64,000 nt of DNA from an uncultured delta proteobacterium (GTDB lineage Bacteria > Desulfobacterota > Binatia > UBA9968), in the NCBI GenBank assembly GCA_963816145.1, contig CAWFJP010000031.1, positions 192,001-256,000 of the forward strand, read 5' to 3'. The notes under the pieces were generated by a model. It saw nothing but the letters and a program-made list of their open reading frames with translations, ran no database searches and was not told the DNA's origin. Below are positions 1 to 64,000 of this stretch, piece by piece (position 1 is the stretch's first letter; each line of letters opens with the position of its first letter). A program made the translations under genes and the position numbers.

Positions 1-39
1 GGGGCTCCTCCCGGCAGGCGATTCCAATTGGCGCCATAG
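1..39 (+). CDS. 3' end of a secreted class I SAM-dependent methyltransferase-fold paralog (gene starts left of the window)
   Basis: Frame 1 reads GAPPGRRFQLAP*; nucleotides nearly identical to 6795-6833 (GAPPGRRFQLEP*). Confidence 0.8.
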   Translation, partial: GAPPGRRFQLAP

Positions 40-87
40 GGCTGGTGGAATTGCATTCATGCGTGCCGGTGCGCGATGAATAAAAAG

Positions 88-115
88 CGACATAGAGGGT
101 CGACATAGAGGGTCG
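88..115. repeat. 13-bp tandem duplication (CGACATAGAGGGT x2)
   Basis: Directly visible perfect tandem repeat. Confidence 0.85.
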
Positions 116-418
116 CATCTTTACTTAAGGCGTTCGACTGTCGATTACCCACGGGTTATCGGGCCGGGCCTGGGTATTGAGTTATTTTTTCCCGCGGCCG
201 TCGGTAGAGGTGCGCTTGGTCAGCGTCTTGGAGAATGCCATGACTAACGAAGGGCAGATCAGTTATCTGAAAGCCTACCACCGCCTCGGCGGCTGGTTCC
301 CGCGCGCGGCCAAGGACTCAGCGAGCGTCCGCTGAGAGGACCGCGCTCTCGCATCGACCGCGCGTGGTGCGACCGACGAAAATCCGAAATCTCAAAATAC
401 AAGACTTGACACCGATGC

Positions 419-720
419 GGTCTTGTCGAGAGAGCCGAAGAATGGCAGTGGTCTAGTCTTTGTCGGAGTGCTCGACACGACGGGAAGTTTGCCGACTTTT
501 TGAGTCCGTGGCCGATGGGGCGACCGCAAAACTGAATTGAATGGATCAACGAGCCGGATAAAGCGTCGGAGTTGGATGACCCACGATCAAGCGCGCAGCG
601 AGGCCGGCCTTTCGGTAGCGAAGAGTGAATGATCAACATCGCCAAGAAACTTGGGCTTGAAGCGACCATGCATTCGCGCGGCCGTCCAAAGCGAAAGTAA
701 AAGACTCCCGACCCCCTTTT
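419..720 (+). pseudogene. C-terminal remnant of a REP-associated tyrosine transposase (RAYT) with its 3' terminal motif
   Basis: 419-700 reads GLVERAEEWQWSSL...WPMGRPQN*IEWINEP...RGRPFGSEE*...AKKLGLEATMHSRGRPKRK*, a RAYT-type C-terminus with two in-frame TGA at Trp-like positions; followed by AAGACTCCCGACCCCC. Confidence 0.75.
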
Positions 721-731
721 CGCTTGCCACA

Positions 732-1088
732 CTAGTCAAGCCCTTTCGCTCCTTTGGACTTCAAGTAATCTCTGGTCGAAGGCGTCAGTCCCGTGGCGCC
801 CTCGAAGGAGGCGCCATCTGCGACCACGTTCGTAAGATCGGCACCCGCCAATTTTGCTCCGTCGAAACTTGCATGGGTTAATTTGGCGTTTCTCAGGTTT
901 GCGCCGGTCAGGTCGCAGCTGTTCAGGCGCGCGTGATTTAAGCAACAACCTTCCAAATCCGCCCTCCGCAACTCTAAGCTGGAAAAATCCATGAAGGATA
1001 GAAAGAGGTTGCGCAGATCAACCCCGACCAAACTTTCATGGTTGTAAACCCGCTTCAGGATATGTTTTAAATCTCTTCCGTTCGGCAT
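732..1088 (-). CDS. Pentapeptide repeat protein
   Basis: Tandem A(D/N)Lxx pentapeptides (ADLEG, CDLTG, ANLRN, AKLTH, ASFDG, ADLTN); GGAGG RBS upstream. Confidence 0.9.
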   Translation of the reverse strand: MPNGRDLKHILKRVYNHESLVGVDLRNLFLSFMDFSSLELRRADLEGCCLNHARLNSCDLTGANLRNAKLTHASFDGAKLAGADLTNVVADGASFEGATGLTPSTRDYLKSKGAKGLD

Positions 1089-1100
1089 TTTTCAGCCTCC

Positions 1101-1526
1101 TCAATTGTTTGTCGTCGAGGGCTGCGGATTTTCGAGCATGGCTCTGGCGGATTCCGGCGTCAACGAATCCGCGACCACGGCCGCGGCGCCGCGCGGCAAA
1201 GCATTCAGAAGAGCCCGGCTTATGTGCGCAGAGGCCGCCAAAACGATCGGAACACCTCCTGCCAACGCCCGACATTCGTGCACGTCGGATAGCGCTGCTC
1301 CATCGGATTTGTGAATGCTGAGGATAATAAGATGCGGTCGCTGCGGGTAAACCAAATGCCATGCGTTTTGAACACAGTCGCAACGAACGACATGATGTCC
1401 TTCCCGCCCGAGAGCAGTTGCAAGCGCGCTATTTGTTTCATTGTCGATCAGCAGAATTTTCTTTATTTCTACTCTTCGTGGCCTTTTATCGATGCTCTTC
1501 TTGACGAGGGTATGTAAGGTTTCCAT
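1101..1526 (-). CDS. Stand-alone receiver-domain-like protein (degenerate)
   Basis: KILLIDNE...ALGREGHHV...PHLIILSI...VPIVLAASA matches the CheY-like fold pattern; AAGGAGA RBS before ATG 1526. Confidence 0.75.
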   Translation of the reverse strand: METLHTLVKKSIDKRPRRVEIKKILLIDNETNSALATALGREGHHVVRCDCVQNAWHLVYPQRPHLIILSIHKSDGAALSDVHECRALAGGVPIVLAASAHISRALLNALPRGAAAVVADSLTPESARAMLENPQPSTTNN

Positions 1527-2058
1527 CTTTGAATCTCCTTTGGTGCGCCGAAACATCCTTTTTTCTGTCCGCCCCATGCCATTTGAACGCGCATGGAGAA
1601 CTCAAAACCGTGACGGCTGCATGCGCAGCGTCGGGGTTTCCCGGGTTTCGAACAAACGAGATGTCGAAGCGATCAGAGATTCAGCGCGGACTCGAGAAGA
1701 TAGAGAGAGGGTCGGGCGGCGGGATCGCCTTGAAACCGGAGATGACCCAACGGGTAACCGGGCAGAATTGGCGGATCCGTTTTGATTTCGATAACGTGTC
1801 GCGGCACGTGTGGGAGGTCGGTAACACCTTCGTTCGGTAGCGCTAGCAGGAACGCTCTTCCGTCGGCGCGAGACGGTGTCGCGTTGTCGACCGGCAGGTG
1901 AAAGCTAACGTTTTGATTAATCCGCAGTGTAAACTGTCGCAACGATAGAATTCTGTTGGACAGAATGCCAAGGCCAAGGAGACAGAGAATGAGAGGAGTG
2001 ATTAGTCGTTTACTCAATTTCGCTACGACTAATTAAATCATTTGTGCCGAAAAACTCA

Positions 2059-2225
2059 ATAGCACGGATTTATCTGTCGCGGGAGTGGAGCGGGCTGAGG
2101 ACCAAGGAGTTGGGGCGGCGGCTGCATCGGGACGCGTCGATGATTAGCCGGTTGTACGGTTGGTACCACGGACCATCGGGATAAGCCAACGGAGGAGAGG
2201 CTAGCCCGTAGATCTGGCAAAATAA
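2059..2225 (+). pseudogene. C-terminal HTH remnant of a second RAYT-type transposase
   Basis: YLSREWSGLRTKELGRRLHRDASMISRLY, then a frameshift; followed by AATCAATACTCAGGCC...TGACCC end motif; no 5' part. Confidence 0.55.
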
Positions 2226-2255
2226 TCAATACTCAGGCCTAAGCACTAGCTGACC

Positions 2256-2289
2256 CTAAGCAACTGAGCAAACTAAGCAACTGAGCAAT
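2256..2289. repeat. 17-bp tandem duplication CTAAGCAACTGAGCAA(A/T); related motif at 2541-2566 and 56600-56625
   Basis: Visible tandem copies; TAAGCAACTAAGCAACCCGTGACCCC at 2541 and TAAGCAAACAAACAACGCCTGACACC at 56600. Confidence 0.75.
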
Positions 2290-2695
2290 CCCCTTCTTCT
2301 TGCCGGCGCTGACTTTTTGGCTCCCAGCCCCATTCTCGCCCTTAGCTCTACAACTTCTTGTTTGCCATCGCGGCGGCTTCCCGCAAAAGACGCAACTTCG
2401 CCCCGGCGGACGGGCGCTGGACTCGCCTGCCTAGGCCGCAGTCGTCGCGTTAACAAAAGCCGTTGGACAGCTACGCCCCGTCTGTTTTCGCCACGGCAAT
2501 CTCGTTGAAGTAGGGGAGTGCGCTTGAGAGGCGAGAGCGTTAAGCAACTAAGCAACCCGTGACCCCGGCGCACTGCTCGGAGCCGGCTCGCTTGCGAGTT
2601 GACACAACGCAGCCCATGCGGCTAAGTTCCAGCGCAAATGGCCGGCGGCGACCGTGCGCGGTTTCTGGCTCAGCCAGACAAAAAAAGGAAATTAT

Positions 2696-3886
2696 ATGAA
2701 GCACAGCACGCAAAGAATTCTCACGACTCACGTGGGCAGCCTGGCGCGAACCGACGGCCTGTTGCCGCTGCTTCGACTCAAGGAACAAGGTCAGCCCTAC
2801 GCCCGCGAAGAGCTTGCGCGGCAGGTGCGTGAGGCGGTCGCTTACGTGGTGCAAAAGCAGGTCGAAGCGGGCGTCGATATCGTCACCGACGGCGAGCAGG
2901 GCAAATCGGGCTTCTTCACCTACGTCATCGAACGATTCAACGGCTTCGAGCGCAAGCCGCCCGCTCCGGGCAAAGAGATGAGACCGCGCTCGGCGGGCCG
3001 GGAGTATCTGGCTTTTCCCGACTACTACGCCTGGTCCGAGCGCATCGCCGCGCCGTTCGGCGGGCGCAGCGGGCGCGGCGGCAGCGACGCCGACATCTGC
3101 ACCGGCCCCGTCAGCTATAAAGGCCAGGCGGCGGTCCAGGCCGATATCGCCAACCTCAAAGCGGCGGTTGCCGGCCGCGCCCATGAGGACGTTTTTGTGC
3201 CGGCGATCGCTTCTTCCTACGTCGCGTCTACGTTTGCCAACGAATACTACCGCACCCTCGAGGAGTACGAGCAGGCGGTGTCCGACGCGCTGCGCGAAGA
3301 ATACCAAGCGATTGTCGACGCCGGATTTATTCTCCAGATCGACGATCCGCGCCTGGTCACCTATTACATGATGCACCCGGAGTTAACCGTCGAAGACTGC
3401 CGGAAGTGGGCGGAAAAGCGTGTCGACGCGATCAACTACTCGCTGCGCGGCATCGCCCCCGAGAAGGTCCGCTTTCACACCTGCTACTCGATCGATGTCG
3501 GTCCGCGGATTCACGAAATGGACTTGAAGGACATCGTCGACATCCTTCTGAAAATCAACGCCGGCGCCTATTCGTTCGAAGCGGCCAACCCACGGCACGA
3601 ACATGAATACCATGTCTTCGAGCGGGTCAAGCTGCCCGCCGGAAAAATTCTCATACCCGGTGTGATCAGCCACACGACAAATTTAGTCGAACACCCGGAA
3701 TTGGTCGCTGAACGGATCGTGCGCTTTGCAAAATTAGTCGGGCGCGAAAACGTCATCGCCGGCGCCGACTGCGGCTTTGCCGCTTCGGCCCTGAGGTTCA
3801 ACGATACCCATCCGAGCGTCGCCTGGCTAAAGTTTGCCGCCTTGGCGGAGGGCGCCCGACTGGCGACCGAACACTTGTGGAATTGA
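2696..3886 (+). CDS. Cobalamin-independent methionine synthase II family protein (MetE catalytic domain only)
   Basis: ILTTHVGSL, VDIVTDGEQ, ILQIDDP, zinc ligands HTC, YSFEAAN, ADCGF; ends WLKFAALAEGARLA. Confidence 0.92.
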   Translation: MKHSTQRILTTHVGSLARTDGLLPLLRLKEQGQPYAREELARQVREAVAYVVQKQVEAGVDIVTDGEQGKSGFFTYVIERFNGFERKPPAPGKEMRPRSAGREYLAFPDYYAWSERIAAPFGGRSGRGGSDADICTGPVSYKGQAAVQADIANLKAAVAGRAHEDVFVPAIASSYVASTFANEYYRTLEEYEQAVSDALREEYQAIVDAGFILQIDDPRLVTYYMMHPELTVEDCRKWAEKRVDAINYSLRGIAPEKVRFHTCYSIDVGPRIHEMDLKDIVDILLKINAGAYSFEAANPRHEHEYHVFERVKLPAGKILIPGVISHTTNLVEHPELVAERIVRFAKLVGRENVIAGADCGFAASALRFNDTHPSVAWLKFAALAEGARLATEHLWN

Positions 3887-3968
3887 GCTAAAGGATCGCG
3901 CCGCACTCAAGTATTGTAGCGTCCTGTCCCTGAAGTTCGCTGTATAACTCCGTGGTCATTCCGTCCGA

Positions 3969-4058
3969 AAATCTCCCCTTCCCCTCTTTTCCAAAGAGGG
4001 GTTAACATCCCACGGAGAAGATTCTCCCTTTGAAAAAGGGGGGACAAAGGGGGATTTG
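3969..4058. repeat. Paired palindromic intergenic repeat (CCCCTCTTTTCCAAAGAGGGG / CTCCCTTTGAAAAAGGGGG)
   Basis: Two hairpins between convergent genes; the same repeat class occurs inside 13556-13773. Confidence 0.7.
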
Positions 4059-4141
4059 AGTTCGACTTGAGCCGCGGTCACCGTTTGGACTTTTTCAACG
4101 AATTTCAGATACACCACACGAGACATCGCGGCTTTGTTCCT

Positions 4142-5140
4142 TCACCGATAGAGTGCATCGATAAATCCGGATTTGTCCATCTCTTCGAGTAAACTTACGT
4201 CGATAAAATCCCTCGGGTTCGCTGTCTTGGCCGCGGGAATCCGCTCGCTGGCATCTTTAATGATGGTCCTAAAGCCTTCGATCGACGGATAGGGCTTGGG
4301 TTTGACGATCTCGCGCAGCGCTTGGTAGGCGTCGTCGATGCGCTTGTCGTCTTTGGTTTGCCGGTATTTGGCAAAGGCCTTTCTGGAAATATCGGGATTG
4401 GTCTTCACCAGGTGGATCGCCTCGACGTAGGACTTGAGAAAACGCCGGACGAGATCGCGCTTGCGCGCCAGCACCCGCTGGGTCGTGACCAGCCCGCTGC
4501 CTTGAAACGCAATGTTCAAATCGCGCAGATTGAGCAAGATCTTCATGCCGGCGCGCAGCGCTTCCAGATGGTCTGGAGGCGAGATCAGAGTGGCGTCGAT
4601 GGCACCGCCGGATATCGCCATCAGCCGTTCCGGACTATCGCCGACCTGGAGCAGCGTGACGTCCCGCTCGCTCAAGCCGTAGCGCGGCAGCACGTAGATC
4701 AAACGCAAATGCGAGGCTGCGCCGAAGCGGAAAACGCCGATCCGTTTTCCCCTGAGATCTTCCATGGATTTGATATTGGGACGCGCCACCAGCCGGTCGT
4801 CGAGGGTGTCTTGCACGCCGGCAATCATCACCGGATCGGCTCCTTGCAGCCTGGCGGAGGACATGAGGGAGCCCGTCATCTGGCCGAAATCAACCTCGCC
4901 CGCCACCAAAGTTTCGATCGCCGCGCGGGTGTAAACGATTTCCGCGCTGATGCCGTTCTTGGGTAAAAGCCCGCTGACTTCGGCAACCCACAACACCCCT
5001 TGGCTCGGCGAAACCGCCGAGAACGCCACTCTGACTTTATCCGCGGCAAAACTTGGCGGGGCAAGAACAATCACCAGCAGAATGCTGAATCCAAGAACCG
5101 GCAATTTGTTGCTGCCGGATAGGGATCGCGGGCAGAACAT
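4142..5140 (-). CDS. ABC transporter substrate-binding protein, NitT/TauT/SsuA family
   Basis: Signal peptide (SFA-AD), DLRGKRIGV, C-terminal DFIDVSLLEEMDKSGFIDALY. Confidence 0.9.
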   Translation of the reverse strand: MFCPRSLSGSNKLPVLGFSILLVIVLAPPSFAADKVRVAFSAVSPSQGVLWVAEVSGLLPKNGISAEIVYTRAAIETLVAGEVDFGQMTGSLMSSARLQGADPVMIAGVQDTLDDRLVARPNIKSMEDLRGKRIGVFRFGAASHLRLIYVLPRYGLSERDVTLLQVGDSPERLMAISGGAIDATLISPPDHLEALRAGMKILLNLRDLNIAFQGSGLVTTQRVLARKRDLVRRFLKSYVEAIHLVKTNPDISRKAFAKYRQTKDDKRIDDAYQALREIVKPKPYPSIEGFRTIIKDASERIPAAKTANPRDFIDVSLLEEMDKSGFIDALYR

Positions 5141-5164
5141 GATGGACCCCCGGTAGGTTTTTTG

Positions 5165-5299
5165 GGTAGTGGTTCAGTCAGATAGAGATCTCTCACTTCG
5201 TTCGAGATGACATGGCGAGTATTCTGCTGTCATTTCGAGCGAAGCGAGAAATCTTTCTCAGGCTGAAAACGTCCGCCCGACTCAAACTGAACCGCTAGC
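5165..5299. mobile_element. MITE (~135 bp) with GGTAGTGGTTCAGT termini; inverted copy at 16882-17013
   Basis: TIRs GGTAGTGGTTCAGT / ACTGAACCGCTAGC; internal GTCATTTCGAGCGAAGCGAGAAATCT palindromic unit; flanks GTTTTTTG / GTTTTTTT. Confidence 0.75.
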
Positions 5300-5499
5300 G
5301 TTTTTTTTGCGCACGCCGCAGGTGCCGAAACCTTCCACAGCTGCGTTTGGTCGGACGATAGTCGAGTCATTGCGCAGCGTCAAGCACAATCAACGTCAGC
5401 ACTTGGGGTTAAATCGTTGCCTTTGATATCGCTGCAGATTCTGGAAAAATCTGGGCTTAGGCCTTTCAATCTTAACAATCGTCCAGCCCCTTCCTTGAA

Positions 5500-5610
5500 C
5501 AACCCTACTGCCCCCGCGAGCAGACCTGTGATGAACCCACTCTGATCGAGTTCGCCGACGCAATCTTCCGGCTTTGCGTTCTGCGCTTTGGGATGTTTTT
5601 TTGACCGAAG
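5500..5610 (-). pseudogene. Degraded C-terminal stub of a NitT/TauT-type substrate-binding protein
   Basis: KKHPKAQNAKPEDCVGELDQSGFITGL resembles the family C-terminus (compare HPGAKTAKPETFIDNSILVEIDKSGFVDKL of 60706-61710). Confidence 0.5.
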
Positions 5611-5892
5611 TAGCGGGGGAATTCCGGCGAGCCGAGGCGCCGAATTGACCGCGCTTTTGATCACCGCATCCTAGGACTCTTCGAGCACAGCGCGATCTCC
5701 GATGCGAAAGTATTTGCCATGGTTTTCATAGGAAACCTGGCAGGGCAGGAGGGCAGGCAAAAGTTATTGACCGAAGATACGGAAAGTGTATCTAGGACCT
5801 CAGTACGAAGCGAAGGACTCGAGGCAAGAACGGGATCACGCCCCGCGGGCATTTCCGGGACGACCCGCAGACAAGGAGCAAGTCCACGTCAC

Positions 5893-5934
5893 GTCTTAAA
5901 GAACGGAAGTTTTATCAGCGCGAGGAAAATATGA
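5893..5934 (+). pseudogene. 3' stub of the alpha/beta-hydrolase that precedes the methyltransferase at 27 kb
   Basis: VLKNGSFISARKI* vs AIKNGTFFNARRK* at the end of 27140-28113; stop overlaps the MTase ATG. Confidence 0.6.
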
Positions 5935-6833
5935 TCGCCAAGAGTTCAGTCAAATGGTCGGCGAAAGCATGGAATGCTACGGCGGCGCGCGTGGCCGTTG
6001 TGATCGTCATGGCGGTGCAGTCGCTTGGAACTGGCTGGACTCAGGAGCCTGTGCAACCGCGGCTCGACGAGGAATTCGCAAAGCAGGAAAAAATTTACCG
6101 CAGACGGGATGCCGGGAGCTACACTGCGAACCGCGGGCTGTCGAACTACGCGGAGGTTCTTCCCACCGGCTTCTGCGACGCCCTCGGCAGGCTCGGCAGC
6201 TCGGACCGATGGCTGGATATCGGCGCGGGCGAGGGGCACGCCATACTCGACTACTACGCACCGCAAGGCGATGCGGCTGCTGAAAAGTGCGGCGGATCCG
6301 GTCCCAGGGCGCGCGTGGTCGCGATCTCCATCGAGAATCGCCGGACGGCCAAATGGGAAGAGCGGGCCGCGAGCCTCGGCGCTGACCGCATACGGTATCT
6401 CTCCGGCAGACGTCTGAGCCAGTATTCGCCCGAGGAACTTGGCAAATTCAAGATCATCACCGATGTGTACGGCGGCTTCACTTACACGGAGAATTTGTCC
6501 CGATTCATCGAGAAGGCGCTGAGCTTGCTGGAGATCGGCGGCGCCGTCTACACGGTGTTGCCGGCCGTGCACTTGGAGGATGGCGCGGACAAACTCGGCG
6601 CCTGGTATAAGACCGAGCTGGTGGATGCAGCCAGCCGCCCGGTAAAAGTTTGCTCCTGGCTTAAGCAGACAAGCTGCACAAAAATCACCTGCGAGTCGAA
6701 GACCGACTGGGACGAACCCACGCAGTTGATAGAGATTCGCAAGGTTTGCAGCGGCGTTTCGGTCCCGCGCACGAACCTTGTGGAGTACATAGCGGGGGCT
6801 CCTCCCGGCAGGCGATTTCAATTGGAACCGTAG
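5931..6833 (+). CDS. Secreted class I SAM-dependent methyltransferase-fold protein (paralog A)
   Basis: Hydrophobic N-terminus ending GWT-QEP; motif I WLDIGAGEG; IITDVYGGF; six Cys shared with paralogs. Confidence 0.88.
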   Translation: MIAKSSVKWSAKAWNATAARVAVVIVMAVQSLGTGWTQEPVQPRLDEEFAKQEKIYRRRDAGSYTANRGLSNYAEVLPTGFCDALGRLGSSDRWLDIGAGEGHAILDYYAPQGDAAAEKCGGSGPRARVVAISIENRRTAKWEERAASLGADRIRYLSGRRLSQYSPEELGKFKIITDVYGGFTYTENLSRFIEKALSLLEIGGAVYTVLPAVHLEDGADKLGAWYKTELVDAASRPVKVCSWLKQTSCTKITCESKTDWDEPTQLIEIRKVCSGVSVPRTNLVEYIAGAPPGRRFQLEP

Positions 6834-6846
6834 CCGGATATCACCT

Positions 6847-6897
6847 GCGCGCAGCTTGGGCCAGGCGATTTGCGGATGGACGCGGCCGCCTAGCCGC
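6847..6897 (-). pseudogene. 3' stub of metE-like gene
   Basis: Reads LGGRVHPQIAWPKLRA; near copy of 32441-32492 (LGGRVHPQIAWAKLRA). Confidence 0.8.
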
Positions 6898-6973
6898 TGT
6901 CGCAACGTTAATCACGAGGGTTAACTCGGTGACATTGCTCCATGTGCTGGAGCTCAGCGCGGCCACAGACTTT

Positions 6974-7128
6974 CACTTCTCGGCAACTGCGCGGGTCTGC
7001 GAAACTCGCTAGTTGTCTAGACCGTCTTGGCAAACGCTTTATTCTTTTCCTTCTCGTAGGCGAGCAGCTACTTGAAGCTCGGACATTCCTCGATCCCGCG
7101 AAATGCGCCGCGACGTTGAAAAACGTGA
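6974..7128 (-). pseudogene. 3' stub of glutathione S-transferase plus downstream flank
   Basis: Degenerate copy of about 28291-28448, including the stop codon and the ACTTCTCGGCAACTGCG flank. Confidence 0.8.
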
Positions 7129-7284
7129 AACCTCAGCTAGCCAACCGCGTACCTGAGAACGTTGCCGGCAATTCGCTGAGTTCTCCCCGACAAAGCCGCC
7201 GGTTTGACACAGGGCTGAGTTCGCGGCTACAAAGTTTGCTGTCCTGTCGCTGGGTGGACGCCGTAAAAGGTTAGGACTTCGCCT

Positions 7285-7524
7285 GTGCCGAAGTCGAAAC
7301 GAAGTTATTTCGGTGCGGATCTGCACATGAGTGTGAACGAACGCATAAGCACCTACGACTCGGCGTTCAGAATCGCTGAATTCATGCTCAACCTGCTGCC
7401 GATGCAGGATCCGCCGACCCGGAATCGCCTGGAGGAATATGTGCGCAAGCATTTGTCCGAGGGCGCAGGCGGGTTTCGCTGCTCTTGCGATCAGGATTTT
7501 CTCACGATCCGCCCGCGCGCATGA
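7285..7524 (+). pseudogene. Orphan C-terminal gene fragment, probably of an unrelated methyltransferase-like protein
   Basis: Protein-like AFRIAEFMLNLLPMQDPPTRNRLEEYVRKH...CSCDQDFLTIRPR with coding-type codon usage but no convincing start; family assignment from memory only. Confidence 0.4.
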
Positions 7525-7646
7525 TACGCCCGCAGCCTGAGTATCGCACCGTTCGCTCCGACAAACTCAGGTCGTCCGCGCGGTGAGCGCCGGCTTGCGG
7601 CGAATCGGTCACGCGTAGCTTATGATCCTATGTACGCTTTGCTAAG

Positions 7647-8831
7647 ATGTCGCAGACCATGGAAAGCTTTGACCAGATCGTTGTCGGCTTGGGCGCTATG
7701 GGCAGCGCCAGTGTCTATCAATTGGCAAAGCGGCACAATCGAGTTCTCGGCATTGACCAATTCTCCGTGCCCCATGACCGCGGTTCAACCCATGGCGAGA
7801 GCCGCATCATTCGCCAAGCGATCGGCGAAGGCGAACAGTATGTGCCGCTGGTGCTTCGTTCCTACGAATTGTGGCGCGAGCTCGAAAAAGAAATAGGCCA
7901 GACAGTTCTGACAATCACCGGCGGCCTGATCTTGGAACCGGCGAAAAGCGCGGTCCTCGCTCAGGGGCGCCATAATTTTTTGGCGCAAACCATCGGCTGC
8001 GCAAAGAAGTTCAACATCCGTCACAGCATTCTCGAAACCAAAGAGATCAGAAAGCGCTTCCCTCAATTCGTCCTGACGGATGAGGTCGGCTACTACGAAT
8101 ACGAAACCGGCTATTTACGGCCCGAGCTGTGCGTGCGGGCGCAGCTGCAGCTTGCCAAAAACTACGGCGCAATCCTTCGGCTGAATGAAAAGGTTATCTC
8201 CATTAGCCCGCATGGCAACTCTGCCATCACCGTCGTGACCGACCGCTCAACCTATACGGCGGAAAAACTGGTCCTATCGGCAGGGGCGTGGTTAGCCGGT
8301 TTCTTGCCGCCTGAGCACGGCGAGATTTTCAAGATTTATCGGCAGGTCATGCATTGGTTCCGAATCGAAGACGGCTTGCAAGAAGCATTCGCACCGGAGC
8401 GATTTCCTATCTTCATTTGGATTTTCGACAAAGGCGGAGATTTTGCTTTTTACGGGTTCCCAAGCCTCGACGGCGTGACGCTAAAGATAGCCGGTGAACA
8501 ATACCGCGAATCCACCTCGGCGCAGCGCGTTGAACGAACCATCAGCGCGGCAGAAAACGGTTTCGCCTACTCGAGCTATGTGCGCGATCGGTTTCACGGG
8601 CTTACTGCCGTATGCGACCGCGCCGCCACTTGTCTTTACACGACAACGCCGGATTCGCATTTCGTGATCGATTTCTACCCTGGCAACGATCGAATCCTCA
8701 TCGTATCGCCTTGCTCCGGCCACGGCTTCAAGCATTCGGCGGCGATCGGCGAGGTGGTTTGTGAACTGGTCACGCTCGGTAAAAGCAAAATCGCAATCGA
8801 TGGATTTCGTCTGGATCGCATCGTCAACTGA
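7647..8831 (+). CDS. solA: N-methyl-L-tryptophan oxidase / monomeric sarcosine oxidase family flavoprotein
   Basis: VVGLGAMGS, HDRGSTHGESRIIRQA, CLYTTTPDSHF (FAD-linking Cys), CSGHGFKHS. Confidence 0.9.
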   Translation: MSQTMESFDQIVVGLGAMGSASVYQLAKRHNRVLGIDQFSVPHDRGSTHGESRIIRQAIGEGEQYVPLVLRSYELWRELEKEIGQTVLTITGGLILEPAKSAVLAQGRHNFLAQTIGCAKKFNIRHSILETKEIRKRFPQFVLTDEVGYYEYETGYLRPELCVRAQLQLAKNYGAILRLNEKVISISPHGNSAITVVTDRSTYTAEKLVLSAGAWLAGFLPPEHGEIFKIYRQVMHWFRIEDGLQEAFAPERFPIFIWIFDKGGDFAFYGFPSLDGVTLKIAGEQYRESTSAQRVERTISAAENGFAYSSYVRDRFHGLTAVCDRAATCLYTTTPDSHFVIDFYPGNDRILIVSPCSGHGFKHSAAIGEVVCELVTLGKSKIAIDGFRLDRIVN

Positions 8832-8966
8832 AGCGGAACCCTCGAAGCGATTGCAGTGGCGGGATCAGGTCATGCGATGGCACATTCCGGTCGTTTGCCC
8901 CACGATTGTTAGAAAAGCTTCAAAATCTTGGTTTAGGCCCTTCAATCTTAACAATCGTTCAGGTTC

Positions 8967-9069
8967 TCGGTTCCACAACATCTTGCCGGCGATGGCCGCG
9001 CCCTCGCGCAGCACCCATAACTTCGCCCAAGCAATCTGCGGCTGTACGCGCCCGCCGAGGCCGCAGTCG
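8967..9069 (-). pseudogene. 3' stub of metE-like gene
   Basis: Reads DCGLGGRVQPQIAWAKLWVLREGAAIAGKMLWN; homologous to 32395-32497. Confidence 0.85.
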
Positions 9070-9658
9070 TCAGGTTAACACAAGCCGTCTCGGTGCCGGG
9101 CTTGCGTCATGACAGGTCTCCAGGGAGTGAAGGTCGTGTTGTGAGAGCACGGCTTCCGACCGCGATGGCGAGCGCGACGACGATCAGAATCGCCGCGAGT
9201 GCGAACGTAGTCCGCAGAAAGTAAAAGATTCCCGCCCCTTTTTTGCGACCTCTCCGGTTTAGCCGGACCGGATCGCGAGTTACACCGAGACGAACGGTTC
9301 TCGTGTGGTGGGGTGATTCGGTTTTTCCGTGTCATGATTGTAGTTCTCGCATTCAGTCGGTCTTCACATTTCGAATAACCGCTAGATGCGCAATTGCAGT
9401 GCCAGCCGTTAGACTGAACGCAATCGCTACGTGTGAAGCCGTTGACGCACCCGTCGACATTCTAGTGAGGCATTTTGGCGTGCGCTTTGACCGCTTCGCT
9501 ACAACCCACCGTCCGGTTTCATGGCAATCCGGGGTCGTTGTTGCGGGCTTTTGCGGCAGAGTCTGAGTTGGCGTGAATTTTGTAACGGCTATGCTTGTTC
9601 GCAAACGATCGGGAGGTTGTATCGAAAGGAGCGCCGATTACCGGGCGGAAGTGCCAAG

Positions 9659-10171
9659 ATGGATAAGAAAAACCGCCAAGGACTGTGGAGCCGAAGAGAT
9701 TTTTTCACGCGCATCGGGTGGGGAAGTTTTGGGCTATTTGGCTTTATGGCGCTGGTTGGCTTTATTCGCGCCGCTTTCCCGAGAGTGCTTTTCCAGCCGC
9801 CGTCATTGTTCAAGGCTGGGTTTCCCGCAGAATACGCGGTCGGCGAAGTGAACGACAAATATATACAAGAACAACGAGTGTGGATTATTCGCGAGGACGA
9901 GGGGATTTACGCACTGTTCGCGAAGTGCACCCATTTAGGCTGCACGCCGCGTTGGCTGGCCGTGGAAGATAAATTCAAGTGTCCTTGCCACGGCAGCGGC
10001 TTTTATCGATCGGGCATGAATTTCGAGGGACCGGCGCCGCGACCGTTGGACCGCTTCAGAATCTCCATCGGCGAGGATGGCCAGCTAGTGGTGGATAAGA
10101 GCAAGGTGTTCAAGATGGCGGCCGGTATCGACCCCGAAGATCAGTATCCTGACAGCGTGCTGAAGGCTTGA
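9659..10171 (+). CDS. Rieske [2Fe-2S] protein of cytochrome bc1/b6f type
   Basis: Tat-like SRRDFF + TM helix; CTHLGC and CPCHGS motifs; GPAPRPL. Confidence 0.92.
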   Translation: MDKKNRQGLWSRRDFFTRIGWGSFGLFGFMALVGFIRAAFPRVLFQPPSLFKAGFPAEYAVGEVNDKYIQEQRVWIIREDEGIYALFAKCTHLGCTPRWLAVEDKFKCPCHGSGFYRSGMNFEGPAPRPLDRFRISIGEDGQLVVDKSKVFKMAAGIDPEDQYPDSVLKA

Positions 10172-10199
10172 GCCATGCTCCTCCGATGCGGTCTATCGT

Positions 10200-10278
10200 C
10201 AGAAACTTGGGCGTGAAGCGACAATGCATTCGCGCGGTCGTCCAAAGCGAAAGTAACAAGACTCCCGACCGCTTTTTC
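10200..10278 (+). repeat. Second copy of the RAYT 3' end
   Basis: AGAAACTTGGGCGTGAAGCGACAATGCATTCGCGCGGTCGTCCAAAGCGAAAGTAACAAGACTCCCGACC is a near copy of 645-713; shorter echo at about 9218-9245. Confidence 0.8.
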
Positions 10279-10300
10279 GACCCCCCGAGTTTCATTCGTT

Positions 10301-10850
10301 TCATCGGATTGGTTGCCATCCTGCCGCTTTTAGCTGCGCATAGTTTCGTCTCGTGATGCTGTAATCGAACAACGCCGAAAAATTAGGACGATCGGCGGCT
10401 GCGACTTTCGTCGGCTCGGCGCGAGTCGCGACTTCGTCTTTCAAAACGTCATCGGGCAGCGACCCGTCTTCGGTCATGCTCGCTTTGGTAACTTCGTAAT
10501 CGATCTTGAGGGCTGCTAGAGGCGAAGGATCGCGCTTACCATGACGACCTTCACCGGGTCGCCGCGCACCGCGGCACTCACCGCCGAACTTGCCGAACTG
10601 CTGAATTGAAACTGTCCCGACAATAGACCCGGAGTCGCCACGCCGCCGGGAGCGCGGATAACTTCGATATTGAGCCCTTCTTCGCGAAAGTAACCTTTGT
10701 CCATTGCGCAAATATGATCCATATAAGCGGCGCTGAGCGTCGCATAAGATACTCGAATGTTGTCGGTTGCGCGCGCAACTGATGTAGTTGATATGCTCGT
10801 CAGGAAAATCGCAAGGCAGGCCCATCTTTGGGTTGGAGAAATTGCATGGA
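10301..10850 (-). pseudogene. NitT/TauT-type substrate-binding protein with large internal deletion
   Basis: N-terminal part (ATDNIRVSYATLSAAY...GDPVKVVMV) joined out of frame to the C-terminal part (YEVTKASMTEDG...ALFDYSITRR). Confidence 0.75.
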
Positions 10851-10932
10851 ACAAAAATACCTTCATTCGATACCAACAGGGTTACGGCGCGTGGATCGCT
10901 ACCTGCTCAGGCGAACGAATACTATGGTTCTT

Positions 10933-11970
10933 TCACTTTGGCAGGAAATCGTTGGTCGCGATGTCCGTGAGGGTCGGTCGCTTTTTCAAGATCCCCGCCA
11001 CCTCCATGACGTCGGCGACGGCTTTCAACGCCCGTTCCGTCATCCGCCCATCGCGGCTGTAGGCCGGCACCGTTGCCTTGATCCCGGTCATGAGTGCGTC
11101 GCGCGGGATCGCGCCCATCGAGGGCTGGAGGGCGTCGGCGATCTCCTCGGGTTTCGCGGCGAGAGCCCACTGGTTGGCGCGGACTAGCGCCCGCACCAGC
11201 TTGCGCACAAGCTCGGGATCCTTCTGGATCACGTCGGGCCGGGTGACAAAGACCTGCTGAAGGTACTCCGCGAGCGCCGGGTCCTCGCCCCGCGCGTTGT
11301 CAATCAGCAGAATGGCGTAGCCACGCGCCACCGCCGTGTCGGGCAGCGGCGGCGACATGAGCGCGACGTCCACTTTGCGTTGCTCGAGGGCCGCGAGCCA
11401 GGTTAACCCGCTGCCAACCGCAATGACATTGGCGTCCTGCTGCGGCACCAGCCCAGCCTTGCGCAGGGTGTATGCGGCGAGGTTGGCGGTCAGCGAGCCG
11501 GGTTGCGTACTGCCGATCGTAAGCCCGCGGAGCGCTTTCAGCTTGTCGGCGAGTGGTGATTTCTCGGTGATCCCCTTGGCCTGCGCCACGTCTTTATGCA
11601 TCGCCCAGTTGATCAGAGCGCGGGGAATCACGCCCATCACCATGACGAGGCGCCGACCTTCCTGCCAGGGAAGGATGACCTGATCGCTTGCCGTGTAGGT
11701 GAAATCCACGTCCCCGGCGATCAGCGCCTTTATGTCCGGTCCGCCGCCGCTGGTCACATTCAGTTCCACGCTGAGGCCTTCCTGGGCAAAATAGCCCTTG
11801 GCCTCGGCGAGATACACCGGCGCCGTCGTCAGCGCCACCACCGGCAAGGTCATCTTCACCTTGCGCGGCGCCTGGGCGTGGGCGGGCGCGGAGATCAGCA
11901 AGATGAGAATGACGAGCGTGACGAACGCAACGAGCACGCAGGATCGGCTGTTATAAGAAGAAGGTGTCAT
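10933..11970 (-). CDS. ABC transporter substrate-binding protein, NitT/TauT family
   Basis: Signal peptide AHA-QA; KGYFAQEGLSVEL; ends DIATNDFLPK. Confidence 0.9.
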   Translation of the reverse strand: MTPSSYNSRSCVLVAFVTLVILILLISAPAHAQAPRKVKMTLPVVALTTAPVYLAEAKGYFAQEGLSVELNVTSGGGPDIKALIAGDVDFTYTASDQVILPWQEGRRLVMVMGVIPRALINWAMHKDVAQAKGITEKSPLADKLKALRGLTIGSTQPGSLTANLAAYTLRKAGLVPQQDANVIAVGSGLTWLAALEQRKVDVALMSPPLPDTAVARGYAILLIDNARGEDPALAEYLQQVFVTRPDVIQKDPELVRKLVRALVRANQWALAAKPEEIADALQPSMGAIPRDALMTGIKATVPAYSRDGRMTERALKAVADVMEVAGILKKRPTLTDIATNDFLPK

Positions 11971-12114
11971 AAAAGTATTCTCCAACTGTAATGTTACGAC
12001 GCGGATGAAGCGGCCAGCTCTTTCCGACTCCAACCTCTTGCATAACTCCATTCTTCCATGGCACGCGGATGCTACTGCGCGGATGAAGAGGCTGTCAACG
12101 GTATTTTTACGGCC

Positions 12115-12318
12115 TGTTGTAGCAAAGTGAATCTGACAGGGTCTAATAGCAACGTAATTATGTCAGGGTGGAAGGATGACAACCCTGACGATGAAAGACG
12201 AGAAACGACTGGACGTAATTCAACGAGTGTATCGCAGCGAGCTGACTGTTGAGGCAAGCCCACGATACTGGACTCAGCGAACGGCATTGTTACCGGGTCA
12301 AAGCGCGGGTGAACAAGG
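12115..12318 (+). mobile_element. Truncated IS (ISNCY/IS481-like): left end plus frameshifted transposase N-terminus
   Basis: Begins TGTTGTAGCAA; 12176 MTTLTMKDEKRLDVIQRVYRSELTV then shifted GLSERHCYRVKARVNK, an HTH-type transposase start. Confidence 0.7.
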
Positions 12319-12339
12319 TGACATGGGATCACTTTTACA

Positions 12340-12396
12340 TCCAGACTTTCCAGCTTTTAGTTTTGTTCATCCCGCACGGGCGCTTTTGCATTCAAC
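12340..12396 (-). repeat. Copy of the metE-like gene stop and downstream flank
   Basis: GTTCATCCCGCACGGGCGCTTTTGCATTCAAC matches 26031-26062 and 32368-32399. Confidence 0.75.
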
Positions 12397-12406
12397 GCCA
12401 ACGCCA

Positions 12407-12543
12407 CTACGGTTCCAATCGGAATCGCCTCCCGGGAGGATACCCGCTTCGAACTTCAATAGTTTTGGGCGCGGGACAGAGACATCGCTGCCGACCTTCT
12501 GGATGTTGATCAGCTCGGTGGGCGTGTCCCAGTCGCTCTTCGA
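12407..12543 (-). pseudogene. 3' stub of the secreted methyltransferase family
   Basis: SKSDWDTPTELINIQKVGSDVSVPRPKLLKFEAG..., frameshifted just before ...TTGGAACCGTAG. Confidence 0.85.
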
Positions 12544-12650
12544 ATGGCCTAGTATCAGGCTTTGCTTCTTTGACAACACTGTCGTGTATCCAACCTTATC
12601 CCGGTGAGGCGGATGTCCATAAGTTGCCAGCCCCCTTGAGTGCATATGCT

Positions 12651-13475
12651 TCAGTCGCAGTTCTTAAGCTTGGATTCCTGACAGCGGCGTGCCATCTCCT
12701 GCGCGGTTTCAATCTGCTCGGCGGTCATTTTTGACGCGATTCCATCTCGATTCTTTGCCGCCGTATCTCCAGAATCGCCGCCCAATGCTGCGGCAGCGAG
12801 GTTAAACCACATATACGCGCGCACAAAGTCCAGCCGCACGCCTGTGCCATGGGTATACATCACACCCAGATTAACCTGGGCAAATTCGTTTCCCTGCGCA
12901 GCGGCGAGGCGATACCACTTCACGGCTTCCGGAAAATCCTGCGGCACGCCCTGGCCTTTTTCATACGCCACACCCAGACTGTACTCTGCCGGTGCGTATC
13001 CCTGAGCCGCCGCGAGGCGATACCACTTTACAGCCTCGTGAAAATCCTGCGGCACGCCTTGCCCCTCAGCATATATCGAACCCAGCCTCGTCTGCGCCCA
13101 TTCGTCTTCCCGCCCCGCTGCGATGCGATACCACTTCACGGCTTCCTGAAAATCCTGCGGCACGCCTTGCCCTTTCTCATACGCCAGACCGAGGCTGTAC
13201 TGCGCCGGGACATTTCCCTGCGCTGCCGCGAGGCGAAACCACTTTACAGCCTCCTGAAAATCCTGCGGCACGCCTTTCCCCTCTGCATAGATCAAACCGA
13301 GCCGCCGCTGCGCCCATTGGTGTCCCTGCTCGGCAAGCTGGCGAAAGAGTTTCATCGCCTGAACATAGTCGCCGCGCTCGTACGCAACGCTTGCGTCATC
13401 AAAAGGGTTTGCTGCGGCAAAACTACAGCTGCCGAGCAGATAAAGAATGGCGAGCAAATACAGGTTGGTTTTCAT
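12651..13475 (-). CDS. Secreted Sel1-repeat (SLR) protein
   Basis: Signal peptide; repeats AQxxLGxxYxxGxGVPQDFxEAVKWYRLAAAQG with 108-bp DNA periodicity; C-terminal AYMWFNLAAA...MTAEQIETAQ. Confidence 0.92.
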   Translation of the reverse strand: MKTNLYLLAILYLLGSCSFAAANPFDDASVAYERGDYVQAMKLFRQLAEQGHQWAQRRLGLIYAEGKGVPQDFQEAVKWFRLAAAQGNVPAQYSLGLAYEKGQGVPQDFQEAVKWYRIAAGREDEWAQTRLGSIYAEGQGVPQDFHEAVKWYRLAAAQGYAPAEYSLGVAYEKGQGVPQDFPEAVKWYRLAAAQGNEFAQVNLGVMYTHGTGVRLDFVRAYMWFNLAAAALGGDSGDTAAKNRDGIASKMTAEQIETAQEMARRCQESKLKNCD

Positions 13476-13555
13476 GGCGATCCCCATGCCGTTACCGACT
13501 GTGGCTTGCCTGACCGCGACTGTCACACGAATACGCTGTTGACGTCATGAATCCT

Positions 13556-13773
13556 GGGTCATCGCGTAATCGAGTGGGCACTGACTTAATGGCAAATTAC
13601 TCTCCCATGGCCGGTTCCTCCCTTTCGCAAAGGGAGGTTAGGAGGGATTTTTCATGGCTTGAAAGATCGTCTTCTGCACAAAATCCCCCCAACCCCCCTT
13701 TTCTAAAGGGGGGTGAAACCTACAAGAACAGCATTTCTCAACAAATTTTACCCACTCGATTACGCGAAGAGCC
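13556..13773. mobile_element. MITE (218 bp) with 23-bp TIRs and 8-bp target duplication
   Basis: GGGTCATCGCGTAATCGAGTGGG ... CCCACTCGATTACGCGAAGAGCC (21/23 match); flanks TGAATCCT / TGAATCTT; internal palindromes. Confidence 0.85.
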
Positions 13774-13832
13774 TGAATCTTAATATTGCTAATTTTTCGG
13801 CTTGCTCTTTATCCGTCCCGGCACGGCGTTGC

Positions 13833-13871
13833 GCATGCGCTTGAAATGCGCCGCGACGTTGGCGAAGCCTG
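13833..13871 (-). repeat. 39-bp exact copy of the GST 3' region
   Basis: GCATGCGCTTGAAATGCGCCGCGACGTTGGCGAAGCCTG is identical to 28409-28447. Confidence 0.9.
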
Positions 13872-13932
13872 CGATTCAACCCCCAAATGCGTGGCGCGGC
13901 CCTGATCCAACTGCGAGCCATGTTGCATTACC

Positions 13933-14844
13933 CTACGGGTCCAATTGGAAGCGCCGCGCGGGAGGATATCCCGCCTCGAACTCCCATAGTTTCAGGTGCG
14001 GGACCGAAACGTTGCTGCAAACCTTCCGAATATTTATCAGCTCGGTGGGCCTTTTCCAGTCGCTCTTCGACTCACAGGTAACTTGCGCGCAGGCGGTCCG
14101 CTTCAGCCAGGAGCAAACTTTCTCGGGGCGGCCGGCGGCATCCTCCAGCTCGGTCAGATACAAGATGCCGAGTTTGTCCTTGCCATCCTCTAAATGCACG
14201 CCTGGCACCAGCGTGTAGAAGGCGCCGCCGATCTCCAGCAACCTCAGCACTCTCTCGACAAACCCGGACAAGTCCTCGGTATAGGAGAAGCCGCCGAACA
14301 CGTCGGTAATGATCTGGAATTTTCCAAGCTCCTCGGGCGAATACTGGCGCAGACGTTTGCCGGAGAGATATCGTACACGGTCATCGCCGAAGCTCGCGGC
14401 CTGGTCTCGCCACCTGTCGGTCCGGCGGTCCTCGATGGACATCGCGACCGCGCGCGCCTTCTCCACGGACCGGCCGCATTTTTGAGCCGGCGCCGCGTCG
14501 ACTGCGGACGCATGGTAGTCCAGTAGGGCCTCGCCGGCGCCCGCTCCGATATCCAGCCATCGGTCGGAGCTGCCAAGCCTGCCGAGCGCGTCGCAGAAGC
14601 CGGAGGGAAGAAGCTCCGCGTAGTCCGAGAGCCCTCGGTTGGTGACGTAGCCGCTAGGCACTTCGGCGCCCCGGCTGCGGTAGATCTTTTCCTGCTTGGT
14701 GAATTCCTCGTCGAGCCGCGGTTGAGCGGGTTCTTGCGGCCAGCCAACTTCCAGCCCAAGCGCCGGCACGACGATGGCGATCACAACGGCCAGGCGCGCT
14801 GCCGCAGCCTTCCATCCTTTCCCCGACGATGTGACTGAACCCAT
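13933..14844 (-). CDS. Secreted class I SAM-dependent methyltransferase-fold protein (paralog B)
   Basis: Hydrophobic N-terminus ending GWP-QEP; WLDIGAGAG; IITDVFGGF; six conserved Cys. Confidence 0.88.
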   Translation of the reverse strand: MGSVTSSGKGWKAAAARLAVVIAIVVPALGLEVGWPQEPAQPRLDEEFTKQEKIYRSRGAEVPSGYVTNRGLSDYAELLPSGFCDALGRLGSSDRWLDIGAGAGEALLDYHASAVDAAPAQKCGRSVEKARAVAMSIEDRRTDRWRDQAASFGDDRVRYLSGKRLRQYSPEELGKFQIITDVFGGFSYTEDLSGFVERVLRLLEIGGAFYTLVPGVHLEDGKDKLGILYLTELEDAAGRPEKVCSWLKRTACAQVTCESKSDWKRPTELINIRKVCSNVSVPHLKLWEFEAGYPPARRFQLDP

Positions 14845-14849
14845 GACGA

Positions 14850-14876
14850 TTACTTACTCCTCGCGTTGAAAAACGT
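14850..14876 (-). pseudogene. 3' stub of the alpha/beta-hydrolase
   Basis: TFFNARSK* vs TFFNARRK* at 27140-27166, with the same 5-bp spacing to the MTase ATG. Confidence 0.75.
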
Positions 14877-15004
14877 CGATAACGAAACGTTGTTGACGAA
14901 GTGGACTAGCGCTGTTCAGCGGCCATTTCCCGGTCGCAGGTCAACGGTGGCGGAATTTGTCCCGTTGGTCAACAATGCAACCTTCCACGCGCACAATCTC
15001 CGAT

Positions 15005-15068
15005 CTTTGCGGCCTTTGCGTCTTTGCGGGAGATACTCCGAAATTCGCTTGCGCGTCTGTCGCGCCGG
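15005..15068. repeat. CTTTGCG-periodic intergenic repeat; inverted copy at 30573-30636
   Basis: CTTTGCGGCCTTTGCGTCTTTGCGGGAGATACTCCGAAATTCGCTTGCG is nearly the reverse complement of 30588-30636. Confidence 0.75.
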
Positions 15069-15160
15069 TTTGTTGCGTCGCCGCGGTGAAACAGAAATTT
15101 GCGATTACCCCGCGATAGGGTGTTCACGTTCCACGTTTACGACTCGCGTTTTCTCACCGC

Positions 15161-16839
15161 TTACTTTGGCGCAGCCGCTTTGCGCCGGCCGATGGCGGCC
15201 TCGGCTCGCGGGCTGATCGCGCGCTCCACCGCGACGTTCAGCAGCGCCGGCTTGTTGGCGGCGAGCGCGCGCTCCAACGACGGCTTTAGATCGTCGGGAC
15301 GCTCGACAAACTCGCCGTAACCGCCAAGGCCTTGCACCACCTGATCGTAACGGCTTTGACGCAGATCGGTGGCGACGGCGCGACCGTAGAGACCGAGCTG
15401 GATTTGCCGGTCGATGCCCCACGCCGAATCGTTGCCGATGATCGCGACGATATTCAGTCCATGGCGCACGGCGGTGTCGAATTCCATGCCGTTAAAGCCA
15501 AAAGCGCCGTCGCCGGTGAGCATGAAGACGCGCGAATTCGGATAAGCGACCTTGGCCGCCAGCGCGGTGGGCAACGAGGATCCCAACATGCCGAGGCTGG
15601 AAACGTTGAACCAGCGCTTCGGTTTGACCGCCGGGAGATAAGACCTGCCGAAATGACAAAAATCGCCGCCATCGAACACCAGACAGTCGTCGGGGCGGAG
15701 TATGGATTTTAGCGTCTTGTGGACGAAGAGCGCGTGCATCGGCGTGTTGGGCTGCGCGAGCTTTTCCGCCCACTCGGCCTGGGCCGCCGCGCGGCGCGCA
15801 GTTCCTCCAGCCACGGGAGATCCTTCCACTGGTAGTTGGCCGCCTCCTGGGTCATCTGCTCCAGGATGCTCGTGACATCGCCTGCCATGCCGACATCGAC
15901 GCCGCGATTGCGGCCGATCTCCAGCGGCGAAGGATCGATCTGAATAATCTTCGCGTTCGCCGCGACATGCGGCGGGCGGCAATAACCGATGATGAAGTCT
16001 TGCTTGCGGCCGAGCAGCACGACCACGTCGGCGTCGCGGACTTTGGCCGCCGCGCGATTCAGGCCGCGCTCGAAGTAGCCGAAGACGTAGGGGTGATCGT
16101 CAGGAACCAGACCGCGCGACTGCTCTTCGGTCACGATCGGCAGGCGCGTCGTTTCGATGAAGCGTTGCATCGCTTCGCCCGAGAGCGTGTAGCCGGCGGC
16201 GCTGCCGGCGATCAGCAGCGGCCGCTGCGCTTGGCGCAAGAGCGCGACCGCCTGCCGCACTTGTTTGGGATCGCCGAGCACGGCGGCATTGGGCCGGTAG
16301 GCATCAGGAGCTATCAACGTCACGTCGTTTTCCTCGACGCTTTGCTCTTGCACGTCGATGGGAATCGTCAAATGCACCGGCCCGCGCCGCCCGCTGAACG
16401 CCAGGCGCATGGCGCGGGCGATGTATTCAGGAATCCTGCGCGCATCCGGAACCATGAACGAACCCTTGCACATGGGTTCGGCCATGCCAACTTGATTGAT
16501 TTCTTGTTGGGCGCCGCGGCCTAAATCATGGGTGTCTGCGCAACCGGCGATGGAAATCACCGGGCCCTCGGTGTGCATCGCATTGGTGAGGCCGGGAATT
16601 GCGTTGGCGAATCCCGGCGTGGTGTACATGCAGACGCCGGGCTGCTCGGTGATGCGGCTCCAGGCATCCGCCATGTGGACGGCGGCTTGCTCATGACGGG
16701 TGTCGAGGACGCGAAAGTCCTGATCCGCCATCACGTCCAATACCGGCAGTATGTGATCGCCCGCCAGAGCGAAGATATTTCTGACGCCTTCGAGCTTGAG
16801 CGCTTTGCAGATCAGATGACTTCCCGTGAGTCGGGCCAT
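15161..16839 (-). pseudogene. Thiamine pyrophosphate-dependent enzyme (acetolactate synthase large subunit-like) with one frameshift near 15790; may be intact in vivo
   Basis: N-part has TRHEQAAVHMADAW and GPVHLTIP; C-part has TPP motif GDGAFGF...GND; frames join in a GC run. Confidence 0.85.
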
Positions 16840-16881
16840 GTTCGCCTCCTATTGGTCAAAATCCAGCGCTGACGCCTCGAT

Positions 16882-17013
16882 GGGTAATGGTTCAGTTTGA
16901 GTCGGGCGCAAATCTTCATGAGACAGATTTCTCGCTGTGCTCGAAATGACAGCAGAATAGTCGCATTGTCATCTCGAACGAAGTGAGAGATCTCGGTCTA
17001 ACTAAACCACTAC
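16882..17013. mobile_element. MITE, inverted copy of 5165-5299
   Basis: GGTAATGGTTCAGT ... ACTAAACCACTAC termini; perfect flanking direct repeat GCCTCGAT (16874-16881 / 17014-17021). Confidence 0.85.
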
Positions 17014-17123
17014 GCCTCGATCCCATCACGCGCAAAAGGCTTTGTGAGACGTCCCGCGTGATTTCGTTTAATACAGCGCCGCAGTGCCAGTCAATGGATG
17101 ATTGTAGCAGCGCGGCCGAAATC

Positions 17124-18536
17124 TCATGTCCGCTCGACGCCGCAGCTCTCGACGAGATCCGCGAGATCTTCGACGGTGGCGAGGCGATTACAGAGGTCGA
17201 GCAATCGCCGTGGCCTGAGCAAGGTCGCCTGGGGTTGCAGAAGCCAGGTCATTTTGTCGAGCAAATCGGCGTCGCTCAGCGGCGCGTCCGGATGACCCTT
17301 CGGTTGATGCACGATGATTTCTTCGGTCCGCCCATCGTTCAGTTCGGCCACCAGCCGCACACCGAGAATACCCTCGGTGTCAAAAGCGCTGTCTCTTGCC
17401 GGGTCGATTACCAACTCTATTTTTGCCATCGCCGACTTCACCTCGGCGGATTCCCAAGGTGATGCTTCATATTCGCAGGGCGTCAAGCGGCCGCGCAGGA
17501 GCGCCATCGCCATCACGTAAGGCGTGCTATGGTCCGCCGCCTCCCGGCTTGACGGCGCAAAGGCTTGGGGCGAGCCCTGCACGCCGCCGCAGACATTGCG
17601 GTGGCCATGGAGGATGAGTTTTCGCACTTGCTCGGCGCGGATGCCGTTTCGATAGAGGCCAAGGGTCGCCTCGATGGCCGCCTGTGTGTTGATCTGCGCC
17701 GGATAAAGTTTCAGCATATTTCGCGTCATGGTCCAGCGTCGACCGAGTTGTTGGACCGGTCGCGGATCGAAACGAGAGCGGCGAGGCGATTTTAAATGCG
17801 CCAGAACGATCTCCAACGCATCGTCGGTGGCGGTCACGCCGAGGGCGGCCAACTCGGCCGACTCCACCGCGCGCTCCAGAGCCAAGCCGACCGCAACGCT
17901 CTTGATCACTGGAATGGTCTCTGCCGGTCTGATCCAGGTATTGAGCACGGTGCCGGTCGCTGTCGAGAGACCGCAGGCGTGCACCGCTTCAGCAGCCGTT
18001 GCGCCGACCAGACGGGCGGCGACGATCGGCGCGACCCAGGCGACGTTGGTCACTGGGTGAAGGCCGCGCTCCCAGAAATTGAGCGATTCGGCCAAGGCGC
18101 CTTGCAGCTCGTAGGACGCGACGATGCAAGTGAGCAATTCCTCGCCGCTGCGCCGATAACGCTCGGCGAGAGCGAGGAGCGCTGCCGTGGCGTCGCTGAA
18201 GTGGCCGGAGGCGCCGCCGCGACGCAAGACGAAGATGTCATTGGCGTCGAGAAATCGAACCATGGTGCCATTAACCAGCGCGGCGAGTCCGGCGGGAACT
18301 TTTTCCGTCGTGCCGATGATCGTCGCGTCGGCGCGACCGCCCTGGGCGATCGCATGTTTTCGCAGGGCTAGGACGGTCGCCGCTGCGCGCGCGCCGAGAG
18401 CGCAGGCGAGGGTGTCGGCCAAGTGCCGTCGCGCCGCGGCTTTAACTTCCGGTGGGATGGCATCGTAGCGCAGCGCAAAGGTAAATTCAGCCATCGTCTG
18501 CGCCAAGGTCTTCAACGTCGTTTTTTCGCTCGCCAT
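17124..18536 (-). CDS. MmgE/PrpD family protein
   Basis: DTLACALGA, NGTMVRFLDAND, GHFSD, KLYPAQ, ADHSTPY, PKGHP. Confidence 0.9.
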   Translation of the reverse strand: MASEKTTLKTLAQTMAEFTFALRYDAIPPEVKAAARRHLADTLACALGARAAATVLALRKHAIAQGGRADATIIGTTEKVPAGLAALVNGTMVRFLDANDIFVLRRGGASGHFSDATAALLALAERYRRSGEELLTCIVASYELQGALAESLNFWERGLHPVTNVAWVAPIVAARLVGATAAEAVHACGLSTATGTVLNTWIRPAETIPVIKSVAVGLALERAVESAELAALGVTATDDALEIVLAHLKSPRRSRFDPRPVQQLGRRWTMTRNMLKLYPAQINTQAAIEATLGLYRNGIRAEQVRKLILHGHRNVCGGVQGSPQAFAPSSREAADHSTPYVMAMALLRGRLTPCEYEASPWESAEVKSAMAKIELVIDPARDSAFDTEGILGVRLVAELNDGRTEEIIVHQPKGHPDAPLSDADLLDKMTWLLQPQATLLRPRRLLDLCNRLATVEDLADLVESCGVERT

Positions 18537-18778
18537 CGTGTTCGCTTTATCTGATCATGCTTTATATGGCGGACTCGCTGTCGTCCCCTGAACTGCGCCC
18601 TCCGAAATGCACGCGCCTGATATTGTTCGAGCGCATTGAGGTTATTATCTCGTAATTACCGCTTCGGGCAATAAGCACATCGGTCAGGAGCTTTAACGAC
18701 CGGGGGGCGCGAATCTTTCGTTCTTGACTGAAGAGAGCCAAGACAGTATGGCAGAGGAAACGTTTTGAAGGGGGTGCC

Positions 18779-19879
18779 ATGAAAAAGTTCCGCTTCAACA
18801 CCAAACGATCGATCGGTCGATGGCTCATTTTCTCTGCGCTGTCGTTGGCGTTCGCCGGCCCGGCGACCGGCGCAGTCCCTTATTATGAAGGGAAGACTAT
18901 CGAAGTCGTCATCCCGTTCGGGGTTGCCGGCGGCTCGGATGTCTGGATTCGCACGATAGCGCCGTATCTCGAGAAAAATATTGCCGGCAATCCCAAATTC
19001 ACCTTTCGCAACATCGCTGGCGGAAGGGCAATCCCCGGCATGATGGAATTTGCGCAGAAGGCTAAGTCCGATGGGCTCATGGTTTTGGTCAGTTCGGCGA
19101 CCAATTATTTTCCAGTCCTTTTGGGTGACAAGGCCGCCAAGTACGACTTCAAACAGTGGAAGCCGCTGCTGGTAAATCCTGTTGGCGGCGTCATGTACGT
19201 TTCTCCCAGCTCGGGTGTCAAACGGATCGAGGATCTGGCGAGAGCTAAGAATCTGATCTATGGCGGGATCAGCGCCATCGGGCTCGATATGATACCGCTG
19301 ATCACTTTCGAGCTCTTGGAGCTGGATGCCAGGGGCGTGCTCGGTTTCAAGGGCAGGGGAGACGCGCGGATCGCGTTTGAACGGGGTGAAATCAATATCG
19401 ATTATCAGACGACGCCGGCCTACAACGCCACCGTGGTGCCGCTAATCAAGGAAGGCAAAGCGATCCCGCTGATGAGCTTCGGCCAGCTCGACGAAAAGGG
19501 CGACATCATCCGCGACCCGGCCGTGCCTGATCTACCGACGGTTCCGGAGGTCTATGAAAAGCTCAAGGGCAAGAAGCCTTCGGGCAAGTTCTGGGAGACC
19601 TACAAAATTTTCATGCCCTCCGCATTTGCCGTGCAGAAAATTCTTTGGGTCAAGGGTGATGCCCCAGCGGCAGCGTCGCAGGCTTTCTATGCGGCCGCCG
19701 ACCGGCTCGATAAAGACAAAGAATTTCACGTCAAGACCGAAAAAATATTGGGCGGCTATCCTTTACTGCGTGGTGATCGCCTGGAAAAAACCATCCAGCA
19801 AGCTTTCCAGATCGACGCGGAAACCCAACGATTCGTCAAGGAATGGACGGGCAAGAAGTACCGGGTGAAGTTCGATTAG
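18779..19879 (+). CDS. tctC: Tripartite tricarboxylate transporter substrate-binding protein (TctC/Bug-like)
   Basis: YYEGKTIEVVIPFGVAGGSD, DARIAFERGEI, RDPAVPDLPT; directly upstream of tctA. Confidence 0.8.
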   Translation: MKKFRFNTKRSIGRWLIFSALSLAFAGPATGAVPYYEGKTIEVVIPFGVAGGSDVWIRTIAPYLEKNIAGNPKFTFRNIAGGRAIPGMMEFAQKAKSDGLMVLVSSATNYFPVLLGDKAAKYDFKQWKPLLVNPVGGVMYVSPSSGVKRIEDLARAKNLIYGGISAIGLDMIPLITFELLELDARGVLGFKGRGDARIAFERGEINIDYQTTPAYNATVVPLIKEGKAIPLMSFGQLDEKGDIIRDPAVPDLPTVPEVYEKLKGKKPSGKFWETYKIFMPSAFAVQKILWVKGDAPAAASQAFYAAADRLDKDKEFHVKTEKILGGYPLLRGDRLEKTIQQAFQIDAETQRFVKEWTGKKYRVKFD

Positions 19880-19898
19880 CCTGATGATCGACAACTGC

Positions 19899-19998
19899 AG
19901 TAATGGAGTGATGGAGTATTGGAGTGGCGGAATAGCGGAATGATGCTGGTGAAAACCAGCACTCTGCCATTCCAGTACACCAATACCCCAATCCCCCC
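19899..19998. repeat. 8-bp periodic inverted repeat (GGAGTAAT/GGAGTGAT ... CCAATACC)
   Basis: AGTAATGGAGTGATGGAGTATTGGAGTG followed by the degenerate complementary tract. Confidence 0.65.
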
Positions 19999-20003
19999 CT
20001 CGC

Positions 20004-21935
20004 ATGTGGGACGCCGCCCTAATTGCTCTTGAGAGGTTCGCCGATCCTCTTCATCTAGGCATGCTGCTGGCCGGCGTGCTGGCCGGCACGGTCATCGGCA
20101 TCCTCCCCGGCCTGGGAGGTATCGCCTGCGTCGCCATCCTGCTGCCTTTCATCTATACGCTCGACGTGCACACCGCGATGATCCTGCTGGTCGGATCGCT
20201 GGCGGTGGTTCACACTTCCGATACCATCACCTCGGTGCTGATCGGCACACCAGGTTCCGCCGCGGCCGCCGTGACAATTCTGGATGGTCATCCACTGGCC
20301 AAGCAGGGCCAGGCTGCGCGGGCATTGAGCGCGGCGTTTTTGTCGTCGATGATCGGCGGCCTGATCGGCACGGTTTTTTTGACTCTCTCCCTGCCCATCG
20401 CGCGGCCTCTGGTGCTGCTCTTCGGCTCTCCCGAGTTGTTGATGCTCTGCGTTCTTGGCCTCTCCTTCGCCGGATTTCTCACCGGCGGTGCGCCGCTTAA
20501 AGGCGGGTTGGCCGCTTGCCTGGGGCTGTTGCTGGGCAGCGTCGGCTCCGCTCCCGCGGATGCCGTCGATCGCTATACCTTCGGCCAACTCTATCTGCTT
20601 GACGGCATTCCTCTGGTCGGAGTGGCCTTGGGAATCTTTGGCATCGCGGAGATTGTCGATCTGTTGGCCAAAGGGGGGCAGATAGCCGAGCGAATCCCTT
20701 TGGGACAAGGCTGGCTCCAGGGGGCCAAAGATGTGTGGCAACATTGGGGCATCGTGGTGCGCGGCTCGCTTATCGGCGTGTGGGCGGGCATTCTCCCCGG
20801 CATCGGCGCTACGGCGGGATCCTGGATGGCCTATGGGCACGTGGTCGCCATGGCCCGCGATCGCGAAAAATTTGGCAAGGGCGATATTCGCGGCGTTATT
20901 GGCCCGGAAAGCGCCAACAATTCCGTCGAGGCCGGGGATTTCATCCCGACGCTGCTGTTCAGCGTTCCGGGCGGCGCTCCGTCCGCGATCCTGCTGGGCG
21001 CGTTGTTTTTCTACGGCATTCAGCCCGGCCCGCGCATGGTGCAGGAAAATCTCGATCTGATTTTTACCATCATCTGGAGTTTTGCCATCGCCAATACGAT
21101 CGGCGCCGGGCTGTGTTTTCTCTTGAGCCCGGCGCTGGCGCGGCTCACCTGGATTCCCTTCGCTCGGCTGGCTCCGGCCGTCGTCGTGACGATTTTTTTT
21201 GGCGCCTTTCAAAGCTCCGAGCAGTTCGGCGATATCTACGCTATGATCGGGTTGGGATTGCTCGGCTGGCTCATGAAACAGTTGGGATGGCCACGCGCGC
21301 CTTTTCTCGTCGGCTTCGTCTTGACCAAGCCGACCGAACAGTATCTATGGCTATCGATTGAACGCTATGGCTTCGATTGGCTGTGGCGCCCGGGAGTCAT
21401 AGTTCTTGGTATGTTGTTACTCGCCTCGATAATTTGGATCGTTCGCCAAAAACGCGATGGTAAAGACAGCTCGGCCGAGGAATCCGACGGGGAGGCGGTT
21501 CTCTTGGGAAAACTGCCGTCGGTTGTTTTCACAATTCTAGTTTTGCTTGTCGTGGCGGCAGCGCTTTATGAAGCGCAAAACTTTCCCTACCTGGGCGCGA
21601 TATTTCCAATGGCGGCGACGATTCCGGCGATTTTCATGGCGGCAGCCCAGATCGTTCTTGAAGTGCGCGCCACCCGGGAATCGCCGGGGATCGAGACACG
21701 GAAGAAAACTAAATTGGCCCTCGGTTATATTCTTTCGCTCGTCGCGTATCTCTTGCTGATCTTGTTTTTCGGCTTCGGCATCGCCACCGCGCTTTTCACC
21801 TTCGGTTTTCTTTACGGCTGGGTCCGCGCGGGCTGGTTTACTGCCGCTATCTACACCGGTGTTTTGGTCGGTCTGACCTCGGTCATGAGCTGGCTGCTCG
21901 GCATGCACTGGCCGGGAGGTATCCTGCTCGGATAA
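20004..21935 (+). CDS. tctA: Tripartite tricarboxylate transporter permease TctA with C-terminal TctB-like extension
   Basis: IGILPGLGG, LIGTPGSAAA, GVIGPESANNS; about 150 extra residues with 4-5 TMs ending WPGGILLG. Confidence 0.9.
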   Translation: MWDAALIALERFADPLHLGMLLAGVLAGTVIGILPGLGGIACVAILLPFIYTLDVHTAMILLVGSLAVVHTSDTITSVLIGTPGSAAAAVTILDGHPLAKQGQAARALSAAFLSSMIGGLIGTVFLTLSLPIARPLVLLFGSPELLMLCVLGLSFAGFLTGGAPLKGGLAACLGLLLGSVGSAPADAVDRYTFGQLYLLDGIPLVGVALGIFGIAEIVDLLAKGGQIAERIPLGQGWLQGAKDVWQHWGIVVRGSLIGVWAGILPGIGATAGSWMAYGHVVAMARDREKFGKGDIRGVIGPESANNSVEAGDFIPTLLFSVPGGAPSAILLGALFFYGIQPGPRMVQENLDLIFTIIWSFAIANTIGAGLCFLLSPALARLTWIPFARLAPAVVVTIFFGAFQSSEQFGDIYAMIGLGLLGWLMKQLGWPRAPFLVGFVLTKPTEQYLWLSIERYGFDWLWRPGVIVLGMLLLASIIWIVRQKRDGKDSSAEESDGEAVLLGKLPSVVFTILVLLVVAAALYEAQNFPYLGAIFPMAATIPAIFMAAAQIVLEVRATRESPGIETRKKTKLALGYILSLVAYLLLILFFGFGIATALFTFGFLYGWVRAGWFTAAIYTGVLVGLTSVMSWLLGMHWPGGILLG

Positions 21936-23332
21936 TGGTAAATTCTCGCACACCCGTCGACGTTTTAGTGATCGGCGGCGGCAACGCGGCGCTGTGCGCA
22001 GCGATCACGGCGCGGCGCCGCGGCGCGCGCGTGCTCTTGCTCGAAAGCGCGACGAAAGATTTTCGCGGCGGCAATAGCCGGCACACGCGCGATATCCGCT
22101 ATATGCACCGGGCGGCCACCGATTATGTCACGGATGCCTACGGTGAAGAGGAGTTCTGGCAGGATCTTCGAGGAGTGACCGGCGGCGCGACCAACGAGCG
22201 GCTCGCTCGCTTGACCATTCGCGAGTCCGAAACCCTGGGCGATTGGATGCCGGCCAACGGCGTGCGCTGGCAAAAGCCGCTGCGCGGCACGCTCCATCTG
22301 ACGCGCAGCAATCTCTTCATGCTCGGCGGCGGCAAGGCGATGATGAACGCCTACTATGACACGGCGGTGAAACTCGGTGTGGAGATCGCCTACGAAACCG
22401 AGGTGCGTGAATTGAAAATGATCGACGGTCGATTTGCCTCCGCCGTGGCGAGTCGCAACGGCTCGTCGAAGGAATTCACGGCGAAGGCCCTCGTCGTCGC
22501 GTCCGGCGGCTTTGAAGCGAACATTCCCTGGTTGAAGGAATACTGGGGCGACGCCGCCGAAAATTTCATCATCCGCGGCACGCCGCACAATCAGGGCGGC
22601 ATGCTGAAAGAGCTGCTCAGACACGGCGCTAAGCCGGAGGGGGACCCGCGCGGCTGCCACGCCGTGGCGCTCGACGCCCGCGCACCGAAATTCGACGGCG
22701 GCATCGTCACCCGCTTGGACAGCGTGCCGTTCGGCATCGTCGTCAATAAAGCGGCGAAGCGCTTTTACGACGAGGGCGAAGATTTCTGGCCGAAGCGTTA
22801 CGCGATCTGGGGAAAACTCATCGCCGAGCAGCCCGAGCAGATCGCTTATTCCATCATCGATGCCAAAGGACTGCCGCACTTCATGCCGTCGGTGTTTCCA
22901 CCGGTGGAAGCGGGCTCGATCGCCGAGCTGGCCGCGGCTTGGGAACTCGATCCGCGCGCGCTCGAGGCGGTCGTCGATGGATACAACCGCTCCGCGCGCG
23001 GCGGGCGATTCGATCCCGGCAGCCTGGACGACTGCCATACGGACGGCTTGGTTCCGCCGAAGAGCCATTGGGCGCGGCCCATCGACACGCCGCCATATTA
23101 TGGTTATCCGCTCAGGCCGGGCATTACGTTTACTTACCTCGGCGTCACCGTCAACGAACAGGCGCAAGTGATCATGCAAGACGACGCGCCGGCAAAAAAT
23201 GTCTTTGCCGCGGGCGAAGTGATGGCCGGCAACATTCTCGGCCGCGGTTATCTCGCGGGCTTTGGCTTGACGATCGGTTCGGTGTTTGGCCGGATCGCCG
23301 GCCAGGAGGCGGCGCGCTGTGCCGGATTTTGA
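21935..23332 (+). CDS. tcuA: FAD-dependent tricarballylate dehydrogenase
   Basis: GGGNAALCAA, RGGNSRHTR, ARAPKFDGGIVTRLD, GEDFWPKRYAIWG, GNILGRGYLAGFG. Confidence 0.93.
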   Translation: MVNSRTPVDVLVIGGGNAALCAAITARRRGARVLLLESATKDFRGGNSRHTRDIRYMHRAATDYVTDAYGEEEFWQDLRGVTGGATNERLARLTIRESETLGDWMPANGVRWQKPLRGTLHLTRSNLFMLGGGKAMMNAYYDTAVKLGVEIAYETEVRELKMIDGRFASAVASRNGSSKEFTAKALVVASGGFEANIPWLKEYWGDAAENFIIRGTPHNQGGMLKELLRHGAKPEGDPRGCHAVALDARAPKFDGGIVTRLDSVPFGIVVNKAAKRFYDEGEDFWPKRYAIWGKLIAEQPEQIAYSIIDAKGLPHFMPSVFPPVEAGSIAELAAAWELDPRALEAVVDGYNRSARGGRFDPGSLDDCHTDGLVPPKSHWARPIDTPPYYGYPLRPGITFTYLGVTVNEQAQVIMQDDAPAKNVFAAGEVMAGNILGRGYLAGFGLTIGSVFGRIAGQEAARCAGF

Positions 23333-24431
23333 TCTCGTCAAAGACGGCGCGCGGCAGATGACGATCTGCAACGCCTGCCGCTACTGCGAAGGGTACTGCG
23401 CGGTGTTTCCGGCGATGGAGCAGCGCCGGGTTTTCACCAAAGCCGATCTCACCTATCTCGCCAATCTTTGCTTCGATTGCCGCGACTGTTATTACGCCTG
23501 CCAGTACGCGCCGCCCCATGAGTTCGGCGTCAATATTCCCAAGTTGATGTCCGAATTGCGCGCCGATACCTATCGCGAGTTCACCTGGCCGGTGATTTTG
23601 TCGGGTCTGTTCAAGCGCAACCTGCTGGCGGTAAGCGGGATCACCGCCGCGTCGATTATGATCATTTTCGGTCTCGTGCTCGGGTTTCAAGGCTCGGAGG
23701 TTTTGCTCGGTACCCACCTCGGCGAAGGAGCTTTTTACCGCGTGGTGCCGTTTGTCGCCATGACCGTGCCGCCGTCGCTCATCGCGCTCTACGGTTTTAT
23801 AGTTTTCATCATCGGCGCGGCGCGCTTTTGGCGCGAGACTCAGGGACCGATTTCCGCGTTGGTCGATTTGCCCGCGCTGTGGCGCGCGACCAAAGACGCT
23901 TTCGGTCTCGCCTATATGAAAGGCGGCGGCGCCGGCTGCAACTATCCCGGCGAGAGTTTTTCGCGCTTAAGAATGTGGCTGCACCATTTGGTTTTTTATG
24001 GTTTTCTTCTCGACCTGGCCGCCACGACCGTCGCAGCTTTCTACGACCACTTTCTCGGTTGGCAGGCGCCTTATCCCTATTTCAGCGCGCCGGTGGTGCT
24101 CGGCACCGCCGGCGGCGTGGGTTTGATCATCGGCACCGCGGGTCTGCTTTGCTTGAAATGGAAAAGCGATCGCGCGCCCGCGGACGCAAGCATGTTCAAC
24201 ATGGACGCGGCGTTTCTCTTGCTGTTATTTCTAACCGCCGTTACCGGTCTTATATTGCTCGCGTTCCGCGAAACCGCGGCGATGGGAACGCTGCTGGTCA
24301 TCCATTTGGGCGCGGTCGCGGGACTGTTCATTACGTTGCCTTATGGAAAGTTTGCCCACGTGGTCTATCGTTACGCCGCATTGGTGCGCTACGCGATCGA
24401 GCAGAGGCGAGTCGAAACACACTCTTCATAA
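23319..24431 (+). CDS. tcuB: Tricarballylate utilization 4Fe-4S membrane protein
   Basis: CNACRYCEGYCAVF and CFDCRDCYYACQYAPPHEF; PYGKFAH; GTG start with AGGAGG RBS. Confidence 0.93.
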   Translation: MPDFDLVKDGARQMTICNACRYCEGYCAVFPAMEQRRVFTKADLTYLANLCFDCRDCYYACQYAPPHEFGVNIPKLMSELRADTYREFTWPVILSGLFKRNLLAVSGITAASIMIIFGLVLGFQGSEVLLGTHLGEGAFYRVVPFVAMTVPPSLIALYGFIVFIIGAARFWRETQGPISALVDLPALWRATKDAFGLAYMKGGGAGCNYPGESFSRLRMWLHHLVFYGFLLDLAATTVAAFYDHFLGWQAPYPYFSAPVVLGTAGGVGLIIGTAGLLCLKWKSDRAPADASMFNMDAAFLLLLFLTAVTGLILLAFRETAAMGTLLVIHLGAVAGLFITLPYGKFAHVVYRYAALVRYAIEQRRVETHSS

Positions 24432-24477
24432 AGTCCCCTTGTGAGTGATACGCAGTATGTGGGGATAAGGGGGCTTT
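24430..24477. terminator. Possible bidirectional hairpin terminator
   Basis: AAAGTCCCCTT ... AAGGGGGCTTT between convergent genes. Confidence 0.5.
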
Positions 24478-24491
24478 GTTGACTAAGTGGA

Positions 24492-25862
24492 CTAGTTCGT
24501 GTCCCAGCGCAACGCGGCGCGCACCGCCGCAGCGTCATGAGCCTCGTCGACACGACGCGAGCGGCTTTCGTAAGCTTGCCAAGTCGCTGCGTCCCAAATG
24601 CGCGTGCTCAGGCGAGCCTTGAGCAGCTGACGCACGCGAGGTAAATCGCCTAGCTGCAAGGCAGCCATGACCATGATCTGGTCGTAGAGGTCTTGTTGGA
24701 CGTGGCTCGCACCGAGTTCCCCGTGGCGCTGGCGCACGGCCAGCATCCGCTCAAGCGCTTCGCGGGGCTTGTCCTGGTAAAAAGCCGCCGCGGCCTGGGC
24801 GAGCTCGTGCGCCAGCGCCGCCTGTGTGGAGCTCGTCCCGGCAGAGCGCAGGTATTCGATCGCTGACTGCACCGCCGATAGCCGCCCGCTGCGCATCAGT
24901 GCCATGACGTGATGCATGGAGGTAAACCATACCGTGCTTTGCGTAGCGTTGAGCAAAGAGGCTTGCGCCAGGCGCTCCCAACGCGCCAGCCCGACGTCAA
25001 CACCCTGGAATTCCAGGCGCGCCAGCAACGAGGCGCCATTTTGAACGTCAATGTAAAAGGTCGACGACTTCGGATAAACCTCGCGGTCAAACAGATCGAG
25101 AACCTCGTCGAAACGGCCCTGCAAAAACTTAAACAAGCTCAAATGCCACCACAGGTGGCCGCGAAACAGGTTATAGTCGTTGAGAAACCGCGCCGCATCG
25201 CTGAGCAGTTCGATGCCCTCCCGGACACGGCTTTGCATCTCGAACACATGGACCAGGCCATGCAAGGCCCAGAGATCCTGCGGCTGCAAAGCCAGCGCCT
25301 CGCGGGCGCAACGCTCGGCCACTTCGTACTGGCCAACCTCTTCCATCGCGAAGGCATGAGCCGAAAGAAAGTGCCCATAACCGGGCGTCCGGGGGCCCCA
25401 ATGGCCGGCGACTCCCGCGCTCACTTCGGCTTGATGTCGTTTGTCACCGGTCCAGAAAAGCGTGCCTGTGTGTTGACGCAAAGCCAGCAAATCCAATGGC
25501 CACTCGACCAGGATTTGCTCCCAGGCCGCCGCACGGGCGGAAAGATCCTGCGCAATCCAGGCACGCAAGGCTTCTTGGTGCAAACGCTCCCGGGGATTGG
25601 CGGGCAAAGCCTCCGCCTGCCGCAGGTGTGCCCGTGCCCTGGGCTGGGCGTCGAGCGTATATTCGGTCATGAGAGAGTAGCCCTTGAGTACATGAGCAAG
25701 GACAAACTCCGGAAACTCCTGCAACAGTGCGTCCAGGCGATCCCCTGTCCCCAGACGGTAGTAGTAGATGTCGTCAATCAGGGCGTCGAAACGCTCAACA
25801 GCTGCGGAGCTGGCCGCAGTGAGCGAAAGGCCACGAATATCCATGATGTCAACGTGGGTCAT
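24492..25862 (-). CDS. Tetratricopeptide repeat protein (TTC38-like)
   Basis: WPLDLLAL, AFAMEEVG, DLWALHGLVHVFEM, HLWWH, GASHVQQD. Confidence 0.8.
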   Translation of the reverse strand: MTHVDIMDIRGLSLTAASSAAVERFDALIDDIYYYRLGTGDRLDALLQEFPEFVLAHVLKGYSLMTEYTLDAQPRARAHLRQAEALPANPRERLHQEALRAWIAQDLSARAAAWEQILVEWPLDLLALRQHTGTLFWTGDKRHQAEVSAGVAGHWGPRTPGYGHFLSAHAFAMEEVGQYEVAERCAREALALQPQDLWALHGLVHVFEMQSRVREGIELLSDAARFLNDYNLFRGHLWWHLSLFKFLQGRFDEVLDLFDREVYPKSSTFYIDVQNGASLLARLEFQGVDVGLARWERLAQASLLNATQSTVWFTSMHHVMALMRSGRLSAVQSAIEYLRSAGTSSTQAALAHELAQAAAAFYQDKPREALERMLAVRQRHGELGASHVQQDLYDQIMVMAALQLGDLPRVRQLLKARLSTRIWDAATWQAYESRSRRVDEAHDAAAVRAALRWDTN

Positions 25863-26003
25863 AAATTCTGTAGAGGAAATTCAAACCGACTTTTTATCCT
25901 GACCGAGCAGTATAGCCGGACCCGGCAGTTGTCAATCGCGTTTCTGTTTGATGAAATTCGCGACTTTGCTTCGGTCGGATAATGGAATAGCGGGCAGCTA
26001 TTC

Positions 26004-26146
26004 CTTCTAAACTTTCTTCCTTCCTGTTTGGTTCATCCCGCACAGGCACTCTTGAATTCAACTCCACAACTTCGTGCTCGCTATCGCCGCGCCTGCGCGC
26101 AGGACGCGCAACTTGGCCCAGGCGATTTGCGCAGGACGCGGCGCCC
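26004..26146 (-). pseudogene. 3' stub of metE-like gene plus downstream flank (direct repeat of 32341-32485)
   Basis: Reads QIAWAKLRVLRAGAAIASTKLWS*; flank GTTCATCCCGCACAGGCACTCTTGAATTCAAC conserved. Confidence 0.88.
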
Positions 26147-26222
26147 GTTGAGGTGTGCTTGATTTTTTTATGAGTGACCATGATCTTCGCGGTTCCCGGA
26201 CTGCGAAGCATATTCCATCGGC

Positions 26223-27134
26223 CTACGGCTCCAACTGGAATCGCCTTCCGGGGGGATTCCCCGCCTCGTACTTCAGTAATTTCATGCGCGGGACGGAGAC
26301 GTCGCTGCAAACCTTGCGGATGTTGATCAACTCGGTGGGCGCGTTCCAGTCGGTCTTCGACTCGCAGGCGACTTTTGCGCAGGTGGTCTGCTTCAGCCAG
26401 GAGCACACTTTTACGTCACGGCCGGCTGCATCCACCAGCTCGGTCTGATACGAGTTGTCGGGTTTGTCCTTGCCATCCTCTAAATGCACGCCTTGCACCA
26501 GCGTGTAGAAGACGCCGCCGGTCTCCAGCAAGCTCAGCACCTTCTCCAGGAACTGGGACAAGTCTTCGGTATAGGAGAAGCCGCCGTACACGTCGGTAAT
26601 GATCTGGAATTTTCCAAGGTCCTCGCGCGAATAGTGCCGCAGGCCTTTGCCGAAAAGATAGCTAATACGGTCATCGCCGAGACTCGCGGCTTGCTGTTGC
26701 CACTTGTCCGTCCGGCGGTCCTCTATGGACATCGCGACCGAGCGCGCCCTGCCGGCCAACTGGGCGCACTTTCCAGCCGGGACCGCGTCGTCTACGGGTG
26801 CATAGTAGTCGAGTATCGCCTGCCCTTCGCCCGTTCCGACATCAAGCCATCGGTCCGAGCTGCCCAGGCTGCCGAGCGCGTCACAGAACCCGGAGGGAAG
26901 AAGTTGCGCATAGTCCGAGAGCCCTCGGTTGGTGACGTAGCCGCTGGGAACTTCGGCGCCCCGGCTGCGGTAGATTTTTTCCTGCTTGGCGAATTCCTCG
27001 TCGATCCGCGGTTGAGCGGGTTCCTGTGACCAGCCAGTTCCCAGCCCAAGCGCCTCTAGGACGATGACGATCAGAACGGCCAGGGGCGCTGCCGCAGTGT
27101 TCCATCCTTGCACCGACGATCTGACTGAAGCCAT
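26223..27134 (-). CDS. Secreted class I SAM-dependent methyltransferase-fold protein (paralog C)
   Basis: GWS-QEP after hydrophobic stretch; WLDVGTGEG; IITDVYGGF; six conserved Cys. Confidence 0.88.
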   Translation of the reverse strand: MASVRSSVQGWNTAAAPLAVLIVIVLEALGLGTGWSQEPAQPRIDEEFAKQEKIYRSRGAEVPSGYVTNRGLSDYAQLLPSGFCDALGSLGSSDRWLDVGTGEGQAILDYYAPVDDAVPAGKCAQLAGRARSVAMSIEDRRTDKWQQQAASLGDDRISYLFGKGLRHYSREDLGKFQIITDVYGGFSYTEDLSQFLEKVLSLLETGGVFYTLVQGVHLEDGKDKPDNSYQTELVDAAGRDVKVCSWLKQTTCAKVACESKTDWNAPTELINIRKVCSDVSVPRMKLLKYEAGNPPGRRFQLEP

Positions 27135-27139
27135 GACAA

Positions 27140-28113
27140 TTATTTTCTCCTCGCGTTGAAAAAAGTGCCGTTCTTAATGGCCTGGTCAAAGCTGTTCCAG
27201 CCATAGTCTATGCCGCCGGTGGCCGCAAGGCTGAAGGCGGAGGCGGTCAGCGCGCTGACGAAAGCGATCTGCGCTTCTTCGGTGTCATCGGGTTCGTCTT
27301 CGAATGCGCGCAGCGTGTGCTCGTTCGGATACTGCGCATCTTGGTGGACCGTGTCCCGTATCGAGATCTCGCCGACCGCGCGCGGAATGAAGCGGTAAAA
27401 TTGCCCGCGGTTGCGGGTGGGCCAGATGTCCTCGTCCGCACCGATCACCATCACTGGAGCGGTGATCCGCTGCAGCAACTGCCGCAATTCCCGGCCGATC
27501 CCGGCAGGATCGAGGAGCACGCCACCGAACGCGGGGGCTTTTTCCCCCAACGCGGTGGCGACGGCGGTCGCGCCGAATGAGTGGCCCACCAGAATGATCT
27601 TGTCCGCGTCGATGCGCTCGTCGACGAGCTGCGGCGTCCGATGAATCGCGTCGACCAGCCTGGCAAGGGTTCTGCCGTTGGCGATCCACGGGCCACGTTT
27701 GGGCAAGTCGAGGGCCAGGCTATGCATGCCCCAGGAGGCCAAGTGCTTCGCTTGGAAGGCATGATCCTCCTTCGAATTGTCGAGACCGTGCAACACGATC
27801 ACCAGGGGAGCCTTGCGGGCCGCCGCGCACAGGTACAAGTCCGCTGTCCGCCGTGAGACCGGAAGCCAGGGAGATTTCCAGGTCTTTGCGCTCGCTGACG
27901 GCAAAGGGCCCGCGCAACCTGAATTGTGCGACGTCGGGTTTGCGGGATAGTAGATATCGTTGGAGCTCGGCGGGGTTATCGGTCTTTATCGTCGTGACTT
28001 CAAGGCCCGGAAACCGGCGAGCACAGCCGACCGAATGCGCCATGAGCGCGATCAGCAGCAAGGGCTGAAATGCGAAAACCTGATCGGCCGATCACGGCTG
28101 CGGTTCCTGGCAT
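27140..28113 (-). pseudogene. Lipoprotein alpha/beta hydrolase, frameshifted
   Basis: Lipobox-like SVGC; VIVLHG, GHSFG nucleophile elbow; a 7-bp tandem duplication at 27839-27852 breaks the frame; probable extra base near 28062. Confidence 0.8.
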
Positions 28114-28334
28114 ATTACTCCCGAGAACGATTCAAGGCAGAGTCTTGAATCTTGACTTTGCTATTTTCGGTTTTGCTCTTAATAACACTTCGAAAATTTT
28201 GCTGTCCGTCTTGAAATGGAAATGGGCGGCGCGATTTCTCCCCTCTCGCTGATGCCCCTTCTCGTCCTCGAAAGGCACACCGAGCTACTTCTACTTCTCG
28301 GCAACTGCGTGTGTCTGCGCAACTCGAGTGGTTC

Positions 28335-28979
28335 CTAGGCCGTCTTGGCAAACCCTTCATTCACTTCTTTCTCGTAGGCGACGAGCTTCTTGACGCTCGG
28401 GCGCTCCTGCATGCGCTTGAAATGCGCCGCGACGTTGGCGAAGCCTGAGATGTCCACTTTCAATTGGGTGGCGCGCCGGCAACACCAAAAGAAATGCGCG
28501 TCCGGGGCGGTGAAATGGTCGAAGAAGTATTCGCGCCCGGCGAGCAAATCATCACCGATTTTGAAGTTCTCGAAGAGCGCTTCGGTGGCGAACTTGATCA
28601 CGCTATCGGACGCGCCGTTGGCGTCGCAGACTTTGGGCGGGTTGTTGATCCGGCTCAGATAGGGGTGGATGCCGCTGGCACACCAGCCATGCAGCGAGAT
28701 CGCCTGCAACTGCTCCCACGGATCGGCGGGCAGGAGCTTCGCTGCGGGGAAGGTTCGATGGACCCATTGATGGATGGCGACGTTCTCGGTCAGGATCTTG
28801 CCGTCGACCACCAGCGCGGGCACCTTGTGTTTCGGGTTGATCTTCAGGTACTCGGGCGAGAAATTCTGCCGCTTGCGGAAATCGAGCGGCCGGACCTCGA
28901 AATCGGCGCCGGCCTCGGCCAGCGTGACATAGGGAGCGAGCGCGCAGGTGTTGGGGGCGTAGTAAAGAACGATTTCCAT
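28335..28979 (-). CDS. Glutathione S-transferase family protein
   Basis: LYYAPNTCA, YLKINPKHKVPAL, LTENVAI, FTAPD; GAGGAG RBS. Confidence 0.93.
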   Translation of the reverse strand: MEIVLYYAPNTCALAPYVTLAEAGADFEVRPLDFRKRQNFSPEYLKINPKHKVPALVVDGKILTENVAIHQWVHRTFPAAKLLPADPWEQLQAISLHGWCASGIHPYLSRINNPPKVCDANGASDSVIKFATEALFENFKIGDDLLAGREYFFDHFTAPDAHFFWCCRRATQLKVDISGFANVAAHFKRMQERPSVKKLVAYEKEVNEGFAKTA

Positions 28980-29173
28980 TGATGTCTCCTCATTAGTCTG
29001 ATTCCCGATAATTCCCGCCTCTTGAGTCGGGCACAAATTTGCTGGGCTTTCCGAAGCGTTCGGACATCCCCTTTTGGTCGTGCGCGGGGTTCAAACTCGA
29101 CTCACGAAGTTCGCTTGACCGACCGATTGCGAACTTGGTTCTCCGGGCACCGTCTGGATGGCCATCGACTTCT

Positions 29174-30535
29174 TCACTTCACGAGCAGGGGTATTAATTC
29201 GGCGGCTTTTTCGCAAGTCTCCAATCGGTCCACTGCTTCGATCACTTTGTCGACGCGCTCTTCGGTCAGCACCGCGCGGGCCAGTTTGCGAAACTTAGCT
29301 CGCAGCACATCCCGGCCCACCATGTTGTGCGGCGAGCCGGGCGGGTAGGGCTCAAACGCCTTGTGAATTTTGCCGTTGGTCAGCTTCACTTCCATCGTCG
29401 TGTTGTAATTCTGATCTTTTTTCGCATTCGGGTCTGCGTAACTCTTCACCTTTCTGGCCAGCGCGAGCACCTTCGGGTCGGTCCAGAGTTTCGGGTCCAT
29501 GTAGAAACTCAGATCGTTGTCATTTTTCAGCAAACGAATTGCCAAGGAAAATGGCAGGCTGAATTGCGCGCTTGCCGTGTCATGGGGCTCATAAATCGCC
29601 CCGCCGTGTGTCACCGAGGTTTCGGATATGCCGACGCGGATCTCATCGATGTCGTCCGCGCCAAAGCGATGCTCCTCGATCAGTTTGGCGAGCGTGTAAA
29701 TGACTCCCTGCACTGTAGCGACGCAGGGATAGAGCTTGAACCAGATACGCATGATCTTGAAGTCGCTGCCGAGAGCGCGAGTGATTTCTTCAGGCTCCGA
29801 CTGATCGGCGAAGACTTTTAGAAAGCCGCGCTTGCCTTCGATAATCGTCGGCGGGCCGGTGAGGCCGAGCTGCGCCAGCAGCGCGGATTGAATACCGCCG
29901 CGGGCGGCGACGCCGGCGATCACGCGCTTCACCTCGCCTCCGGTTTGATCGTATTCCATGGTGCCGCTGGAATGCATGCCGGCGATGCCGAAGGCATGGA
30001 GAATTTGCCCTTCAGTCAAGCCGAGCAGTCTTGCCGCTGTCGCCATCGCGCCGAAGGGCGCGCCGATGCCGTGGCTGTGGAAGCCGCGCTTGCCGGCTGA
30101 AGGCCGCACCGCCAGCAGTATACGATACATGATGTCCCATCCGACGACGACGGCGGCAAGGAAATCTTTGCCGGTGCATGGGTATTTTTCACAGAGCGCA
30201 AGCGCTACGGGAACCGTGGCGGCACCCGGGTGGCCGCCGGCTGCGAAGCCGACGTCGTCGAGCTCGCAGCCTTGACCGAACGTGGCGTTCACGAATGCCG
30301 CGTCCAGGGTCGGAACTTTGGCGCCGTAGTTGACCACGGTGCTTTCGCCGCGGCCGCCCATTTCGACAACGTATCGATAGGCAATCTTGTTCCACTCCAG
30401 AGTCGAGCCGATCAGCTCGACGCCGATCTGATCGAGGATGCAGTCTTTGGCCTTTTCAATCGCCTCGCGCGGAATATCTTCAAAACGCAGCCGCGCGGTG
30501 TGGAGCGCCAGTTGTTCAGTGATACCGGTTGTCAT
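29174..30535 (-). CDS. MmgE/PrpD family protein
   Basis: ILDQIGV, ELDD...GHPG, GFH, KLYPC, AQFSLPF, PGSP. Confidence 0.9.
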   Translation of the reverse strand: MTTGITEQLALHTARLRFEDIPREAIEKAKDCILDQIGVELIGSTLEWNKIAYRYVVEMGGRGESTVVNYGAKVPTLDAAFVNATFGQGCELDDVGFAAGGHPGAATVPVALALCEKYPCTGKDFLAAVVVGWDIMYRILLAVRPSAGKRGFHSHGIGAPFGAMATAARLLGLTEGQILHAFGIAGMHSSGTMEYDQTGGEVKRVIAGVAARGGIQSALLAQLGLTGPPTIIEGKRGFLKVFADQSEPEEITRALGSDFKIMRIWFKLYPCVATVQGVIYTLAKLIEEHRFGADDIDEIRVGISETSVTHGGAIYEPHDTASAQFSLPFSLAIRLLKNDNDLSFYMDPKLWTDPKVLALARKVKSYADPNAKKDQNYNTTMEVKLTNGKIHKAFEPYPPGSPHNMVGRDVLRAKFRKLARAVLTEERVDKVIEAVDRLETCEKAAELIPLLVK

Positions 30536-30770
30536 GTTTAATTTCCTTTCGAGTTGACTTACCACGAAGTTCCCAGCGCGGCAGAGCCGCAAGCGAAATT
30601 CGGAATATCTCTCGCAAAGACGCAAAGGCCGCAAAGTTTGGAAAATAGTTTTGAAAAACGTTCCTCAGTATAATTTATATTTTTTCTCCGAACTTGGCGT
30701 GCTTTGCGCCTTTGCGGGAGGCAATTCCCATGAACGAGTCCTTGCACCGCGTCTCGACGATTGGGCCGCT

Positions 30771-32249
30771 CTATGCGCGGTTCGCCTTGGCAAAGTCGGC
30801 CGCATGGGTTCCCGCCAAGCGGCCGAAGACCGCGCCCTTCATCAGACCCGATCCGCCGGGATAATTATTGAAAAACGATCCGCCGGTGATTTCTCCCGCG
30901 GCAAAGAGTCCGCTGATCAAATTGCCGCTGGTGTCTTTGACCTCACATTTCTCCGTAATGCCGACGCCGCCGAAGGTAAAGGTGATGCCGCAGGTTACGG
31001 GAAAGGCGTAAAACGGCGGCATGTCCAGGCGCTGCGCCCAGTTCGACTTCGCCGGGCTGATCCCGCGAGTGCATTTGCCGTCGTGCTTCGATGGATCGAA
31101 CGGCGCGTCGTTCACGCCGGCATTGAATTCATTCACTGTCGTAACCACGTTCGCCCAGTCTAAGCCAGGCAATTTTTTTGCCAAGGCCTCGATGCTGTCG
31201 GCGCTGACATGAAAACCGCGGTTATACTCCGAGCGCAGCAGCGGACGCGTCTTGTTGTCGAAAATTTGATACGCGGTCCGCCAAGGCAAACGCAGCACCT
31301 CGCGGCCGCATTTCGCGTAGGTGTAGGTAAAGAAGTCCTCGCCTTCATCGACGAATCGCTTGCCGTCGATATCGACCATGATCCCGTAAGGATAGGAGTA
31401 GCGATGTTCGTAGGCGCACTCGACATCGGGAGCTGCCGAGTCTACTAGGACGGCATGGCAGCCGCTCCAATGGCCGACCGGCTGCGCGCCGAAAGCCAAG
31501 GCAAAATTCAAAACCTCGCCGGAGTTGTAGCGCGAGCCGCGAACTTTGACCAAGTCCCAGCCCGGTCCGAGATAGCGGGCGCGCATTTCCGGATTGGCTT
31601 CGAAGCCGCCGGCGGCCAGAATGACCGCGCGGCCGTGGAAGTCGGCTGTTCCTTCGCTGGTTTGCACGCGTACACCGGCGAGTTTGCCTTTGTCATCGAC
31701 GATCAACCCTTGAGCTCTAGCTTCGTAAAGAATTTCGACGCCTTTGTTCTCCGCAGTCGGAAAAAGCATCTCGATCAGTCCGAGGCCGCCGTCGTTGACG
31801 GAGATAACCCGCCCGGGCGGGAATTTGATTCTCCCTCCCGTTTTAACCGCGTGGGTGCTCGTCGCAAGAATCCACTTGACGTTCATCTCGGTGAGCCATC
31901 GCGCCGTTGGATAGGATTGGTCGACGAGGATGTTGGTGAGTTTCTTATCAGCGGCATACTCGGTCACCTGCATGACATCTTCGAAGAATTCCGCGTTGGT
32001 ATAAGTACCGACATCCATTTTTGCCGCTTCCTCGTCCGTCACGTCGGGGAGCATTGGACGCATGTCGTCCAGACTGTTGTACGTGAAGCGAAAGCCGCCG
32101 CCGGAAAATCGCGTGTTGCCCCCGCGTGCCGGTTTGGGACATTTGTCCAAAAGCAGCACGCGCGTTTCCCGTTGTCGTGCCGCCAGAGCCGCCGTCAATC
32201 CAGCATTGCCCGCGCCGACCACGATCACGTCGTAAATCTCTCCTGCCAT
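30771..32249 (-). CDS. FAD-dependent oxidoreductase, TcuA/flavocytochrome c-like
   Basis: GAGNAG, RGGNTRFSGG, GGFEAN, CGITFTFGG, NYPGGSGLMKGAVFGR. Confidence 0.88.
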   Translation of the reverse strand: MAGEIYDVIVVGAGNAGLTAALAARQRETRVLLLDKCPKPARGGNTRFSGGGFRFTYNSLDDMRPMLPDVTDEEAAKMDVGTYTNAEFFEDVMQVTEYAADKKLTNILVDQSYPTARWLTEMNVKWILATSTHAVKTGGRIKFPPGRVISVNDGGLGLIEMLFPTAENKGVEILYEARAQGLIVDDKGKLAGVRVQTSEGTADFHGRAVILAAGGFEANPEMRARYLGPGWDLVKVRGSRYNSGEVLNFALAFGAQPVGHWSGCHAVLVDSAAPDVECAYEHRYSYPYGIMVDIDGKRFVDEGEDFFTYTYAKCGREVLRLPWRTAYQIFDNKTRPLLRSEYNRGFHVSADSIEALAKKLPGLDWANVVTTVNEFNAGVNDAPFDPSKHDGKCTRGISPAKSNWAQRLDMPPFYAFPVTCGITFTFGGVGITEKCEVKDTSGNLISGLFAAGEITGGSFFNNYPGGSGLMKGAVFGRLAGTHAADFAKANRA

Positions 32250-32394
32250 ACTTATTCAATCTCCTCGCTGACTCAAGCCGTTACCGGGGTGAAACTAAAG
32301 GGTCTTTACATTGGGGGAAACGCCCGGCGGCCGACTTTTGCTTCTAGAGGTTCTTGCTTTTTGTTCCGTTCACCCCGCGCAGGCACTTTTGAAT

Positions 32395-33600
32395 TCAACT
32401 CCATAGCTTCTTGCTCGCAATCGCCGCGCCTTCGCGCAGCGCGCGCAGCTTGGCCCAAGCGATCTGGGGATGGACGCGGCCGCCCAGGCCGCAGTCGGTG
32501 CCGGCGATAACGTTTTCTTGGCCGACGAGATCAGCGAACGCGATGATGCGGTCGGCGACCAGTTCCGGGTGCTCGACGAGATCGGTGGAGTGGCTGACGA
32601 CGCCGGGGATGAGAATTTTTCCGGCGGGCAGCTTCATATCGCGCCAGACTTTGTATTCATGTTCGTGGCGGACGTTGCCGGCTTCGACCAGGTACGCCTG
32701 GGCGTTGACCCTGAGCATGATATCGACGATGTCGCGCAGCGGGAAATCGGTGGTGTGCGGACCATGCCAGCTGCCCCAACAAATGTGAAAGCGCACGCGC
32801 TCCGTTGGGATTCCTTGGAGCGCGTGATTCAAGATCTCGACGCGCTGTGATGCGTAACGCCTGTACTCCGCGACGTTCGGCTGGGGATCGAGCATGTCCC
32901 AGGCGCCGGGCAAGCCGGGGTCGTCGAGCTGCAAGATAAATCCCGCGTCGATGATCGCGCGATATTCTTCGCGCAGCGCCGCGGCGATCGCCTCTAAGAA
33001 CTTCTCCGTTGTCGGGTAGTAGCAGTTCTGATCGCGGCAGAACATCTCCAGGCTGCCGGGGGCGATGGCGCTGACGAATGCTTCGTCGATGCCTGCCGCA
33101 TTGGCGGCTAACTTCAAGTTCACAAGCTGATCGTGCAAAAAAGTTTGCCCAGTGTAGGCGATGGGCCCAGTGCACGTCGGTCGCATGGCGGCGGTGCTCG
33201 GTGCCCCGAGGCCGGTGTCGGCGTAGAATTCAGCGAACTCGCGCTGCTCCCAGCGCACGCCGACGATGCGCATCGCTGCTCCAGGCGCAGCGGTGTCGGG
33301 GGCGATGGTCTGCGCCGAAGTTGCCGTGAAGCCGGAGAGGCGGTCGAAAATGTAGTTGCCCCAAGCGCCGCGGTCGGTGGCCGCACGCATGGGCTTGCCG
33401 AACTCGCCGTCGTTGGGAATATCGATGCCGGCGCTTTTCTGCGCGACCACGACCTCGCCGATAGCGGAGCGCAGCCGCGTTTGCAGTGCGGCTTCGTCCT
33501 CAGGCGCGCTGGATTTCTTCGCCCACATGACGCGCAGGTCGGCCGGCCGCGGCAGACTGCCGACGTGGGTGGTGAGAATTCGTTCCGTGCTTCGTTTCAT
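32395..33600 (-). CDS. Cobalamin-independent methionine synthase II family protein
   Basis: ILTTHVGSLPRP, NDGEFGK, HICWGSWHGPH, EAGNVRHEHE, TDCGLGGRVHPQIAWAKL. Confidence 0.93.
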   Translation of the reverse strand: MKRSTERILTTHVGSLPRPADLRVMWAKKSSAPEDEAALQTRLRSAIGEVVVAQKSAGIDIPNDGEFGKPMRAATDRGAWGNYIFDRLSGFTATSAQTIAPDTAAPGAAMRIVGVRWEQREFAEFYADTGLGAPSTAAMRPTCTGPIAYTGQTFLHDQLVNLKLAANAAGIDEAFVSAIAPGSLEMFCRDQNCYYPTTEKFLEAIAAALREEYRAIIDAGFILQLDDPGLPGAWDMLDPQPNVAEYRRYASQRVEILNHALQGIPTERVRFHICWGSWHGPHTTDFPLRDIVDIMLRVNAQAYLVEAGNVRHEHEYKVWRDMKLPAGKILIPGVVSHSTDLVEHPELVADRIIAFADLVGQENVIAGTDCGLGGRVHPQIAWAKLRALREGAAIASKKLWS

Positions 33601-34080
33601 AGGCGCTGCCTCGCGGCTGTTTATCTGTAAACTTGGCCAAAGATGTTGGCCGAGGAACCGGTTATGTTTCCAGCAATCGAACCCTTGCGCGATCTGGACC
33701 GCTTTGCGAAACCTACATATCCTATTGACTCAAAGTTGGTTGACGGTCAACAAGCGACGGCGCCAATGAAGCAGAGAATGAAGCAGAGGATTTGACTTTG
33801 AGAACCCGACTATTTTGCAATTCGGAAAAGGAGAGCACTCATTGATGCACTCGGTCGCGGCGCAATCCAGAAACTCGTGCGCGAAGATTCCGAATTCCAA
33901 AAAGGCGTCGAACTCGGCTTTTACGAACACCGGCAAGGTCAGACCAATCGACGGATTGTTGAGCGGGGATTGAACCCCACTCAAGACCAAAGGGGATGTT
34001 TAATCCCCTTTGGTCTTCTCGGTAATTTTGTACCTACCTCAAAAGTCAGGGTTTACTGATAATTTACTCAGGTGAGATTT

Positions 34081-34677
34081 TCACGCCTCGGTGTACCAGG
34101 TGGTGTGGCGATCGACTGGAAGGCGCTTGGCCATGGTCGCCTGTTCGGAGTAGCCCAAGAATATACACGCCACCGGCCGCTCTTTCTCTGTGAGTCCGAG
34201 GACTGGGCCAACGAAGTTTTGGTCGATCCAGTCGCCGGTGCTGGGATAGCTGCCCAGGCCGCGCGCGTTGGCGGCGACCAGCAGGTTCTCGATCGCGCAC
34301 CAGCAGGCGGCGTAGTTCTCCTGGTCGGTGATTTTTTTTTCATCGCCGACCATGGAAACGATGATCAGGACCGGGGACGAGAAACATTTATCCCGAGCAA
34401 ATTTGAGCGCTTCTTCGCTCGCCTGCTCGCCCTTTTTCTCCGCGGACCAACGCACTGCCGCCTGCCGAGCTCCGACCAATTTCTCGCGCCCCGCTCCGGA
34501 GAACACGTGGAAACGCCAGGGATGGGTCAATTTGTGGTTGGGCGCCCAGTGGGCGGCGTCGAGCAGCTCTTCGATCCACTCCCGAGGAATCTCGGTCTGA
34601 AGGTACTCCTTCACCGAGCGGCGCGTCTTGATTGCAGTGAGCGCATCAGCGATGGGGCGCTCCGTTGTGATTGACAT
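34081..34677 (-). CDS. Nitroreductase family protein (YdjA-like)
   Basis: IKTRRSVK, AAHWAPNHKLTHPWRF, AIENLLVAANARGLGS. Confidence 0.9.
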   Translation of the reverse strand: MSITTERPIADALTAIKTRRSVKEYLQTEIPREWIEELLDAAHWAPNHKLTHPWRFHVFSGAGREKLVGARQAAVRWSAEKKGEQASEEALKFARDKCFSSPVLIIVSMVGDEKKITDQENYAACWCAIENLLVAANARGLGSYPSTGDWIDQNFVGPVLGLTEKERPVACIFLGYSEQATMAKRLPVDRHTTWYTEA

Positions 34678-35077
34678 GATCCGACCTCCTAAGTCTTGTA
34701 CAAATTATAGGTGTTAGAAATTTAAGCCAACTTTATTTCTGGTTCGAGGAATATCCCTGGATCAGGGAGTTGTCAAACTAGGGCTCAGGGACTTTTATAA
34801 CCTGCCTATCTGGCAAATCAAGTTTCCGCGTCAGGTCGTCCAGCGGCATATTCCGGGCGATTGCACGTCGCCAACTGAAAATAGACTCCCACCGCATTTT
34901 TAGGTTTCGTTTGGCGATTTTTCCGGCCTCGTCGCGATCCATGATCATCGGTGTGTCGCTATGCCGATTCGTCTAAAAACAGTTTGAGAATACAAACTTT
35001 GCCGATCGACTTCGCAAAAAATCGCGCTTTGGCTGTGGGAATTATGCCAATGGCTGGCCCCGACTGTCTTTTGGTTC

Positions 35078-36640
35078 TTATAGACTGATCTTGAGCCTGT
35101 CAGAGAAGTAACGTGACAGTGCCGTCGGGTCGAAATGAACCCCGCAAAGTCCGACATGACCGTCGGGACGCAGGAGGTAAAATGAGGGCTGAGGGATTTG
35201 CGCGCGTGCAAGTTCCCGGTCGTTGGCTGGATCGTTCGGAACGCTGTGGATGCGCAAGAGGTCGCCGAGGTCGGGCATGCCGGCTGGTGGCGTTTGCCCG
35301 AACCGCAGCAAGGTGAATCGCGTGTCGTCGAGTTTACCGAACAGGTCTTCGGTGGGGCCATTGGGCATGAGCTTGAGCCGCAGCCACGGAAAACGATCGC
35401 CAGCATGGGGTGCTGTCTTAGGCAGGCCCGGCAGTGTTTCCGACAATGTGCTGTCGGGGTAGCGAATGCCGATTTGCGAGATGGTGCGAAAGGCCAGCTT
35501 GCGAATTCTGGCGAAGCCCATCGCGAAGGCTACCATCCTCGCCATGATTCTCGTGCGAAACAGTCCGGCTAGCCGACTGTCTGAGACGATCAGCGAAAAC
35601 ATCCGGTCGGTCGTGCTCAGCAGTCGCTCAGCAACCGGGATGCGTTCTTCCTCGTAGGAGTCGAGCAGCCCTGCGCCCGCGCGTCCCGAGACGACAAGGG
35701 CCAACTTCCACGCCAAGTTGTAAGCATCCTGCAGGCCCGTGTTCATGCCTTGGGCGCCCACTGGGCTGTGAATGTGCGCTGCGTCACCCAATAGAAAGCA
35801 GCGGCGATCGCGAAAGCGTTCGGCGCGCCGGTGATGGATGCGATAGGTGGAGAACCAGCTGCACGTTTTGAATGACAGCTCGGTCCCCGCTTCCTGGTGC
35901 AGCGAGGGAATTACTTCTTCGAATGTCAGATTGTCGTTATGCCGCAAGCTTGGCGGCAGAATACCGACGAGCCGCCAGTGATCAGTGCCGCGCATCGGAA
36001 AGAACAGGTGAAATCCTTCGCGCCACAGATAAACATTGAGTTCCTCCGGCACCATCGGTCCGGTCGCTTGGGTATCGGCGACGAAGAACACATGCTCGTA
36101 AGGCGCGCCCTGAAATGCGATGCCGTTCAGATCGCGCACCGCGCTGTGAGCGCCGTCGCAGCCGGCCATCCAAGTCGCTGTGACTTTACGAATGCTGCCG
36201 TCCGCTTGCTTGAGTGTCGCCGAGACCTGATTGGTTTCCTGCTGAAGGCCAATCAGTTCGGTGTTCCACTGAATCGTCATCCCTGAGTTCAGCAGGGCGT
36301 CGCTCAGAAGCCGTTCGTTGTCGTCCTGTCCCAGGATCAGGACAAAAGGGTAGGGACTCAGATCGCGTCCAATGTCCCCTACCGGGACTCGCGCCGTCCG
36401 CCGCCCTTGCGCCCACAACTCGGCAGCTACGGTGCGTTTACCAAGCGCGAGCGCCTGATCGACGATACCCAGGTGGGAGTAGATTTCCAGCGTGCGCGCC
36501 TGCACGCCGAGCGCTCTGGTCTGGAGAGTCGGACCTGAGTGTCGGTCGATGATCAGCGCTTGCATACCGCGCCGCGCCAGTTGATTGGCGAGCATCAGCC
36601 CAGTCGGGCCGGCGCCGATGACGAGAACATCCGTATCCAT
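35078..36640 (-). CDS. FAD-dependent monooxygenase (PheA/TfdB-like)
   Basis: GAGPTG, GCDGAHS, LGDAAHIHSPVGAQGMNTG, LLRPDGHV. Confidence 0.92.
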   Translation of the reverse strand: MDTDVLVIGAGPTGLMLANQLARRGMQALIIDRHSGPTLQTRALGVQARTLEIYSHLGIVDQALALGKRTVAAELWAQGRRTARVPVGDIGRDLSPYPFVLILGQDDNERLLSDALLNSGMTIQWNTELIGLQQETNQVSATLKQADGSIRKVTATWMAGCDGAHSAVRDLNGIAFQGAPYEHVFFVADTQATGPMVPEELNVYLWREGFHLFFPMRGTDHWRLVGILPPSLRHNDNLTFEEVIPSLHQEAGTELSFKTCSWFSTYRIHHRRAERFRDRRCFLLGDAAHIHSPVGAQGMNTGLQDAYNLAWKLALVVSGRAGAGLLDSYEEERIPVAERLLSTTDRMFSLIVSDSRLAGLFRTRIMARMVAFAMGFARIRKLAFRTISQIGIRYPDSTLSETLPGLPKTAPHAGDRFPWLRLKLMPNGPTEDLFGKLDDTRFTLLRFGQTPPAGMPDLGDLLRIHSVPNDPANDRELARAQIPQPSFYLLRPDGHVGLCGVHFDPTALSRYFSDRLKISL

Positions 36641-36890
36641 GGGACACCTTGTGAACAAAAATGCTAGATATCGAATCGATCTTATCGCCGCACCGCGAGA
36701 CACAGCGTGCGATCGAAATTTCATTTCGCATGATTCCCTGGCCAAGGCAAATTCGTTTTACCGCGGTTGGTTGACTGTCGATCGACTTGCACTCCTTCGT
36801 CATTGACTGGGGCGACCGCATTCGTGTAGCTAGGACCAACGACATGGGTATGGTTCGGAGTGATTTCGTTTCGGGTGCATGGATGCGGAT

Positions 36891-36958
36891 AGATTTCTCG
36901 CTTTGCTCGAAATGACGGATTTAGGAGCGCTGTCATCCCGAACGTAGAGAGGGATCTC
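36891..36958. repeat. Palindromic repeat of the same family as the MITE core at 5165/16882
   Basis: AGATTTCTCGCTTTGCTCGAAATGAC ... TGTCATCCCGAACGTAGAGAGGGATCT. Confidence 0.75.
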
Positions 36959-37059
36959 GCCACCCTGAAACACCACCAGGGCATGGGTTTTATCCGTTCT
37001 AATCTGCTTTAGCTGGGAGGAAGCTGCTATGCGGCAAGATCGCCGTTTGTACCGGTGGG

Positions 37060-37657
37060 CCGGCGTCATCAATCGATTGGACGGAGACTTCGTGGCGTCG
37101 ACGAAAATTTTGACGCCTGCCGATCTCAAAGGGAAAAATCTCGGCGTCCAGAGCATCGGCGGCGGCATCTGGACATTTTCGATGCTGGCGCTCGATCACT
37201 GGGGTCTGGTGCCCGAGCGCGACAAGATTCAGTTTCGCATCCTCGGCGATCAGTCGGTGATCGCCCAGGGGCTGGTCGCCGGCACCGTCGATGCCGCCTA
37301 TCTCGGCTACACCTTCAGCAAGACCGTGCAGCGTAATGGCTTTCACGTTCTTCAAGACTTCGCCAATATCGATATTCCGTGCCAAGGTATCGGCGTCGTC
37401 GCGCGCAAAAGTTTTTTAGATCAGTCCCCCGATATCGCCGAGCGGACGCTCAAATCCTTGAGCGCTCGATCGCCTACTATCAGGACCCGGCTAATAAACA
37501 AACTATCGTGGCGATCATGTCGAAGTGGCTGCGTCTGCAAAGAAGCCAAGATGCGGCGGCGGCGGGGTTCGATCCCAAGTTCGGCCGCATGAAGGCGGAG
37601 ACACTCGTCGACGAACGGATCGTGCGCAAGCTCGAACGGGAAGGTGTTTTCAAATGA
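37060..37657 (+). pseudogene. Truncated NitT/TauT-type substrate-binding protein
   Basis: Homologous to 40926-41921 (LDHWGLVPERDKIQFRILGDQ); no N-terminus, frameshift near 37460, internal deletion near 37570. Confidence 0.8.
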
Positions 37658-37822
37658 TCGACGCAATCGCCGAGGTTGCGAGCGTGCTAACCACAACAGT
37701 CTCGCGCAGGTGCGCTTACTATCGGTACAGATAGCCAGGTGAAACGGGAGATCGAAGATTTATACTGCCAAAATGGAGGGTAGGGGGGCTCGACTGCAGA
37801 ATCCTCGATCGCGATCGTCGCT

Positions 37823-39499
37823 TCACCGGGAACCGATTTCAAATGCGTAGTCTCCAGTCGCCGGGTTGCGCGGGTTACCCACGGTCAAGGTGTAGGTGCC
37901 GCCTTTGGTCAAGGTCTGGACTCCCGGCTCGCTGCATGCGAGGCAGGCATTGAAAACTTCCATGCCATTGTCGTCGACCAGGCGCCAGTTGATATATTCC
38001 ATTCCCTTGGCGCGATCTAAAAGATGAAGGTAAACTTTCTGACCGGGCGCGGCGCTGAACGTGTATATGTCCTCAGCGCCCGGAGCTTCGATCCGGCCCG
38101 CTCCAGCTGACGGCATTCCCGGTTTGATCTTGTCGCCGATTTTGATCGGCAGGCGGTCAGGCAGCGGAATATTGTACAGCTGCAGGCGATAGGTCCCGGT
38201 CGAAGGATCTTTTTGATTCCCTACCGTCAAGGTATAAGTGCCGCCGCGCACCAACAATTGAGCGCCAGGTTCGCTGCAACCCAGGCAGCTGTCGAACAGC
38301 TCCATGCCATTGTCATCGACCAGCTTCCATTTGACGTAGGATAGCCCGGTGCTGAATTCCCAGACGCGGAAGTAAACGTTCTGCCGAGGCGCCGCGTTGA
38401 AAGTGTAGACATTTTCCGCGCCGGGGCTCTCTACGACGCCGGCGCCCGCGCCGGGCACCGCTTCTTTGATCGCATCGCCGATCTTGATCGAAAACTGTTT
38501 GGGCTCGGGCACGGCGAACAATTGCAGCTCATAGGTTCCAGTGCTGGGATCGTTGTCGCCGGCTACGGTGAGCGTATAGTTGCCGCCTTTGGTGAGGATT
38601 TGCACGCCGGGATCGCTACAGCCGAGGCAGGTTTTAAATACTTCGGTGCCGTCCGTGTCGGTCAATCCCCATTTGATGTATGACATGCCCGTGCTATGGC
38701 GCAGTTGGCGGAAGTAAACCCGCTGCTTGGGCGCGGCGTTAAAGGTGTAAACATCCTGGTTATAAGGTGACTCGATAGTTCCCGCACCCGGGCCGGGAAT
38801 TCCGTCGGCGATTTTGTCGCCGAGCTTGATTGCGAACGCGCCCTGGGTCGTGATCGCTTTGCCGGCGCCGGCCGGCGGTGTGGCGGTCGTCGACGGGGAG
38901 CTAGCGGGTTGCGAGTTTCCTGCCGGATCATTTGACGAACTTTGCGGCGGGGCGGCTTTTTGAAATGAGTTCTTTACCGCGAAGGCGCCGGCAATCACAA
39001 TCACGACTGCGGCAACGGCGATCAACAAGCGACGATTGGTTAGCGACGCGGGAGCGTGGCGGGGCGCTTTTTCGCTCCCCGGAGACAGCAGTGGCTGCGG
39101 CGGTTCTGGCTGCCCAAGCAGTCGCCGGACCGCCTGAATGAGCGGCGCGAACTCGGGCGCTGCCGGATCGCCTTGCCAGTTCATCAGCTTGGCGGTCTGG
39201 ATGCGTTTGAACTCGAAGGGAATCGCCACGTCTTCGATCAACACCGGTATGAGGCGTTCCCGATCGACGGCGGCCGCCGCTTCGGTTTTCACCCACCTCG
39301 ATTGCACCGCATCCCTCGACCACAAAACGATGACGCAACGCGCCGCCTTCAACTCTTCCTCGATGACCTGATCGAAGGCCTTGCCGAGCGGGATCTCGCG
39401 ATCCCACCACACCGTCCAGCCGAGGGATTCCAGGGCATCGGCATATTTCTGCGCCGTCGCCCGGTCCGCACTGCCGTAACTGATGAAAATATCGTTCAT
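37823..39499 (-). CDS. TIR domain + transmembrane helix + three PPC-like beta-sandwich repeats
   Basis: DIFISY...VWWD...VLWS...SRWVKTEA; TM LLIAVAAVVIVIAGAFAV; three ~112-aa repeats with (D/N)xYTFxA and CLxCSxPG. Confidence 0.88.
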   Translation of the reverse strand: MNDIFISYGSADRATAQKYADALESLGWTVWWDREIPLGKAFDQVIEEELKAARCVIVLWSRDAVQSRWVKTEAAAAVDRERLIPVLIEDVAIPFEFKRIQTAKLMNWQGDPAAPEFAPLIQAVRRLLGQPEPPQPLLSPGSEKAPRHAPASLTNRRLLIAVAAVVIVIAGAFAVKNSFQKAAPPQSSSNDPAGNSQPASSPSTTATPPAGAGKAITTQGAFAIKLGDKIADGIPGPGAGTIESPYNQDVYTFNAAPKQRVYFRQLRHSTGMSYIKWGLTDTDGTEVFKTCLGCSDPGVQILTKGGNYTLTVAGDNDPSTGTYELQLFAVPEPKQFSIKIGDAIKEAVPGAGAGVVESPGAENVYTFNAAPRQNVYFRVWEFSTGLSYVKWKLVDDNGMELFDSCLGCSEPGAQLLVRGGTYTLTVGNQKDPSTGTYRLQLYNIPLPDRLPIKIGDKIKPGMPSAGAGRIEAPGAEDIYTFSAAPGQKVYLHLLDRAKGMEYINWRLVDDNGMEVFNACLACSEPGVQTLTKGGTYTLTVGNPRNPATGDYAFEIGSR

Positions 39500-39765
39500 A
39501 GGTTCGCTTCAGGATCGTGCTATGGAATCGGGCGTGGATTGATTATTAATCCGGCAGTGTGTCGATTAATAAGCAGCGCCCTGCGAGTTGTCGGCAAAGT
39601 ATTGGCAACCGGCATCGAGAGAAAATGTACGCTGCGGGTTATAGCTTGTAAAGGTTTGAGACTGACGCCGGTCCTCGATCCGCCGCATTGGTAAAATATC
39701 GCCCTTGACCGGCTATCGGCCGCGCAATAAAAATGAATCCATCTGGTCGGTCGGCTGGAGTATCC

Positions 39766-40316
39766 ATGTCGCAACCCAATCGATTCATCTTGACGATCGC
39801 GCTCGCACTGTTCCGCTGCCTGGAGGATTCATCCGACAACGTCGGTCACGTCGCCGAAGCGAAGCCGGCCTGGCAAATGGAATGGGACAAGACCGTCAAA
39901 GCCGCGGAAGAAGAAGGCGCGGTGGCGCTGTTCATCACTGGAGCCTTCGAGCCGGTGTTTCGCGAAGCGTTTCAAAAGAAATTTCCCGAGATCAAAGCGA
40001 CCCTGGTCACCGGGCGCGACCCTACAACGGCACATTGAGCTATTTCAATCGCGCGCCCCATCCCAATGCCGCCAAGGTCGCGGCCAACTGGCTCCTATCG
40101 CGCGACGGACAGGGCGCCTGGCTCGATGCCAATCAAAAGAGCGACGGGCTCTACGATTCCTTGCGCGATGACATTGCCAAGGACAAAGTCAGCGAACGCG
40201 CGCGGCGCGTCAAGGGCGCCAAGTTTCTCTGGCTCGATCCGGCATGGATCGGCGACCTCGATGTGATCCGGGACATCATCAAGAAAGCTCTTGCCAGTAG
40301 GGGCAAGGGGAAATGA
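39766..40316 (+). pseudogene. Extracellular solute-binding protein (Fe3+/thiamine type) with large internal deletion
   Basis: EWDKTVKAAEEEG...FQKKFPEIK...VTGR joined out of frame to RAPHPNAAKVAANWLLSRDGQ. Confidence 0.8.
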
Positions 40317-40493
40317 AGACCGAATGCCACAACTCCGATGGCAATCTGGTGCAGGTGGCAGAGTCTGTCAACGACGCGAGAGCGGTAAGTAGATTACGAA
40401 CGCCTGACACTAAGGCGCGTTCCCGGATCAGAGATAGCCCGCGTCGTCGTGCCGCATGAGTGCCGCCGCTCCACACGAATCTCGATAAATCAG

Positions 40494-40703
40494 CTAGTCG
40501 TCCAGGCGAAATCCCAGTTTGATCGTCACCTGCCAGTAGTCGACTTTGTTATTGGCGACGTAACCGCGCGTGTCGACCACTTGAAACCAGTGGATATTGT
40601 GGAGCGTCTTGCCCGCCTTGGTGATGGCGTTTTGAACGGCGTCTTCCATAGAAGTGTGAGAAGAGCCGGTGAGTTCGACCTGCTTGTAAGTATGATCATC
40701 CAT
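40494..40703 (-). CDS. Dodecin
   Basis: HTYKQVELTGSS...DAVQNAI...WFQV...WQVTIKLGFRLD, 69 aa; GGAGG RBS. Confidence 0.95.
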   Translation of the reverse strand: MDDHTYKQVELTGSSHTSMEDAVQNAITKAGKTLHNIHWFQVVDTRGYVANNKVDYWQVTIKLGFRLDD

Positions 40704-40925
40704 TGGAGCCTCCGTTTAGATTAAGTTCGGAACAAGCCCGTTTGCATAACCAAGGTCTTCCGCTACCAATTATTCAAGCATGGCAGAATGGTGAGTCAAG
40801 CTGAAGAACGAGATTGTTGTGCGCTGAATGTTAGCACCGATGGAGCGGTCTTCCGGCGGCAAGATTGTTGAAACTGCGCCGCTTGACCTCAGCACCCATT
40901 CTTTAACGAGCTCGACTGCCATGCG

Positions 40926-41921
40926 CTAAAACCGGCCTTCTTTTTCCAGCTTCTTCACCGAGCTGTCGTTGACCAGTTCTTCGGCTTTCAAGCGGCGAAT
41001 CTTTTCGTTGTTTTTGCCGAGCAGGCGAATGACGTTCCGGATGCCGTCGACGCTCGGATAGATTTTTTTCTCATAGAGCCCGAGCATGATCTGATAGCCT
41101 TCCTCGGCTTCCTCGACACGCCTGAGGCGCAGTCCTTTGGCGAGACTCTTCATCACCGCCGTCTTGTTCGCCGGGTCGCGAATAAAGGCGAGACTGTCGA
41201 GCAGTCCGCGCAGCACGTTTTCGACGATCGCCGGCGACGACACAGCAAAGCTGCGCCGCGCCATGATTCCCGATCCCTGATAAGGGATCGGCAGCTTTTC
41301 GACGTCGGCGAGGATACGAAAGCCTTTGCTCTCGAGCGCTTTGCCATATGTATAGCCCAAGAAAGCCGCGTCGACGGCGCCGGCGGACAGCCCTTGCGCG
41401 ATCACTCCTTGGTCGCCGAGCGCGCGGAACTGAATGTTGTCGCGCTCGGGCACCAGGCCCCAGTAATCCAACGTCAGCATCGCGAAGATCCACGCGCCGC
41501 CGCTCAAACCGTTGACGCCGATGCTCTTACCCTTCAAGTCCACCGGAGTTTTAATCTTGGGATTGACGACGAAGGCGCCGGTCAGCTTGTTGATAAAGCC
41601 GGCGAGAAAAACCAGATCGGTTCCTTCGGCGATGGCACCGATGTTGGCCGCCGATACCGAGCCCCAGTGGACCTGCGATTCTCCGGAGCTCACCGCGGCG
41701 ATGCCGACCGCGCCGTTGCGCACCTGTACGAGGGTAAGATCGAGCCCATGCTTGCGGAACAATCCTTGATCCTGGGCGACATAAACCACGCCCTCCCGTT
41801 CGCTGATCGCGCCGATGGTCATTACCACCTTGGTCAGCGGCGTGGCGATTTGCGCCATTGAATCGTCGGGAACCGTTAGAAAGATCAGGAGAGTAACCAA
41901 GACGACCCGATGAAGATTCAT
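40926..41921 (-). CDS. ABC transporter substrate-binding protein, NitT/TauT family
   Basis: Signal peptide; GLFRKHGLD, DLKGKSIGV, YPSVDGIRNVIRLL. Confidence 0.9.
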   Translation of the reverse strand: MNLHRVVLVTLLIFLTVPDDSMAQIATPLTKVVMTIGAISEREGVVYVAQDQGLFRKHGLDLTLVQVRNGAVGIAAVSSGESQVHWGSVSAANIGAIAEGTDLVFLAGFINKLTGAFVVNPKIKTPVDLKGKSIGVNGLSGGAWIFAMLTLDYWGLVPERDNIQFRALGDQGVIAQGLSAGAVDAAFLGYTYGKALESKGFRILADVEKLPIPYQGSGIMARRSFAVSSPAIVENVLRGLLDSLAFIRDPANKTAVMKSLAKGLRLRRVEEAEEGYQIMLGLYEKKIYPSVDGIRNVIRLLGKNNEKIRRLKAEELVNDSSVKKLEKEGRF

Positions 41922-42202
41922 GCTTGCAGGACTCCTAGCGCATTTGTTTGCCGGCAAATTAGGCCTACGAATGCCATATCGGCATCCGCTGAAATTGGCA
42001 ACGCGCGCCATGACGAAATACGCTCGGCATCAACCATCCGGTGACAAAGCGCGCGACCCAATGAGATTGAGCAATCCTCCAACGTAACCTCATTAGAGTC
42101 TTTCAACCTATCGCCGCGTAAGTTATCTGTAGACGATTCGCAGCTGGCCGGCTGTTGTATTGCCGACGCGAGAGCCGGCCGGAGCATCGCGGTATTGAAC
42201 GG

Positions 42203-43423
42203 ATGAATCCTGCAAATTTTTTGACGGCGATCCGCGCCATGGGCAAAGAGCGCATCCGGCTCCTCGGGGTTCTCACCGCCGGCCATTTTGTCATTCACTG
42301 GTTCCAGCAGTTCTATCCGGTGATTTTGCCGGCGCTCAAGTCGGGATTGAATCTGACCAATGTCGAAGTCGGCGCACTGACTTCGGCCCAACAAGTCGTG
42401 GTTGGTCTCGGCCAGTTGCCCACGGGCATGGCCGCCGATTCGATGGTGCGCCATCGCGGCGCGATTCTCGCGTTGTCGCTGGTCTCCATGGGGGCGGCCT
42501 ATTTTCTTTTGGGCCTGCCGCTTTTCATCTGGGCATTGCTAGGCTCGGCTCTGATCGGCTTGGGCACGGCCCTTTGGCATCCCACCGCCGCGGCATCTTT
42601 GTCGAACAGTTTCCCGGAGCGGCGCGCCACCGCGCTCTCCATTCACGGCACCGGCGCGACGCTCAGTGACACGATCACACCGCTGTTGGTCGGCGTGCTG
42701 TTGGCAAATCTTTCGTGGCAGACGGCCGCGCAGGTGCAATTGCTGCCCGGGCTATTATTCGCGTTTCTGCTCTGGCGCGCCCTGGCTGGGGTATTTAGCG
42801 ACAGCAACGCTCCGCGCCAGCGCGTTTCGGCTCAATTTCGCGATGTCGCCGCCGTCGTCAAAAATCCGGCCTTCTTGGGATTGTCGGTTGCCACCGGTCT
42901 GCTTTCCATGTCGCGGCTGATCGTCCTGACTTTCTTGCCGATTTACCTGCAGGAGCATTTGCACTACTCGAGCGTCGCGCTGGGGATTTACATCGCCCTG
43001 CTGCACGCGCTGGGAACCATCTCGCAACCTATTTTGGGCCTGCTCTCCGACCGCTTCGGGCGCAAGGCGGTGCTGCTGCCCTCCTGTCTCTTGCTCGGAT
43101 TGTTTTTCGCTCTATTGGCCGTGGCGCCGCCCGGCATCCCGCTCGGCTTGGTGATCGTCGCCATCGGCCTGTTTTTCTACACGCTTTTTAATATCTTCAA
43201 TGCCGCGGTCATGGACGTTGCCGGCTCGCATGTCCAGGCGGCCACCTACGGGCTGACGTCGCTGATGACTCAACTCGCGGTCATTCCCGCGCCGATGATC
43301 ACTGGTTATTTGATCGGCGCATGGGGCATCAAGTTCGCCTTCGTTTTGGCGGGAGCGTTTCTGGTTATTGCCGGGTTGGTGCTTGCGCCCTTGCAGTTGT
43401 ATCGAGGGACGCAAAACTCGTAA
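42203..43423 (+). CDS. MFS transporter
   Basis: About 12 hydrophobic segments; WHPTA; GLLSDRFGRK motif A. Confidence 0.92.
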   Translation: MNPANFLTAIRAMGKERIRLLGVLTAGHFVIHWFQQFYPVILPALKSGLNLTNVEVGALTSAQQVVVGLGQLPTGMAADSMVRHRGAILALSLVSMGAAYFLLGLPLFIWALLGSALIGLGTALWHPTAAASLSNSFPERRATALSIHGTGATLSDTITPLLVGVLLANLSWQTAAQVQLLPGLLFAFLLWRALAGVFSDSNAPRQRVSAQFRDVAAVVKNPAFLGLSVATGLLSMSRLIVLTFLPIYLQEHLHYSSVALGIYIALLHALGTISQPILGLLSDRFGRKAVLLPSCLLLGLFFALLAVAPPGIPLGLVIVAIGLFFYTLFNIFNAAVMDVAGSHVQAATYGLTSLMTQLAVIPAPMITGYLIGAWGIKFAFVLAGAFLVIAGLVLAPLQLYRGTQNS

Positions 43424-43471
43424 GGCATTTCTCGATCGCATCGCTGCGCGGTTTAACCGAGTGTCGATACG

Positions 43472-44108
43472 CTAGATATCTGGCGTCGAACTTTCTCGAG
43501 GTTGATCTAGTGAATATCCGCGAGGCGGCATGATGCCGCGCCCGGCGTATTCGAGGGTTCGGCGCAGATAAGTCAGGAATGAGCCGCTATAACGGTAGCG
43601 CCGGATGCAAGCATCGAGCTGTTTTTGCATTTCCTCCTCATAACCCCGCCACCGAGAGACGAGATAGTGCCGCTCGATCCAATCGTCGATCGTATATTTG
43701 AGAAGTTCCATAAGCTGCAGCCGAGCGAGCAGATTGCCGGTCTGCGCAAGTCGTACGAAACTAATGCCGATAATGTCTCTGATCCGTCTGTCGTTTTGGT
43801 CTGGTGCGGCGATGAATACGTACATTTTATCCCGGTACTTATCGACGTATGGTTTGAACTTGAGCGTGGTCTTCATACGGAATCGGCTTCTTCCCAATCC
43901 TTTGGGGTCTCCACAATCGCTGAAAGCGCCGGTCTAATGCGTAGGTAAGCCGATCCCAATCGATGCCGCCGTATTCACGGCGAACGTTTGCCCGGATGAA
44001 TCGATAGCAGCTCGGGGCGTTTCTCCGTATCCACGCGCTGTCGAATGTAGCGGGTTGTTTTCTTATTAGTAAGTCATTCAACGTCGCAACAGCCGTTGCA
44101 AAATCCAT
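43472..44108 (-). pseudogene. Frameshifted hypothetical protein, C-terminal half weakly sigma-70 region 2-like
   Basis: Two overlapping ORFs join near 43850-43870; VRLAQTGNLLARLQLMELL...CIRRYRYSGSFLTYLRRTL...YSLD. Confidence 0.55.
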
Positions 44109-44298
44109 GCTTTGACTCCGAGCTAGCTCATTGAAAAACAGCAAGTCTCATTACCTTTACTGGAGATCCTGAAAAGCGAACGGTGCGTGCCAAGCCGAGT
44201 TCGAAGGAACCGCGGCCACCGCGTTTGCGGGAAAGTTTAGAGCCTCAACTTTGAAACGTGATTGAAGTAAAATGCCTGCGCGACGCACCACAGGCTAT

Positions 44299-45600
44299 TT
44301 AGAAGCGCGCGTTGATCCATTTTTGCATGTAATCGAAGGTGTTTTTGACCGTGTTAGAATACTGCCCTGGCGTCGTCTCGCAAATCCTGCAAGGGCGAAT
44401 GCCGTGAGAAGCGCCCTCGATGATGATGTATTCCTTGTCCGCGCTGGCCGAGACCTCGTAGTGGATTTCGTTGTCGCGTAAAAAATAATGGCCGCCCATG
44501 CCGAGGATCAGGATCGGCACGGTGATCTTTTGCAAATGACAGGGCGTCGAGTTGTTGTTCGAGCAATAATCGATATCGTCGAGCGCATGTTTGGCGCGGA
44601 TCGCGCGGGTGCCGAGGAAAGATCTGACCGTCAGGAATTTCGAGCCATCGTAGAATGATTTGGCGCGCTCGGGGTTCTTGGTATCGGCGACGCGCACGCT
44701 TTTGACAATTTCGGTTACGATGGTGCCGTCGTTCTTCAGCAGCTTTTGCGGTTTGACCGTGCCGGGATGAATCGTCAAATCCATTTCCGACAGCCGGCCG
44801 GCCTCGCTCTTGTGGATGACGAAGGCGTCATCGTCCTTGTAAGAATATTTGCCGGCTTCGATGGCGCGCAGTTTTGCCAGGGCGGCGTCGACCAGCCGAT
44901 TCATGCGCGCCGCCTGGGCCTTGAAGTAGCGCTCTTGAAATTCCCGCGAGTAGGCGCTGGGTCCGGCCGCATTGAAACCGTTCTTTGGGCTAAACGGATC
45001 GAGCGCGGCGATGATCGGGTCCGGCCTATCGTCGCGCTGCACCGACGGATTGATCGAGCGCAATGTGTTGACGGCGGTGCCCGGATGGGCGTCGCGCAAG
45101 ATGATGCCGTCGGCCGGCGGCAGGCCGGCAAGTTCGTTGGTGCAAGGGATCAGTTTGTTTGCGCCCTGGCAAACCGACGGGCCATTTTGCGCGACGTTTT
45201 GATAGAAGGTCATCAACGGCGCGCCGCCGCTGCCACCGTAAAGCAGAATCTTCGACGCCTTCACAGTGTCTTTCAGATATTTGACGCCGGTGGCGACGTC
45301 GAGCGGCAGGTCGTTCCAATAATCCATCGCTTCGTTGTTGTCCGAGCGGCCGTTCATGCAGAGCACGTAATAGCCGCGCTTGACCAGCTCGGTGCAGGCG
45401 ATGTCGTTCAAGCGGTTGCCGTCTTCGTGCATGTTGACCACCGCGACCCGCGCTTTTACGCTCGCATCCGGCGTGTACAGCACGGCTTTGACGGTCGGAC
45501 TGAGTTGCAGATAGACCGGCGCGTTTTGCGGGAGAGCATCGCGCGCGAGAATCGCGCTGAAGGCGACCATTAAGGAGATTGGGCAAAACCATCGGCGCAT
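44299..45600 (-). CDS. Secreted alpha/beta hydrolase-fold protein
   Basis: Signal peptide; GGSGGAP nucleophile elbow; VPILILG; IEGASH; GGAG RBS before ATG 45600. Confidence 0.8.
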   Translation of the reverse strand: MRRWFCPISLMVAFSAILARDALPQNAPVYLQLSPTVKAVLYTPDASVKARVAVVNMHEDGNRLNDIACTELVKRGYYVLCMNGRSDNNEAMDYWNDLPLDVATGVKYLKDTVKASKILLYGGSGGAPLMTFYQNVAQNGPSVCQGANKLIPCTNELAGLPPADGIILRDAHPGTAVNTLRSINPSVQRDDRPDPIIAALDPFSPKNGFNAAGPSAYSREFQERYFKAQAARMNRLVDAALAKLRAIEAGKYSYKDDDAFVIHKSEAGRLSEMDLTIHPGTVKPQKLLKNDGTIVTEIVKSVRVADTKNPERAKSFYDGSKFLTVRSFLGTRAIRAKHALDDIDYCSNNNSTPCHLQKITVPILILGMGGHYFLRDNEIHYEVSASADKEYIIIEGASHGIRPCRICETTPGQYSNTVKNTFDYMQKWINARF

Positions 45601-45637
45601 AACGAGCTCCTTCGATATAAAATTTAGCCCCCGAGCT

Positions 45638-46657
45638 TCAGCGAAAATAGCGCAACATCTCGGCGTTGTACTTGTTGTAGACGGCGCTCGACGCCGGCTT
45701 GATGACGAAGAGCTTGCGACCTTGCATGAGCCGCGGCGGGTTCGGCAGGACGTCCTTGCGCGCCGGGATGCGGCTGAGTTGGCGCATTGACGTTTGTCCT
45801 TCTTCGGAGAGAATGAAGTCGACGTAGAGCCGCGCCGCGGCGGGATGGGAATTCTTCGCGGTGACGGCGATGCCGATGGGATAGACGAACCAGGGGTCAA
45901 GCGGCACCCAGTCGATGGGCGCGCCGGTTTTTTTGAGCTCTTCGACGCCGGTCGGATACTGCGAGATCAATAATGGAAACTCGCCCGCCATCATCAGCTG
46001 GTTCATCAGCGAGCTGCCGATGCGCGAGTGAATTTTTTGCTTGCTGAGCGCCTCCATGTATTGCCGCCCCCTGTCCTCGCCCATCGACTGGAGCATGGCG
46101 AAGTACCATTCGGTATGGCTCAGGACAAAGCCCATTTTCTCTTTCCACTTCGGCTGCAGCAGCTCCTGATAACTGTTCGGCACTTCATCGGGCTTCAGCA
46201 TGCGCGAGTTGTAGGCCATGGTCACGGCGTTCAAGTAGGTCGCGTGCCAGATAGCCGTCCTTGTCGCGCAGTGCTTCGATATAATCCTTCGCGCTCCGGC
46301 GAGTAGTACTTGGCGAGCAGTCCTTTCTCCGACCAGGTTCATGATTGGAAACACGCTCGATTGATAAACGTCGGCAAGGTTGCTGTTGGTGCGCGCTTCG
46401 AGCAGGTAGCGTGTCAGAAGCGCGTCCTTTCCCGAGCTGTAGAACTCCATGTTGACGAAGGGATATTTTTTCTCGAAGGCGGCCTCCAGCGCTCTGGCAT
46501 CCGAAGCGTTGGAGGAGACGTAGACCATCACCTTGCCTTCTTTTTTCGCGTCCTCGATGAGTTTGGCCCGCTCTTTGGTTTGGGCTTGACCAACGCCAGG
46601 ATTTGTCAATGTAAGAGTAGCCAGTATGGCAAATCTCGCTGTGAGACCGATCTTCAT
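45638..46657 (-). CDS. Extracellular solute-binding protein (Fe3+/thiamine type); contains three compensating +1 frameshifts at about 46250-46331
   Basis: LIEDAKKEGKVMVY, AFEKKYP, LLQPKWK, HPAAARLYVDFILSEEGQ. Confidence 0.85.
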   Translation of the reverse strand: MKIGLTARFAILATLTLTNPGVGQAQTKERAKLIEDAKKEGKVMVYVSSNASDARALEAAFEKKYPFVNMEFYSSGKDALLTRYLLEARTNSNLADVYQSSVFPIMNLVGERTARQVLLAGARRIISKHCATRTAIWHATYLNAVTMAYNSRMLKPDEVPNSYQELLQPKWKEKMGFVLSHTEWYFAMLQSMGEDRGRQYMEALSKQKIHSRIGSSLMNQLMMAGEFPLLISQYPTGVEELKKTGAPIDWVPLDPWFVYPIGIAVTAKNSHPAAARLYVDFILSEEGQTSMRQLSRIPARKDVLPNPPRLMQGRKLFVIKPASSAVYNKYNAEMLRYFR

Positions 46658-46799
46658 GGTTATTCCCTCCGAGCGCCGTTGAATAGTTCGATTAACTTGC
46701 CGGGCTGTCGCCAAACTAGGCAATGCCGGCCGGTTCGTCAATGCAAAAATGGCCGGCGCGGATTCTCCCACGATTACGTTCCGTCGACTGCCGCGGCCC

Positions 46800-46931
46800 G
46801 ACTGCCTGGCCTTCGACAGCAGCCTTTGCGAAGCGTGCTGTCAGGTTTCCGTGCGTATCGCCGCAAATTGTTTGATGCCGTATCATTGGCATCATTTGTT
46901 GTGCCCACGAAGCGACGGCGAGCTATCGCAA
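46800..46931 (+). pseudogene. RAYT transposase N-terminal (HUH) fragment
   Basis: VRIAANCLMPYHWHHLLCPRSDGELS resembles the RAYT YCLMPNHWHLVLWP..DG.LS motif. Confidence 0.7.
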
Positions 46932-47232
46932 GCCGATTATCGTTTGTGGTGAAACGATTCGGTCTGGAGTCCGAAGCAAACAGTGGAAAACTCGTAGCCC
47001 GGATTTGATGGCCGCCAATAAAGGGGTAAAAACCTCCAGAAACGGTGTTCGATGACATAGCGTAATAGCTTTAGCCCGGAGTTCAAGCGAGAAGCGAGAA
47101 ATTTGAATGCATCGAACTTTTCTTTAACCTCCGACGACCACATCAATCGCTGGATTATCAGAAGCCTATGAAGTATGACTTCGATAAAAGTGCTACCGAT
47201 TTAACTGTCCGCAAAAGTCGGGGTAGCTCACC

Positions 47233-50200
47233 ATGTCGAACGCCGACCTTATTCCCCAATCTGTTGATTGCCCCAAACCTCTAAGCATCCACCACATGCT
47301 GGAAATTCAGGCGGACCGAAGGGCCAGCGCTGTTGCCATTGCCGGGTTGGGAGATCGTCCGCTCTCCTTCCGTCAGCTTCTTTTACAAGTAGAGCAAGCG
47401 GCGAAAACACTAAACGCCCTGGGTATCGGCAGAAACGACCGGGTTGCGATGGTAAGTCCAAACGGACCGGAAATGGCTTCAGCCTTTCTCGCCTTATCCT
47501 CGGCCGCTACCTTTGCCCCGCTCAACCCGTCGTGTCGGACCAACGAATTTGAATTCTACCTCACGGATCTCGGTGCCAAGGCGTTGATTGTTCAATCCTC
47601 GGCGGACTCCGCCGCTATCGCAGTCGCTAGAAAACATTCCATTGCCATCATCGAATTGTCGCCATTGGTGGAAGGCGACACGAGGGGTTTTTCTATCCGA
47701 GGTGAAAAGCGGCCAGCCATATCCCAAGGTGGGTTTGCACAAGCAGACGATGTCGCGTTGATCCTCTACACTTCCGGCACAACCGCTAGGCCGAAAATGG
47801 TTCCTTTGACCCATTCCAACCTCTTGGCTTCTGCGGGCAACATTGCAGCCACTCTCCAGCTTAGTGAACTGGACCGCTGTCTGAACGTTATGCCGCTTTT
47901 TCACATCCATGGACTTGTCGGCGCCGTCCTTTCCTCGATCGTGGCGGGTTCCGAAGTGGTTTGCACCTCAGGCTTCGACCTCGAGCAATTTTTCCCTTGG
48001 GTGGCGGAGTTCCGTCCCACCTGGTACACGGCGGTTCCGACCATGCATCAAGCAATCCTAAAACGAGCCCATCGAGACGTCCTATTGGGCCATTCCCTGC
48101 GGTTGATCCGTTCATCGTCCGCCCCATTGCCGCCAACAGTCAAAACAGAACTAGAAGACCTCTTCAAAGTACCGGTCATTGAAGCTTACGGGATGACGGA
48201 AGCGTCCCACCAAATAGCGAGTAATCCACTACCCCCGCGCCAGCGCAAGGCGGGCTCCGTGGGTGTGGCGACCGGTTCGGAGATCGCCATTGTCGACGAG
48301 CAGGGCAAGTTTTTATCAGCGGGCCGGCCAGGGGAGATCCTCATCCGTGGCGCGAATATCACCCCGGGTTACGAGAACCATCCAGAGGCCAACAAAGAAG
48401 CCTTTACCGACGCGTGGTTCAGGACGGGCGACCAAGGCTATCTGGATGAAGACGGCTACCTTTTCATCACAGGTCGTCTCAAGGAAATAATCAATCGCGG
48501 TGGGGAAAAGATCGCTCCACGGGAAGTGGACGATGTGCTGATCGATCATCCTGCGGTTGCACAGGTTGTAACTTTCGCTGTTCCTCATCCGACTCTCGGT
48601 GAGGATGTGGCGTCCGCGATCGTTCTCCATGAGCGCGCATCGGCCACGGAAAGAGAAATTATCGAGTTTGCCGCCGAGCGACTTAGTGATTTCAAGGTGC
48701 CGCGTAAGATCTTCATCGTCGAAGAGATTCCTAAAGGCCCCACCGGAAAACTGTTTAGAGTGGGTCTGGCCGAGAAACTAATGAAGTCGCCCGATCATCC
48801 ACAGAACCTGCCAAAAGCAGAATACACCGCGTACCGCACGCCGTTAGAAAAGGCACTGGCTGGGATCTGGGCCGAGGTATTGCACCTGGAGCGGGTGGGC
48901 GCACAGGACAATTTTTTCTATCTGGGAGGCGATTCTATACTGGCCACTCTAGTGGTCTCTCGGGTGCGCCGAGTTTTGCACCTGGAGCTGCCCCTGATCA
49001 ACTTCTTTGAGAAACCCACCGTGGCGGAGATGGCCTTGAGCCTTGAGACTACCGGTCAGGCAGCACCAGCCCCGCAACCTCCAACTCTTGAGCCGATTTT
49101 CAGAGATAGAGAAATACCACTTTCTCATGGACAGGAGCGCATGTGGTTCATTGATCAACTTGAGAAAGGCACGTCGATTTACAATCGTCCGGTCTTTATT
49201 CGACTCGACGGCGACCTGAAAGTGCCAGTTCTTGAACAATGCCTCAATGAGATCATTAGCCGTCATGAAATCTTTAGGACCACCTTTCCAGCCGTGAACG
49301 GGCAACCGCTCCAGGTCATTTCCCCACTTCAGCCTCTGACCCTATCTGTGAGAGATATCAGTCGTTTGCCAGAAGGCGAGAGAGAAGGCGAAGTGCGACG
49401 TCAAGCTACCGATGAGACCGCGCTTTCATTCGATTTAGACCGAGGGCCGCTGATTCGGGCCGGATTGCTCCGCCTGGGCGAGCAGGAGCACATACTGTTC
49501 CTGACGATGCATCACATTATCTTTGACGGTTGGTCTGAGGGAATACTATTTCAGGAATTGTCCGTGCTCTACGACAGTTTCTCCGCAGGTCAATCGTCGC
49601 CGCTCTCGCCACTTCCTATACAGTATGCAGACTTCGCTGTCTGGCAAAGGCAGTGGCTTCAGGGAGAAGTATCTGACTCACAGCTGGCCTATTGGAAAAA
49701 GCAGCTTGCCGGCGCCTCGGTATTGGAGTTGCCCACGGATCATCCCAGGCCGCCCATTCAGACTTTCCGCGGATCGAAACAATGCTTTTTCGTGCCTAAG
49801 TCCCTGACCGAGCGGCTCAAGGCCCTCAGCCGTGAGGAAGGGACGACGCTGTTCATGACTCTACTTGCGGCCTTTCAGACCTTGCTGCATAGGTACACCG
49901 GAAAAGATGAGATCATTGTCGGCTCACCCGTTGCGGGCCGAAACCGGACTGACATCGAAGGTTTAATCGGGTTCTTCGTCAACACTTTGATCCTGCGCAC
50001 GGATTTTTGCGGTGATCCCAATTTTCGCGAGCTGCTGGGGCGGGTGCGCAAGGTAGCCCTGGACGCTTATGCCCATCAAGATCTGCCCTTTGAGAAATTA
50101 GTAGAGGAACTGCATCCGCAGCGTAATTCGAGCCACTCGCCTCTGTTTCAGGTGCTTTTCGTACTCCAGAATGCCCCAACGAGGGCTCTACGGCTTGCGG

Positions 50201-52395
50201 GACTAACGACGACTCCCCTGCATGCGGAGAGCGACACGGCAACATTTGATTTGAGTCTCTTGATGGTCGAGGAGGCAAACTCACTGAAAGGGACAATAGA
50301 GTACAATACCGATCTGTTTGACGAAGGCACCATCAGTCGGATGATTGGACACCTCCAGATTCTACTGGAGCATATCGTGACCGATCCCGGAACCCCCGTT
50401 TCGCGGATGGCACTATTGACTGGTTCCGAGCGGGATCGATTGCTCGGCGACTTGAATAACACCAACGGAGAATACCCCAAGGACAAGTGCATCCATCAAC
50501 TCTTCGAGGCTCAGGTAGAGCAAACACCGGAGGCTATCGCGGTGGTCTTCGAAGACCGGCAGCTAACCTATCGGGAGTTGAACGCCAGGGCCAATCGGCT
50601 GGCTTACGATCTCAAAAAACTCGGGGTCGGGCCGGAGATGCTGGTGGGCCTTTGCCTGGAGCGCTCCTGGGAAATTGTCGTTGGCATCTTAGGTGTGCTC
50701 AAAGCTGGCGGAGCCTACGTTCCAATGGACCCAGCGTATCCCAAAGAGCGACTCGCCTTCATGCTGGAGGATTCAGACATTCAGGTATTGTTGACACAAG
50801 AACGAGTGATTTCCCATTTACCGCCACATAATGCTCAAGTAGTCTGCCTGGATACGATAGATCCAGCGGCTGAGTGTGAAGCCTCTCAGGCGCCAACCAA
50901 CCCTGTCAACAGAATCACAGCGGATAACGCCGCCTACGTAATCTATACCTCCGGCTCGACCGGGAAACCTAAAGGCGTCTTGATCACTCATTACAACGTG
51001 ACTCGTTTGTTCCAGGCAACTCATTCCTGGTTCCACTTCGACCAGAATGATGTCTGGACAATGTTCCACTCCTATGCGTTCGACTTTTCAGTCTGGGAGA
51101 TTTGGGGATCGCTGCTTTATGGCGGACGCTTAGTGGTCGTGCCCTACTGGTGCAGTCGCTCGCCGGGAATGTTTTACAAACTTTTGAGCGAAGAAAAAGT
51201 GACGGTTTTGAACCAGACACCGTCGGCCTTCGGGCAACTGATTGAGATTGATAATAGCTCAATGAATTCACAGGATCTTGCGCTTCGACTCGTCCTCTTT
51301 GGTGGGGAGGCGCTGGATTTCCAAATTTTAAAGCCATGGTTCGATCGCCATGACGACCGGCATCCACAGTTGGTCAATATGTACGGCATCACAGAAACTG
51401 CGGTACACGTGACCTATCGCCCAATCACAAAAGAAGACCTATGCACGGGCAGGGGCAGCCTAATCGGTGTGCCGATACCCGATCTGCAACGATACGTGTT
51501 GGATCAAAGCCTGAATCCAGTGCCGATCGGGGTGCCCGGTGAACTCTATGTAGGCGGAGCCGGGTTAGGCCGAGGATATTTAAACCGCCCCGAACTGACG
51601 GCCGAGCGTTTCATTGCCAATCCGTTCCGTCCAGGAGCGGGAAACAGGCTCTATCGGTCGGGCGATCTAGTACGTTATCTTGCCAACGGGGACATGGAGT
51701 ATCGGGGTCGTGTTGATGGTCAGGTCAAGATCAGGGGTTTTAGGGTTGAGCTAGAAGAGATTGAGGCGGTACTGCGCCAGCACGCCGATGTGCGGCAGGT
51801 TGTGGTGATCTCACGCGGCGAGAAGCCGGCCGAGAAACGGCTAGTAGCCTATGTGGTTCCCGCTCGGCAGGCGCCCACGGTCAGTGAGTTAAACGGTTTC
51901 TTAAGGCAGAAGCTACCTGAGTACATGGTGCCTTCTGCCTTCATGCTCTTGGACACGCTGCCCCTTACTGCTAACGGCAAGATCGACCGCCGGAGCCTTC
52001 CGGTTCCCGATCAGAACCGACCGGAACAGGACAGTTCGTTCGTAGCACCCCGCACTCCAGTAGAAGAGTTACTAGCACGGATCTGGGGCGAGGTGCTCAA
52101 ACTCGAACAGGTGGGCGTACATGACAACTTCTTCGAGCTGGGCGGTCATTCACTATCACTCACTCAAGTTGCCTCTCGGATCCAACGGGACTTTCTGGTG
52201 TTACTACCGTTACGGTTTCTCTTTGATGCGCCGACGATCGCCGACCAGAGTGCGGCAATTGCCGCAGCTCAACTGGGGCAGGAAGACGCGGCTGAAGTGG
52301 CTCGAGTGCTGGAGGAGTTGAAACAACTCTCGCCGGATGAAGTGACGGCACTACTCGACGCGGAGTGTGGGTCAGGAATATCGGACGACAAATAA
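47233..52395 (+). CDS. Non-ribosomal peptide synthetase A(acyl-CoA ligase-like)-T-C-A(Thr)-T, no TE
   Basis: YTSGTTARPK; GGDSILA; HHIIFDGWS; YTSGSTGKPKG; FDFSVWE, LNQTP, NMYGITETAVHVT; LGGHSL. Confidence 0.95.
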   Translation: MSNADLIPQSVDCPKPLSIHHMLEIQADRRASAVAIAGLGDRPLSFRQLLLQVEQAAKTLNALGIGRNDRVAMVSPNGPEMASAFLALSSAATFAPLNPSCRTNEFEFYLTDLGAKALIVQSSADSAAIAVARKHSIAIIELSPLVEGDTRGFSIRGEKRPAISQGGFAQADDVALILYTSGTTARPKMVPLTHSNLLASAGNIAATLQLSELDRCLNVMPLFHIHGLVGAVLSSIVAGSEVVCTSGFDLEQFFPWVAEFRPTWYTAVPTMHQAILKRAHRDVLLGHSLRLIRSSSAPLPPTVKTELEDLFKVPVIEAYGMTEASHQIASNPLPPRQRKAGSVGVATGSEIAIVDEQGKFLSAGRPGEILIRGANITPGYENHPEANKEAFTDAWFRTGDQGYLDEDGYLFITGRLKEIINRGGEKIAPREVDDVLIDHPAVAQVVTFAVPHPTLGEDVASAIVLHERASATEREIIEFAAERLSDFKVPRKIFIVEEIPKGPTGKLFRVGLAEKLMKSPDHPQNLPKAEYTAYRTPLEKALAGIWAEVLHLERVGAQDNFFYLGGDSILATLVVSRVRRVLHLELPLINFFEKPTVAEMALSLETTGQAAPAPQPPTLEPIFRDREIPLSHGQERMWFIDQLEKGTSIYNRPVFIRLDGDLKVPVLEQCLNEIISRHEIFRTTFPAVNGQPLQVISPLQPLTLSVRDISRLPEGEREGEVRRQATDETALSFDLDRGPLIRAGLLRLGEQEHILFLTMHHIIFDGWSEGILFQELSVLYDSFSAGQSSPLSPLPIQYADFAVWQRQWLQGEVSDSQLAYWKKQLAGASVLELPTDHPRPPIQTFRGSKQCFFVPKSLTERLKALSREEGTTLFMTLLAAFQTLLHRYTGKDEIIVGSPVAGRNRTDIEGLIGFFVNTLILRTDFCGDPNFRELLGRVRKVALDAYAHQDLPFEKLVEELHPQRNSSHSPLFQVLFVLQNAPTRALRLAGLTTTPLHAESDTATFDLSLLMVEEANSLKGTIEYNTDLFDEGTISRMIGHLQILLEHIVTDPGTPVSRMALLTGSERDRLLGDLNNTNGEYPKDKCIHQLFEAQVEQTPEAIAVVFEDRQLTYRELNARANRLAYDLKKLGVGPEMLVGLCLERSWEIVVGILGVLKAGGAYVPMDPAYPKERLAFMLEDSDIQVLLTQERVISHLPPHNAQVVCLDTIDPAAECEASQAPTNPVNRITADNAAYVIYTSGSTGKPKGVLITHYNVTRLFQATHSWFHFDQNDVWTMFHSYAFDFSVWEIWGSLLYGGRLVVVPYWCSRSPGMFYKLLSEEKVTVLNQTPSAFGQLIEIDNSSMNSQDLALRLVLFGGEALDFQILKPWFDRHDDRHPQLVNMYGITETAVHVTYRPITKEDLCTGRGSLIGVPIPDLQRYVLDQSLNPVPIGVPGELYVGGAGLGRGYLNRPELTAERFIANPFRPGAGNRLYRSGDLVRYLANGDMEYRGRVDGQVKIRGFRVELEEIEAVLRQHADVRQVVVISRGEKPAEKRLVAYVVPARQAPTVSELNGFLRQKLPEYMVPSAFMLLDTLPLTANGKIDRRSLPVPDQNRPEQDSSFVAPRTPVEELLARIWGEVLKLEQVGVHDNFFELGGHSLSLTQVASRIQRDFLVLLPLRFLFDAPTIADQSAAIAAAQLGQEDAAEVARVLEELKQLSPDEVTALLDAECGSGISDDK

Positions 52396-52617
52396 TGACG
52401 CCTTTTGGCCACGGTGCGTTGGCATTTTACCGCGGAAGATTTTTTCCGGTTGGGGGGTCTCATAGCCCGCGTCGTAGGACGCTGGTGGCGATGACTGCTC
52501 GATGTCAAGCGAGCGCCGGGGTTAAACCGTTGCCGTATGGTTCAAGGGCTGGCCGCGAACAGCTCAGGCAGATGTTTCAAATCTAATCCTGTCAAAACAA
52601 TGCCAGGACGATCTCCG

Positions 52618-53781
52618 ATGAGTAGATCGCTAATCATCTCCGGTCACTATCGCCGTCCCACCGGTTATGGGGGCCATGTCAGAGAAATTGTCCGCGCGTT
52701 GCACAAACTCGGAATCCATGTGCAGCTCGTGGATCTTCCCACTGGTAGCCACGGTGCCTTGCCTGAAGGCAAGCGTGATTCCTGGTTCGATAAATTGCAC
52801 CGCCCGGTCAGTGCCGGCGCCATCCTGCACATTTGTTTACCAAATCAGGCGGAAATTGTTGACGGGATACTCAACGTCAACTGGACAACCTTCGAATCGA
52901 CGCGAATTCCCGAAACCTGGGCAAAGCGCAGCTTGCGACAGGATCTAGTCGTGCTGCCCACCCAATCATCCAAGAAGGCTTGGATGGCAAGCGGGATTAG
53001 CGAAGAGCATGTCAGGCTCTGTCCGCTGGCGGTTGACTCGGGCCGGTTTCATCCGGGCGTCCAGCCATTGGGGCTAGGGCGCCGAAGGGGGCGCAGCGTT
53101 CTTGAATACAAAACAAGATTCCTAAATATTTCTGATTTTATCTCCGCGCCGAGAAAAAATATTCTCGGCATGTTGCGGGTCTGGATAAAAACAACCAGCG
53201 CGAATGATGACGCAATTCTGATCTTGAAGCTAAGTGGTTATAGGTATCGGTGGTGGCGGCCCGATCGATTCAAGCGCACCCTCTCGGCAATCGAGAGAGA
53301 GATCGGCAAGTCGAGAAAGAAAGCCGCTCCGGTAGTTTTTTACGACCAAGTTTTGTCCGAGTCTCAAATGCCCAGTCTCTACGCCGCAGCGACGCATTAC
53401 TGGAGCATGTCCTGTGGAGAAGGTTGGGACTTACCCATGATGGAGGCGGGAGCCATGGGTTTGCATCTCATCGCCCCCGAACACAGCGCGTATACCGCTT
53501 ACCTCGATGAGTCTGTCGCTCAAATGATACCCTCTCAAAGAGTTCCAGCAGATTTTAACGGGGGCAAGGGCTTCATAGGAGGGCTTTTTAATGGCTCTGA
53601 TTGGTGGCAGCCCGATGAAGAAGCCGCGGCGGACTTTGTACGCCAAGCCATTAAAACGGCGGGTAACGGATTGCCGACGGCGAGGGCGCGTATTGCCAAC
53701 GAATTCACCTGGGAACAATCGGCAAAGTGTCTCATCAAGATACTTGAAGAACTGTACGAGCGACATGGCAAGAAGTTTTGA
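52618..53781 (+). CDS. Glycosyltransferase, GT-B/GT4-like
   Basis: PTGYGGHVREIVRAL, RKNILG, GEGWDLPMMEAGAMG (Ex7E), FTWEQSA. Confidence 0.88.
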   Translation: MSRSLIISGHYRRPTGYGGHVREIVRALHKLGIHVQLVDLPTGSHGALPEGKRDSWFDKLHRPVSAGAILHICLPNQAEIVDGILNVNWTTFESTRIPETWAKRSLRQDLVVLPTQSSKKAWMASGISEEHVRLCPLAVDSGRFHPGVQPLGLGRRRGRSVLEYKTRFLNISDFISAPRKNILGMLRVWIKTTSANDDAILILKLSGYRYRWWRPDRFKRTLSAIEREIGKSRKKAAPVVFYDQVLSESQMPSLYAAATHYWSMSCGEGWDLPMMEAGAMGLHLIAPEHSAYTAYLDESVAQMIPSQRVPADFNGGKGFIGGLFNGSDWWQPDEEAAADFVRQAIKTAGNGLPTARARIANEFTWEQSAKCLIKILEELYERHGKKF

Positions 53782-53950
53782 ATCGGCCCAAAAAATTTTC
53801 CCGGGCAGAGAAATTTGCAAGTAACCTCAAATCTGCCGGACGACATGAGCGAGTCTTTAGCCAGATGACGCAGTCGAACGAATTTTTATAAATTTTTCCT
53901 TGAAAGAAATCTAAAAGCAGCATTTTTTTGCAACTGTCCAGAGAGATCTG

Positions 53951-55300
53951 ATGAAGATTCTGTTGACGATGAACCTGCCGTATACGCGCGTGTATGGCGG
54001 CGCCAACCGGTCCAATCGCAGCCTGGCCGAAGCGCTCGCTGGTAGACATCATTCTCTGCGGGTGGTGGTGCCTGCGCTCGCCGCCCTCAGCCCAATAAGT
54101 CATCAACAGCTCCTTGAAGAGCTAGCGGCTGAAGGGATTCGCGTGGTCTCTAACGGCGAGATCGACGTTTTCAATTTGCATGGTGTCGACGTACACGCAG
54201 TGGTAGACCCATCCCGACTCCACAGCTATCTGGTGGAGCAAATTCGTGAGTTTACGCCGGATTGGACGTTGGTATCTTCTGAAGATCGGTCACAGAGCTT
54301 GTTGGAGACCGCGTTAAAGGTTCAGCCTTCCCGGGTAATCTATCTGGCGCATACGCCGCAGATGTTTCCGTTTGGGCCGGCCGGTTTATATCCCGGGAAG
54401 AGAAGAACTGAACTTATCGGGCAAGCAAGCGCCGTTGTCACTATTAGCCGGTTTGTCGCCGATTACATTCAAAAATGGACTGGAATCGAGTCGTTCATAC
54501 ACCACCCGCCTCACTACGGTTCCGGGCCGTTTCCGCAATGCGGTCGTGCCGACAACGGCTATGTATTGATGATGAATGCTTGCGCGGTGAAGGGAATCTC
54601 AATTTTCCTAGCACTCGCGCGGGCGCTGCCCGATATACAATTTGCCGCCCTTCCGGGCTGGGGCACGACCACTGTGGACCGGGCGGCCCTCAGCGCGCTA
54701 CCTAACGTGAATTTGTTAGAAAATCGCAAGAATCTCGATGAAATTTTACATCGGACTCGCGCCCTGCTCATGCCTTCGTTGTGGGTCGAGGGATTCGGCA
54801 TGGCCGTGGTAGATGCCATGCTGCGCGGGATTCCTGTCTTAGCAAGTAACTATGGCGGTCTCGTCGAGGCCAAGTTAGGAACGGATTACTTGCTGCCTGT
54901 ACACCCGATCGAACGGTTTGAAGATTATCTTGATGAAAATATGCTTCCGGTCCCGCTGGTTCCAAAGCAAGAGATCGCTCCCTGGCAGGATGCGCTTAGC
55001 CGCTTACTTTCGGATCGCGCATTGCATGAGCGGCAATCGGCCGCGGCGCATGACGCGGCATTGAGATTCGTCTCTCGCCTCGGTGTCGAACCTTTTGAAG
55101 ATTTCTTGCTTCGCCTGGTTACCGAACCGAAGGCAAGCCGCCGGCAAATTTCGGTTACACTGAAAGATCAAGGTGCACAAGGCGCGGAGTCAGGCACAGA
55201 GGGGAGGAGCGAGGCGATCGCCGACCTCACTCCAGAGCAGCAAGCGCTGCTGATATTACGACTGCGTAAAAATGCCGCTAGCCGGGAAAAAAAGCGCTAG
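53951..55300 (+). CDS. Glycosyltransferase GT4 with C-terminal NRPS docking-like helix
   Basis: YGGANRSNRSLAEAL, VKGISIF, EGFGMAVVDAMLRGIPVLASNYGGL; tail ADLTPEQQALLILRLRK. Confidence 0.88.
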   Translation: MKILLTMNLPYTRVYGGANRSNRSLAEALAGRHHSLRVVVPALAALSPISHQQLLEELAAEGIRVVSNGEIDVFNLHGVDVHAVVDPSRLHSYLVEQIREFTPDWTLVSSEDRSQSLLETALKVQPSRVIYLAHTPQMFPFGPAGLYPGKRRTELIGQASAVVTISRFVADYIQKWTGIESFIHHPPHYGSGPFPQCGRADNGYVLMMNACAVKGISIFLALARALPDIQFAALPGWGTTTVDRAALSALPNVNLLENRKNLDEILHRTRALLMPSLWVEGFGMAVVDAMLRGIPVLASNYGGLVEAKLGTDYLLPVHPIERFEDYLDENMLPVPLVPKQEIAPWQDALSRLLSDRALHERQSAAAHDAALRFVSRLGVEPFEDFLLRLVTEPKASRRQISVTLKDQGAQGAESGTEGRSEAIADLTPEQQALLILRLRKNAASREKKR

Positions 55301-55336
55301 CGGTTCAGCGCAGCCAGGCGGCGAAAAGCCGAAAAT

Positions 55337-56362
55337 TCAATGATCGGAAAAATTTTCACGAAACGAATAAATCTTGATACCGTGTTCGGGACTGCATACA
55401 GCTAAACGATTCTTGTGGATGGCAACTCCTTTGGGCCCTCCTTCCATTTTATTGCTCGCGTTAACTGCTTGAAAAATATTGTCCGGACCGACAATTTTTT
55501 GCAACACGGGCGATTGTGACCAGCGCATTTTCCAAAAGCGCTTTTTGGGCTCGTAGACGCTGAAATAGTTAGCTCCCGCATTCGTGACAACTAAATGATT
55601 GGTCTCGGGGGTAAATCCTACGGAGTGCGGGTATCGGAATCCCCGGTCTTTGATGATCGTCACCGGTCGCGGTCCATATGTGAATTTCAGCCGTGAGAGA
55701 ATCGGTTTACGGCGTTGATAAATGCTCACCGTGTGATTGCCATGGTTGGCGATGGCAAGCCAGGTTCCGCATTGCGAAAAAGCCAAGCCATCCGGCCTGA
55801 AGACGCCGTGTTTTAATTCGAAGACAGGTTCCAAGTTAAAGCCGATTGAAGCGCCGGAGGCTTTTCGGTAAAAAATTATTCTGCTGCTTCTCAGATTGCA
55901 CGCTGCCAGGTAATCATTGTCCGGCGGGACAAAAGCAACGCCATCGGTGTAATTTAATCTCGTCTCCGGGCCGCGAATTTCAAAGGCAGGAACCGGACCA
56001 TAATTATCGTTGGCTCGATTTTTTTCATATATGGCAATTGATCCGGCGCGTTGAGCGACAGCGAGCAGTTCGGTGTCGCCCGACAGTGAAAATGACAGAT
56101 CGTGCGGATAGTTTAGTCTCGAGGCAGGTCCGTTGATGCTCCAATAGGGTGTATCTTCGAATGATCCGTCTGGTTTTCTGCGAAACAGAAAGACCGTGTT
56201 AGTATCTGAAGTAGCGACGCCTAGTATGTTCCCCGAAGCCGAAAAGGCTATGCCTTCAAATCTTTGTAAATTATTTGGCGGCGCAAGATTCTGAACGGAA
56301 GCATCACTTGCTTCAATCTCGACTCCGGAGTTGCCAACCGATCCATTTCCATCTCGCATCAC
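55337..56362 (-). CDS. Beta-propeller (YncE/NHL-like) protein
   Basis: Repeats EGIAFS, PHDLSFS, DGVAFV, PDGLAFS, PHSVGFT, PKGVAI. Confidence 0.8.
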   Translation of the reverse strand: MMRDGNGSVGNSGVEIEASDASVQNLAPPNNLQRFEGIAFSASGNILGVATSDTNTVFLFRRKPDGSFEDTPYWSINGPASRLNYPHDLSFSLSGDTELLAVAQRAGSIAIYEKNRANDNYGPVPAFEIRGPETRLNYTDGVAFVPPDNDYLAACNLRSSRIIFYRKASGASIGFNLEPVFELKHGVFRPDGLAFSQCGTWLAIANHGNHTVSIYQRRKPILSRLKFTYGPRPVTIIKDRGFRYPHSVGFTPETNHLVVTNAGANYFSVYEPKKRFWKMRWSQSPVLQKIVGPDNIFQAVNASNKMEGGPKGVAIHKNRLAVCSPEHGIKIYSFRENFSDH

Positions 56363-56830
56363 ATTGCCCTCTCATTCAAGTTTACAAATTAGGTAAACTC
56401 GGCAATCTCTTTAATGGCTGGATACTCAGGCCATCCACCTAACAGTTTTTCAATTCGAAAACAAAGGTTGATTTGACGCAGGAGAATTGGCCTATAACCA
56501 GAAGCGCCCGTCTGATTGGGGTCAATTGTTGTTGGTTGAGAACCTCGGGGCTAAACCTTTCACCAATCCTAGCGGATTACGTTAGCCGTGTGAGAGAAGT
56601 AAGCAAACAAACAACGCCTGACACCGAAGCTCGCCCTTGACAGCGAGGCTCGCGTTCGACGTTTTCGCGTTCTAGCAACCGAAGGTTCGTTGTCCTTGAC
56701 GGGTGAATTAGATTTGCCTTATGTTGCGCGCAGCTGACACCGACTTACTTGCTCGATGGCGTCCGATCTCTTTTGCTCCCGCAGCGTCGACGGCAGGCGG
56801 AGGAATCGGATCGATGGCAGGACGGCTTTG

Positions 56831-57814
56831 ATGAAATCGGTGAAATATTTGGCAGCATTTATTCTCGCTGTCGTGTGGCTGACGGCGCGTTGGACGACAA
56901 GCGCGCATGCGCAGGGTAAGAGTCCGGCTGTCAAGATCCGGCTCGCCACACCTTCGGCATCGCTGAGCTATTTGCCGATCCATGTGGCGCTCCAACGGGG
57001 CTTCTATGCCAAACGGGGTTTCGATATCGAAGTCATTCAGATGGCAGCGGGTTTGGTGGCTCCGGCGCTGCTTAACCGGGCGATCGATTACACGACAATT
57101 CCCAGCGGCCCGGCCACGGCGGGGGCGCGCGGCGCGCCGCTGAAAGTGATTTGCTTTACATCCGTGAAACTCCAGCATGTGCTGGTCGCCCGGCCGGAAA
57201 TCCTGGCGGTCAGCGATCTCGCCGGTAAAAGGATCGGCGCCGGGAGCCTTGGCACTCTGCCGGCTTATGAGGTTCGGGTGCTTATCGACAAATATCACTT
57301 GGGCGCGAACACGATCATCATCCCGTTGAATTCGACCAACGATCGGATGATTGCGACGCAACGGGGGACGATCGATGCCACCGTGGTGCCGGTGCCGTCC
57401 GACTTGAAGGCCGAAGAGCTGGGGTTGCGACGGCTGCTACAGATGGGCTCGATACTGCCGATTCCCCAAGCCGGATTCGCCACCAGCGAGGAAAAAATCA
57501 AGACCGCACGCCAGGAGATTGTCGAACTTCTCAAGGCGACGATCGAAGGGATCGATTACACTTGGACGCAACGCGAGGGGACCATCGAGATCATCGCCAA
57601 ATGGATGAAGCTCAATCCTGTACAAGCGGCCAAGGCGTATGACTCGGTGCGCGACACGTTCTCAAAAATCGGCGTGCCCACCGAGGAGCAGGCGAAAGCC
57701 TACATCGCGATGCTCAGCTCGACGGCGAGTTTGAAGGGAGATGTGGCGGCGGGGTCGATCTTCGATTTCTCGCTGGCCGCGGAGGCGGCCAAAGAAATGA
57801 CGCAGAAAAAATAG
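56831..57814 (+). CDS. ABC transporter substrate-binding protein, NitT/TauT family
   Basis: Signal AHA-QG; GFYAKRGFDIEVI; DLAGKRIG; IFDFSLA. Confidence 0.9.
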   Translation: MKSVKYLAAFILAVVWLTARWTTSAHAQGKSPAVKIRLATPSASLSYLPIHVALQRGFYAKRGFDIEVIQMAAGLVAPALLNRAIDYTTIPSGPATAGARGAPLKVICFTSVKLQHVLVARPEILAVSDLAGKRIGAGSLGTLPAYEVRVLIDKYHLGANTIIIPLNSTNDRMIATQRGTIDATVVPVPSDLKAEELGLRRLLQMGSILPIPQAGFATSEEKIKTARQEIVELLKATIEGIDYTWTQREGTIEIIAKWMKLNPVQAAKAYDSVRDTFSKIGVPTEEQAKAYIAMLSSTASLKGDVAAGSIFDFSLAAEAAKEMTQKK

Positions 57815-58006
57815 CGCCAAGACGATAGAGGCTCGGGATTGGATTGGTTGTTAAGCTTACGCCATGTGCGACATTCGCCGCCACCTCTTGAACGAACGGG
57901 CCATGGACAGAGCTCATGCGCCGTTTTAGCATGTTTCAATGCCTGAGCCTTGTTCCGTCTCCTTACGGGCGATGGTTCTATGTTCGGGAAGTTCGCGAGA
58001 CGCGCC

Positions 58007-59563
58007 ATGAAGAATCGTGAAATCGACGCCGCCTGGGCTTACCATAACGGCACGAAACATTCGTATCAAAGTATCCGGGCCAATCCCCACTATTTGGACT
58101 TTGAGAACCAGCCGCTTCCCTTTAAAATTTACTCTGAGTTAGAGCCAACCGCTTTGCCCCCGCATCTGTCCTCTTCGGGGATGCCATCCCTGGCCGCGAT
58201 TTCGGCGGCCGATGCGCGGCGGGATCGTCAAGTCACACCCACGCGGCAAACCCTCGCGGAGATTCTGTTTCTCAGCGCCGGCGTCACCAGACGGCGAAAA
58301 TATCCAGGCGTTGAAATGTTGTTTCGCGCTGCGGCTTGCACCGGTGCCCTATATCACATCGATCTGTATCTTGTTTGCGCCGATCTCCAAGATCTTCCCG
58401 CCGGAATTTACCACTTCGGCCCCCATGACTTCGCGCTGCGCCGCCTGCGCCAGGGGGATTTTCGCGGCGTCCTGACTCGGGCGAGCGGTCAAGAACCCTC
58501 GGTCGTCGACGCCCCGGCGGTTTTGCTTTGTGCTTCGACGTTCTGGCGCAATGCCTGGAAATATCAAGCCCGTGCTTATCGCCACTGTTACTGGGATAAC
58601 GGCACGATTCTCGCTAATCTTTTGGCGGCCGCGGCGGCGCGCGCGCTCGCCGCGAAAGTAGTCGTTGGTTTTGTCGATGCCGCGATCAGCACGCTGTTGG
58701 GGTTAGATCCTAAACGCGAGGCAGCGCTATCGTTGGTCTCGCTTGGTTGCGGTGCGGCTCACCCGGTCCAATCCTCGACGCCGCTAGAGCCGCTGGTTTT
58801 GCAAACCGAGCCGCTATCCAAGACGGAAGTCGACTATCCTGCCATGCGGGCGATGCATGAGGCTTCGTCGTTGGCGAGCGAAGACGAGGTCGTTCGGTGG
58901 CGCGCAGCGAGCGACAACCACAGCGGTGAGAAAGACGATCGGAGCGCTAACGGCGGCCGCCGATTTTTCCTCCACGCGCTGAGCGATGACGAGGTGCCAT
59001 CCGAAACGATCGAGGACGTTATCGTTCGGCGCGGTTCGACGCGCCAATTTGCCCGCGAGTCGATCACCTTCGGTCAACTTTCCATACTGCTCGACCGGGC
59101 TACCCGCGGCATCCCTGCTGATTTTCTCAGTGCCGGTGACTCGCTCAACGAGCTTTACCTAATCGTTCATGCGGTGGACGATCTTGCCTCTGGGGCCTAC
59201 GTCTACCGGCGCGATCTGCACGCGCTCGAGTTGCTCAAGGAAGGCGACTTTCGCCGTGAAGCGGGTGATCTCGGCTTGGGTCAGGACATTCCAGCGGATT
59301 GCAGCGTCAACGTATATTTCCTGGCGGACCTCAATCGAGTCTTGGGCCGTTTCGGCAACCGCGGCTATCGCGCCGCCCAGCTCGAAGCCAGTATCATGGG
59401 CGGCAAGCTTTACCTGGCGGCCTACGCCCAGGGCCTGGGCGCCTCCGGCCTAACGTTCTTCGATGATGATGTGACCGAGTTCTTCTCGCCCCACGCGGCG
59501 GGCAAGAGCGTGATGTTTTTGATTGCGCTGGGAAAGTCGGTCAAGCGTAAAAGCCAGCTGTAA
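58007..59563 (+). CDS. SagB/ThcOx family dehydrogenase (tandem nitroreductase-like domains)
   Basis: YHNGTKH, RAAACTGALY, WKYQARAYRH, second domain RRGSTRQF...RGYRAAQLEA...GLTFFDD. Confidence 0.9.
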   Translation: MKNREIDAAWAYHNGTKHSYQSIRANPHYLDFENQPLPFKIYSELEPTALPPHLSSSGMPSLAAISAADARRDRQVTPTRQTLAEILFLSAGVTRRRKYPGVEMLFRAAACTGALYHIDLYLVCADLQDLPAGIYHFGPHDFALRRLRQGDFRGVLTRASGQEPSVVDAPAVLLCASTFWRNAWKYQARAYRHCYWDNGTILANLLAAAAARALAAKVVVGFVDAAISTLLGLDPKREAALSLVSLGCGAAHPVQSSTPLEPLVLQTEPLSKTEVDYPAMRAMHEASSLASEDEVVRWRAASDNHSGEKDDRSANGGRRFFLHALSDDEVPSETIEDVIVRRGSTRQFARESITFGQLSILLDRATRGIPADFLSAGDSLNELYLIVHAVDDLASGAYVYRRDLHALELLKEGDFRREAGDLGLGQDIPADCSVNVYFLADLNRVLGRFGNRGYRAAQLEASIMGGKLYLAAYAQGLGASGLTFFDDDVTEFFSPHAAGKSVMFLIALGKSVKRKSQL

Positions 59564-59803
59564 TGCATCGTGTTGTCGGGCAGTAAAATCCTGAGCGTTG
59601 CAAGCGATAGGCTGGATGGTGCGGGTTTCGCGGAATCGCTGCTCGATTGCGGGCAAAAAAATCCGGCTGTCGTACCGCGGCCACTGCTGGCAATTCTATC
59701 TAATGGCATAGCCAAATAGCTTGCGGTATTTCTAGAGCAACCTATTGCGGATATACGTTCGAACGCAATATACATTGGCGCAGACTAATCCGGGAGAACT
59801 AAC

Positions 59804-60607
59804 ATGGCTTTACGCATCAATGATTCGGAATTTTACGCGATCGACGCTCACTCCCATTTGGGACGTCGCAAGACACCGTTGGGACATGGCGTGGCGAGCT
59901 TCCTTGGCGAAGACTTGGTGCGCAACTTGGACGAAGCCGGCTTGGACTGTGCCGTGGCATTTCCCTTGGGAGCTTCTTACACCGACTATTCGGAAGCGAA
60001 TCAGATCATGGCCGAGGAAATGGCCAAGTATCCCAAACGGATCATCAGCTTTTGCCGTATCAATCCGAATTTCGGCCCCGAAGCCACTGTGAAAGCTCTC
60101 GATCATTGTCTCGGCACTTTGAAACTCAGGGGCATCAAACTTCATCCGGAGATCGAGTTCTTCGATCCCAATGAGGCCGAGCTCATGGAGCCCATTTATG
60201 ACGCGGCGCGCCGCTACCATGTGCCGATTATTTTCCACACCGGGATGTCGAGCAAAGCATCGCCGGGTGTGATCGCCGAGCTTGCGGCCCAGCATAAAGA
60301 TGTGCCGGTTATTCTCGGCCACATGGGCGTGTCGGAATATGTCAAACTGGCGGTGGCCGTCGCGCGGCAGAACGAGAATATATTCTTGGAAACTTCCGTG
60401 GTCGGTTGGATGCCGCTGCTATTGGAAGCGTTTCGCGGCGTCGGCACGAGCAAGATTCTCTTCGGCTCTGATCACCCTTATAATCCTCTACCCATGGAAG
60501 TGGAGAAGATCGCCAAACATGTGACGAAAGCCGCCAAGCTCAAACCGGACGATTTGAAAAAGGTGTTTGCCGATAATTTCTTATCCATTTTGAAGCATGA
60601 CCGCTAA
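59804..60607 (+). CDS. Amidohydrolase family protein (Amidohydro_2)
   Basis: IDAHSH, GIKLHP, IIFHTG, ILGHMG, LFGSDHP. Confidence 0.92.
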   Translation: MALRINDSEFYAIDAHSHLGRRKTPLGHGVASFLGEDLVRNLDEAGLDCAVAFPLGASYTDYSEANQIMAEEMAKYPKRIISFCRINPNFGPEATVKALDHCLGTLKLRGIKLHPEIEFFDPNEAELMEPIYDAARRYHVPIIFHTGMSSKASPGVIAELAAQHKDVPVILGHMGVSEYVKLAVAVARQNENIFLETSVVGWMPLLLEAFRGVGTSKILFGSDHPYNPLPMEVEKIAKHVTKAAKLKPDDLKKVFADNFLSILKHDR

Positions 60608-60705
60608 GTCCGATGTTCGAATGCTTGTGTTAAAGATGAGGAGCAACGTCCACTCCTCTGTCATGCTCCCTGGCAATTTAGCAATGGCAACGATACGGAG
60701 GTTAA

Positions 60706-61710
60706 ATGAAACCGTCTGAGGAATCGCTTCGATTCAGTTTATTGACAGTTTTAATAGGGATGTTTTTCGTTTGCGTCACCGTTTCATCCCGAGCGCGCGC
60801 CGCTGAGGTGGCCTCGGTGCGGGCGAACTACGCGGCCTTTAGCGGCGCCTTCGCTCCGCTGTGGATCGCGGCGGATAGAAATCTGTTCACCAAATACGGC
60901 TTGAACGTCGACATCCGCTACATCGCCCCGGCCACGGCGACTCAGGCGCTCATCGGCAAGAACCTCGACATCATAAATCCCGGAGGCGAGATCGTCGAAG
61001 CAGGATTGAACGGCGAACCGGTCGTCTATATCGCCGGCATTATGAATCGCGCGGTGATGTCGATCTATGCGAAACCGGAAATCGGTTCACTGGCCGATCT
61101 GAAGGGCAAGGTGTTGGCGGTGACTGTGCCGGGGTCCACCACCGACTTCGCCGCGCGGGTTTTGCTTCAGCAGGCGCGCTTGACGCCGGGTAAAGACGTC
61201 AAACTTATCTATCTAAAAGGCATGGTGGAGATCCTTACCGGCATCAATCAGGGCAACGCAGATGCGGGCATCTTCACGTCGCCAACGACTTTGAAAGCGC
61301 AACACGCCGGATTGAAGGAATTGGTCAACGTCACCGAGCAGAATATTCCGATGATTCACGCCGCTCTTGCCAGCACCAAAGATTATGTCAAAAGCCGCCG
61401 CGACGACGCGCGGCGATTTTTGCAAGCATATCTGGAAGGCATCAAGATCTCCCGCACCGAAGCCGACTACACCAAGCAAATCATCGGCAAGTATACCAAG
61501 ACCACCGATGCGGCCGACCTGGAGAATTCCTATCAGACATTCTTGCCGGCATGGGAACGATTGCCGTTGGTGCCGGCCGCGGCGGTGCAGACGATGCTCA
61601 ATTTTGCCAGCCATCCCGGCGCAAAAACAGCGAAGCCCGAAACGTTCATCGACAATTCGATCCTTGTAGAAATCGACAAGTCAGGATTCGTCGATAAGCT
61701 TTACAAATAA
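60706..61710 (+). CDS. ABC transporter substrate-binding protein, NitT/TauT family
   Basis: Signal ARA-AE; LFTKYGLNV; DLKGK; FIDNSILVEIDKSGFVDKLYK. Confidence 0.9.
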   Translation: MKPSEESLRFSLLTVLIGMFFVCVTVSSRARAAEVASVRANYAAFSGAFAPLWIAADRNLFTKYGLNVDIRYIAPATATQALIGKNLDIINPGGEIVEAGLNGEPVVYIAGIMNRAVMSIYAKPEIGSLADLKGKVLAVTVPGSTTDFAARVLLQQARLTPGKDVKLIYLKGMVEILTGINQGNADAGIFTSPTTLKAQHAGLKELVNVTEQNIPMIHAALASTKDYVKSRRDDARRFLQAYLEGIKISRTEADYTKQIIGKYTKTTDAADLENSYQTFLPAWERLPLVPAAAVQTMLNFASHPGAKTAKPETFIDNSILVEIDKSGFVDKLYK

Positions 61711-61983
61711 GCCCGAATCTCAGCATGAGATTGGCAGCCGCACGAATGTCGCCTTTGATGTACGGCAGTCTGGTGTCGATCCTGGGAAGAATGGGGTCTT
61801 GGCCCTGCACACTATCCGTTGTTAGTTCGCGTTCTGAAATCCTGCATTGTTGGAACTAAAAATTAACGGTCTTAACCCGGTTGCTGGAGACGGAAGGCCG
61901 AGGCGCAATTTTTCATGGCGCACGAGGATGCCGACGATAACAGAACAATCAAATCCAGGAGGATCAACGTAGTTTTCCCACGG

Positions 61984-62841
61984 TCAAGAGAGTCCCTGCT
62001 TGAGAAAATACTCGATATTGCGCTTGACCATATAGGTCTTGCCCATCTGCGCGTAAGAACCAGATTTCATGTGGCTTTCAACTTCGCCTGAAGTTGTTTT
62101 GCCGGCCTTCATTTCCAGCAGTTTCTGGTGAAAGTCGCTCAAGTAGGCGCGAAACTCGGCGAAGGCGGTTTTGTACGCTTCCGCGCCTTCAGAAACCGGC
62201 CCATGGCCGGGAACCACCGAAGCATAGCTCTGGGCCATCAGCTGATCGATGCTGCAAATCCAGTTCGGAATTTCGCCGTAAACCGTCACCGGATGATAGC
62301 GGGTGTAGAGCAGATCGCCGGCGTACAGGATGCGATCCTGCTCGATATAGGCGATCGAATCGCCCAGGCTATGGCTTTTACCGTTGTGCGCCGAGTGGAG
62401 CACCTGCACTTTCACGCCCGATAAATGAATCGTCATCGACTTGGCGAACGTCAGCTGTAATTGGCCCATCTTGAGATCGGGATAACGGCTCTTCAGTCCC
62501 GGCTCCCGGCCGGCCATCTCGGCGAACTTGGCGTCGCCGTCCATCTGCAATGCTTCCCAGCAACCATCGCTGCCGATGATCACCGCGCCGTTTTTCTCGA
62601 AGTAGTGATTCGCCGAGCTGTGATCGAAATTCTCGTGCGTGTTGAGCAGGTACTTGACCCGCGTGCAACCGGCGCGGCGCAAGCCGTCGTCGATCTCGTC
62701 GATTCTACGAATATCGGCGTCGATCAACAGGGCGGAACCGTCAGTGCCTTTGACCAGACCGAAATTGGTCAGGCCGTCGGCGCCGATGATGGCGAACGCC
62801 GAGTCGTTGAACTTATGAAGATTCGCGTTGTTCTTGCCCAT
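61984..62841 (-). CDS. MBL-fold metallo-hydrolase (cyclase-like)
   Basis: NTHENFDHS (variant of HxHxDH), HSLGD, AGDL, VVPGHG. Confidence 0.85.
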   Translation of the reverse strand: MGKNNANLHKFNDSAFAIIGADGLTNFGLVKGTDGSALLIDADIRRIDEIDDGLRRAGCTRVKYLLNTHENFDHSSANHYFEKNGAVIIGSDGCWEALQMDGDAKFAEMAGREPGLKSRYPDLKMGQLQLTFAKSMTIHLSGVKVQVLHSAHNGKSHSLGDSIAYIEQDRILYAGDLLYTRYHPVTVYGEIPNWICSIDQLMAQSYASVVPGHGPVSEGAEAYKTAFAEFRAYLSDFHQKLLEMKAGKTTSGEVESHMKSGSYAQMGKTYMVKRNIEYFLKQGLS

Positions 62842-63000
62842 ATCAATTGTTTCTCCATTCAAAATCGCGTCGTACTATTATCGTCATGCCCGGTTGCCGT
62901 CAAGATTCATCAATTCACCCTAATCCGACACTAAATTCGCTTCCACTTGGCATCAGGTGAAAGATGAACCCTTCTCTCCGGGCGATCTGGAACAAGATTT

Positions 63001-63093
63001 CCTTCCCCCGTCTCGGGGGAAGGTAGGATGGGGGTCGTCTCTTGCCGCGACTGTTTGCCCCCACCTTCATCCTCCCCCGAGGCGGGGGAGGAA
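63001..63093. repeat. Paired palindromic intergenic repeat (CCTTCCCCCG...GGGGGAAGG)
   Basis: Two GC hairpins in inverted arrangement. Confidence 0.7.
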
Positions 63094-63298
63094 ATAAGAA
63101 GTCACCGCTCGTGATGCTTCTCGGCCTCCGTGAACTCCAACTCTGTGCTCTCAAACTCAAAAAGTATACGCTTCAGCTATTGTCGGTTTAGGGTTCACTG
63201 CGCGCCGCCGCAAGCTGCTTGTTAAGCGGAAAATCTTCGTGGTAGAGGACAGATAGTGCAACGATCGAGAATCATATCTTTTCAGCGCGAGGAGACCC

Positions 63299-64000
63299 AT
63301 GCTCAGCCGCGAAGCCAATGATCTTTTGATCCGAGTCGGGCCGCAGACTCTTTGTGGAGAGTACTTGCGCCGTTACTGGCACCCGGTGGCGTTAGCTGCG
63401 GAACTGACCGATGACAAGCCCAAAAAACGGATTCGCGTGTTGGGCGAGCAGCTGGTTTTGTACCGTCTTCCCGATGGCAGCCACGGCCTGATCGAGGAAG
63501 CCTGCTTGCATCGCCGGGCGTCGCTTTACTACGGCTTTATCGACGATGACGGACTGCGCTGCGCTTACCACGGCTGGAAATACGGTTTGGACGGCCGCTG
63601 TCTGGATCAACCCTTCGAAAAGGATCCAAATTTCAAAAGCAAAGTTTGCCATCGCGCCTACCCGGTGGAGAAGCTCGCCGGGCTGCTGTTTGCGTATCTC
63701 GGACCACCGGACAAGAAACCGCTGCTGCCGCGCTGGGATTACTTGGTGCGCGACGACTGGCCGCGCAAGATCGAAGTGCATCCGGTGCTCAACTGCAACT
63801 GGCTGCAGCCGATGGAAAACGCCGTCGACCCGAGCCATACCCGCTATCTCCATGGCGAAAGTTTCCGGCGCAAAGGGATGCGCCGGGACGTGTCGTACAT
63901 TCTGAAAAAGGTCGACCATTTCGAATACGACGCCAACCCATGGGGGATCATGAAGCGCCGGGTATTCGAAGACGGCGACAAAGAGATCGGCCATCTGCTG
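63299..64000 (+). CDS. Rieske non-heme iron oxygenase alpha subunit (phthalate 4,5-dioxygenase-like), truncated by the window end
   Basis: Not in the ORF track; reads MLSREANDLLIRVGP...LRRYWHPV...CLHRRASL...CAYHGW...NWLQPMENAVDPSH..YLH; GGAG RBS. Confidence 0.92.
   Translation, partial: MLSREANDLLIRVGPQTLCGEYLRRYWHPVALAAELTDDKPKKRIRVLGEQLVLYRLPDGSHGLIEEACLHRRASLYYGFIDDDGLRCAYHGWKYGLDGRCLDQPFEKDPNFKSKVCHRAYPVEKLAGLLFAYLGPPDKKPLLPRWDYLVRDDWPRKIEVHPVLNCNWLQPMENAVDPSHTRYLHGESFRRKGMRRDVSYILKKVDHFEYDANPWGIMKRRVFEDGDKEIGHLL

Follow-up and report, generated by a model that had tools for sequence, protein, structure and literature searches.

A trail of orphan 3' ends behind a metE-like gene: a candidate record of repeated tail displacement

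How does an intact enzyme gene come to be followed by a string of its own 3' ends, with unrelated genes between them? The question is raised by a window of 64,000 nucleotides from an uncultured Binatia bacterium (positions 192,001 to 256,000 of contig C31, CAWFJP010000031.1; coordinates below are those of the window unless the contig is named), and the features that bear on it are described here together with their counterparts in relatives and at other genes of the same genome.

The metE-like gene and its stubs

The parent of all stubs is an intact metE-like gene of 401 amino acids on the minus strand (32395..33600; ORF and Pfam PF01717). Its match to PF01717 is partial (50.2 bits against a cut-off of 21), and all five NCBIfam methionine-synthase equivalog models remain below their cut-offs (the highest scores 71.7 against 406); judged by these profiles the protein would not belong with MetE or the methionine synthases, and 'metE-like' is a superfamily label only. 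Orthologs with 77-92% amino acid identity occur in nine congeners, and the genome holds six full-length genes of the subfamily as well as more distant ones; one full-length paralog, with 44% amino acid identity to the parent, lies within the window on the plus strand (2696..3883; tblastn, NCBIfam).

Downstream of the intact gene, a trail of about 73 kb (C31 152-225 kb) contains at least 12 partial copies, in the gene's orientation, of its 3' end, its flank or both; five are inside the window, and the trail goes on for 38 kb to the left of it. On C31, nhmmer with the 371-nt 3' region of the gene as query returns nine partial copies on the minus strand and one on the plus strand, and a motif scan adds three further degenerate copies on the minus strand; 12 of these 13 share the strand of the intact gene and lie downstream of it. 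E-values of the stub copies in the window range from 4e-25 to 3e-4, and the truncations are genuine rather than a limit of sensitivity, since the alignments of full-length paralogs in that search begin at query position 1-3. All stubs correspond to one and the same C-terminus, 5' stubs of the gene were not found in the genome, and co-oriented trails are present in congeners as well (seven contigs of the genus carry at least two matches, and all 25 matches on them are co-oriented). Rhs-type arrays have this arrangement, in which co-oriented orphans that lack the 5' part but keep the conserved core follow an intact gene. An earlier note on this DNA had listed four minus-strand copies, all of which are recovered at or near its positions by nhmmer or by tblastn of the 401-aa protein against the window; it had overlooked a fifth (2443-2351, aa 369-399, 68% in tblastn).

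The individual stubs in the window, all on the minus strand, are of type A or type B. The type-A flank lies downstream of the intact gene (32327..32394, minus strand; repeat families D5 and D6, alignments), with further copies at 25976-26057 and 12326-12400 as well as outside the window. Stub s218 (25976..26144; nhmmer E 3.7e-25) comprises the last ~87 coding nt (from query position 139), the stop codon and the type-A flank; it matches aa 379-401 in tblastn (26129-26061, 87%), lies 77 nt downstream of a gene for a 303-aa protein, and shows codon-position changes of 3/3/2, a decay that looks neutral. Stub s204 (12326..12429; nhmmer query positions 196-292, E 6e-7) retains the last ~30 coding nt and the type-A flank and forms a fusion with a piece from the 3' end of the 303-aa gene (12430-12555, matching aa 255-296 in tblastn with the 303-aa protein), a junction that recurs at C31 190.9k (+) and in the relatives G003, G017 and G018. 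Stub s201 (8904..9070; nhmmer, and tblastn 9068-8970, aa 369-401, 82%, E 1e-11) has a type-B flank and differs from the B consensus by 2/1/9 changes by codon position; ~19 nt at its upstream junction are common to the arm of s172 and s194. Stub s198.9 (6846..6904; nhmmer, and tblastn 6893-6846, aa 372-387, 94%) consists of type-A coding sequence (query positions 122-181), is cut at its 3' side and joined there to the 3' end of a plus-strand 303-aa paralog, and sits among type-B stubs. A type-B flank copy is found without coding stub at 5442..5495 (minus strand; self-blastn 89% to C31 161330-161383; motif scan). Stub s194 (2338..2454; type B; tblastn, nhmmer) stands head-to-head with the full-length paralog, has a ~110-nt non-metE arm common to C31 172k and 152.2k, and has an orthologous copy in G003 (C30 at 100.6k).

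Misassembly of a strain mixture, which the earlier note had named as an alternative, is excluded by independent soil runs: contigs of X1 (record 5, 25409-26493) and X5 (record 29) span the 26-kb stub, and a contig of run X2 (record 16, 30772-32508) spans the intact 3' end. A joint of ~26146 to ~32485 is absent among the best-supported joints listed for the short contigs of four metagenome runs (window 14001-34000), which carries no weight either way.

The cargo between the stubs forms blocks of 1-11 genes on both strands. Block 1 (26223..32249, minus strand; Pfam, NCBIfam) encodes TcuA, MmgE/PrpD, a GST, an alpha/beta hydrolase and the 303-aa secreted protein; block 2 (12651..25862, both strands) encodes a Sel1-repeat protein, a 303-aa paralog, a TPP enzyme, PrpD, a TctA-TctB fusion, a TcuA-like protein and TcuB, in addition to proteins of 456 aa and 366 aa without assigned function. 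The earlier labels for TcuA, PrpD, GST, hydrolase, TcuB, TctA-TctB, TPP enzyme, Sel1, NMT1 SBP, Rieske and DAO are borne out, whereas the supposed 'MTase' has no Pfam or NCBIfam match. Save for one DDE transposase, the scanned block proteins are metabolic or transport proteins (Pfam).

Breakpoints, source alleles and recombinases

According to the earlier note, three coding stubs start within ~12 bp, at a single shared breakpoint in the DCGLGGR codons that would suit site-specific recombination. The three starts are clustered, but their spread is 17 nt (query positions 139, 123 and 122); by nhmmer the stub starts lie 87-195 nt before the stop codon, clustering at 87-142 nt without any single point, and across the genus they fall at query positions 32, 85, 88, 96, 101, 110, 118, 121-123 and 133-139. 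A range of 32-139 does not support one breakpoint or a special role for the DCGLGGR codons, and the same relics occur at 11 other, unrelated genes without a common junction motif. Several breakpoints that do coincide are shared by descent, namely those of the repeated 303-aa-gene|stub junction and of the arm+stub units at C31 152.2k, 172k and 194k, which are copies of one another.

Divergence of coding type is seen in some of the stubs. The consensus sequences of types A and B differ by 1/2/10 changes at codon positions 1/2/3, the live 3' end differs from the B-type stubs likewise, and the B states are carried by none of nine intact orthologs examined; the stubs thus appear to stem from two source alleles. 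In most B-type stubs, the changes against the consensus are spread about evenly over the codon positions, and three have a common arm, so that duplication of dead stubs, rather than separate displacement, accounts for much of the copy number. Further points against displacement are that decay shows no gradient along the trail with distance from the gene and that the type-A stub s198.9 lies among type-B ones.

Might a recombinase encoded elsewhere, akin to an integron integrase, have inserted circular cassettes at an att site in the metE-like 3' end, leaving attR-type stubs? The ~150-nt co-oriented repeats are fairly sharply delimited at either end and separate unrelated cargo, the stub starts cluster in ~55 nt, and the block order differs between this genome (G000) and G003 with orientation kept, all of which would agree with such accretion; a tyrosine integrase moreover adjoins a second metE copy in G014, where it is found on the 5' side, next to a defence-like HD-CE/HATPase gene and away from any stubs. 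Against it stand the differing breakpoints, the relics at 11 unrelated genes with no common motif at either junction, and the outcome of the recombinase searches. Tyrosine recombinases (PF00589) have 11 matches in the genome but none on C31, and none was found on the corresponding contigs of the relatives (G003:C30, G017:C17, G018:C8); serine recombinases (PF00239) have no match in the genome; rve, DDE_Tnp_1 and IS110 have none in C31 140-262 kb; and there is no site-specific recombinase among the scanned block proteins (Pfam). The remark of the earlier note that no recombinase is visible in the window thus extends to the contig for tyrosine and to the whole genome for serine recombinases. Six flanks were folded in search of attC-like or terminator structure, and their z-scores (-0.98 to +1.71) show no excess over shuffled sequence. 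We regard this kind of accretion as very improbable.

Empty sites in relatives and relics at other genes

The earlier note expected relatives to differ by whole blocks at stub-bounded positions, and such differences are found, including 'empty' arrangements both at the metE-like locus (in G017) and at a second locus, the C2 paralog (in G004, G040 and G039). In G017, the intact metE-like gene is followed after 220 nt by the SBP gene that in G000 comes after stub s172; in G003, GST, hydrolase and 303-aa genes directly follow metE, without TcuA-PrpD. The gene behind the intact metE-like gene differs in each species. The upstream side of the metE-like gene is variable among species too, so that the whole region is in flux, which weakens the case for displacement. 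The metE-like gene itself may be a mosaic: G000 agrees with G003 at 61 informative sites against 37 in nt 1-1000, but at 3 against 12 in nt 1001-1206 (Fisher p=0.004, with the cut point picked after the windows were viewed).

The metE-like paralog on contig C2 has a 14.5-kb transport/regulator block between the intact gene and a 141-nt stub; in G004, G040 and G039, the gene is followed by an L-PSP gene, the flanks adjoin and the block is absent. Between intact gene and stub there are 24 nucleotide differences (7/2/15 over the codon positions) but only 3 changes in 45 aa, a divergence of coding type; C2 thus shows a clean insertion and is an independent replicate. Sliding identity against four relatives is flat and reveals no crossover point inside the C2 paralog; as to the source of the block, its homologs in relatives reach just 72-76% and sit at other loci, on contigs for which no metE-like gene is listed. 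The view of the earlier note that stubs are displaced old 3' ends, with DNA added behind the gene body, is supported by the empty sites in G017 and at C2 and by the 1/2/10 changes of the B type.

Stubs of this kind are not confined to metE-like genes. The genome contains 35 orphan C-terminal fragments, 19 of them on the contig of the parent. Within 60 kb of the parent, 14 of 15 orphan 3' stubs (in this genome only) are co-oriented and downstream. For internal fragments near their parent this holds in only 2 of 10, and for N-terminal ones in 1 of 3. Of the 17 fragments that are near, co-oriented and downstream, 16 derive from the C-terminal ~15% of the parent. The parents are 12 unrelated genes, so that a check for other genes with stub scars, which the earlier note had proposed, finds the same relic type at 11 genes besides the metE-like one. 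In 8 of 13 cases the homology breaks off no more than 8 nt from the stop codon, and in none does it extend into cargo; the junctions are sharp and lack a common motif (12 junctions of other genes). On C12 there are nested stubs, in the order predicted by serial displacement. This control shifts the reading from one specific to metE towards a general displacement of 3' ends, and a site-specific system dedicated to the metE-like gene is unlikely.

In most of the other 12 cases, amino acid identity between stub and parent is below nucleotide identity, for which an origin in situ fits too. Could the trail as a whole then be purely intragenomic, the product of tandem or segmental duplications that ended inside the gene, with later loss and replacement of cargo hiding their origin? 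A tandem duplication ending in a gene yields a co-oriented downstream 3' stub by construction, local paralogy is rife (five 303-aa paralogs; a 2.8-kb inverted duplication with 88% identity), the arm+stub and 303-aa|stub units are clearly duplicated, and many stubs elsewhere in the genome resemble the neutral decay of a near-identical copy. Such an origin is nevertheless unlikely, given that stub-parent homology stops at the stop codon as described, that the C2 block is missing where its flanks adjoin, that the A/B and C2 divergences are of coding type, and that the cargo between stubs is only 24-33% alike at the protein level while the stubs are 75-85% alike at the DNA level. The 'block' of the tRNA-synthetase case is conserved among relatives as well, which leaves no empty site for comparison.

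Gradual loss is the other process by which tails could arise: the stubs would be complete metE-like copies, born as full-length paralogs and eroded by deletion, their tails kept as terminators or as regulatory DNA of a neighbor. Full-length subfamily genes are plentiful enough in the genome, the type-B flank contains a hairpin followed by a T-run, and stubs do erode, as seen in the G003 63-kb stub, which starts at query position 32 where the related G000 stub starts at 101, and in the amidohydrolase stub, which starts at query positions 85, 111, 114, 114, 140 and 183 in six species. Random loss should, however, leave 5' and internal pieces, contrary to the preponderance of C-terminal fragments; the hairpins are no stabler than shuffled sequence; the genes that follow several stubs are convergent rather than ones that a stub could serve; and stub decay is star-like, neutral and 2-3 times faster than that of the parents. 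Erosion of paralogs is for us a highly doubtful source of the trail. That the conserved amidohydrolase stub is under selection or subject to gene conversion was considered as well and is ruled out by a star-like identity matrix, which fits neutral decay.

Tail displacement and its relation to known systems

The trail is probably the fossil record of repeated displacement of the gene's 3' end, anchored in homology and independent of a recombinase, with local duplication afterwards; how the DNA was joined, and how many events took place and in which order, is our reconstruction. Recombination anchored in the conserved gene's coding sequence would link new DNA to the chromosome; this DNA would bring its own last ~100-200 nt of that gene along with different downstream genes, so that the gene stays intact; the resident tail, with whatever lay behind it, would be shunted downstream and decay there neutrally. 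Several rounds may have occurred at the metE-like gene, with about 6-8 distinct junction types distinguishable, and some stubs would later have been multiplied and reshuffled as passengers of local duplications. Candidate routes are homology-facilitated illegitimate recombination (HFIR), whose products have a homologous anchor on one side and a microhomology joint on the other, and Campbell-type integration, in which homologous recombination inserts a circular fragment; neither needs a dedicated recombinase. The mosaic 3' end and the allele-type differences fit a homologous anchor.

Products of HFIR mostly delete recipient DNA beyond the anchor, whereas here the end of the anchor is duplicated, which counts against that route. 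The likeness lies in one homologous anchor that lets unrelated adjacent DNA integrate without a dedicated recombinase. For HFIR, PMC5361080 and PMC2884548 cite de Vries & Wackernagel (2002), Prudhomme et al. (2002) and Meier & Wackernagel (2003). For the C-terminal displacement arrays of Rhs/CDI/T6SS loci, in which an incoming piece shunts the incumbent tail downstream, passages of Jackson et al. (2009, PMC2935791) and Kirchberger et al. (2017, PMC5361080) name no known integrase for the Rhs/T6SS orphan arrays and propose HFIR, or a circular intermediate with one homologous crossover. Compared with these arrays, the trail is alike in its intact gene and co-oriented string of 5'-truncated fragments that keep the conserved part; it is unlike in that their displaced tips are varied toxin domains with immunity genes, while here every stub is the C-terminus of the same metabolic-type enzyme, the stubs are dead, the cargo is transport/catabolic (TcuA/B, PrpD, TTT, SBPs) and relics occur at many unrelated genes.

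Integron cassette arrays likewise have ordered, co-oriented repeats between unrelated cargo, with new units entering at one end; unlike integrons, the locus has no intI or attI and no integrase on the contig, its repeats are gene tails without attC-like folding, and its units are multi-gene and on both strands, where integron cassettes are single, promoterless and co-oriented. Integrative elements that insert in gene 3' ends bring a replacement end, as do e14 or phage 21 in icd, ICEs in fda, tRNA islands and, with tandem accretion, CIMEs. As with these, the insert is bounded by a direct repeat of the gene's last ~100-200 nt, the gene is restored intact, homology stops at the gene end and tandem arrays are possible; the differences are that no integrase is found in or beside any block examined, that the crossover has no fixed, common core, and that the blocks are ordinary operons on either strand.

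Arrays of orphan tails are a textbook signature of polymorphic toxin loci and integrase-borne islands; here the signature is seen at an ordinary enzyme gene and at about a dozen unrelated genes, with metabolic cargo and no recombinase found in the searches above. If displacement of tails is the true origin, dead gene tails would be a readable and datable record of where and in what order operons joined large soil-bacterial genomes, by a homology-anchored route of insertion missed by island finders keyed to integrases and tRNA sites, and a simple scan would be available, namely for 3' stubs that lie a few kb behind their parent gene in the same orientation. A tentative and rather doubtful extension is that tail displacement is a regular recombinase-free route of gene gain in the genus, in which conserved genes would be reusable docking sites, operons would be spliced in with a replacement tail, and old tails would provide homology patches for loop-out, exchange and re-docking; general recombination would then drive a cassette economy resembling that of integrons, in which the metE-like locus would be the busiest dock. 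Ku was not found; ComEC is encoded here and also in 10 of 14 control genomes.

The stub trail on contig C31

The metE-like gene (window 33600->32395, minus strand) encodes a product of 401 residues with a partial Meth_synt_2 domain (50.2 bits); since this protein falls far short of all NCBIfam methionine-synthase cut-offs (top score 71.7 against 406), 'metE-like' is a superfamily label only. The four copies of its 3' end listed in an earlier note were all recovered by tblastn and nhmmer, which also returned a fifth coding stub (window 2338-2454, minus strand), and sequence searches gave a flank-only copy as well (window 5442-5495, minus strand). The trail extends beyond the window, which covers positions 192001-256000 of contig C31, in this genome (7.82 Mb in 31 contigs, ~56% G+C). 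On C31, nhmmer finds nine partial copies on the minus strand, at 218.1, 204.4, 201.0, 198.9, 194.4, 171.9, 163.1, 161.5 and 154.3 kb, and one on the plus strand at 190.9 kb, within a 2.8-kb inverted duplication; three more degenerate copies lie on the minus strand at 152.2, 158.5 and 197.5 kb. Stubs are named here by their kb position (s218, s204 and so on). On the nhmmer query, in which the stop codon ends at position 226, the stubs on C31 start only at positions 101-139, whereas full-length paralogs with 44-47% amino-acid identity align from the first bases, which shows the truncations to be real. A search of the genome recovered no 5' stub. An isolated internal metE-like fragment (C17:44813-44948, residues 331-375, ~70% identity) stops roughly at the starting point of the stubs. 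Misassembly of the repeats, which the earlier note had raised against its own reading, is excluded, because independent soil metagenome contigs span the s218 junctions and the intact 3' end.

Several of the stubs are duplicates of others, so that part of the copy number reflects local duplication of dead stubs, with roughly 6-8 distinct junction types. The stubs at 172 and 194 kb have ~83 nt of non-metE arm upstream of the breakpoint in common; of this arm, ~110 nt of the 194-kb version recur in the copy at 152.2 kb, and ~19 nt in s201. Another junction, in which the 3' end of a gene for a 303-residue protein is joined to the last ~30 nt of metE, occurs at 204.4 and 190.9 kb and also in the congeners G003, G017 and G018. 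This gene has five paralogs inside 30 kb, four of which adjoin metE tail fragments; family members lie at window 26223-27134, 13933-14844 and 5931-6833, at C31 189966-190868 and 191164-192036, and at C16 56342-57163. Their products have a signal-peptide-like N-terminus, match no Pfam or NCBIfam family, and contain what we take to be SAM-methyltransferase motif I. The inverted duplication (C31 188152-190875 against window 26222-29003, 88% identity) carries a GST, a hydrolase and the 303-residue gene. A Sel1-repeat gene between the stubs (window 12825-13364) shows a 108-nt DNA periodicity, its four units being 64-79% alike.

Source alleles and empty arrangements

Two types of flank follow the stop codon, type A in the intact gene, s218, s204 and s190, and type B in s201, s163, s161, s154 and two flank-only copies. 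Set against the consensus of five intact orthologs, that of type B has 1/2/10 changes at codon positions 1/2/3, and the B states occur in none of nine intact orthologs examined; type B thus descends from a different functional allele and is no product of decay. Single B stubs then mostly depart from the B consensus with changes spread about equally among the three codon positions, which is neutral decay; s201 (2/1/9) and s194 (5/7/12) are exceptions. The live gene itself looks mosaic: informative sites place it with G003 over nt 1-1000 (61 vs 37), and over the last 206 nt with G017, G014 and G006 (12 vs 3 sites with G003; Fisher p=0.004, for a cut point picked after sliding windows had been viewed).

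The earlier note had proposed looking in relatives for the presence or absence of whole blocks; empty arrangements are seen at two loci. In the congener G017, 220 nt behind the intact gene lies the substrate-binding protein (SBP) gene that in the genome under study follows stub s172, ~52 kb from the gene body, and a second, independent locus gives the same picture (below). The gene behind the intact metE-like gene differs in every species examined. Other species of the genus also have co-oriented trails: on the 7 contigs with two or more matches, all 25 matches are co-oriented, though these copies are not independent, being partly common by descent (genus-level tallies cover 31 genomes, including the unpublished G005, on which no specific claim rests). 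A second copy of the gene in G014 (82% identity) lies directly 3' of a tyrosine integrase and an HD-CE/HATPase_c_3 gene (locus L030, contig C2 of G014, 4187-8535), surroundings that look like a small defence-type island.

The second locus is that of a paralog 45% identical to the metE-like gene (C2 289159->287939, minus strand), which has a single stub of 141 nt, 14.5 kb downstream. The ten scanned genes of the intervening block include a sigma-54 activator, SBPs, a TTT transporter and an ABC permease, and none is a recombinase. In G004, G040 and G039, where the block was not found, the L-PSP gene that here follows the stub stands next behind the intact ortholog. Between the stub and the live tail there are 24 differences in 138 nt (7/2/15 by codon position) but only 3 in 45 residues; these are two functional alleles, so the live tail came in together with the block. 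The block also encodes a 707-residue TctA-TctB fusion, similar to one in a single 643-residue ORF at window 20004-21935.

Orphan tails across the genome

All proteins from 6766 crudely called ORFs were searched against the intergenic DNA of the genome, and short fragments were kept if no other piece of the parent lay within 1.5 kb. This yielded 254 orphans (35 C-terminal, 59 N-terminal, 160 internal), the latter two classes stemming mostly from a small number of ORFs lying across dispersed repeats. A dispersed two-module repeat (window 5126-5960, 16825-17138), noticed via a spurious ORF of 131 residues (C14:494310-494705), has ~100 copies in the genome and occurs in congeners; at window 16669-17335 the depth of metagenome contigs increases abruptly, by 5-10 fold, and loose ends are seen at 17013.

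Among the C-terminal orphans, 19/35 are on their parent's contig; within 60 kb of it, 14/15 are co-oriented and downstream; the remaining one lies upstream in the same orientation, and there is no anti-oriented case. The 14 near stubs have 12 parents: an alpha/beta hydrolase, two SBPs, a caspase-like peptidase, an amidohydrolase, an adenylate cyclase, shikimate-dehydrogenase-like and PrpD-like proteins, a Glx-tRNA synthetase, one unknown, the C2 paralog and the metE-like gene. Other genes with such stubs, for which the earlier note suggested a search, thus exist: eleven, of unrelated families (C12 118-126, C14 567-573, C17 87-119, C18 88-94, C27 48-59, C30 94-99 and C31 108-113 kb), carry a dead tail copy 2-10 kb away, always co-oriented and in all but one downstream. 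The copied piece begins 77-241 nt before the stop codon and ends within 8 nt of it in 8/13 cases; junctions are sharp, with no motif in common. Of twenty more block proteins, one is a DDE transposase and the others have ordinary metabolic or transport functions. On C12, three nested stubs stand in the order predicted by serial displacement. An amidohydrolase stub is common to six species, with left ends at 85-183 and star-like, neutral decay; the relics are therefore old, persistent and eroding from the junction.

Probable insertion with a donor-supplied tail

A site-specific system dedicated to the metE-like gene is unlikely, since the process depends neither on a particular gene nor on a motif. 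Searches for recombinases gave negative results: a profile search detected no tyrosine recombinase on C31, no rve, DDE_Tnp_1 or IS110 gene lies in C31 140-262 kb, and no serine recombinase (Resolvase family) was found in the 7.8-Mb genome, rated 99.5% complete. Ku was not found in the genome either. Tandem duplication alone, which would also place tails downstream, is contradicted by homology that stops at the stop codon, by the empty C2 sites of relatives and by divergence of coding type. That almost nothing but tails survives (16/17 near co-oriented downstream fragments represent the parent's C-terminal ~15%) contradicts erosion of full-length paralogs.

The explanation left is an insertion anchored in homology, in which the donor supplies the tail. 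It may have proceeded through a circular intermediate with a single homologous crossover, as proposed for Rhs tips (PMC2935791), or through homology-facilitated illegitimate recombination, as proposed for T6SS effector-immunity modules (PMC5361080). Among the matches listed in the literature search, the bacterial reports of C-terminal displacement all concern Rhs or T6SS toxins, and none describes tail displacement at metabolic genes. The architecture of toxin-tip displacement is thus known; what is new is its occurrence without toxins or variable tips, and spread across a genome. The distance from the joints to where homology ends is only 80-250 nt, a range whose lower bound is set by detection limits and whose upper bound may be set by the instability of long direct repeats.
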